Assembly: GCA_002633005.1 (NCBI GenBank)
Contig: NMRA01000275.1
Location: 395,827 to 459,826, forward strand
DNA from: Phoronis australis
Lineage: Eukaryota; Animalia; Phoronida
Reading direction: 5' to 3'
DNA: 64,000 nt
Part shown: in pieces, positions 1 to 64,000 of the stretch
Layout of the letters: every line of letters starts with the position of its first letter
Position numbering within the stretch: position 1 is the first letter of the stretch
The notes under the pieces: generated by a model
What the model was told of the DNA's origin: nothing
Seen by the model: the letters and a program-made list of their open reading frames with translations, nothing else
The model's database searches: none
Program-made: the position numbers and the translations under genes

Positions 1-130
1 TAGGGATCTTTTCATGCACCGTCTCTAATTTAAGGACTAAGTCCCTTACTGTTATGACTGAATTAAGAACTAAAGATCATATGCTCGTGAGTCATAATCA
101 GATTTCAGAGAATTGTTTTGCACAACTTAC

Positions 131-680
131 ACAATCTATAATTCTAACAATCAGCGCCATATAAGACTCTGTTTTGAACTCTGCAATTCTAGTGAAAACC
201 ACGAACTTAACATCCTCCCTTTTCTGAAAGTTCTTACTCATCATGCAATGTTTATTTCTAAATTTAAGTTCTCCAGTCAGTCTTCAGCTACCTTACATGT
301 CATCCAGTGGTGTCCAGTTTACTCAATACAAAACAGATGTCTTTAGTTTGTCATAAGACACAACTTCCAGCATAGTAACAAATTAGTGTAAACAGTTCAG
401 TTAAGGGGAATTGTCAGAATTATATAATCAAAACAAGCACAAGCTCCTAAGGGATCTTCTAGTTAACAGTAGTAAATAGCTTCTAAGGGTCATCCAGTCA
501 ACTCTGGGTGGACTATGAGAGTGACAAAAACAATGAGTGATTGGTGTTATTCTGACCAATTTCCTCAATGTGTATATCTCACAGGTGGTCACAAATGCAA
601 TCGTACAATCTATAATTCTAGCTATCAGAGCCATAAAAGGTTGTGTTTTGAACTCAGCAATTCTAGTGAAAACCACGAAC
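131..680. repeat. Imperfect direct repeat of about 75 bp (131-206 and 605-680)
   Basis: ACAATCTATAATTCTA..GTTTTGAACTC.GCAATTCTAGTGAAAACCACGAAC occurs twice. Confidence 0.75.
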
Positions 681-1229
681 ATGGCACATTGCTTGTATTC
701 AACTCAATTACTCAAATCCAATGCCTGGCAATGGGCCCTCATTTTTGAGAAATTTTGCATTAACAACGAGCCCCTTATTCAAAATATGGATCTGATCCAC
801 GAAATGAAGGACCACTACAATTGGAAAGTACCAAAAATGGAATAATCAACTGTAAATAAAGGTAAAAAAACAAAAACGCGCCTGTGTGTTGCATGCCATT
901 GTACATGTATGATGACCGACAGTCGGGATTCCGACAAGCACTTCAACTGTTAATTAGGACCTAAATGATTGCCAATTTACAAGAAATCGTGAGTTCAATA
1001 AAGCAAACATACCCTCAACAATCCTGTCATACGTTGACTTGGGTAATTGTATTGTAAATTTCTTCGTATCCTCTTCGTTACTCAGCGTCAGTGACGTGAA
1101 GCCTTCGCAGGACGCTAATTCTTGGAAATCTAAGTGAACATGCTCTCGAGGTTGTTTGCGAGCGCTCACGAGCGCTAACGTGAACACAGCTGTTCAGGAC
1201 GAGGGCGCTCAAATTGCTAGCGGGCGCTC

Positions 1230-1450
1230 ACTCTATTGAACACGCTTCTGGTCACAGCTGCCACTGGCACTGTTGGTTGCTGGTTGCACAATAAATGTGT
1301 TGAATTCTCCACTGGAGGTAAATGTCCTTTAAATTGCCATGTCTCTGGGTTCTTTGATGTGTTTCACACATGCTGCCACCATGTTATATTATGGATGGTT
1401 GTAGTAGACATTAGATAAACATAGATGAACTAAGAATGTGGTCGCGAAAA
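1230..1450 (-). mobile_element. Relic LTR/PBS/gag start of another Gypsy element
   Basis: An LTR-like TGTTAT edge at 1382 is followed on the minus strand by TGGTGGCAGC (tRNA-Leu AAG/TAG-type PBS) and a decayed M..(W..W) gag start. Boundaries are uncertain. Confidence 0.45.
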
Positions 1451-2099
1451 TCGTTAGAGCCACGTGGAGAACTCGATCATAAGTTGCGTTGACAAACTTT
1501 ATTTGTTTCTTTCTTATAGTTACTCGGTTCAACTGTAACATACAAAAAAAACGTTCTATGAGACAATTGAACAATACGTTGGTCGTTTACAAAGTTACAA
1601 TACTAATATTAAACATTGCATATATTCTTATTCGGACAACGTCAAACTACTTCAGGCAACGCTAATTAAAGTTACAGAGTACGCGTTACAATTACGTTGA
1701 AGTACTGACTGTATACTGTAACAAAACTAAGTACAAAATACTTACACCAATTTGCGGCATATATCACGACTAAACTCAAAGCTCAAGATACATGTAAGGA
1801 CGTTGAAGCACGAATGAGCTAAGCTGGCGCGCGTTACAGCTATAAACTATGGTGCGCCGAGCAGTTTTTCATATGCAAAATTCTATTGAAGAATTAGTCA
1901 CGTGGAAAATATACGCGGTAGAAGCTGGAGAGCAAACACATAAACCANCCAACGGAATAAAGACTGTGAACAATGACAAGTGTCATGCATTTAACAAATT
2001 CTGTATAACCGAAAACTTGCTCCCGAAGTATAGTTAGAACTAAGAACAGTAGACATGTGGTTTATTCCAATATGGCTCAGACCGGAAGAGGGGAGAGAA

Positions 2100-3044
2100 G
2101 GAGCTCTCTAGTACAGGAAACATCAGGTTTGAATGTACAGGATATAACATTATAGTCCATAGACACTGGTAGAGTCCACAGAGAATAGTGCAATATTATG
2201 ACAGACGGGTCAGTTGTCTCTACAGCAGAAATCAGCTCATCATCAGTAGAGTCACTCTGATCATGACCCAGGACATATAAAGCTTGGTTTGAGGGCATTT
2301 CGACGAGCCTTTGAAGTGTTTTTTTTTTGCCACATGCCGCACATTTCTTCCCATATGCAGGGCACTCTTTTTTATGGGGTGCGATTTTAAACAGTAGTAG
2401 CACTCCTTGATGTGCTGTTTAGGCTTAGGAGGGGCGTCCTTGGGGCGTCCCTGTCATCTTTCAGCATGATTCACCTTGCGGTGACTTAGTTTATGGGCTT
2501 CGGTGGTGGTCTACATGGTCTTCGTGTGTTTCTTGGTTGCTTCGCAGGCCTTTGCGATTTCTGTCACACAGTCGTCCATCATTTTCTGTTGGGTGTCTTT
2601 GGTCCCTCACGCCACAAATTATACCATTTCGTAGTGCATTGTCAGCAGGTGTCATAATCGCATGTTCAAAAGTTGCTAGTTTTTGTTTAACACGCAGGTC
2701 TGCTAAGCACGCAGTCTCTTCTGGCTTCTGGTCACAACATAAAAATAAGAAGTGGGGTATGGCCTCATTTGTCTGACCTATGCATAGTCTCAAACGAGCC
2801 ATTGTCTCCTGTAAACTTTGGTTCCGGTAAGAACTCGGACGGTTTCAGTTTTCCTTCCTCCACGCCCGGATTCTCCACCATGGAAGGTTGTTCTGAGCAT
2901 ATCACTTAATCTTAATTATGTGATAACGATGGATTGATAAGATAAAGAAATGCATCTTTTGGTTTCCACTACAGATGTGCATTATGGCTGACCGCCAAAA
3001 TCCCAGAACTCTCTGCGTGACCAGGGGAGATAACACTCATAACA
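2100..3044 (-). mobile_element. Gypsy element E, 5'LTR plus degenerate gag
   Basis: LTR-like 2914-3044 (ends CATAACA) inserted at GPMPS of the H-type integrase. gag fragments ALRNGIICGVRD and zinc knuckle ECPAYGKKCAACGK. Confidence 0.7.
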
Positions 3045-3307
3045 CTAGGCATCGGACCCAAAATATCTATTGCTAAATATTTCCATGGGCCTGATGGCAG
3101 CTCAGTTCTTAGAACTAGTTTCCCAATGCAAGACAGCTCATCTTGTACCATTCGGAAAGAAGGGAGGCACTGTGACCAATTATCTGATCTAAGAGATTTA
3201 TTACATACTTTGGACAGTGCATGATCATTTGGCAGATGCTTTTTCTTTGTCTCGTGGAGTTATCGAATTTGGTACAGAATTAAAAGCAACGAAATATGCA
3301 TACTCCT
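3045..3307 (-). mobile_element. Detached integrase-proximal fragment, probably the continuation of element H
   Basis: Minus-strand translation EYAYFVAFNSVPNSITP..ASA..D..W..DELSCIGKLVLR|TELPSGPWKYLAIDILGPMPS. This segment follows DALSRL in this Gypsy clade, and H stops at DALSRLPVGGNGD at 17008. An internal deletion removes the HHCC finger. Confidence 0.65.
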
Positions 3308-6300
3308 TGTCATGTATGCATGTAAACGAGACGGAGTCACATGTTCAACTGCTATATTAAGATCAGAGCTAATGCATTACAGGAACAGTAACCGAGGTCA
3401 GGTGTCAACACAGGGTTACAACCTCCATATATGACATCCCCCTTTTAGGCAAACAAACTAGCAAAAATGCGAATGTCAAACTACTTAATACGCAAGAACA
3501 AACAACTAAACTACTAACACAATTGAAACGTTCGTTAAACAGAGAGTCCACTATCACTAATGTCTAACTTGTATAATCCTGAAACCACTTAGGCTTTCGT
3601 CGTTGTCATTGACTGCGACGCACGACCACGGCTGGAGAGCTGTGGTCCTTGCTCGCATTGGTCTGTGACTGGTTGTAGATCGGCGGCATCACATGGGACT
3701 CATCAGGTGATTTATTGATGACCCGCCGATTCCACTGGAGTGTCTCACCAGTCTCTGTAGTCACGAAGTACGACCGCGGGGCATTGTGTTTTCCAGTGAC
3801 GACAGCGTGCGCCCATGTTTTCCCTTCCTTAACGCGCACACTGTCACCGATGTTATGATCAGGAAGAGATTTTGCACTACGATTATAGAATCCGGCTTGC
3901 GCTTCTTGACGGTCACAGAGCGCTTGTCAGGCATTGTCGGGTACCGAAGGAGACAAAAGCTAAGATCTTGTGGGTATTTTGTCCCTCAGTCTCCGGCTCA
4001 TTAACAACTGAGCTGGCTAATAACGCAAACTGGTGACCGGTGTGTTACGGTACTCCAGGATGGCAATATTCGGATCCCGGTCTTCATGATTCGCCTTCCT
4101 GAGTAACACTTTGATTGTGCCAACAAACTTCTCACTCTGTCCGTTGGATTGCGGGTATCTAGGACTGCTATTTGTGATCTGAAAATTCTACTCGCAAGTA
4201 AACGATTGCATTGCGTAACTCACGAAAGGCATGTTGTCACACACTAGTATGACCGGAATGCCATATCTGGAAAAAATACTTTTCATGGCCTTGATGACAC
4301 TGTGTGCCGTTTTACCGTGCAGGCGCGCAACTTCAGGATATTTGGAGTCATAGTCAACAACGACCAATCATTTCCTCCAAAATCAAAGATATTCGCACCA
4401 ATTTTCGATCATGGCCGGACAGGTGCACTTGTGGTATGAGCGGGTCCTTGAGGTTGCTGCGCTTAAAAGTGGCACACGTAGCACAGCTGTTAATCATGTC
4501 CTCTATATCCTTATTCATATTGGGCCAATATAGACTGTCACGTGTGCGGGACTTGCACTTGTCTATCATGGCGCTCAGCTGGAGGAACGATTAATTTGCT
4601 TCCCACGAAGAATATACCATCTTCTTCGTGAATTTCATCTTGCATGGGCCAATAAGGCTGTAAATCAATCGGTACATCTCCTCTATGTGCTGGCCGTCTC
4701 CTTTGTATAAATTGATGCTACTTTGCAAACGTGCCGTCACGCGCTGATGCTTCGCGTAGACATTGCAGTTTTGCAGGCAATGCAGGTAACGATGACGTAA
4801 CCGTATGAACATGTAAAACGTCAAACCCACCGTCCGCACCAGCACTATCAAGGTATGCGCGAGACAAAGTGTCCGCTATGTACATTTTAGATCCCTGTAC
4901 ATACTTCACCTTCAGCTGATACCTCAGTAATCGCAAAAGCATGAGTTGTAGACGGTTTAAGGGTTTAAGCAGTGATTTCTGGAAAATTGCTTCCAGAGGC
5001 TTGTGATCGCTCTCTACCTCCACTTCATGTCCGTAAATAAATTGATGAAATTGTTCTGCTGCAAACACAATTGCCAGCATTTCTCGCTCAATTTGCACGT
5101 ATCGCGTCTCCGTGTCCGTCAAAGCGCGTGACGCAAACGCAACTGGTTGCCGATTTTGCAAGAGGCACGCACCTAGTCCGTTCGACGACGAATCGGCATG
5201 CAACGTGACCAGTAGTTTGGGTCCAACAAACGAAGAGTCGGACTGTCACTGATTACAGGCTTAACGTGCTTCATGGCTTCATCATGTTCAGGAAGCCATT
5301 CCCGCGGGACGTCTTTTTTCAGTAAACTCCGTAACGGGCTGGTCAGAGACGACATATTTGGCATGAACGGTGCAAGGAAATTAGCATTCCGAGCAATCTT
5401 TGAACTCCGGATTGATCCACCGAATTTGGCATAGCCACGATAGCTTTAATTTTTCTATCGTCTGGACGTATACCATCTAGTCCGACACAGCGACCCATAT
5501 ATGACACTTCCGTCAATTTGAATGGAATTTTTCGCCTGTTGAACTTCACGTTTTCTTGACGACCGCATTCCATCACTCTTCATAATATGTCATCATGTTG
5601 CTGTTCGGAATCCGCAGCAATTAACATATCGTCCGAGATGACATGAACACCCTCAATGTCACCAAACGTCTTGTACGCTCGTTTCCGCAAAATCTCACTG
5701 GCACTGGTTATTCCAAATGGCATCCGCAAAAACCGGAAACGACCGAAAGGTGTATTAAACGTACACAAATACGAGCTCAGCTCTGATCGAGCACCACTTG
5801 CCAATCACTATCTTTCTGGTCAAGTATCGTGAAAAATTTCTTGCCGCCGAGTTGCGTAATTATGTCAGCGAAAGTCGGAATCTGAAATTGCTCCCTCGTT
5901 ATGTATTTGTTTAGGTCTTTGGGATCTACACAGACTCATAACGATCCATCCTTTTTCTTAGCAATGACCAAACTACTCACCCAGTCGGTGGGTGCATCCA
6001 CTGGCGTTATAATTCCTTGATTTTGCATATCCAGCAGTTTTTGCTTCAGTGGTGTCAACAGAGTGGGAGCGATGCGGCATGGATGTTGGACCACCGGCTC
6101 CACATCCTTGAGCTGAATTTTGTATTCGTCTGCATATTCTCTTAGTCCATTAAAATTGTCCGCAAACTCTGATATTAGTTTCTCTGCGTCCAACTCAATC
6201 TGGTTTCCGTTATGTCCAGGCTTAATGACTCCAAGCTTAAGGCATGCGCTCAGCCCTAGGATAGGAACTGTTTTCCCTGTTGTAACATAAACATCAGTGG

Positions 6301-6574
6301 CGTGACTGTTTTGGCCAATCGACAATTTCACAGCAGCTTTCCCTGCCTGGTCAACAACGTTGTCATTGTATGCCCGAAGAACTGCAGACAATTGCATAAT
6401 ATTCGGCCCGTTGGTAATCTTTCTCCACGTACGTAGTGGTATGGTGTTCGCCTCAGCTCCGGTGTCTACTTTCATTTTGATCAAAGAACCATGCACATAC
6501 CGAGACTGGAACCAACCATGACGCCACATCCTTATTATCTCGCAGGTATGTGTCAACCTGGAGACACATGACAC
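3308..6574 (-). mobile_element. Gypsy element C, pol plus 3'LTR
   Basis: 3'LTR 3308-3436 (TGTCAT...ATGACA) with PPT AAAAGGGGGGA. Protease (MKVDTGAEAN), RT (FNTPFGRFRFLRMPFG, ISDD), RNase H (ADSSSNGLGACLLQ), integrase (YWPNMNKDI..CATC) and PRSY C-terminus. Confidence 0.9.
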
Positions 6575-9500
6575 TGTTGTGTATGTAATACAAGAGATCG
6601 TTCGTAGAACATATGTTTATTGCATCGCTAACACCAAACTACTGCAACACACGTGTACAGGCTAATAGTATATAAAATGTCAAATAGTCGCCAGGTGGCG
6701 TTGTAACTGCTCTAATGTAAACATAACATAACATCCCTCCACCCTGGGATTGAACATAATAAGGCTACTGGAAATACACGAAAATAACACTGGCTGATAT
6801 CCAACTAACTACGTTATAGTAGTGAAGTGTCCATTGATGCAAAAGTTCGATAAAATAGTTCACAACGTAAGCCTTTGCGGCTGAATCGAACGTCGTCCAG
6901 AGCGGGTAACAACACAGTCCTTTCTGGCGGTCCCCGGCAACATTAAACTCTATAGGTTTTTCCGGAACCGTCGGAGGTGTAACGTCCGTGCCACTTTTCT
7001 TCATTCGAACGTCATTTGGGGTTGTAACGAATTCGTTAATATGCGTCGTTGGCAACTTCGGTTGCCGAATCGGCACTTCGCCTGGTTGCTTTTGACTAAC
7101 GATCGCATTTTCGTCCGGTATGCAACGTGACACATGGTGTGCGGGGCGTTGCCATTCGCGACCGTCATGTAGTTGAATCGTGTAAGACTCCGGTCATTGT
7201 TGGACGATAATTACATCAGGCTGTCATCGCGGTAGCCCGCCAAAATTTATTGCATAAACAGTGTCTCCGGTGAAAAATTCTCATGTTCTAGTGCGTTTGT
7301 CGACAGTCGCTAATTAGTCTAGACGCATTTCCTGAAAAGAGCCCTGTATAAGGTTCTAGAAGCATTTTTTAGTAAAAGTCGGGAACAAGACTTTTTCACA
7401 CAATCAAGGCATGGCGAATTCAACTAACCCTGTTCCCAAGCCGAATTTTGCATTTTTGACCGTCTAATTAGCATAAACAAAATGGCGGCCAAATTGTCAA
7501 GTTCAGATGTATTTTTGTAATAGAAATCACAACATACCATTTAAAATGGTGAAATGTCTCACCTGTACAATTCTTATAAATACTTCTCGAGCAACAGATC
7601 ACTTAGGAAAACTAAAAAATGCAGCTCTAAAACTAATTATGCAAATTAGGTGCCGCCATTACCATACAATGTAATTTGCGTCTTAAGTTGGTGCTCCTGC
7701 AGGCTAACTTGAAAAATGAGGTGTTAATACTTATATTTTCATGGTCAGCAAACATGCTAAATACATTTTTGGAGCAATTTATTTCATATTTATTGGGTTA
7801 TAGATTGTATACTTACAGAATGTGGAAAAAATAGTCGTTAATCTGCAATGCTCGTTAAGCAAGGTGACACTATTTTGACGGAATATAAGGACAAATGTTC
7901 ACACTATCCCGTTATCTTCCATTCATAAAAAACAATTTAGTTATTGTTATTGAAGACATTAGATTCTTTGTTGCATGAATTGTTTTCAGGCCTGTTGAAC
8001 ACAGTTTTAGCATTCACTTTTTGGTACTTTTTAACATGCCTGAAGAAAGGCATATCAAACTGTTTGCATACAAGGATTCTGATCATGAATGAGCTGCTGG
8101 CATGTGCATAATGATATGCATCGAAATCCAGATTTCTTGCATCTGCATAGTCTACTGTTGCGTTGTTTCTGGGATGCACACAATACCATCTCTAGGCAGC
8201 CATCTGGGATTTTACTCTGTGTCATCAGCATGGGATGCAAGCATAAGTTTGTGTGTCCCTCCCATATCAGAGGATGCTGGGAGCTCAGGTATGGAACAAT
8301 GATCATTTTGCCATACCTTGACTTGATAGTGCACTATCATCAGATGGAAACGGCGGGCATTATGCGTTGGGGGAAGGACTTCTGAGTTCACTGGCTTGGA
8401 GAATAGTAAATGGCGTGCTACATCTACAGGTCTGCTCTGGTCGTGTTGTATATTCTGCAGACAAATACTTCTGAAGCCATCGTAATTTTCTTAGTGAGTT
8501 CACCAATGCATAGGTTCTTAAGCAATCTGTGATGCTCTAGGAACACCTACCATGATGATTGTTTCATGTGATTGGCAAAGTACGAGTTGGTGCCAAACCC
8601 GGTCACGGCGTGAAAAGCAAACAAGGATGTTGCTGAGTCTCGTAGTAGTTTGTTGAAAAGTGCTTCAATAGGTATATATGACTTCAGTCAGATAGGCTCA
8701 CATTGCATTTGTTGGAAGTGCGATACCAGAAGCAGTAGAACATTGGGTGTCCCTGGAAAACACGACTGACTGTGGACAGCATGCAGTACCAGTCTTGCAT
8801 CTGCTTCTTCATGTGTGAATTTCAGAGTCCTCAAATCAGTCATATCCTTAGATGATTTAATTGACTTCCAGCTCACCTTTGAACCTCCTGCAATCATAAC
8901 CTCTTTATCTTCAGGTGTCTACAAACACAGTTCCTCTGACAAGAAATGTGCTAGGTCTGCTTTTTTCTCAGCCAGTGTCCGAAAATTTGACCAGTTTTGC
9001 GGAAGAGGTACATCACGGTCTTCCAAAAATCACCTGAATTGCCGTGTTCCTTTACTGCGCTGTTTTCTTGTTGTGTCCTTCATTGTTTCTTGTCTGTATC
9101 TGTCAAATACAATATCAATTTTATGATATCGAAATCCTGTGTTTAGCACTTTTCATGAATGAATCAGCCAGATTTTCGAAGATCACATCATCATCAGGCT
9201 TCCCAAGAGTTACCAGCAATGCTTCGATATCAATAATGAGGCAAGCGGATGTGTCATGAAGCTGAATTGCTTCAGGACAGTCGATGTGATAGCTATTAAT
9301 ACTTCGACAAGTGAAGATTTATATCCAGTGCGCAATGTGCCACTCGTTTCTGCAAGACAACATGGACTGGAAGAAGCTCGCGTTTGAGCACAGACGGCAA
9401 ATCAACTGGCCGACCCGCCTCATAAGCCGTAGCTAGACAGCCAAGTACATCCCTGTCTGCCTTAAGAACTATTTTCTTATCTTTATCTTTATCTTTGGTT

Positions 9501-11786
9501 TGTTTCACCACATCATATAAGTTGGCAAATGTTGGGGCATTATTTTTGCGCATAGGTGCATGAATTGACATGTCTGAATTATCGCATTGCTCAATGATAA
9601 TCTGTCTTGAACAAATTTCTTAATTTGTTCGTGTCCAGGTTGCTTGGTATGCAAAAGTGACTCTTGGATTGATGCTGTTGCTAGGTCTTTTGTTGCAAGG
9701 GTTTGTAGCGCTAAGGCCTTGCGGACGAGAAGACCTTCAATCCATGGAAAGTGTAAAGAAGGGAACTCTCGACACTTTCCTGGCTTTCTTGGCTTCGTTG
9801 TGAAACAATGTACTCCCACAGCGGTAAGTTTGTTCAGCTATATGATATCTCAGATGCAATGAGAGTGTCCACCTCCATAGAGCTGACGTGGTATTGGTAT
9901 TACCGATGATGCCACCTCCATTTTGCCTGCCCCTTTTACACATTGGTCAGAATCTACCTGACAGAGCGTATGAGGAGATCGCTTGACTACAAACTTTCCT
10001 GCTTGAACCTCTGACCAAACAGACTGTGGAAGCTGATGCATCTCGACTAAAAAGACCGCACCCTACTCGGGCATAATTCGGTGGGGCAGAATGAGAGTAA
10101 ATGAATAGAGATGCAGTTCCAAAATACCATTCCGTTGAGAGCATGTGTACTTTAACAATATTGGAAGCATGTCCATGTAACTCTACCAGAAGCTGAAATT
10201 CACATCATCAGACCTACTGTTGACAAAATGCCCAGGAGTTTCCTGAACTTATCCTGACTGAGAAATGTTATCAGTTCTGGAATTTTCTGTGGATCATCAT
10301 CTGCAGACATACTGGAAAAACAAGCATGACAGTCGCTTCTGCAATGAACGAGAGAAGGCTTGGCACCAGGAGATGCCACAGAGCTTGCAAAGACAGTTTG
10401 TGTGCCCTTATACTGTAGCTTTTCTGTTCGACTTTCCACTGAGGACCACCAGTTCCATAGGTCGTGACCAAGTACTGCACTCTCTATACACACCTCATCT
10501 ATTCCGGAATCACTCATGTGATCTTCTGTGGCCTTGTTGAAGTTCACTGATACATGAAGAACCACTAAATGAGGTACTGCATTAACATATTTTGGTATTC
10601 TGGGACCGACCACGTAAGCTCCATTAATCTGCAGCAGAGTGCTTGGTCGACTGTGAGGACGGTATGTTCCTGTCCAAAATGATACGGCCATGCATCTCTT
10701 TACAACAGTATTTAAAGTCAAGTTGTTATGTTTACAATACTTTTATGTCTTATCTAAATAATGAGATGTTCGCAAAAAAGCATTGATAATTATGATTTCT
10801 AATTTAATTTTCAGGCTTTATTTATGAGCATAAATTGTAACTTAGTGAAGATGAAATAAAAAGCTTCACATGTGTCATAATGATTTTTCTAGACCTTCAA
10901 AACATAGGTATAGACACTTTATTTGTCATGTTTGCCTGCAAATTGATAAAGTTACACCGATATTTGAATTTTTCGGTAATGGCGGAAGCTAATTAGCATA
11001 CTTGGGAAATTTAATGACGTTCATTAATATGTTCTCAAAATTAAGTGATCTTAACACACTTATACTATGTTTTTGTAGCATAAATTTCCTAATTATTCAT
11101 CACATATTGTACTCCTGGTCCCACGAATGTTTCTTATCTTGTTAGTTTGGCGGCCATTTTGTTTATGCAAATTGGATGGTCAAAAACTCAAAATCCAGCT
11201 TGGGAACAGGCATAATCGAAATCAGTACACTATAATTATGCTAAAAAGATAGGTTCTCCACTTTTACTAAAAAATGCCTCTAACATGCACATTTTCCAGA
11301 AATGCGTCTAGACTAAATTGTTTATCGAGAAATTTCTGACGCACATCTGGCACAAGCAAATCCAAAAGCGAATGTGGTTTCCTGGACATTAGTATCTTAG
11401 TCGGTGAACGTCCAGTAGTCGAGTGTGGTGTAATCCGATATCTGGCTAAATAGTTATACAGTCGTGTGTCCAAATCGCCACTCAGTTTCTTGATGCCCTG
11501 CTTGATTGTTTGTAAAGCCCGTTCGGCTGCGCCATTACTGGCTGGGTGATACGGAGTGCTGCAAATGTGTTTGTTGCCATTGTTTTTACAAAACATGGTA
11601 AAATCCGCACTGGTGAAATCTGAGGCGCGTTATCCGACACAGTAACAACGGGTAGTCCGTGTGTTGTAAAACACTGACGTAGTCGTTTAACAGTAGCCTC
11701 GGTCGATGTGCTATCGGTAATATAAGTGTCCACATATTTGCTGTGAGCATCCGCTATTACCAGAATGTATTTACCTTGTATTGGTC
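6575..11786 (-). mobile_element. Gypsy element D, integrase plus 3'LTR, interrupted by an Academ element
   Basis: 3'LTR 6575-6733 (TGTTG...TAACA) with an adjacent purine tract (GGAGGGA). Integrase 11319-11786 (GKYILVIADAHSK, STPYHPASNGAAER) rejoins in frame (LDKQ|LATVDKR) across the Academ TSD. Confidence 0.85.
7315..11315 (-). mobile_element. Academ (AcademX-type) DNA transposon, degenerate
   Basis: TIRs start TAGTCTAGACGCATTT and extend imperfectly for about 180 bp. 3-bp TSD AAT at 7312-7314 and 11316-11318. Minus-strand fragments include XPG/PIN-like motifs (HEEADARLVLHA; AFHAVTG) and a C-terminal Cys-rich finger (LCRCKKSGFRCISLCTC), the AcademX architecture. Confidence 0.85.
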
Positions 11787-14700
11787 AGTTTCGGATGGCT
11801 GTCAAGCGTAATTCACTGAGATATTCCCATTAATGACAAAAACGCACGTTTCCGTCTTTCAGTAACTTTTATTGTAACTCCCAGAACAACCCACAAATTT
11901 CACTCTCTAACATCCCTTTCTCTTTACTCTTTTGACTAGACGACCTAATCAGCTAACGAAAAAGAGAAAAAAATACATCAAAGCCAAACTACAAATTTCT
12001 TACGTACCATAAAACAACACATATCTTAAGCAACTGAAGGGTCAAATGGCTTGGTGGGTTTAACTGTTCGACCAGAACGAGTTATATAAGGCGTTGGCAT
12101 GGGGGTCTGAACGTCTGAATCATAAAAAGCCGCCGCCGAGGTTGGCTCCTGTATTTATGAACGAGAGAGAACTAGGACGTAAATCATTTGGCTCAACAGG
12201 GGTCGAGTGAGCCTCCTGATTCACTGGGGAATGGGTAAACATTGCCTGACCACCATTTGGAGATAAACCTCGATTAAGTGCTGGCTGAATATGTTTCCTA
12301 TTACGTCTGACCCCGCCTTTAGGAGTATCAACCATATAAGACCTCGGTGCGGGCATCGAAGCAACCCTACCCAGTGTCCATGAAGTTCCCCGATTATGTG
12401 AAGACGTGTAGACCATGTCACCCACTTCGAAATCAGACATATCAGACACAACACCTTTCGTTTTATGGTACTGTACTTTAGCCTTTGTTCAACGATGACT
12501 AATCTCAGACTTAACAATAGCAGGAGAGACTGCATTAGGCAAAAGTTGTTCAGTGGACAGGGGTACCCTTACCCACGGTCAGTCATGACTGAACGATCAG
12601 TCATGACTGATTTGTGACTGATAAGTGACTGACCAATTCAGTCATGACCACCCTGTGACTGAACAAATGTCTAACACAGGTGGTGTGACTGAATTATGAC
12701 TGAATAGTCTTAGAATGCATTAGATATGACTGAACATTGACTGAATTGTCTTTAAACTTTCAAAGTGTGACTGAATGATGACTGAAATCTCTTTGGATCA
12801 CTGAACATAGGACTTATTAATGACTGAATTATCTTAAACTTTCTAGATGTGACTGAATGATGACTGAAATCTCTTCAAATATTTTACATATGATCCAATC
12901 CACAAGCAGAGGTCTTAATTATATCTCAAAACTTCAGAAGTGACTGATAATTAATAACAATGTAACGTACTAGCAGTAAGCATAACGAAATAGAAAATCA
13001 ACCCCAACACATAATGTCAGGGATGAAACTAATTCCTTGCCTTACTTTGTCCTCAACATGCAAAAATACATTATCTGCCCATTGACCTTAATTAATTAAT
13101 GTTGTGTCTCTAAATCAACTGTTTTAAGTACGATACATACAGATGCCATATGTTTATGTTAATCATTATTTATTTACAGAAACCAAGCAGATAAGTTGAC
13201 AATATGTGTACATATAACAATTGTGCATTTTGTGGAATTCACAGCTTAAGTCAATTTGCAGAATTGTTCTAGAGCTGACATAGTTGTTTTAAATTATTAG
13301 CAGTGCATGATGACATAAACAACTTGAAAAGACAGATTTAATGTGCTCTACTATTGTGACTCTCCCTCTAAGTGTACCAGGCACTAAAGTTACCATATGT
13401 TGAAGGGGTGTTTGTTCATGATTAGAAAGGTGCAGTGAAACGGTCTCATAGACATTACTAGTTTTGCTTTCTAATAAGTTTGGTAGTCTTCTGATCTTCA
13501 GTAGGCAAAAAAATACATTTTTTCACTGGAGAACACTGGTTGTCTTTCACTTTATTCTACATTTTTCTTATTATTCTCTTTCTAAAAAATTGGGAAACTT
13601 GCTGACAAATGTCTGTCCAGTTTCTAATTTTATAAATGCAACTAGGCATTTAATGTCCTTAACAAAGATAGGTTTCATATCATTGTCAACTGACACACAC
13701 AAGACATGTGTCAAATGAGGCAGCTTAACATTTTCTACCACGGAAAGTCTTTTGACAATGGCTAAAAAGGCAAATTCATCATCGTGTAATGTAACATGTA
13801 GAAAATACTTGATCTGTGCGAAACTGTTGTTATTCAGTAATACAGTGTAACTATTTCTTCGCATTACTTTCTTATACTCTTTAGAATGGATAACAAGGAA
13901 ATACGTTTAAAAATTGCGGCAGTCCGAACAGGTATAGCAAGGTAATCTTTGACTAAATTAGGTACATTAAAGGGTGTCATATGACCAACAGCAGAAATAC
14001 CCTCCCAAATATATACAGTGGTACTTTTGACATGTTCTAGTTCTACGACCCAAACACCTCTGAGAGGGCGTGTAAGTGGAACCTTCCTGGGGAGTGTTTC
14101 AGTCTGTACAACATCAAAACAGTATTAAGATCATTTGACTTCTTTAACAGATTTTTCAAAACTTTAACTCCCGCCTCAGCTTTACCGCTGCCCTGAGGCC
14201 AATACGGGGAGGAAGTCACATGATCAACGTCATGCTGTTTGCAAAATGTCGTAAAATCAAAACTGATGAATTGGAGCCCATTATCAGTGAGGAGAACCTC
14301 AGGAACACCATAACGAGTGAAATGAGCGGCCGTTTTGCTAATAACTGTCTCAGTGAGAGTATCAGGAAGACGATCAACTTCTATAAAATCTGAGAAATGA
14401 TCTACTGTAAGCAGATAATTAGTGTTCTTGAAGTGAAACAAGTCTTGACTAACAAACTGCCAAGGATAATCAGGAATGGGTTGAGACAACATTGGCTGAG
14501 AGCGACTTTCCCTAGAATATTCTGCACACTTACCTCAACTATAACATTTGTCCCTTATTGCTGCTTGCATGCCTGGCCAAAATATGATATTTTTTGCAAA
14601 GCGAACACAACTCTCGGCCCCCTGATGAGATGCATGCACTTTATCTAACATCTCCTTGCGCAAACCGGTTGGCACCACTGCCTGTAGACCTCTTTAAATT

Positions 14701-15570
14701 ACTCCACCGGAAACTGATAATTCATCCCTAAAACTCCAATAAGGCGATACATCATTGTCCACAAACTTTTTAGTGGACGAACAGCCTGTTGTGATATAAA
14801 TCAGCAACTGCCTTATAACACGATCGAGCCTTGTAGCAGTCTTCAGACTAGAAGCAGTCTTGGGCTTTAACCTAACATTTGGCAAGTTATCTGCCATCAT
14901 AACATCTAACCTTAATACCTGAAACTCTGGGGAGTTGGAATTAATATCCGACAGAGGAGCTCTCGAAAGGGTGTCCGCTAGGACCAACGATTTCCCTTTC
15001 TTGTAAACAACAGATATGTTGTATTGCTGAAGGCACATCATGAGCCTTTGCAGACGTTTTGGTGCTTTGGTCAAAGATTTTTTGAAAATACTCTCTAAGG
15101 GCTGGTGATCAGCATGAACAACAGTCTGATGGCCAAAAAGCCACAAGCGCCATTTCTCGCATGCCACACATATGGCCAACGTCTCCTTCTCAATCTGTAC
15201 CCATGAACACTCATTGGGTCGCATCTGGCAAGACGCATACGCTACCGGTTGTAAGCAACCCTCTACATTTGGCTGCATTAAACATGCACCTAAAGCCGTG
15301 TCCGATGCGTCTGTCGGAAGGACTATAGGCTTACTAGGGTAAAAAACCCCAGACAAGGTGCCGAAGCAAGTTGATTCTTGGCATGCTGGAATGCTAAGTC
15401 ACAAGCCGGAGTCCATACAAAGGGAACATCCAGTTTAGTCAAATTATGTAATGGGTGAATAGTCTCATACAATGATGAACAAAACATATTCAAATAGGTA
15501 ACCATACCCATGAATCTCTGAACATCCTTCTTATCAACAGGAGTTGGCATATCTGTTATTGAACGAAATA
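11787..15570 (-). mobile_element. Gypsy element B, 3' half (RT connection, RNase H, integrase, PPT, 3'LTR), interrupted by a CACTA-like end
   Basis: ORFs 14694-15356 (TDASDTALGACLMQ, LADTLSR), 14043-14492 (PDYPWQFVSQDLF, TSSPYWPQGSG) and 12120-12449 (PRSYMVDT..VRRNRKHI). PPT AAAGAGAAAGGGA at about 11913-11925; putative 3'LTR at about 11787-11912. Confidence 0.85.
12571..14032 (-). mobile_element. One end of a CACTA/EnSpm-like DNA transposon
   Basis: Terminus CCCACGGTCAGTCA followed by many subterminal TGACTGA(A) repeats (12580-12950). Minus-strand fragment HSKEYKKVMRRNSYTV..FAQIKYF resembles the C-terminus of animal EnSpm transposases. It splits the host integrase GRRTRT|RVPL. Confidence 0.6.
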
Positions 15571-17007
15571 ACATGACACCGGTAGCCTCAGGTTTAAGGT
15601 CTACCCGGACTTCATAGTCCTTTAAACACCCTAACTCCGGTGAAAACACATCAGCATACTGCTTACACAGATCACCCAAACTATCAACAGATACCGCATT
15701 AACCGAAAACTCCTGCTCCCAGTTAATGTTCAGTTTACGTAACCAATTACGACCTATCAATGGAGTACAGTCTCCTTTTACCACCACTAATGGCAATTTC
15801 TCCGTAACATCTTTGACATTAGTATCTGCTGTCATCACCCCTACAATGTCAAGACTGTTGTTACTAAGGCAATGAATTTAACATCTGCTGCCTGCAGGGT
15901 GTCATCGGGTTTCCGAAACAAAGAGTAGGTACTCTCCCCTATGCAAGACGCGATCGCACCAGTGTCCAGTTCCATGTACAATTTCTGCCCATTGACAAAC
16001 ACTGGCATCATGAACTTCTTATCGCTCGCGATACCTAAATCAATGTCAACTGTACCCGAGTCAATATGGAACAAACCGTACTCACCGATATCCGCTTCCG
16101 CACCACGTGACACTGAATTCATGGGCTTACCTCCCTTGATCTTGTAGCACACAGTCAAGTGCCCCACTTGATTATATTTGCTGCAAACCGCATTCTTTTT
16201 TGGGCACTTGTTCGCAAAGTGTCCAACCACGTTACACCGGAAACATCGTTTCTCCTGGGACGTACTGGGTCCCCGTTGTTTCCTATCCTGTTTCCCCCAA
16301 CCATGTTGCTTGTGTTTGTCAGTTCCCTTATCTACTCCATGGATCGTCCCATGAGCTCGTTGTCTGTCACCGTACACAACTAAATCACCTGTTGTGCAAT
16401 TTCCACTGCCTTGTTGAAAGTCAACTTTAATCCATCTGTGCTTTTCAACAATTTTGTAACCGCTGACTACAATTTCACACCCTGGATGAGTTGGTCCACC
16501 AACATTTCATCGAGTCTCTGCCCGAACTCACACTTCCGAGCAGCCTGTTTAAATTGGACACTGTAGTCTAACACTGACTCATTAGACTCCCTCACAATCA
16601 CCCGAAATTTGGCTCTCTCCGTGCGTGCATTCGTAGTTCCTCCATAATGGGAACTCAACAGCGCAATCAGCTCTTCAAAGCTTTTCTCCGACGGCTTATC
16701 GGAGGCGCTCAGATTCTTCAGAACCTGGTACTGTCCTGGCGAAAACCCTGTGATCAATGAATGAACTTTCAGCTCATTTGCAGTCTTTTCAAGTACAAAG
16801 TAGCTCTCCAACCGTTCCAGGAATGCAGATCGAGTTTTGGGGGTTTGTTTTCGCTATCCCACTCCTGACACCAGTTAAGTTATAATGCGCAGATGTTTGA
16901 CGATTATTATCGTTAAAGAATAAACAGGTATTCTAGAGACGCCATCTTTATTCTACACTGGCCCAAGTGACGCCTATCGGTCACATGACATAACTACACC
17001 ACTAACA
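15570..17007 (-). mobile_element. Gypsy element A, 5' half (LTR, PBS, gag, protease)
   Basis: Putative 5'LTR at about 16874-17007. Perfect 18-nt PBS TGGTGTCAGGAGTGGGAT (tRNA-Leu CAG 3' end) at 16856-16873. gag 16467-16811, CCHC (CFRCNVVGHFANKC), protease (MELDTGA, LIGRNWL). Ends abruptly at DLKPEAT. Confidence 0.85.
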
Positions 17008-17869
17008 CTATCCCCATTACCACCAACTGGTAATCTGGACAAGGCATCTGTTGCATTTTGTGAACCTGGTCTATACTTCACTGTAAAATTAAATGGCAGT
17101 AACCGCAAGGCCCACCGCTGAGGAAACCTTTCCCTTATATGAATAAATGATTTTCAAAACCTTGTGGTCAGTAGTTAATTCAAAGGGTAACCCAAGAAGA
17201 TATATGCGAAATTTCTCGCAACCCCAAACACAAGTGAGAGCCTCTTTTTCGCTCTGACAATGCTGTCTCTCTACATCACTGAAAGATCTGCTCGCATAAC
17301 TGACAGGTTTGAACTTGCCATCACTCTGTTTCTGAGTTAAAATACACTCAATACCCACGGAACTGGCATCTACAACAAGTTTCGTATCAACACCCTGAGT
17401 AAAAGGAGCAAGAGACTCAGCATTTGAAATCATTTCTTTTAATTGCATGAAAGCATCTACTTGAGCCCTGCCCCATACCCATTTCTCACTAGATCTGGTT
17501 AGCCGTTGCAGAGGTTCGGCTACACTAGTGGCTAATTTGGAATAAACTCTGTACATCAATTCACCAAGCCTAAGAAAGCTCCTATCTTTGCCAACTTTAG
17601 TTCAGTACTACCATAAATGATAATATCATCTGCTATGTTTCTAGCACCTGGGCAGTCCTGGAGCATCTGATTAATAATAAACTGGTATTGCTCCGGTGCG
17701 TAGGATGCACCAAAAAGCATTAATTCTTTTGTATCTGTACAATCCTTAGTGTGCTGTAATGGTTGTTATTGCACGAGAATCGGTATCCAGCTCAATTTTA
17801 TGGAACCCTAGTTTTAAATTGATTTTGCCTGCATGTCCAATAGTATTTCCTTCACTGTAGAAATCAGAT

Positions 17870-17990
17870 TGTAGAATTAAGATAAAAGACATATTAATAA
17901 ATATATTCCACTAATATTCAACTACAAACATAATATTCCAAATCAGAGAGCGTCGTCATGAACGTGATGTTAAATATCGCGTATGTGACA
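17870..17990. mobile_element. 121-bp solo LTR inserted in the RT of element H
   Basis: TG...CA ends with near-TSD CAGAT (17865-17869) / CGGAT (17991-17995). Removing it restores RERHP-ISTVKEILLDM. Confidence 0.75.
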
Positions 17991-19888
17991 CGGATGCCTT
18001 TCCCTAACTATTGCCTGATTTGGAATTCTCATGGCTACACAAATTCTGACATCATTTTGCCCTGGTTTAGGAACAACAAGAATAGGAGTTATCCAAGGGG
18101 TGGGGCCTGAAACTCTCTCTGTCACGTCTAGTGACTCAAGTGTGATGACCGAATGTATCAACTAAAGCGATCACATTTACGATATATGTATTTATTAGCA
18201 CAACCATGAGTTTACATGCGTTCTGGCCAACAGCCAGACCCCAACTGGACCACGAGGTCTCTAACAACTTGACTAGACGGAAGACACGCCCATTACATAC
18301 TAAGACAGTTACCACAACTCCCCTTTTCTTATGTTTGAACTACCTACAATTTTAATCTAATTGGGGGTTTTGATACACGCCCCGAACGACACAATCCCCC
18401 GCCGAAAACATCAGTTCCACTAACAGTGTCCGTTTGGCCAGGGTCTGTGCCTGGAACAGGAGCCGACTCAGCCAACGCGTCCCTGGTAACCTCCTGCTCA
18501 GCCTCAGCGACAACACAATCCTTCACTTGGTCATGTGACAGTTTCTGCGCAAACTGTTTACTCACGACGTTAATGCCTGGTCTCATGTTATCCAAACGTG
18601 AACGCATTTTCCGACGATACAATATCTCGCAAGGCGGTTTGCCAGTGGTACTTAATGCGGAGTCAACCGGTACCACATCAACATTTTTAGTCTAGTGTTC
18701 AAAGTTCCGCCTTTGATCTTCTTCAACCCTTCTTTCACAATCTGGACAGCTCGCTCGCATAGACCATTAGACGCAAGATGGTATGGTGCGACTAATATCT
18801 GTTTCACCATATTACTCCTCAGAAAATCTGCAAACTCCACACTAGTAAAGCATGATCCATTGTCACTCACTATCATACGGGGTACATCATGATCAGCAAA
18901 TGACCGCCACAGACTCTCAATGGTCGCGGCCGATGACGATGAATGGTTGACGTGCACGTCAATCGATTTTGATTTCGCATCAATGACCACTAATAACATC
19001 TTTCCCTCTATCAGGCCAGTGTAATCGATGTGTAAGCGTTCCCATGGTTCACCAGGTTCTGTCCAAGGGTGCAAAGGAGCTTCTAGTGGCGATTTACGAC
19101 ACTGGCGGCACTCGGAACAACCGCGCACCACACTTTCTATCTCCTTGTCTAGATTGGGCCACCAAACATAAGATCTTGCCAGATCGTGAAATGCCCAAAT
19201 GAGCTTCATGCAGCTTATTCATAGCACAAGAGCGGAGCGATGGGGGTATCACCACACGACATCCCCACAACAAACAATTATCCTCAATACTCAGTTCATT
19301 GCAATGATAGCTGTACGGACGGAATTTGCCATCGGATACGTTGTCGGGCCACCCAAATTTTACAAAATATAATACTTTCGACAACGTTGGATCCCTTGCA
19401 GTTAAGCGTTTCACTTCGTGTACATTGGCCGACATATTTCCCAGTTGACCCTTCAACCAATTTACGTGGCCTGGGATTTCAGAATTCTTTGGAACGTCGC
19501 TGACAGGCAAACGACTGAGGCCGTCGGCATTTGCTAATTTCTCGCCCGGTTTATATTTGATGGTATACTTGTACGCTGACAGAATCAGAGACCATCACTT
19601 TAACCTGTCAGATGCCATCTGTGGTATAGCTTTATCCGGGCTAAAAATGATTAGCAATGGTTTGTGGTCCGACTTGATTGAAAATTCCTGTCCATACAGG
19701 AACTGATTGAAATGTTTGAGTCCAAATACAATCGCAGACCCTTCTTTATCTAACTGACTGTAGTTCTTCTCGGTTATCGTTAAAGTTCGCGACGCAAATG
19801 CAATTGGGCGTTCCGAGCCATCGCTGAAATCGCGGGAAATAACAGCACCAAGGCCATACGGTGAAGCATCGCATGCCAACACTAACGG

Positions 19889-21430
19889 CATTGGCATGTG
19901 TGCTGCTGCGGAGCCTGCACGTTTGTTTCAGGGTCAGGGGACATGATGCCATTCTGAGCGACTGTCATCGTGACGGACTCACCAATTTTGGGGAAGTCCG
20001 GCGATATTGTGCCAAGGTTGGTACATACCTCTCGACTGAGGAACACTTTTCTGGTTGTGTCAGTTATGTACACTATGGCTTTCGTGTGCATCGGTTTCTG
20101 CGATGGTCCGCGACCAGAAAAGTGGAGTAGGGTGGCACCAAGGATGTTAATGTCGCCGTTGTTGGCCGCATGCATCTTCATGGTGACAGGGAGTAGGTCA
20201 CGCTGGGAGAGACCTAGTTGTTGAAGCGTGTTGAGGCCGGCGAGGCAGCTCTGGCAGCCTGTGTCTGCCAGGCAGTGTATAACGACTGGGGTGGTGCAGT
20301 GTGAAGTAGGGAAGCCAAGTTGTTCGAAGTCGCTGTTGTCAGCCAAGGTAACTGAGAGTTGTACCGTGGGTTGCGGTTTCGATGCTTGGCGTCGCCACGT
20401 GTCGTTAAGACTATCGTACAGGTGATGGTCGAGTTGTATCGTTGTGTGTGACTGTGTATTACCTGTCATGTGGCAGAACACCCCACAGAGTTGGTCAAAG
20501 ACTGCACTCTCATTGTTGGGAGGGGGCTTGCCTTTGGGGTTGTCCTTACTCCGACATACGGATTCGAAGTGGTGGGGTCTGTTGCAAGACAGGCAGGTGT
20601 GCCCGTAGGCGGGACAGTTCTGTCGACGGGCTTGTGCAGGGGCACTACGACCATGCCCTGTTTGACCACAGTAGGTGCAATTTGTGCTTTTGTGGGATGT
20701 CGTATCTCTTTTGTTGCGGCGGTATAAGCTGGTGGCATCTGTTTGGACGACTGGGGGGTCTAGTAGACGTGAGGCAGACCGTTTGCCAGATTCTTTGGCT
20801 TCGACAAACTGGAACACTTGCTCAAGAGACATGTCCTGGTTTTTGTCACCGAGGAGATCCAGCTGAATCTCTGGGTCGGCTAAACCCCTTATGAGAACAT
20901 CNNNNNNNNNNNNNNNNNNNNNNNNNNNNNNNNNNNNNNNNNNNNNNNNNNNNNNNNNNNNNNNNNNNNNNNNNNNNNNNNNNNNNNNNNNNNNNNNNNN
21001 NNNNNNNNNNNNNNNNNNNNNNNNNNNNNNNNNNNNNNNNNNNNNNNNNNNNNNNNNNNNNNNNNNNNNNNNNNNNNNNNNNNNNNNNNNNNNNNNNNNN
21101 NNNNNNNNNNNNNNNNNNNNNNNNNNNNNNNNNNNNNNNNNNNNNNNNNNNNNNNNNNNNNNNNNNNNNNNNNNNNNNNNNNNNNNNNNNNNNNNNNNNN
21201 NNNNNNNNNNNNNNNNNNNNNNNNNNNNNNNNNNNNNNNNNNNNNNNNNNNNNNNNNNNNNNNNNNNNNNNNNNNNNNNNNNNNNNNNNNNNNNNNNNNN
21301 NNNNNNNNNNNNNNNNNNNNNNNNNNNNNAGAGAGAGAGAATGCTTTAATTTAGCGAGACTCGTTAGTCATGGAATCCACTTCCTGTCCGTGACTAGTGA
21401 CCTCTATTGGGTAAAGGTGAATATTCTATA
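19889..21430 (-). mobile_element. Gypsy gag-protease fragment (element G) nested in the RNase H region of element F; spans an assembly gap
   Basis: Uninterrupted 316-aa ORF 19882-20832 with CCHC knuckle (CLSCNRPHHFESVC) and protease (LADTGCQS). The host frame VLTHFDLSK|PLVLACDAS rejoins across 21431/19888. N-gap at 20902-21329. Confidence 0.85.
20902..21329. other. Assembly gap
   Basis: Run of N. Confidence 1.
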
Positions 21431-24004
21431 GTTTGGACAGATCAAAATGAGTCAACACAGTCTCTGACGACATTATAACTTTAGACTCGCGGAAAGCACG
21501 GTCTTCGTCCTGTGACCCAAGTTCACGCTACATTTTTACGTAGTAGCCTATACAACGGTGCCAATCAGGTGGATGCGTTCCGTATGTATTTACCATGATA
21601 GTAGTTCAGCATACCCAGGTATGCTCGGAGCTCAGTAACGCTTCTCTGTACGGGGGCGTCACGAATCGCACAAATTTTCTCATCCGTCAGAGGTAGTCCA
21701 TCCCTGTCTATTCTGTTCCTCAAGTATACAGTTTCATCTTGCAAGAAATTGCATTTATCCATTGTTTAAACGCAAACCAGCATCTGATAGACTGCAGCAC
21801 AGTTCTTAAATTTTCAAAGTGTTCCTGTCTGTTTTTGCCCGTGACCACAATGTCGTCCAGATATACCACTACTCCAGGTATACCTTGTAACAATGTATCA
21901 ATGGTGTGCTGCCAAATACTCGGGCTCGAGTGTACTCCAAAAGCAAGATGGTTGTTTTGATACAATCCACGGTGGGTATTAATAGTCAAATATTCCTTTG
22001 ACGGCTCGTCTACCGACATTTGCAAATATGCATTACTCAAACTTGTCCAATTTTGAAAATTGAACGCCTTGTGCAACCTCAACCTGAAGCTCATCTGTTC
22101 TTGGGATCGGGAACTTATCCAACAATGCCACCTGATTGACAGTTATGCGAAAATCACTGCACACCCAGATTTTTCCATTAGATTTTACTATAGGCACGAT
22201 AGGCGTTGCCCAGTTTGAAAACTGCACTTTACTGATTACGCCAATTGCCTACAGATGGTCTAATTTCTCATCCTCCTTTGACTGCAGGGCAAACGGTACG
22301 GGGCTGGCCTTGAAAAATCTCGGCTTAGCATTTGGTGGAAGATGGATAGTTGCCACAAAATCTTTGAGGTTACCAAGTTCATCAGCTAACAGATGCGAGT
22401 ACGATTTCAACAACGCATCAATATCCTTGCCAAATAATTTGTTAACAGATTTCCATTCGGACTGCAACATGTGGCTCCAATCTGGCACTAGCAATTCTCT
22501 CAACCAATCCCGTCCAAGCAAACTCGGCTCTAGCTGGTACCACCAACAACGGCAAGTCGTGTAACTGACCATTAACCGAGACATTAACTCACGCCTTGCC
22601 TTGTAACGTGTTCTTAGACTTTGTATATGTAAATAAATTATCATTCGCGCTATCCAGTTCTGGCTTGTCGCGCCCGAAGTGACTGTCAAAAACTGATCTG
22701 CAGACAATGGTTTGCGGCGAACCAGTGTCAACCTCGAACTCGAGAGGTTTGCCACCCACACATATTGTGGTGACCACAGGCGGTTCCATTTGAACAGCAC
22801 TGAGCAAATTGTTCAAGAAGGAGCCATCTCCATCTAAATAATTTGTGCGGCCAGATTTTCGTCCAGATTTGACATGTACCTTACAAGCTTTTTTGATATG
22901 CCCCTTTCGCCACAAGCATAACACGACGCCTCAATGAAACCACATTGCGAAGGGTCATGACTACCCCAACAACAAAAACATTTCGTCTTACCGTACGTGG
23001 TGCCGTTGGTCAGCTTGCTTGGACTTGGGCTTGAATCTCCTGGGCTGAATCTGATTAACTTGATGAGGCTGGGGGCTGCAGTTCGATATTAAACCGATGT
23101 TCGAGGCTGCCGCCTCCATGCTGACACAGGTGTCGTATGCTTTTGCGAACGTTAGGTTTTGGATCGCAAACAGCCGCTTTTACATATCCACATTTTGGAC
23201 ACTGCAGATCAGACGGTCGTAACATGTCATTGAGTGTATCTCCAAAGTCGCATGTCGCCGCTAACTCCTGAAGCCGACTAACAAAACTTGCTATGGACTC
23301 CGGTTTTTCACGAACTGCGGAGTTAACTTGAAACGACTCACAATCGGATTCGGTGTAGGCGCAAAGTGTTCAGTTAACTTTTTGATACAGCTGTGAAAAC
23401 GTTTCGTCAACTGGCTTATCCGGCTGTATTAGTTTTCGGAGCAATTGATATGTCTCTGAACCGCACGTGGTCAAAAATATTGCGCGCTTCTTCTCCGCCT
23501 TATCAATATCGTTTGCCACAACGTAGAACTCCAGTCTTTCCACATAACTCGACCAAGTCTCAACTTGTGCGTTAAAAGCACTAACTGTACCGTGAGCGGC
23601 CATAACGTTTCTTGTCATTTATCCTCGTCGCCAAATGTGATGACCGAATGTATCAACTAAAACGATCACATTTACAATATATGTATTTATTAGCACAACC
23701 ATGAGTACACATGTGTTCTGGCCAACAGCCAGATCCCACCTGGACCACGAGGTCTCTAACAACTTGACTAGACGGAAGACACGCCCACTACATACTAAGA
23801 CAGTTACCACATCAAGTTCATCCAACTTCTTACTAACAGCCTCTCACAGAGAGGCAAAGGTCTGACCTTTTGCGCTACTGGTTCAACATCGGGGTCTACA
23901 TAGTTCTTAAGTTTCCCCAAGCCTCAGAAACACTCAAGGTATTTCTCTTCCATTCTATCCAAAACAGACCGTCCCACAGCCTGTACATGATTTACCTTAG
24001 GGTC

Positions 24005-24944
24005 TGTCAGACGATTGACTGTGGGTTTGTTTAAAAGGTAGCTATGCTTTCAGATTGTGCGTAGATGGAAAGTGAATAATCAAATCCAGTAATTAATTTA
24101 TTATATGATAACCCCTAATTAGACAAATGAAACCTATTTCGTGAACATATGCTGTTACTTGCTATCATGGAGAACAAATGAAACCTATTGTTAATTAAGT
24201 AATCAACTACAAAGAGTATGCTAACGCCCTCTTTAAAGATTGCTTTAATCAAACAACCAAAACGATCAAATGTCTTATCTGCTATCCAAGCTAGGACTCT
24301 CCACTTGTTGGATGTCTGTCCTGTTGGTGAATCTTCGAACTACACACACTGTATAGCGACAGTGTACTTGCTGGTCACCGTCTCTGGTGATGCAACACTT
24401 GCAGGCAATTTCTTCTACCCGCGATTCTTCTTGCTGGTCACAGTCTCTGGCTGATGACGCAACACTTCAGGTTACTACCCACAATGCAAGTGACAAGCTC
24501 TTAGTTAACTTCCTGTTCGTTAACCCTTGCCCTTGCCAAGATCCTTTCTAGAATCTTCCACGAGATGGCTCTGTCGTACAATTGCTTCTGTACACCGTAG
24601 CAAGTCTTTATGCTTCAACTACTATAGCGCATCTAATTATCTTGTTGATTTCAGCCCATAATATAACATTCTACTTATTTAGTGATTGGCTAATAAAAAC
24701 CACATGATCATATCCACTCGTATTATTGGCTGTTACAATTTGTTCTCAGAATATTCTAGAATCTCTAGAATACTTTGACCCCAGAACCCAAAGTTGTAAA
24801 CACCATCTAAAAATAGATTTTGACGTTAAATTACATGTCAACAAGTCTGACCCCATGATTTAAAAGTACATATTATGCACAAATTTTGGGCAACTTAAAA
24901 TGGATCTATTCTTACTAATTATTTAATCAATATTTATTCTGACA
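24005..24944. mobile_element. 940-bp solo LTR inserted in element H
   Basis: Termini TGTCAGA...TCTGACA. 5-bp TSD GGGTC at 24000-24004 and 24945-24949. Host protease-end sequence (LGRRTAEQLGILRVGP) lies on the flanks. Confidence 0.85.
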
Positions 24945-27900
24945 GGGTCCCACCCTCAAAATACCCAACTGCTCAGCAGTTCTCCTACCTAGACTAGGTT
25001 GAGACCCTATTTAATTACTATTAGCGACCATGAATGTAGCCACAGTGTGCTCACTGCCTACACCAATCTTAGCCCTAAATTCGCCCCGTTTAAAGGCTTA
25101 GTGGATCCATATGGGTAAATGTTTGCCTCAGATTTACACAACTTTACCCCAACCTGACTTAACAAAAAAGTCTCAGTGTTTACAACATTAACACTTGTTC
25201 CTGAATCTTTCAAAAATGGAACTGACTGACCATTAATCAAAGCAGGCACTGCGTCACTGCTGTGACTGGCAGATACAACAAACTTTTAAGTTTGTTGTAT
25301 CTGCCGGTTCACCAACATTAGAATTTTTGTGACACATATTTACAGAGTGTTTAGTTTTACACTGAGCTGCAAAATGTCCTTCTGCACGTCTGCTCTTGGC
25401 AACTGTGCATGCTGCTGCTTTGTGTGGGTTGCCGAATCGGAAACACTTCATCTGCATTTTCTCTGGCTTTTTCCTGGCTTCCACTTGGTGCTTCTTGGGT
25501 TTCAGTTTGACGTAATTCACATGCTCGACGCTAGCTTTGGTCATGACTGCAACTTGTGCATTAGCTTTCTCATGAGCTCTGCATTATCTACTGAGTCCGA
25601 GACAATATTGAAATTGTCTTATATTGTTTCAAAAGTTCTTGTTTCAGTTAGCTGGTAACACAAGTTTCTACTACCTGGTCACGGATTGCATCCTCCAGGC
25701 CATCACCAAAATCACATGAGTCGGCTTACAAACATAGGTGTGAAACATGCGAATCAGCTGTCTCCCCTGCCTCTGTTCTGAATTGACGAAATACCTGCCT
25801 CTCAAATGGAATGTTTTTCTTAGGCATAAAATAATTATCGAGAGCTGAAACACAATCATCAAAACAACTGTCACCTGTATCAGGCAGCGTCTCAAACAAA
25901 TCCTGTACCGTTGGTCCCGCCGTGTGAAGCAATACTGCTTTCCACCAACCAATAGCCGTTAAGTAAATTAATAATTTCTTCCACTTCGTCCATCGTTGGT
26001 GTAAACTGGTAGTGTCCCCAGCCAAATCAAATGATCCGATCGATTGTAGGTTTAATAATTTTGACATCCTCGTCACCAAAATGTAGTGTCTTTGCAGGAT
26101 GTTAACGGATTAAACACAATTTATGTACTCGATAAACACGTTTATTAGCCATCCAGCCGGTGTCCGCTACAATAGCAACATTACAAGTGTACCGCTATAT
26201 AATAACATGCACATTACAGGTTGAGTCTGCTGATTAACGATCCAATTTCCAAGATGGCTACACACAGTACGAGCACGACGGAGCACACCGTAGCTCGAGA
26301 AAAACGGCCTGACTTTGTCTAAGTAATTGTCTGTTGACCGCAAAGAGTACACAGAGTTTGAGAATACCACTCATACGATTGGACACCACAATCCTTTAAG
26401 CTGCCACTTATGTTTCGCATCAAGTTTTATCGGCAAGATGCCAGAGCGTGTTCATAGATCAACTTATCTTTATTGGATAGGCAGAACAACAACTATGACA
26501 GATAGCGCCATCTATTGAGCAGCATGAAACACGGGAGGAAGTCCTATAGTGACACCTATCGTTCGCCGAACTAAGTATTCTCTAGTTAATGTACTTCAAG
26601 AATCTTGCTTGATGCCATTGTGAAGAAATGAAATAGAGAGCAGTTAACTTATTTTATTGAATAAGAATAGCTGTTGGTAGGCGACAACTGTCAATAAACG
26701 GTGCTGCTAACTCTTGCGCCAAGTTTCGTGTTGGCAAGCTGTAACAATAGAATATAGGCTAGGTCCCGTACTCGAGTTTGCATCTTCAGAGTTATATAAA
26801 GTTCCATTGTTATAGTTTTAGGGCTGACAAGTGCAGGGCAAAATATGTTGTTTTGTGATTTTATTGCCAATCGTAAAAACTGGCTGCCCATCATTTGCCA
26901 AAATCCAACACTCCAGGACCACAGGATTGTTGCCCATGGGGAATGCCTCCCCGTCTCCCTCCGCACCGAAACATTATGTTTGTGACTTTATGCCTGAATA
27001 ATGTCACACTCCTTTATTTTTAAATTTCAATCAGTATGACAGGTAGTTCACAAAAGATCCTTAGGACATGATTGTTTTTGAATTAGTGTGCCGTTACTGG
27101 GGGCTGCCATTCAGTGATTACCAAACTTGTCTCCATTCTGATGCAGAAAACAGGTACCCCAATTCCCTGCTGTTCAACATTACCGAAAGGGGACATAACT
27201 GTTCTGCAGAGGGTCATTGGAATAATTTACGTCTAAGTAGTACGTGAAGTTTGTGTCCATTGACCTTAGTACTAGTCTGGTTATTCCACCTCTAGGTTAT
27301 AACAATAAAAGTTGTGCTTCAGACCTTGTCAAAAAGAATTTGTTAAAAATATTTAGTTTACATGCGGTATGATGTTACTTATCTACCACTGGAAGATGTT
27401 GATGTTACTTTTTCGTGTCACCAGTATTTTGATTACTGAATGTATTTCAGTGCCAGTTCTTATTTTATTTGTGCTAATCTCTTCCATTGACATCAGTTTG
27501 TTCATGCATGTTCAGGTGGTCGTCTCAATGTGCAAGTTTCCTGTTGTTTAGTTATGCTAATTCAAATGTTTTTTTGCATTTGTCATGGTGTATGTCCACA
27601 TAAATTGCATTGTATTTTGAGCAGGACACCTACATTTCTTTGATACGATTCTCATGTATTTTACGTTTTATACAAATACACGTTTCATTTTCGGTCAGTG
27701 AGTTTTATTTCATAGAAATATTGCATTTTTCTACAAATTATGTACAAAATAAATATACTGACAAATTACACATTGATGTCCATGAGATCTAAACACCTAG
27801 TAGCTCGCAACTGTACATGAGAGAAATATCCACGTCATCGGCCACACTTGTTCAGGTACACCTACCTGCTCTTCATAAACATTTGGAGATCAGACTGTTT

Positions 27901-30900
27901 TAGGTCTGATCACAACTTTTATCAAAGCAAGACGAATATTTCCTATCAAAGAAGCATGAATTATCTGTGCCTAACTACACAAAAGCATTTCTCCGTATTG
28001 ACGTGCACTAACAATAATGCTATTTGCGTGAATCCAATATAGGCAGCAATGTTTCTAACACAAATAAGAAACTGCAAATTCACTAAGTGTCATAAGGGAC
28101 CTTCCCTTGAAATGCCTGCTTTCAGGTACACCATGTGGGTCCCTTATCACACAAACACCCCCATGGCAATGGACTACTTTCTGCTCTCATTCTATTGAAA
28201 TATCACAAAGAGGTCCCTTTATTTATTAACGCCACCTAGTGAATATCTTGTCGCCCATTGACTGAGTAATCAAATACTGTTTCCTAGCAGAAAAAAAGAG
28301 ATTGGGACACACCACAACACATCTTATATACATAATATAGTTCATGGCATTATCAGGAACTATTGGTACAAAATTCATTAGGTACATTGTATACAAATAT
28401 GAATGTGCGCACGAGACAAAATTGAGAGGTGACTTAGTTTCAAAGTCAAGATTCAATTTTGGCATTTATGGGACAGAAGCCCACCTCCATTTGGTTATGT
28501 ATAGCTGTCATCTATGTATGTCTAGCAGACCCCCCTCTGGTCAGATACACCTGTACACAGCAGGCCCATTACCCAAAGGAGTGAGTAAGGGCTAACGTAT
28601 TGCTCCCAACAGCTGTCAAACTGACCACCACCTAGAGAAGTTTTGAACATGAACAATTTTCTTAACAGTAAGTGGTTTAAATCAAATTTTAGTTTGAAGG
28701 CAGGTCTATTTGCTGCTGTAAGAGTTAAAGACCAAGGATTGCAGACTGACGAACACTTGGTGATGGTTAGTTAGATCTGAAAATCTGGAACTTAACCAAA
28801 TCCCATGAACTCTGACATGGTGGTATGTTTTTTTTCCACTTTGTTTATCATCAGACTCCTCCAGCAGCGTCATGGCACGCACACAAAGACTGGTGATTTG
28901 TTTTGTCACGAACAGAGACATTGTGCACAGGTGGCAATTCATGCTACAGCTCAAAATACCTGGGTGGGGAGCACCACCAGAAATTGGGTTACTCGTGATT
29001 CAATAAGGGATTTTGAAAACACCCGTCACTAATGTACCAGGTGTCCTCCTTCAAAACACAAAACGTTGCCCCACTGAAGTCAAATTAGCCAAACCAGGAC
29101 CCTTACAAAGTGAATCTTACCAGACCATAGGTCCCATTTTGGGGGTCATGATCTCATTTTCATATCCCGAAGTAGACGAAAATAAGTTTCACAGATGATA
29201 TTCTGCACACTGTTCAGAGGTGACGCTATTTCTGTAATAATCCAAATTTCGCAGCCCACAATAGTTCTTTTCATTAGTTTTATACTCCCTAAAGTGGAAC
29301 CCTAATAGTGTCAAAATCACACCCTAAATGCATAACGTACCTAGGCCTTAAGTGAATACCGAAATTTCTGGTGGCTGCCCCCCCCCCCCCAGAAAATACA
29401 GAATTGGCAGTCTATGATTACACTGAGCTCTTAGCTAGATTATATGTAGAGCACTACAGAGGGTTACTGGTAACAATAAACTATTATAAAATTTAAACAA
29501 ACCACAACGCAGTGTTTGAATTTACAATGGTGTGGAATTCTAACACAATAAATGTGTTATAAGTGAAACCAATGCCACAATTCTGGAAGACATTGTTCGA
29601 CCCAGACTCTAAAGGAGAATCCTAAAACTAGATCTTATCAAGAAAATTAGAAATAACGTTAACTTATTTACATTCGACAATGCAAGCAGACTAACATGGG
29701 TTAAAGTGTCAATTTCTCTCTTGAGCCTAAACATGAAAATTTCAAATAATTTTTTTAAAAGAATTGCATAACTAAGCTCAAAGCGATTATTTGCTTTCAC
29801 GGTACAGAAAAATTCTGGACATAGCTGGTGTGGCTAAGTGACCCAGTTAACTATTTGCACTAAAGATAGTGAGTAGTCTCTTAAACTTCGCATAAAATTT
29901 CGAGAACCAGTTCTGGCACAAAAGGCAAACTGTGTCCCAATAATTTATGAATGACTCGTATGCTAAAGTTAAACATGGGTCATTCACCAAAATACGGTAC
30001 TTCCATTATCTTTAGAATATTTTGACAATAAAATGGCATAAAAAAGAAAGTAATTACGAACGTAGACATGTCAGCTAAGCAGGCTTAAAGATGTATTTGC
30101 ACGCTCCATACTATGCTAATGTATAGCAGGAACTAAGTGACAATGCTATTTGAACATCATTTACACTTAACAAAGTGCAGTCACGTGGTATTCATTGACA
30201 ACTTGTGAATGTGAAAATTCTGCAAATGTGTGACCTTTGCACTAATGACCACACATGCAGAGTTATTCGCCAACACCACATCACGATACTTACCAGACAC
30301 GGTTGAGTGATTTTCCGTATAAAATCATTTTCGACACAAAAATCGTTCTTAAAAACATTTGGCAATTTTCAACCTACTTCATATTCACATCACCGCTATA
30401 TGTTGTGTTTCTAACTAATTTGACCAAGCAATCACAGAGATGAGGAATTAGCGTGCAAGTTCCACTTGAAATGAAACAATCTCTGGACTGTTGAAAGATC
30501 TAATTTTGCAAATGTGCATTAACTTTTAATAAAATGTACAATTTAGTAAACAACTTTCAATAGTTTCACGATTTCTGTGACCTGGTCACTATCAACACCA
30601 CACGATTTTCAAAGTGTACAAAAAATAAAACACGCACATTTGTCACAGATAAAAGAACACTGATTAATACAAAAGCAATTATACTATTAACTAACCTTAT
30701 ATTAGTCATTAGTAAACAGGTTACTAAAACAGTTACTACTTTTTGTACAAAAATACATCTTTTAGTTTCAAACAAAGACTTCTAAGACAGGCCCAAGACC
30801 ATGTTACCCAACACTTCTCAGGTTTGCAAAATAAAGACTCCCTTCATGTGTACAAAACACATTCCCCTTAGTTAAACTGTTCACAAGAACTTGTACATTA

Positions 30901-32099
30901 ACCTGACGTCATTTGAAGTTACATTTTAAATCTAAACACCGCCCACAATTTGTCAGGCATGCATCCAGACAGTGGTCCAGTTTTATCCCCTGTTGGCACC
31001 ATTTTCTCCATATTCACCAAATAAATGGTTTGACATTTGAATGAAGAGCAAAATCTTGCATCGTTGAAGACGAGCATGGAAGGTAGGAAAATACTATCAA
31101 CAAAAACCTCCGACAGGTAAAGTAACCAACTTTACATCTTTAACTGGCAACTTAACCACAAGTGACGTCATACAATTAGATGTCAACTGAGGGCAGTAAG
31201 CTAGCTGAGACCTTATGTAATGTATTTGTTCTATTACCTCTCTACATCTCTCACATATACTGAACATAACTGCATGAAATGGTCCATCCCATTTCAGACA
31301 GACCTTCACCAAGACTGGGTAATTAATTGATCGATGCTGACCACTTGAGCTGGCAATAGATGTGCAATGACAATTACTATCCACATCACTGTCTTTCTCT
31401 ACTGTTTCTTATCTCGCAATACACAGTAATGAACTTTAATCTGTAAATTTCGGCTAAAACGAATATTTGAGGACATGAATTCCTAGTCAGTCTCGTTGAG
31501 ATTGTAATCAAAAACTAATGGCCGTTTCAGCTATTCCACACCTATTGGGTCAAATAAAGCAGAAATATGCGTACTTATACCCTGGCCACATCATTAATCA
31601 CTCAGCCAAAGTGGGAACAGAACACAAAAGCACCACAAATTATTGACAACACAGCTTATACCACCTGGCCAGCATTATTGAAATGCATTCACTCTGTGAC
31701 ATACGGTTTAGAAGTTCATTACTTTTAGAAAGGTAAACTACCATTTAAGTTAACTCATTTTACGCCGAATCTGCCAAAACATGTTAAAATTGTAACATTT
31801 ACCTTTAAAGCTTTGAACCTCAGTTTAACACCAAAAAGACACTCTAAAACTGAAAACAGTAAACGCAAACTGAGACAACCAAACAGATGTCAAAACTGTC
31901 CAACACAATCTTCCACTGCTCCCATTCCTGCTCTGCGTCTTGGCCTACTCTTCAATTTTCAATGCACATGATCCGAGGAAAACCTGATACCAATCTTCAC
32001 TTGTCAACTATATGCAATTAACAAACTCCTGTATCCACCAATAAAATATTATCGATAGTACACAAACATAAATATTGCACAGTCATGAGAGGAATGGTT

Positions 32100-44275
<12,176 letters not shown>

Positions 44276-47200
44276 TTTGATAACTATTATGGGATATGTA
44301 AACTATGATTAAGTCAAATACGATTGATAAATTAATAACACCTTATAATAAAATGGTATTTAATCCGAATATTTCTCCATTCAACCTTTTGCTTACAGAT
44401 TTTCAATTTAAATTGGATCCATATATTCTGTATGAGAGGTTTTGGTTGCCGTTTTTAGGTGTCTACTGTAGAGGATAACAGACCTCATTCAAACCCTGAT
44501 CCGTCAGCCAGTGACTGAACATGAGGGCCAAAAACCGAGTCCTCGGCAAAGCGTAGGCCTACGTGTGATTTTCACTACCCCGATGATAAGCGCCGACGAG
44601 TGACTGGCCGGGCACACGACTCGTCGGACCAGTGACCGGGGTCGTTTTTAACGTTGTAAACTGTAAATTGGCTCTGCGAGATCCTTTTTGATGGAGTTGA
44701 AATTTAACGTGAACAACGTGCTGGATCGCTTGTTCCGACTGTACAGCGGGACGACCGGTCATCCTCGAACATGACTAAAACGTGAGAAAAAGCAAGTGAA
44801 ACGTTTTAGTAATTCACGTTTTATTTGATTTTTTCTAAAATGCCTTTTTAAATATTTTTTCCACTTAAATGCGTTGCTACTTGACATCCCATGGTGTTTA
44901 CATGTTGGTTGCAGTTTGCAGGAAGCCGCCAAAGTTCGAATTCTGCCATCCCTCCCAGGTCGTCGCCGTTGCATGCACCCCCCCTCCCGTTATAATTGCG
45001 CTGACGGGTCGAGCTGAATTGTGGGGATGGGGGGGGGGGGACCGGCTCTGGGCGGGAGCGACAGAACTGAAACTCACTCGTTTAGTTTAACAAAAATTCA
45101 CAACAAATTGTACTTTAAGACCTGAGCACGTCAATATTTGGAAAGTTCATTTATTTTTGTCTTGATTTTGAACATACACTTTAATCCCTGGTTCACGTGC
45201 TCAGTTGACTACGCTGAGGAAGCCGATAGAAATCCTGTGTTAATGCACGCCAAAGTAGACTACATGTAAGTTTCTCAGGGTGTCTGCATCTCCGGTGGGT
45301 GAACCCATGGCAGAACTGACGGAATTTCATCAACTTACGTCAAAGTGAACCGACTAACACCAGTTTTTGGAGGTTTTCAAAATCACTGAAGTGGAAAATA
45401 TGAAGCATAATCCCTTCCCCATGACAAGTTTCTAATAGCCAAACTTGAAGTCGTCCATGACAATCTCATTTTCGTGGGTACATAAACCTTAAATCACGAG
45501 AAGCCAATCATGAAACCCGGCCACTGGCTTGAGATACAATGTCAGGGTCGTCACATACCTCAGTAAAAAAGGTACACTTTAATTTTACTCAACTGGAGAT
45601 TTTTTTGAAGTCCGCAATTCGCGTAAGATAGTGCCTTGTTTTCAGTACCAACTGATATTTGTTCTTTTTTTGTAAAATTTAATCACGACATCTTGTACAA
45701 AGTGTACTGGTCTTTGGCTATTGCGGGGTTTAATGAATGTCAGGGTCAGCCCATTACCATACCTTTGAGTTTCCGCCGCAGTAAACCTAATCTGGTTGGA
45801 TTAATTACAGATGCACTTTGTGCAATGATCTTGCACACTCAATGAACTTGGGCATGTCTTTATACGTAAGCTTGGCATGCGCGCACCCAGCCTTAATATG
45901 GGGGGGGGCTCGAATTCCTAACGTTGTGGACCTTTTGGTAACAAAATAGCCGGCGGACTATAAAAAAACGCAACACTGTGAATTGCGCGTTTGTGCTTGT
46001 TACTGGACTTTTCAGTGTCTCATTTTCTCAGACATTTTGTTTCTCCCAGGCGGACCTCAAGTTTTTGCCCACTTCGCCCCCCCCCCTCCCCCCTGTGTGC
46101 GCGCACGCTTGGTTAGGCANCCCCCCCCCCCCCCCCTGTGTGCGCGCATGCTTGATTAGGCAATTACATCGCCCTGGATGCCACAAAAAGTTACTCATTT
46201 CAAAATACTGGAAATAAATTAAATGAAACATGCTTATGCACATGGAGTTGTAAACAACTCATACCATAACTTAGCCGTCTGGAGACGAGACAAGATAATT
46301 TGAACTAATCGGCGAAAATCTGTCGCGGTTTGCTCGAGTTTCTCTTATCGGGTGCCATTTTGAGGAAGTTACGTGAAATCACGCATGTTCACGAATAAAA
46401 AGTCCAAAAAACACAAATCTTACAAATTTCACCTGACCTCATGCTCATTGTGCTAGTGTCACGCCGGCGCGGCTATAGCGTCACGCGCTTCGCTCAGTCT
46501 CGCGCTATATAGCCCTTTGCCTAACTCACGTGGCAGTGGTTATCTCACGCGCCGTGAAAAAGTTCGTTAACGGCAACCAAAAAAGTGGAGTTGGAATTTT
46601 TCGCCAAAGTCACCTTAATTCTCACATCGTCATCGAAGATATGTATAGAAGTAGAAAGGACCAATGAAGAAAGTAAGCGTTTTTTTAAAGTCAATTTTAA
46701 GTGTGGCAATCATGTATATATTTTTGACGAGGTGAAAACTCAAAATCGGTGGCCGCTAATTGGCTCAGTTACCGCCCGTTTAAAATACATGGAACGAAAT
46801 GCGTACTGAAAGCTATGGGAAGTATTGTAGCCCCTAACCGGCCAACCGAGGGGCTACGTGTTGCCTTAAGCTCGGGCCGTGTAAGTCGGTGTCCGACGGA
46901 GCATGTGAACACATCCACTAGCACAAGAAACTGTAGGAACACCGCATTTATCCACCTTCACTCTTATCAGGCATCCGATCGCCTAGGGCTTATAGGCGGC
47001 CGGCAAGGTCTGGCACGCCGGTAAAAATGAAAGTGCCTTTTTAGTACTCTGCAAACCGGACTTGAATGTTTCTTCACTGAGAGCTTTACTAAACCTCAAC
47101 CCATTCTGACTAATTTTTGGGGCGGCCACGTGCACGGCAAACCATGGACGGCCCGGCCGGGGTATCATGAGCCCGCCGCGTACCCACTAAGAGATGATTT

Positions 47201-47716
47201 TCTAGCTCGTGTAATTCCTGGTTTTTTATCATTTCTTGTTTATTTTTAATTGAAATACTACAAATTATAGATAAATTTACGTTCTGAATTTTCCAACGAA
47301 CACGTCTGTTTTTATTACGCGGATTTTATCTTCCAGGGGCCGATGCAAATGCTTTGGATGCCGCGTCCAACTCGGTTAGAGCAGAATTAACGGGCGGCAT
47401 TCGCTGCATAAGCTCGACCGTAGTGTGAATGGTCTTTGTGTCCCTTTGTTTTCGTTATTTTTTTGTCCTTTTCGCCGAGTTTCAGGCAGTAATCTTTGTC
47501 CAGTGTTTAGTCAATCAATTATTAATCCTGTATGGCCTTCTCGACTCTTTTGTAATTCACTTATTGTCTAATAGGTGGCGCACGTCTCCAAAGTTTGACC
47601 AATCGCAAGTGAGTTCGCCTGAAGCATAGCAACATCAAGCGAAAAGTTCAGAAGTTGTGTGTAAATTTCACTAAATTCTCATGCTGCTGTTGCGTACACC
47701 TTTATAGTAGTGAATC
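44276..47716. promoter_or_regulatory. CpG-rich divergent promoter region of MIER1 and DNAI4
   Basis: CpG density is visibly higher than in the introns. YY1-type CGCCATTTTG overlaps the MIER1 ATG. CCAAT at 47599 and an RFX half-site CATAGCAAC at 47625-47633 lie about 90 bp upstream of the putative DNAI4 ATG. Confidence 0.6.
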
Positions 47717-50700
47717 ATGTCTTCTTCGGCTAAAACGAAAAAGTCTCTTGCAGTGAGGTTAGTGCATAAGCTAAATGCTTTTGTGGGATATTTGATTTGA
47801 ATTGTCAACTCTCAATTTGTACATGTACGTCTTTTGACGATTTGTACATGTGTGGTACAGTACTCTGTGCTATGGACACTGACCACCGTCTCTAGTTGGC
47901 TCAATAGAGACCGTATATGTGCTATAGGCGCTTCATACGACAGGAGTTTTTCAGAGAATTATGCCTCACACCGACTAACACATCAAAGTCATCTTGTTAT
48001 AAATACCTTATGCGCATAGATCGAGGGACACCTTAGTTTCAAGGTGGCTGTTTGAAGTCATTAATTCCTTCCAACTTGAACAAATACTCCCGTTATCAAA
48101 CTTTTTCTTTGAGCTGTCCTTCGTTCAGGTCCCAAAATCAGTAACTGCCCATTTTTAACACTGCCCTTGGCAGGTGGTATGATGTTATATCCCCTACTGG
48201 CCCTAGCAAGGCCTAGTGTATACAGTGTAGCTCATTGACTTGAAGCTATTTGGTGGTTAGTCATTGATAAGCAAATGTCCGTGCGGGTTCTCTGGAGACC
48301 TCATGGTTTGAGGGAGTCATTTAAATCGTAGTTTGTGGAGTGTGGCAGGTGTTGTTGGTACAAGAACAAAACAATATATGATTGAACTGCAGTTGCTGGG
48401 CTTATTATTTATTTGTGAAATGCGAACCTGTGACACATCTGAGTCAGTAACTCACAATAGAGGTTGTAACTGAAAGAATGTGGATTTGGGGGGGGGGGGN
48501 NNNNNNNNNNNNNNNNNNNNNNNNNNNNNNNNNNNNNNNNGGGGGGTGTGTGATCAGGAATCTTGTTAAAGGGCATCATGCAGATGAGTGAAAATCGTGT
48601 GAAGACACTGCGCTGTACAAAAACGGATTTTTAATGACATGTCATGTTCCCAGAATATTTCATTGTGCCTCATCACTTCAATGCCTATAGTTATAGACCC
48701 TACTAGAATATTCAAGACATGTAACAGCATGGTACTCAACAACCAGTTTAATTTCAGCAAAAGAGGTCATGGAGCAAATGTATCCCGACGCAGTGTTGTT
48801 ATTGATCCAACCAATAAGAGCAAAGCGCTCTCGACACGAACTACATTTTCCCGTACAGCTTTGTCGTCCAAAAGTGGCCGACATGGAGGCTCTGATAAAG
48901 GAGATAGAGTTATCACTGCTCATCGACCACCAGTTACTGTAAGAGTTTTCATATCAGCTCTGTTTTTCCTTTGTTTGATTAATATGTTTGTCTCTGTTTT
49001 TATTAAGGCAAATCGTTATCTTAATGTTGGTGTTTTGTTGTAGTTATATAACTCAGTTACTAGGGCCTTGGATGTCTCAATGCTGAGGTTGAAAATCTTG
49101 ACTGGCCCCATTCCTTCTACAACAATTTCAGTAATACCAATCAAGGCACTTTATCTTGGAGTTAAGCATTGAGTGAAGAGGAATTTCTGTCTAGTTTGCT
49201 AATGTTTTTTAATTATGTACTCAAGTTCAAGAATTGGTGTACTTACAGTCATAAGTTTGAGGGACACCTTGTATGCCAAGAAAGAAAAGTCACCATGTTG
49301 AAAGAATAGAGTGCATTGATAAGATCTTGGATGTCAAATATTCGTTTGTGCTTTATTGTTATAGGTGATGAATGATCAAGGAATGGATGTGACACCCCAG
49401 CCTCTTCTTCATCTTGACCCAAGCGTTGTGAGGTCAAAGAATCCTAGCAACCTGATTGGTGTAGGGGAGAGCACTGCTGGAACAGTAAGCAAATCTGGCA
49501 TCTTAAAAAAATACTTGAATGTTTGAATATTGACTTTGAACATAAGCAGCCTCTATGAGAAATGAACCTCGAAATTAACCGTGATTGTGTCTTGTCTGTG
49601 GCCAGCACACTCAACGGATTAACTACCCGAGTCGTGGGGTGGTGGCAAAAAACAAGACAATCGTTGGTCATGTTATAAGCATTAGAATTCACCCAAAATC
49701 AATATTTTCTTTGACCAAAACGTGTGTTTCTGGTTGAGATGTTTGATTCTGTGTTTGTACGAAGAATATAGTTTATTTCACTGTAAAATCTCAACAGATG
49801 TTCACTTTGGTTGGCTGTTGATGGTGGAGAAGTGAAATTATTGTATTGTCTCATTTTTCCACAAAATGTGTGTAGCACTTAACTAATGCTTTTCCGTGTT
49901 TAAGTGTGTGCCCAAGCTATGACCAGACAATTATGAAAATTTGTTTGCGTCATGCAACAACAATATTAGAAGTCCTTGAAAAATAAACTGCCATCTTGGC
50001 AATTAATTTATATGAAATTAATGAGATTTCACCATAGTTGCAACTAATTACAGAAGTGAATAAAAAGCCATTGTAAATAGAATCAATTGTCTTGTTTTAT
50101 TAACAGGGCTATTTTGAACTTATGAGAGTGTGTGATTAATCACAGCCAAGGTGACATCTATTGCCCCATTGCAAAACCATGCATCATTACTAGGATGCTA
50201 TTCCTCGAAAGAAAACTTACTACTCCTCACTGATTAAATTCAAATTATAGACCAGGGGTCCATGTTATTAAAAGTTATAAGTCAGATTGTGGCCAAGGGT
50301 GACTGTCGTAATCTCTTGTTATGGTAAACGCGACATTTTGTTTTTACCTGAGTGAAATGTTGTAACTGACATTCAAACTTTATGAGCTACAATAACAAAC
50401 TTGCAACTTAAAATTGGAGTTGTGACTGTCTTAGCTATATGACCTTGCAGCATTAGTAACTTTACGACTCTTCAAAGCACTAGATTATAAAATTGAAAGC
50501 CAGAGCAAAATAACCATAGTGTGAAAATTTTTATATTATGTGTAATATATATTTTCAGCCAACTGACCTTCAATCTGTAGCCTCGTTTTATCAGACAGGA
50601 ACATTGAATGCGAGCACATTTGGGGGTGGACCATTCACCAGGTATAGTAACTAATCCTGAACTAAGCAAAGCATTTTGCCCGTAATGAGTTTTAAAACTT

Positions 50701-53700
50701 AATACCTGATGTCTCTTTGTGCCAAAAAGTCGTGCAAGACAATTTTTTCCTAAACTTGTTTGTAATAAAGCAATAGTTATCATTGTAGAATAAAAGTACA
50801 ACTTCCTGTAAATATGTTGTGGATTTAAGTCTTTAGAGTCTGATAGCATTTTGAGTTTGGTAGGTGTGCGTGCTTTTGTGCTATGCAAGGATTTTACCGT
50901 GATAGTAATTTGCCCAATTTTACAGTCCAGACCTGAATGCTAACGTATGCCACAGGAATAGGCCAAGGTTTAACTTCTGTGTGTTTTTATGTATCTCAGT
51001 TACATATAGTTCTGTCATTAATGTAGAATTTTGTTCATTATTCAACATATTGTCTTGTGTGAATTTTATTATCTTTAATATAGGTTCACGAAAATACATT
51101 GAGTCTAAGAATTTCACTGTTAGTATATTTTCAAGGGAATGGTTCAAATAAAGCATGCTGTGGCTTAAGTTTCTGAGTGAAGTTGAGTTTGAAGACTATC
51201 CCTTTCCTAACAACTGGTCAATTGGCTTTCTATTAGAAATATGCCATTTTCTACCATTTCATTCTTTACAAGGAAACCTGAAAATTTTGAGAGTGTGGTT
51301 TGCTAGTTTGCTGGTGAACGCTCACTGCATTAACAAATGTGAATGAAGTTGATAGAACTTAGCCTGTTACTTAATGACATTATTTCAGGTGAACGACACT
51401 TGCAAATGTTCATACAGTTTTGGGAATTTGATGTTTTGTGCATATGTTTAATCAACTGTGTCACTTGATTGATCATTGTGATACGTTCAAAATGTTTTTA
51501 ACACCCACATAGTTCTATGCCCAGCTGTTTTGGCATTTCAGTTTTTATCTCAATGGAAACATTTGAATACTGCTCATCGTATTTGTATGATGTTAGTTCA
51601 CGAAAATATTAGACTAGAAATAAACTTTTTATCAATTCTGACTAATCCAGCTCCCCTGGTGGCAACATTGTTTTTATAGCAGCCATAAAACCACCTTATG
51701 ACAGAAATTATCTTTTTATTCAGACTACTTACCGTATTGTTCTTTAATCAAATTAAAAATGAAAAACAAAAACGACACAGTAGAGTGCAGCATGAAAATG
51801 ATGTTTTGATTTTAGGCAAATATTATCCTCAGGTACAATATCATCCTCAGGTACAATATCCTCATGTACAATATTATCCTCAGGTACAATATCCTCAGGT
51901 ACAATATCATCCTCGGGTACAATATCATCCTCGGGTACAATATCATCCTCGGGTACAATATCATCCTCGGGTACAATATCATCCTCGGGTACAATATCAT
52001 CCTCGGGTACAATATCATCCTCGGGTACAATATCATCCTCAGGTACAAAAGTCAAACAGAATAGAGCAGAATAACAGAATGCTCGCTTCTCAGTACTTGA
52101 CACGGGATCTCTCAACTCTAGCCTATATACTCCAATATTCTTATTGAGTGACTTCTAAGCATGGAGAGTCTGTATGTGCGTGAATAGCCTCACAAATTAA
52201 GAGTTTAATATTAAGTTATTGTCATGATCATGTTTTCCACGTTGCCTCTAATATAGCCAAAAAACTAGGTGTTAGTCGGTACAAGTTGGTTTGTTGGGGC
52301 GAGTGATTTTATGTGCCCTGCATGTTCTCAATTGTAATAACCTTAACTGTTCTTTGCAAACCCTGAAATCACTTCTCATCTGAGTTTGGAACAAGTTGAG
52401 TCCAATTTTATTGTGGAAGTGATCAGATCGAAAAATTTTGTTTATTGGACAGAATGTGAGTTTAAAGTAGTCTATTTTTATTTAATGAAATTGATTACAT
52501 TGGGACATGATAATTGAGTTAAAAGTTTTGTCGGCGTGCTTCATTTGAGTGATTGCAGTAGGAGCTCAACTATAAAAAGTAGGCAGTTTTCAAACCATGT
52601 TTCAGTGTCAAAACCAATTTCCTCACAGACATATTTGTTTATTCAAAGCAATGGCCGCACATTCTTATCCGCTGAATAGAAATTAGTTGCAATAAAATGC
52701 CTGCAATTCACTTTAAGTTGATTATGCTTCGGTGGATGAAACGAAAGCGCTGTAACACACAACTTTTTAGCTCTCAGTTCTTCTCAAGTCTACAGACAAG
52801 ACGAGGCCGATTTTGTGGCCTTAGTAAGTTTTTGACTGAAGATGTAGATTTATTACATCACTGTCTTAGTGGATTTTCTCAAATGTTTGGATGAACTATT
52901 TATTACAGATCCGTCTTCAGCCACTCAATGTCAGAAAAGGACACAGAATCAATTGCCGAAGAGTTTGGAGATCCGACCCATGGTGCAGAGCTGACCTCTT
53001 GGGGAGGTAATGGGATTTAAAACAGTTTTGGTTATTGGTCCATCCTTAATATTTGTATTAATGATGATGTTTATTTTGTAGTTGAGGCTTCCGGCCCTTA
53101 TACACAATTATACGATAAATTACAAAAACTTGCATACCTTCATCATCTTTTCTGCTACCAGGTGCTAACAAATACTTATAGCTAAATTTATATCACACTT
53201 CAGCATAACATTTTAGGTAAGTTCACAGTTCATGGTTACAATCTTGAAAGTTGTTCTTAATTTGTCAAAAGTAGACACTAAATTCAAAAATGATATTTGT
53301 CTTCTACAACGTGTAGGTTGTCATAAGAAAGACCAGACTTAGATTGTTTGTGATTAGAAAGATTCGTTAATTGTAGTAACCACTGCTTTGTGCTTTACTA
53401 ACATAAGCAACATCTGTTTGTTACATAACAGTTATCTCCAGTTGCTAATACCGATGTAGTAGACATGACTACCAATGTAGTATAGATAGGACTACCGTAG
53501 TAGTTATGACAACCGATGTAGATATGACTACCAGTGTAGTAGGTATGACTACCAAATGTAGTAGACATGACTGCCAATGTAGTAGGGAAAACCTAAACTT
53601 TTGTTTTGGCGAATGACTGGCTTCCACATTTCATGAGCAACTCATGCTCAAGAAATTTATGGGGATTAGTGATGCATTAGTGTTAAAATTAATTGGTATT

Positions 53701-56700
53701 TAGGTAAATACCGCCGCCAACATCGTCAGGAGGGTGAGTCTCAAAACAGGAATTTCTTGTGATTGCAACATTTAAAAATAAGAAGTTCTGTTATGCCTAC
53801 TCTTTGCATTTCAAATATTCGGTTGTTCTTTTGTTCGTATTGTTTATTTGCATTCAAGTAATTTTCATGCACCCACATATTTATATGTGGACGCATTATC
53901 TCGTCATCTCCGTCCGTCCGTACGGCGTCTGCTACTCTATCTCCAAAACACCTTGTCGACATATGTTCATGAAATTTTTCACATGTGTTTCTTCTGTGGA
54001 TGGGACGACATAAGTGAACTTTTGGACAGATTCGACTACTGGTGTGCCCCCTATTGGCAATTTTAGTTTTATATGTTTACCTCAGTCTGTATCTTCAAAA
54101 GTCCTCAACCGATTTTCATAAATTTTGGTACATAGGCACCTATCAGTGAGATGATGCTGTCCTTTCATTTTTGGATGGATTTGACGTAGTTTGTGCCACC
54201 TAGTGGCCTTTTTTACTGCTTTTGAATCTGTTTGTTTGTGTCTACCCCTTTATCAACCAAACTGCTCAAAGGATGATTGTAAAAATTGGCATTTGTGTTC
54301 TTACTATGAAGTGGGCGGCTGCCGATGATTTTCCGACAATTTTGAGTACTGTGGCAGTTTTTTTTTTTTTGCGCCTGTGGCTGTATCTCCTAAATCGTTT
54401 GCAGGATTTTTACTCAATTTAGTAAGTGCATTTATGTGATGTTAACAACAGACGACGGTAACTTTCAGACAGATCTGACCACTGGTGTGCCACCTAGTGG
54501 CAATTTTTTTATTTACGTTTACCTCTGTGTCTTCAAAGGTCCTCAACGTATTTTCATAAACTTTGAACTTCAGACATATGTTTATGAGGCGACGCTATCT
54601 CTTTGTTTTCAGATGGATTCGACCTAGTTTGTGCCACCTAGTGGCCATTTTTACTGCTTTTGAGTCTGTTTTTTGGTGTTCACTCGTCTATCAACCAAAC
54701 CACTGTTAGGATAATTGTGAAAATTGGCATGTATGTTTTTACTATGAAGTGGACGGCTGACGATGATCTCCTAAACCGTTTGCAGGATCTTTACTTAATT
54801 TGGCAAGTGTATTTATATGATGTTAACAATGGTCGACGACAACTTTTAGACTGATCTGACTACTGGTGTGCCCCCCTAGTGGCAATTTTAGTTTTTACGT
54901 TTATCTCAGAGTCTGTATCTTCAAAATCCTCAATGGATTTTCATAAAATTTAGTATATGGGCATCTATTAGTGAGATGACATTGTCCTCCAGTTTTCTGA
55001 TGGATTTGACGTCATTTGGGCCACAGAGTGGCCATTTTTACTGTTTTCGAGTCTGTTTTTTGTGTCCACCTCTTTATCAACCAAATCATTCTAGGGATGG
55101 TTTTGAAAACTGGCGTATATGTTATCAGTGTGAAGAGGATGTTTGATGATGGCAACTGACTACTGTGGCACCCATAGCTGTATCTCCTAAACCCACTGCA
55201 GGATCTTTATTAAATGTAGTAGGTGTGTTTATATGAAGATAACAACAGACGATGACAACTTTTAGGCGGATCCAACGGATGTTGTGCCCACAAGTGGCAA
55301 TTTCATTTTATTCTGTTTTCCTTTGTTTCTCTGAAGTTCCTTGACAGATTTTTATTAAATATGGCATGTTCCCTTTTTGTATTGTTTGTACATTTTGCAC
55401 CATCTAGTGGCCATTTTTATAATGCAAATAAATAACCCTAAAAGCACACCATTTGCAATATGCATTCGTGGGCGCATTCCAACGCTCTGTGTTGCTCTTG
55501 TTTCCAAAGGGAAACATGGAGATGTTTTGTAACTGTGACTTTAGGCTGAATTCATTGTGCAGTGAATAATACAGCAAGAAGGTACCCAATCTTTGATAAC
55601 CTCTTTAATTGAAACTTTTTTGTAATCTTGTTAATCGGGAACTATGTTTGCACTTTGTTACACTTTTGTCACCCACCTACAGGTGTCGCACTGTAATAGC
55701 GGGTGTCAAATTGACACTCAACATGCATTGCCCATGAAAGTGACTATTGCCACTTTTATCATTTGTTCAACTTGACTGCCATTCTAAGAGGTCATTTGCA
55801 ATTCTAGAAATCCGCCATCAGCGTGAGGACGTTCCTGAGGAGCTGAGTGAAAGTGACTTACTTCAAGTGGTGGATATTAATCTATCTGAGACGGACACTA
55901 TTTGGATGTTGGACATTCCTGCCACAAAGATCTCATCTGAGACAGATGAGGCACAGGCAGTGACCGAGAGGAATAATAAGTACAAAGAGGTGATGGAGAA
56001 TAGATTTCTTATTTTCTCTGACTTGATAGCAATAAATTTTACTTAGAGTAAAGTTTCCTCGTACTCAAGAAAAACAACTTTCTAAAATTGTCATTATCCC
56101 GATATCCAAAAGCTCACTACATTGTTCAAGATGCTTAAATTTTTATCTTGTATTTGTTGGTGACAATAGTACAATATAAACTGTACAAATAATGAGTTTT
56201 ATTTTTGTTTTTGTTTAAAGTTTCAATGAAATATTCAAATTTTAATGTTCCGCCATATCATGTTGGTAATTGAAGAAAGTTTAGCTTACTCAGACACTTG
56301 TTGTTTGGAGAGAAGTGGTTGATTCTCTAAATAACCTGTTGCCTGAGTAAATGGTGTTTATTTATCAAGCGCATAAATAAATTTTTTGAAAAGAAAGTAC
56401 TATCTGCAATTTTTACCAAATAGCAAATAAGAAACTTTTTGACTAATTAGTACAACAAACACGGAGGTTGTTTGTGTGAAGTTAAATTTTAATTGATGGA
56501 GTTTTTCTTTTCAGCTGTGCAAGAGTCGGGCAGGAAATGACATGTACGCAGAGCGAGGAATGAACACGTACAATGATCCACCCAAACTCAAGCACATACA
56601 GACGACAAAGATTGTACATTCCGTATGTAAACTCTTTGAGTCTTGCTTACGCGTTTGATTGAAATACTCATTTTGTATGGAAAACAAAGTTAACTAGAAT

Positions 56701-59700
56701 ACACTTGAAGAAGATAGAACTCCACCACATAAATGTTCATTTTTTATTTACTGTGCTTTGTTTAAGTCAATATGTTGGTATCGTGATGTAAATTTTATGT
56801 TTTAACTGTTTGTAGCTGAGTCCATGCCACTCCTGGATCTGCATTAGTTATGTTTGCAGCCTTAGATGTGAGTGCATGCGGGGAATGTAGTATTCATTCC
56901 TGACGATTGTAGGCAATGGAAGCGTTAGGAATATTGTTACAATAAATGTAATGGTCTTTTCTGGTCTTAGTGATGAGACTTATGTTTCATTGTTTTCAGG
57001 ATGTGGGTGTGACTGCCACCAATTTTGACATGTTTGATTCGTATCAACTGGCCGCTCAACTCGAGGAACAAGGTGAAGTAGGGGATGGTAGTGGGGGCAG
57101 GGCTGGGATTTCTGGTTGGGAGGTACAATACAAGGCCAAAGTAATCACACAAAATACTGTTTCCCCTTCATGATGCTTTATTCAGTTAACAAAATAACTG
57201 GTAACAACTATTACGGGGTGCAAAATTACAATTACAGATTTGCTTAGCCACCTTTCTAAAACTCACCTTCATTCTCAGTCACGAGGGAAAACCACTCTGA
57301 CATTGAATTGTGATGCATGATGGGGGAATTATGAGTCATTTTATCTGAATGCATTTGGTATGTGTTATAGGTGGCTGACAGACTCTGGTTCAACTTTGAC
57401 CTGGTCTGTTTTATTTGCCAAACGCCTTGATTAACCTTGGTGAGATGTAGCAGACATTGGGACATCATCTGCCAATTTTTGTCCGCCTTTTACTTTCGGA
57501 GCATTTTCAGGTTCTTTTTCTCAAAAGCAGCTATGAATTTGGTTTGACATTTCATAATATCCATCTCTATATTTGATATAATTTGGTTTATAAGGTTCTT
57601 TCAATTTGTGTTTAGCTAAATGCGACTGCTCCTTGGCCTGTTTCTTGAAGAGTCTATAGCCAAGAGTTGATTTTCTGTCTCTTGTCTTTAGCTTTTGGTC
57701 TGTTCCTGAGCATTATACAGATGTCTGTTGTAGACAGATTTTCTAATGTTTAGCTTAAGCCTGTTATGAAACAACTAGGCTAAGCCATCCGTGGATTTTT
57801 AGCCAAATGACATGATGATAGACTCTTCGAGAAACAACCTTCTGGAGTTGAACTCCACTTGTTTTGTATGAAACTTGTAAACATCCCTAGTAAAAGCCGT
57901 TTGCTATGCACCAACTAGGCCACAGATCTTGTTATGTTTATTATTCTACTCACCTTGTGTTCAGTGTTCAATAGATACTTACAAGGTGGGGCTTATGAAG
58001 AGAAGTCTCTTTTTAACAAATGAATAGACTGGGAGCAGAAAGCACTTCATCAGCATGCTGGTATGTGTGTGATAAGGGTCCCACACAATTACTTGATTGC
58101 AGGCATTTCTATGGGTAGGACATTTGCTGCACATTCTCCACCTACTGAATTTTGAGTTCCCTTTTATAGCTAATACCTAAGTATTGATCTATTACTGTAG
58201 CGAAGAGTCCTTTGTGAGCTTAAATTCTTTACTATTTTTGTTTACAGAAAAGCAGAAATCTGCTGATGAATCAAAAGGTGAAGAAATTGAGGAGCATGTT
58301 TCTGCCACAGGCGAGACCAAAATAGTTCGCTTGACAGAAACCGTTGTGACTAACCTAAAGAAAGAAGGGCCAACCAAGAGGGTGGGCACGGCTAACACCC
58401 AATCGCTGAATGCCACTGGTAAGGTCACAATACTGGGGCTAGTGCAGTCGTAGTTTATTAATTAGCCTGATTATGTTCCATTTCAGTTGGAAGTATGTGC
58501 ACCTTAAAGTTATTGGCCAGGACTTTTCTTTTTCAAACAGGATCAAAAATAAAGTTGTTTCGCTCAGTGGTGACATTGTTATCGTAGTATGCAAATAGGA
58601 ATCACAGTAGTCAACATCATTTCCAAACAAATGAACTCACTGGTCAATATCAATAACTTATTCCACAAAGCAAATACAGCCAATGGGTTTCCTCTGTTTG
58701 TTTGAAAACTGCCATATCAAGCCTTTCAGTCGTTTTATCTGCTTATTTGCTGACTATGGTGTCTTGGGAGCAATTATTTAAATATGGAATCCATTGCTGG
58801 CTTTGTTGAACACGGTTTGTGAACAGTGTTGCAACAGCAATTGGAATGTCTGGGGAACTTAACTTTTCCTCTGCATTCTATATGTTTTGTTATTGTCCAA
58901 ATTTTTTATTTTATTATCTATCTAAAGGAACTGTAAATGCTATGTCTGACAATCACGCAGAAGTTCCTTACAAGCTTAACATTTTATTCACACGCCATGC
59001 AACGTCACTGCTATGTACAATAATGCAAGTACATAGGACCTGAGAATTTTGTAAGGCAGTTCATCTGCAGTGTCATGGTTGTAAGGTTGGCCTGCATTAT
59101 TCCTGAATATTTGGTGATCCTTGATAAGTGTTGAACCAGAAATTTTAAATGAGTTCATTAGTTACTATTGTTTCTCTAAACTAGGTACAGCATCAATTCT
59201 ATCGACGTACCGTAAGTGAAAATTTCATCCATTGTTGAACTGTTTGTGTCACATGTACAATGTAAAGCAGCTTTCTATTGATATTGTATTGTAATTCAGT
59301 GACTATTTGTCATAGTTAATTTTTTAAGTTAGACTGCTAACCAAGGTCTTAACCCGTTTTTGCTTACTCGTATTAGAAGTGAATCCTGTGATTAGGATGA
59401 TCCCAAGCGCCAACCAACTGCCCGTTTTGCCAAAAAAGCATACTAGTTGATTTTGGACTCTACTTTTTTTAAATTGAGTCTATGGTGACGTATTTATTTT
59501 TATTTAGTTATTCACTTTTTCAAAAAAATACACTCGAGGCAAGCAAAAATGGTCCTTTTGCTCATCACTTTGCACGTCGTGGCCTTTGAAACCTTGCTTG
59601 CTCTTGCCTATATGTCTTTGTACAAAACAAAAACTGACTGAAATTGATACGGGCGGGCATTTTTTAGTTGGTAAACAGAAGTCTCAAAATGAGTTGCAAT

Positions 59701-62458
59701 AGAGACAAGAACCTACAATGCTTTTTATGGCCGCCTTATTCTCATGTCCAGAAATTATCATGTTCAGTTTGAGTATCAGTGAAGTTGAATCTACTATTAA
59801 TATAACAACCTGTGATCAAAATTTAACAGAATGTGCATACATAACACCTTTTTAAGCCACTGCCTGTTTGCCTGTGTTGCCTTGTGTTTAATTGTTACCA
59901 GTTTTTCAACTCTACTTTGCATTAGTTAGGAGTGAGTTGCTTAAAGACTAGGACTAAATGAGAGATTTGAGTTTTATGGGGCTGTTGCGAAATGCAAAAC
60001 CTTTGATAATAAGCTTACAAGACCTTGGATAACGAGCTTGCAAGATCTTGGATGATAAACTTGTAAGGCTTTAGACAATAAGCAAAACCTTACGTAATAA
60101 CCTCGCAAAACCTTAATTGGCACACTGCTGAGTCCCCATTAAGTTGTAAGCAACTCGTCTCTTCTCCCATTATGCAGTTGTGAGTAGGATTGCACAAAGT
60201 CTAGCAGTAAGTCTTAACAAAGCAAGTATCTTGCTTTTCAATGGATGGGATTTGTGTGTGTCTACTTATGGTAAGACCTCGGACAAAATTCAGGAATACT
60301 TTACTTTTGGTAAGGTTTATTCCATGTCTGGTATTATCAAAACAGTGTTATGGTTTTTATGAAATTTGACACAAAAGTATAAATGGGCCAATATTGATTT
60401 TGGAAGGTTCTAGCTACCTTGTCACCCCTTTGCCCATGTGATGATTTTTTGCTTTGACTGAACGATGTTTGAAGAAGCGTGTCTTAAAGTTGTGTGACGT
60501 GAATGGGCTGGCACTATTCCGTTTTTGTATCAGTATGAGCTCCTTAGAAATTTATATAATGTTCATTTTTGTTGTCTATTATTTGCAATATGTATTCATT
60601 GGTACATAATGTAAAATGTCTTGCAAAAGTTACAAAATATAATTTGAAGCTTAGTTGTTGGGGATACACCAGAGGGCGGGTCAGTGCTTTTCATGTTTCT
60701 TGTTCACTGTCTTTAAATGAAGAGCTACTGGTTATAGATCTGTCTAGGTGAGGTACATGCTGCCATATAAATTCAGGGACTTCAATGTTTCATAGCCATA
60801 AGACTTGTTTAATTTTATGGATGTAAATTTCTAGGACATTAATTGATAGTCAACTGATCATCTCTTTGTTTACCAATTATACAAAATTCATTCTTAAGCA
60901 ACGTAATTCTATATAATTTGAATGCTTAAATGCGTGTGCAGATGTGTGTGCGTGTGTGTGTGTGTGTGTTTGTGTGTTTGTGTGTGTGGTATTTTTGTTT
61001 TGTTATAAACATGCATATTATATATATTTTCATTAAAAAGATGTACTTGTTATTATTTTGAGAAATAATTTATTAAAAATTAAGACAGTCCCTGATTAAT
61101 ATGTTATAGTTCTGTAGTTCATTTTAGATTACAAAATTTTAAATTGTACCAGTCAGTTTTAATCTACTTTTTCTTTCTGCCAGAGTCGCGTGCCACGCAA
61201 TCATCGGCTACAGGGACCGACAGCGCTGTGGTAACCAGAGATCTAGAGGCAGAACTTATTGTGGACAGGAACGCAGAAATCCTCAAAGTACAATTAATTT
61301 TCTTTTCTACTTTTGGCTAATACATCTCTCAAGCTTATTACCAATTATGAAATTGTGTAACTGTTCTCATATGTTTACACATAATTCCACTCGATTAGTT
61401 TAATGTTAATTTTGACTCATCTGTTCATGGAAGTTATTGTAAGGTGCTGTATTGTCTAATCTATGTCTGGAAACATGCAATAAGCTCTTACAAGATGTGG
61501 TAACATCTCTCCAGTTTAGGACATAGTATGGGGGACTGGTGATAGATTATACTTGATCATTTTCTCATGAAAGACATAACATCTAATGAATGCTTTACCA
61601 AGTTTTGTGCCATAGCTACCATCAGAAAATGGCGTGAAAATTTGTGGCGTTTACAACAATGTTAAAAATCCTTGAAAAAATGAAGTGGCGTTGACCAAAT
61701 TTGATGCATTTTTACTATATCCAAAGGAGATGGTTTGCATAAGTCATGGGAAGATAGAATTAAGTAATGTTAACACACAATTGTCCCACTTCTTCATCAA
61801 ACAAATGATGATATCCACGAATACATGGGTCGAGTACAGAAATCAGTATACTTTACCTGTAGTACCTGATATAGCTATATTAAATAAGATTTTCATGAAT
61901 GTACTTGCCTTCATTTGCATGATTTATGAAATGTTTAACATATCCAGCTCTACAGTAGCTCCATTAAGTTCACTAGTCGTACATGTACAAGCATGGGTGA
62001 AAGCATCAAAATATTCTAATTGAAGTGCTTGGTAAGGAAGTTATAAAGCAAAGTCAGAATTTTGCATGATGGCAGCTGTAATTTGCATACCTGGTATTTT
62101 AAAACGTGCTCATGGTTGTCAAGATTACAACTCAGCTAAAACACTACAAGGGTCCATCTGAACATGAAACAGCCTAAAAATCTTAACCTAAGATTTCTAG
62201 GTACCTATTTGTGGCTAATGAACTAATCCATCGATATATTTAAGTTGTTATTTTGACATATAAATATTGGTTGCTTTAACCCTGTTACAATTTTAGTTGG
62301 TAATGACTTTTGTATGGCTGATGCCCTGACGCTGTTGTACCAATTTCTTTTCCAGTCTGAGAACTTAAAGAACTCTTTGTTCATTATGGAACGTGTGATC
62401 AACCTGAACACTTACCAACCAAAACAGGCGTCATATAGAGGGCTTAACATCGTTGTAG
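47717..62458 (+). CDS. DNAI4: Dynein axonemal intermediate chain 4 (WDR78/IC138 family), 5' part; WD40 region lies beyond the window
   Basis: Phase-compatible GT-AG exons: 47717-47757 (MSSSAKTKK), 48758-48938, 49365-49484 (VMNDQGMDVTPQPLLHLDP), 50559-50641 (GGPFTR), 52909-53006 (SVF..TESIAEE), 55808-55989 (VDINLSETDTIWMLDIP..VTERNNKYKE), 56515-56622 (LCKSRAGNDMYAERGMNTYN), 57000-57072 (ATNFDMFDSY), 58248-58418, 59185-59211, 61184-61287 (AEILK), 62356-62458 (SLFIMERVINLNTYQPKQASYR). These match remembered human WDR78 motifs (DVTPRPL, LCRNRLGNDLYVERMMQTFN, WDLYDSY, LFFMERV). The first exon and the low-complexity exons are less certain. Confidence 0.9.
51819..52047. repeat. 18-bp minisatellite (CCTCGGGTACAATATCAT)n
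   Basis: About 13 tandem units seen directly; intronic in DNAI4. Confidence 0.95.
53452..53585. repeat. Degenerate tandem repeat of about 22 bp (ATGACTACCAATGTAGTAGAC-like)
   Basis: About 6 imperfect units visible. Confidence 0.7.
53862..55503 (+). mobile_element. Non-autonomous Helentron-associated element (HINE/DINE-like) with about 4 internal 380-440 bp tandem repeats, in a DNAI4 intron
   Basis: 5' subTIR ATGCACCCAC, nearby inverted copy GTGGACGCAT and (CCGT)n seed at about 53910. Repeat units start near 54031, 54475, 54855 and 55271. 3' subTIR GTGGGCGCAT plus short hairpin CAAC..GTTG; flanked by T-tracts. Confidence 0.75.
60932..60988. repeat. (TG)n microsatellite
   Basis: Direct observation. 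Confidence 0.85.
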
Positions 62459-64000
62459 GTAAGACAAAGCATGATGTACCTTGATCCTATAGTGGGCCTC
62501 GTATGAATATGTTGTTGTTATTTAAACATCGGGCAAACTAAGCACATTATGTGCCATCCTAGAAGACCTTGTGCGAAGTGTTCAGGAGAAGACTACAAGG
62601 TCAATCTCAATATTTACAGGTTTAAATTAACGAGGCTTCTTTCTGTTGATTCAAGACATTCATGAATCACTTCGCTTATAGAATAGAAACTATACATTAA
62701 ATTTTGTCCCAGAATTAAACATCTCACCCTCGTTGACCGCTCACTTTTGTGGCTGCCATTTTGTTAGGGTATACTAGTAAGATCCCAAGCATACTTTAAG
62801 AACACTCGTGTTTCACTTAATGTGATTGTGCATGGTCTTGTGTGATCTTGCTTTTTGGTGAGATTCATTATTGTCTACTCATCGCCGGATTTGAACATAG
62901 GGCTTAGCAGTGTTGCAGGCACAGCAGTATGTGTAACCAACTACACATAAGATGCTACTTTGCTCTGTGTTTTGTCAATGCTTCAGGGTGCTTCACTTGT
63001 CACTTTGCTTATGCGTGTATTGTTGGCATGTATGTGGAAATGATTAAAAAACCACTACAGACAGATATAGTTGAGCTGGCTGCCTCTAGTGAATGAAAGC
63101 TGAGCTGACAGCTCTGGCCATGGCATGAAAATATGACAGCAATTCAATGAACAAATGGTGAGTTCATTCAATATTCTCACCTTTACTTGAGCTGTCGGCT
63201 CAGCTATCATTCATTTAAGGTAGGATGCTCAGCTAATATCTCTCTGTCTACAGTGGACCTTAGCAAATTACCTACTTTATGAAAATTGGCTCAGAAAACA
63301 AATCTTGTGAGAAAATTTAGCTTGTTCTGTTGCAAAAGCTTGTTGCATATACTGTTTGCTATTTCATTATCTTTGCCAGGAGCCTTGGAAGGAGGTTATG
63401 TTTCATATTATTTTTATTGAATCATTTTGTGTGTTGCTATCTTGCACAATGTCATACTTTGAATATCAGGTCGGCCGAAAGTTAAAAAAACAGGTAGATA
63501 TGGTAAGTTTACTGTGCACTCTATTCCTTGTTGAAGCATGCGCTGGTGTTTGTTGCTTTCAGTTGCTATGGTTACAGGTTTGCACTGACTCTTTTTGTTT
63601 AAAAATTTTGCTGTTTGTTCATTAAGTAATACGGAATTCACTCACTGAGGGAAGTCGTGGTGAATTTTGTTTTACTCATCCTCCATAGTGACTATGAAGT
63701 ATTTTGTTTGGCCTGTTTTATTGTTAGGTTTCAAAAATTGGAAATTTAGTTGTGTTCTTAGCTAAAACAAAAAAACATAATTTTATTCAGAGCATCTGAA
63801 AAATTTAAAATCCAAGAGTGTTGCTGCCTTTAGTCTTCTTGAAATTCAGTGACTGTAGAGATATCTGAATGAATGTTTTCATACAAAACAGTCCAGTAGC
63901 TGTCAAAAAGCCTTTTTTCATTTTTTATTTCTTGAAAAGCTGCTGTGCCTTCCCCAATTTATACTGCTTGTCCAGTGCAATACATCTTTGAAAATATTTG

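What the first reader, a model, noticed from the sequence alone, without database searches (positions are those of the whole stretch)
1230..26218. Strand-locked transposon trap: candidate flamenco-like unistrand piRNA cluster
Seen: about 25 kb made almost entirely of decayed TE pieces from unrelated families (at least 9 Gypsy elements with different LTRs and PBSs, an Academ element, a CACTA-like end). All 11 orientable insertions read on the minus strand, including both DNA transposons. Under random orientation the chance that all agree is about (1/2)^10. Insertions span different ages (near-intact G, F with about 95% identical LTRs, heavily decayed H and E), and the block stops abruptly next to TE-poor gene space. 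Established: Drosophila flamenco and similar unistrand clusters are Gypsy-rich, with inserts antisense to one long precursor. Inference: a plus-strand precursor, converging on the MIER1 3' end, turns this locus into an antisense piRNA 'memory' of past invaders. Such a locus may be undescribed in this lineage.
Basis: partly seen in the sequence, partly recalled or inferred. Interest (0 to 1): 0.88.

Follow-up and report, generated by a model that had tools for sequence, protein, structure and literature searches.

The report
One-way transposon trap with antisense RNA
About 25 kb of broken jumping genes in this invertebrate genome all point the same way, and RNA reads match the opposite strand over at least the right-hand third, so the stretch is likely a source of small silencing RNAs (piRNAs), though those small RNAs could not be looked for.

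Summary
Observation confirmed. About 90% of 1230-26218 is transposon-derived. All 1418 of 1418 Gypsy protein matches lie on the minus strand, as do an Academ-type and a CACTA-type transposase. I count 10 insertions oriented by protein homology and 3 by weaker marks; none points plus. Corrections: no element is near-intact, two 'elements' are one, and the pile continues to the window's left edge.

Stranded RNA-seq from three same-species runs of one study, calibrated on MIER1, shows plus-strand (antisense) RNA: about 36 pairs versus 0 at 25.2-27.2 kb, and about 19 versus under 1 at 18.5-23.9 kb, ending near the MIER1 3' end. Over the whole block the strands are balanced (about 450 versus 432), dominated by apparently multicopy repeats, and the left part is unresolved. 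MIER1 read-through is not seen.

Best reading: unistrand piRNA cluster (0.6). Main rival: an ordinary long plus-strand transcript that purged sense insertions (0.25). No small-RNA data could be tested. Such loci are published for flies, slug and sea anemone, and this scan noted similar ones in eight other windows. New member of a known kind.

The parts
1230..26218 (-). Co-oriented nested transposon block (continues left to the window edge)
   Evidence: 90% TE-derived; 1418 of 1418 Gypsy HSPs minus
17020..26218 (-). Gypsy element J/H: 5' LTR 26082-26218, PBS TGGTGACGAGG, gag, protease, RT, RNase H; interrupted by K, G and a small insert; integrase end missing
   Evidence: homologue P0072 residues 429-477 at 23944-23810 resume at 477-524 at 18140-17991
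24005..24944 (-). K: 940-bp solo LTR (TGTCAGA...TCTGACA), 5-bp target duplication GGGTC, apparently high-copy; orientation inferred only
   Evidence: CCAAT, TATA-like and AATAAA (98 nt from the end) in order on the minus reading; mixed loose ends at both termini
18141..23811 (-). G: Gypsy element with both LTRs (18141-18316, 23637-23811; 95% identical), PBS, PPT, target duplication TCAAG, nested in the RT of J/H; frames broken
19930..21470 (-). G': second Gypsy piece (probable LTR start, gag, protease) inside G; spans the 428-N assembly gap 20902-21329
17870..17940 (.). About 70-bp AT-rich insert in the J/H RT, flanked by AAATCAGA on both sides; matches part of a minus-sense RNA made elsewhere
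   Evidence: 72 and 40 partly matching reads in runs X2 and X3
15600..16990 (-). F1: Gypsy 5' LTR 16875-16990, PBS TGGTGTCAGGAG, gag, zinc knuckle, protease
11800..15570 (-). F2: Gypsy RT end, RNase H, integrase, PPT, 3' LTR from 11912; LTR unrelated to F1's
12567..14020 (-). CACTA/EnSpm-type piece: transposase C-terminus 13574-13894 and one end with subterminal repeats; sits in the F2 integrase, flanked by GTAC on both sides
   Evidence: 16 homologues align at their C-termini; homologue P0179 has a weak DUF4218 hit, E=0.006, below cut-off
6575..11790 (-). E: Gypsy integrase half, PPT about 6733, 3' LTR 6575-6732; interrupted by the Academ-type element
7315..11315 (-). Academ-type DNA transposon: long inverted ends starting TAG, 3-bp target duplication AAT, internally deleted transposase 8058-10730
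   Evidence: matches residues 619-1537 of a 1541-aa unnamed protein, all minus; 3-4 bp TSD of AcademX per PMC10045372; family name otherwise recalled
3310..6570 (-). D: Gypsy protease, RT, RNase H, integrase, PPT, 3' LTR; gag and 5' LTR missing
2972..3259 (-). C: probable integrase zinc-finger scrap (weak)
   Evidence: blastp E=0.026 to the G integrase; no Pfam hit
2080..2900 (-). B: Gypsy gag-protease scrap
   Evidence: tblastn E=4e-6 and 2e-4
1372..2030 (-). A: LTR end followed by PBS TGGTGGCAGC; outer boundary uncertain; family is transcribed and spliced in the minus sense, probably from other copies
   Evidence: joint 1532-1746 CT..AC in first-mate-plus reads, with fixed differences from this copy
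51..680 (-). Z (left of the finding): PPT 213-225, LTR 51-212 and a partial second copy 605-680
18537..27500 (+). Low-level plus-strand RNA, antisense to the elements, rising towards its 3' end; AATAAA at 27304 and 27748; right end approximate
27770..39718 (-). MIER1-family gene (ELM2-SANT) with about 4.3 kb 3' UTR; strand control for the RNA data; 5' exons lie further right
   Evidence: Pfam ELM2 and Myb; 7 exons match Lineus longissimus MIER1-like at 56-87%; spliced reads 32604-33045

Best explanation
This is a pile of at least ten unrelated, broken transposons that all code on the minus strand, with RNA reads matching the plus strand over its right-hand third, and it likely works as a one-strand piRNA cluster whose precursor would be cut into small antisense guides against those transposon families. 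Steps: (1) shown: repeated nested insertion, with target duplications at G, K, the Academ-type and the CACTA-type piece; (2) shown: one orientation only; (3) shown for 18.5-27.2 kb, suggestive for 11.4-15.2 kb, unresolved further left: plus-strand RNA ending head-on against the MIER1 3' end; (4) inferred: one long precursor from a promoter left of the window; (5) inferred: insertions pointing plus were lost because their LTR poly(A) signals would cut the precursor short and their guides would be useless, while minus-pointing ones were kept; (6) untested: processing into PIWI-bound 26-32 nt RNAs that silence the active copies, some of which give sense RNA in two of the three runs.
For: Orientation. 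Density 90% with a sharp edge. Library strand calibrated on MIER1: about 215 pairs one way and 0 the other in 7 of 8 bins; the eighth holds a repeat. 25207-27207: about 36 plus-RNA pairs, 0 minus, in 3 of 3 runs, including about 20 pairs in 26541-27207 where no TE was found. 18537-23872: about 19 plus versus 0.6 minus, plus ahead in 8 of 8 bins. 11441-15201: about 24 versus 11, plus ahead in 6 of 7 bins. Plus exceeds minus in 31 of 48 bins of the block, minus in 14, 3 tied. Seven LTR types carry AATAAA or ATTAAA 47-123 nt before their minus-strand end. Both DNA transposons follow the same direction. Layout matches the slug cluster described in PMC11615739 (passages) and the model in PMC10643416 (Discussion).
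Against: No small-RNA data were available. Summed over the whole block the strands are equal (about 450 minus versus 432 plus pairs), mostly from K and A, which appear multicopy. 2201-7040 is sparse and balanced (9.6 versus 8.2). 15202-18536 is minus-dominated in X2 and X3 (about 43 versus 6; 0 minus in X4). Most laid reads are 95-99% alike rather than 99+ (for example 386 of 412 in X2), so reads on TE parts may come from other copies. No output shows a read bridging two elements, so a single precursor is not shown. Pair counts are estimates from depth; the three runs are one study, of unknown tissue, 18-19% read. An 80% antisense bias of the kind seen in gene introns would give 10 of 10 with probability 0.11 (assumed figure). 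No genome-wide control.
Confidence: 0.6

Rival explanations
1. The block lies in an ordinary long plus-strand transcription unit (a large intron, 3' extension or lncRNA whose start is left of the window). Sense LTR elements were purged because they terminate or mis-splice the transcript, and no piRNAs are made from it.
For: Explains both the plus-strand RNA and the orientation. Antisense bias of LTR elements in introns is established in mammals (PMC3088655, passages). The LTRs carry minus-strand poly(A) signals. Low depth (0.36x per run in G) fits intronic RNA.
Against: Introns in the same window hold no coding TE pieces, whereas this block is 90% TE. The bias here is complete and includes two DNA transposons. 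No plus-strand splice joint was listed (low power, 3 reads needed). No plus-strand coding exon in 141 ORFs.
Confidence: 0.25
2. The co-orientation comes from insertion or deletion bias, or from chance among many TE piles, and the plus RNA is local antisense leakage from one LTR (K or J) or reads from other loci.
For: The scan covers very many windows, so p of about 0.002 will occur. Plus RNA is strongest right of K (1.8x versus 0.36x left of it). Several junctions (F1/F2, D/C/B) lack target duplications, so independence is not shown for all pieces.
Against: Plus-only reads also lie left of K in 8 of 8 bins. The RNA direction was predicted before it was tested. Four nested insertions with target duplications, from three TE classes, all agree. 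Small repeats in the gene space of this window occur in both orientations (2 inverted, 1 direct pair). PMC6911290 passages report nested pairs in both orientations (4 same, 2 reverse).
Confidence: 0.1
3. A former one-strand cluster that is now weakly read from both strands (dual-strand or decaying), as proposed for some fly loci.
For: Balanced sparse reads at 2.2-7.0 kb and mixed reads over the Academ-type element. Conversion model in PMC10643416 Discussion.
Against: Right-hand 8.7 kb outside K is strictly plus. The youngest dated insertion (G, LTRs 95% identical) still obeys the bias.
Confidence: 0.05

Closest known systems
Unistrand piRNA clusters of the slug Arion vulgaris (PMC11615739; passages read)
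   Same: Densely packed transposon fragments on one strand, with the RNA made from the other strand.
   Different: There the piRNAs were sequenced; here only long RNA and layout are seen.
Drosophila flamenco and flam-like clusters (PMC10643416; passages and Discussion read)
   Same: Gypsy-rich array, antisense to a single transcribed strand, made of many families.
   Different: Flam-like loci capture env-bearing Gypsy elements, their strand bias is driven only by Gypsy among LTR families, and flam is 180-650 kb. Here 4 of 4 elements with a 3' end have no room for env, two DNA transposons share the bias, and only about 26 kb is visible.
Mammalian read-through clusters downstream of genes, piC-DoGs (PMC11615739; passages)
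   Same: Antisense TE pile next to a gene's 3' end.
   Different: Here the neighbour MIER1 is convergent and gives no read-through (0 minus pairs in 25207-27207); a DoG from an unseen gene left of the window is not excluded.
piRNA clusters of oyster and pond snail (PMC6128900; passages) and Nematostella (PMC5731801; passages)
   Same: Mollusc clusters are Gypsy-enriched and one oyster class is rich in Academ; 402 of 457 Nematostella clusters are unistrand.
   Different: The passages I saw do not report a complete one-way orientation of the inserted elements.

Membership tests
Unistrand piRNA cluster | High density of TE remnants from many families | tested here: met
   90% TE; families 28-51% identical; unrelated LTRs
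Unistrand piRNA cluster | TE remnants oriented on one strand | tested here: met
Unistrand piRNA cluster | Transcription from the strand antisense to the TEs | tested here: met
   Met for 18.5-27.2 kb outside K (about 55 plus versus under 1 minus pairs, 3 of 3 runs); not shown for the left part
Unistrand piRNA cluster | One long continuous precursor with its own promoter | tested here: inconclusive
   Sparse short reads, mixed strands at 2.2-7.0 and 15.2-18.5 kb; no start inside the window
Unistrand piRNA cluster | Uniquely mapping 26-32 nt, 1U-biased, phased piRNAs from one strand | not testable with these tools
   Only long-RNA runs and one contig set were listed
flamenco/flam-like cluster | Captures env-bearing Gypsy elements | tested here: not met
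   In D, E, F2 and G the integrase frame ends within about 30-130 bases of the PPT; elements lacking a 3' end cannot be judged
flamenco/flam-like cluster | Somatic follicle-cell expression and size of hundreds of kb | not testable with these tools
   Tissue of runs unknown; block runs off the window; no genome held
Read-through cluster downstream of MIER1 (piC-DoG) | RNA continues past the gene's 3' end on the gene's strand | tested here: not met
   0 minus-strand pairs in 25207-27207; about 4.6 expected at 5% read-through
Academ (AcademX) DNA transposon | 3-4 bp target duplication and long terminal inverted repeats | tested here: met
   AAT duplication, inverted ends 73% and 68% alike; TSD length from PMC10045372
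Academ (AcademX) DNA transposon | Transposase matching a named Academ protein | tested here: inconclusive
   Homologues are unnamed and have no significant Pfam or PDB hit; TAG ends and motifs are recalled, not from a call
CACTA/EnSpm DNA transposon | EnSpm-type transposase and matching termini | tested here: inconclusive
   C-terminal 110 aa matches 16 unnamed proteins; one has DUF4218 below cut-off (its link to CACTA is recalled); only one end, and a 4-bp duplication

The most novel reading that the evidence does not exclude
An ancient-type transposon trap in an invertebrate lineage without described piRNA clusters, where one long antisense precursor polices env-less Gypsy elements and DNA transposons alike, has kept doing so through the latest insertions, and ends head-on against the MIER1 3' end beside the conserved MIER1-DNAI4 gene pair. 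That would make the one-way trap a general animal design and not an answer to infectious retroviruses as in flies.
Probability: 0.3. Interest if true: 0.62.

Novelty: new member of a known kind. Interest (0 to 1): 0.45.

Why it matters
If true, it gives a named, mappable piRNA source locus in a little-studied invertebrate, predicted from DNA layout and backed by strand-specific RNA. It also allows a direct test of the trap model outside insects: the families in the pile should be those with the most antisense piRNAs, and the bias should hold for elements without env and for DNA transposons. The kind of locus is known, so this is an extension of range and not a new mechanism.

Tried and rejected
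1. Genome-wide control and leftward extension: no genome is held; the look-ups by place found no earlier notes.
2. MIER1 read-through as the source transcript: not seen.
3. Hidden plus-strand TE pieces: none in Pfam or permissive tblastn.
4. F1 and F2, or J and E, being ends of one element: LTRs unrelated.
5. CTCF-like insulator at the block's edge (motif recalled): no site with up to 1 mismatch left of 54 kb.
6. Orienting K from other copies: the metagenome scan gave 6 hits, all chance 18-19 base matches.
7. Structured RNAs in 1-30000: 0 Rfam matches.
8. Lineage: the MIER1 C-terminal search gave 2 hits, the relevant one from the nemertean Lineus longissimus; this does not fix the phylum, so 'undescribed in this lineage' stays open.
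9. Naming the two DNA transposons through the protein Atlas gave no answer; the Academ paper was not held.
10. The run index listed no RNA holder; X1 is a contig set of guessed type and was not used as strand evidence.
11. Literature: 9 searches; none targeted this species, so absence from print is not claimed. No supplements were read; cluster tables there could bear on novelty.
Full report
SETTING. The window is from an animal genome with introns and small assembly gaps. Its right part holds a minus-strand MIER1-family gene (Pfam ELM2 and Myb; seven exons matching Lineus longissimus MIER1-like at 56-87%) and a plus-strand gene with an exon matching dynein axonemal intermediate chain 4 (E=6e-6). 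The phylum was not fixed. No whole genome is held. Element letters below are mine.

1. THE OBSERVATION. All stop-to-stop frames of 45 aa or more in 1-27000 were scanned, except one holding an N: 0 of 141 plus-strand frames and 16 of 117 minus-strand frames carried retroelement domains. Seventy-five full-length Gypsy polyproteins (the 75 of 120 listed that were 1100 aa or longer) gave 1418 HSPs, all minus and all left of 26218. A permissive rerun found no plus HSP better than E=0.022. With elements defined by their ends, 22,088 of 24,560 non-N bases are TE-derived. In 27001-64000, 0 of 120 frames had a transposon domain, though non-coding repeats exist there.

2. ANATOMY, read along the minus strand. 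J/H starts with a 137-bp LTR at 26218 and a primer-binding site, then gag, protease, RT and RNase H to about 17020. It is cut by K (solo LTR 24005-24944, duplication GGGTC) and by G (18141-23811, duplication TCAAG, LTRs 167 of 175 identical). One homologue aligns up to residue 477 right of G and resumes at 477 left of it, so these are one element. G holds a second gag-protease piece G' and the 428-N gap. Then come F1 (LTR, PBS, gag, protease), F2 (RT end to 3' LTR), E (integrase to 3' LTR), D (protease to 3' LTR), the scraps C and B, and the LTR end A with its PBS. A CACTA-type piece sits in the F2 integrase (12567-14020, GTAC on both sides); its last 110 aa match the C-termini of unnamed proteins on the minus strand. 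An Academ-type element sits in the E integrase (7315-11315, inverted ends, duplication AAT). Overlapping domains are 28-51% identical, so the families differ. Homologues are named K02A2.6-like or Tf2-like polyproteins of marine invertebrates where named. No element is intact (longest frames 103-324 aa). In the four elements with a 3' end the polypurine tract follows the integrase directly, leaving no room for env. Another tract and LTR at 51-226 shows that the pile runs to the window's left edge.

3. CHANCE. Ten insertions are oriented by protein homology (J/H, G, G', F1, F2, E, D, B, Academ-type, CACTA-type) and three by weaker marks (A, C, K); none is plus. Probability under 50:50 is 0.002 and 0.0002. 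Under an assumed 80% antisense bias it is 0.11 and 0.055, so layout alone cannot separate a piRNA cluster from a transcribed region under purging. Junctions without duplications (F1/F2, D/C/B) weaken the count slightly.

4. RNA. Three raw RNA-seq runs of the same species label (one study, tissue unknown, 18-19% of each read) were laid on 1-33200 at 95% likeness. Pair numbers are my estimates from depth, at 300 bases a pair. The libraries are stranded: over the MIER1 3' part about 215 pairs have the first mate on plus and 0 on minus in 7 of 8 bins, the eighth containing a repeat, and the last intron is spliced. First-mate-minus therefore marks plus-strand RNA. Results for the reading: 25207-27207 has about 36 plus-RNA pairs and 0 minus, in all three runs, including about 20 pairs in the flank 26541-27207 where no TE was found; 18537-23872 has about 19 plus and 0.6 minus; 11441-15201 has about 24 and 11; the Academ bins 59 and 36. 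The plus RNA fades in 27208-27874, where MIER1 RNA ends (contig end 27770), with plus-strand AATAAA at 27304 and 27748. Results against: the whole block sums to about 450 minus and 432 plus, over half from K; 1-2200 has 93 minus and 52 plus; 2201-7040 has 9.6 and 8.2; 15202-18536 has 43 minus and 6 plus, the minus reads only in X2 and X3. Reads on K, A and the 17870 insert show fixed differences or loose ends, so they probably come from other copies, but without the genome this cannot be shown. Most reads are 95-99% alike, which fits either allelic difference (also seen in the MIER1 UTR) or other copies. No plus-strand splice joint was listed, at low power.

5. MECHANISM. The best-supported model is a one-strand piRNA cluster (0.6): a plus-strand precursor from a promoter left of the window (inferred) runs through the pile and ends facing MIER1; minus-pointing insertions add antisense template and are kept, while plus-pointing ones would bring their poly(A) signals into the precursor and are lost (inferred; seven LTR types have such a signal 47-123 nt before their end); the precursor is cut to PIWI-bound guides (untested). 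Rivals: an ordinary long transcript purged of sense insertions (0.25), bias or chance with local leakage (0.10), a decaying dual-strand cluster (0.05). MIER1 read-through is not seen.

6. KNOWN SYSTEMS. It looks like the slug cluster of PMC11615739 (passages) and like flam-like loci (PMC10643416; passages and Discussion), but fails the flam feature of env-bearing elements, and its bias includes DNA transposons. Unistrand clusters are the majority in Nematostella (PMC5731801, passages); mollusc clusters are Gypsy-rich (PMC6128900, passages); a flamenco-like cluster is reported in Aedes (PMC7161354, search listing only). Intronic antisense bias is from PMC3088655 (passages). No supplements were read. 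Membership in 'piRNA cluster' is not established, because the defining small RNAs were not testable.

7. NOVELTY AND SCORE. New member of a known kind. Earlier notes of this scan list eight similar one-way piles in other genomes (unchecked AI notes, not used as support). This case has calibrated strand-specific RNA for part of the block, which raises it above layout alone. Interest 0.45.

Noticed in passing
window 33200-64000: MIER1 (minus) and a DNAI4/WDR78-like gene (plus; exon 55780-55995 matches PDB DNAI4, E=6e-6) lie head to head around a CpG-rich stretch at 44-48 kb. The same pair is adjacent in human (recalled, not tested), suggesting old synteny.
   Followed up: partly
window 17870-17940: A 70-bp insert matches part of a transcript made elsewhere (72 and 40 partly laid reads in X2 and X3, none listed for X4). 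It is also antisense to the plus RNA and may be a captured host-gene or LINE scrap.
   Followed up: no
window 1437-1900 and 15202-17202: Families A and F1 give sense RNA in runs X2 and X3 but little or none in X4; A-family reads are spliced (1532-1746, CT..AC). This suggests sample-dependent activity of other copies.
   Followed up: partly
window 12567-14020: The CACTA-type piece has one natural end, stops inside its transposase at the other, and yet is flanked by a 4-5 bp duplication (GTAC or GGTAC) without loss of target. This is an unusual way to insert.
   Followed up: partly
window 27770-32100: MIER1 has a 3' UTR of about 4.3 kb, covered by reads throughout, with a repeat near 30.3-30.5 kb read from both strands.
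   Followed up: partly
window 54017-55410: Three to four tandem copies of a roughly 400-bp repeat carrying CTCF-like motifs (5 of the window's 6 matches; 0.34 expected by chance).
   Followed up: no
window 41013-41715, 38683-38883, 63057-63247, 51789-52070: A 320-bp tandem repeat, two 200-bp hairpin MITE-like elements and an 18-bp minisatellite in intronic DNA.
   Followed up: no
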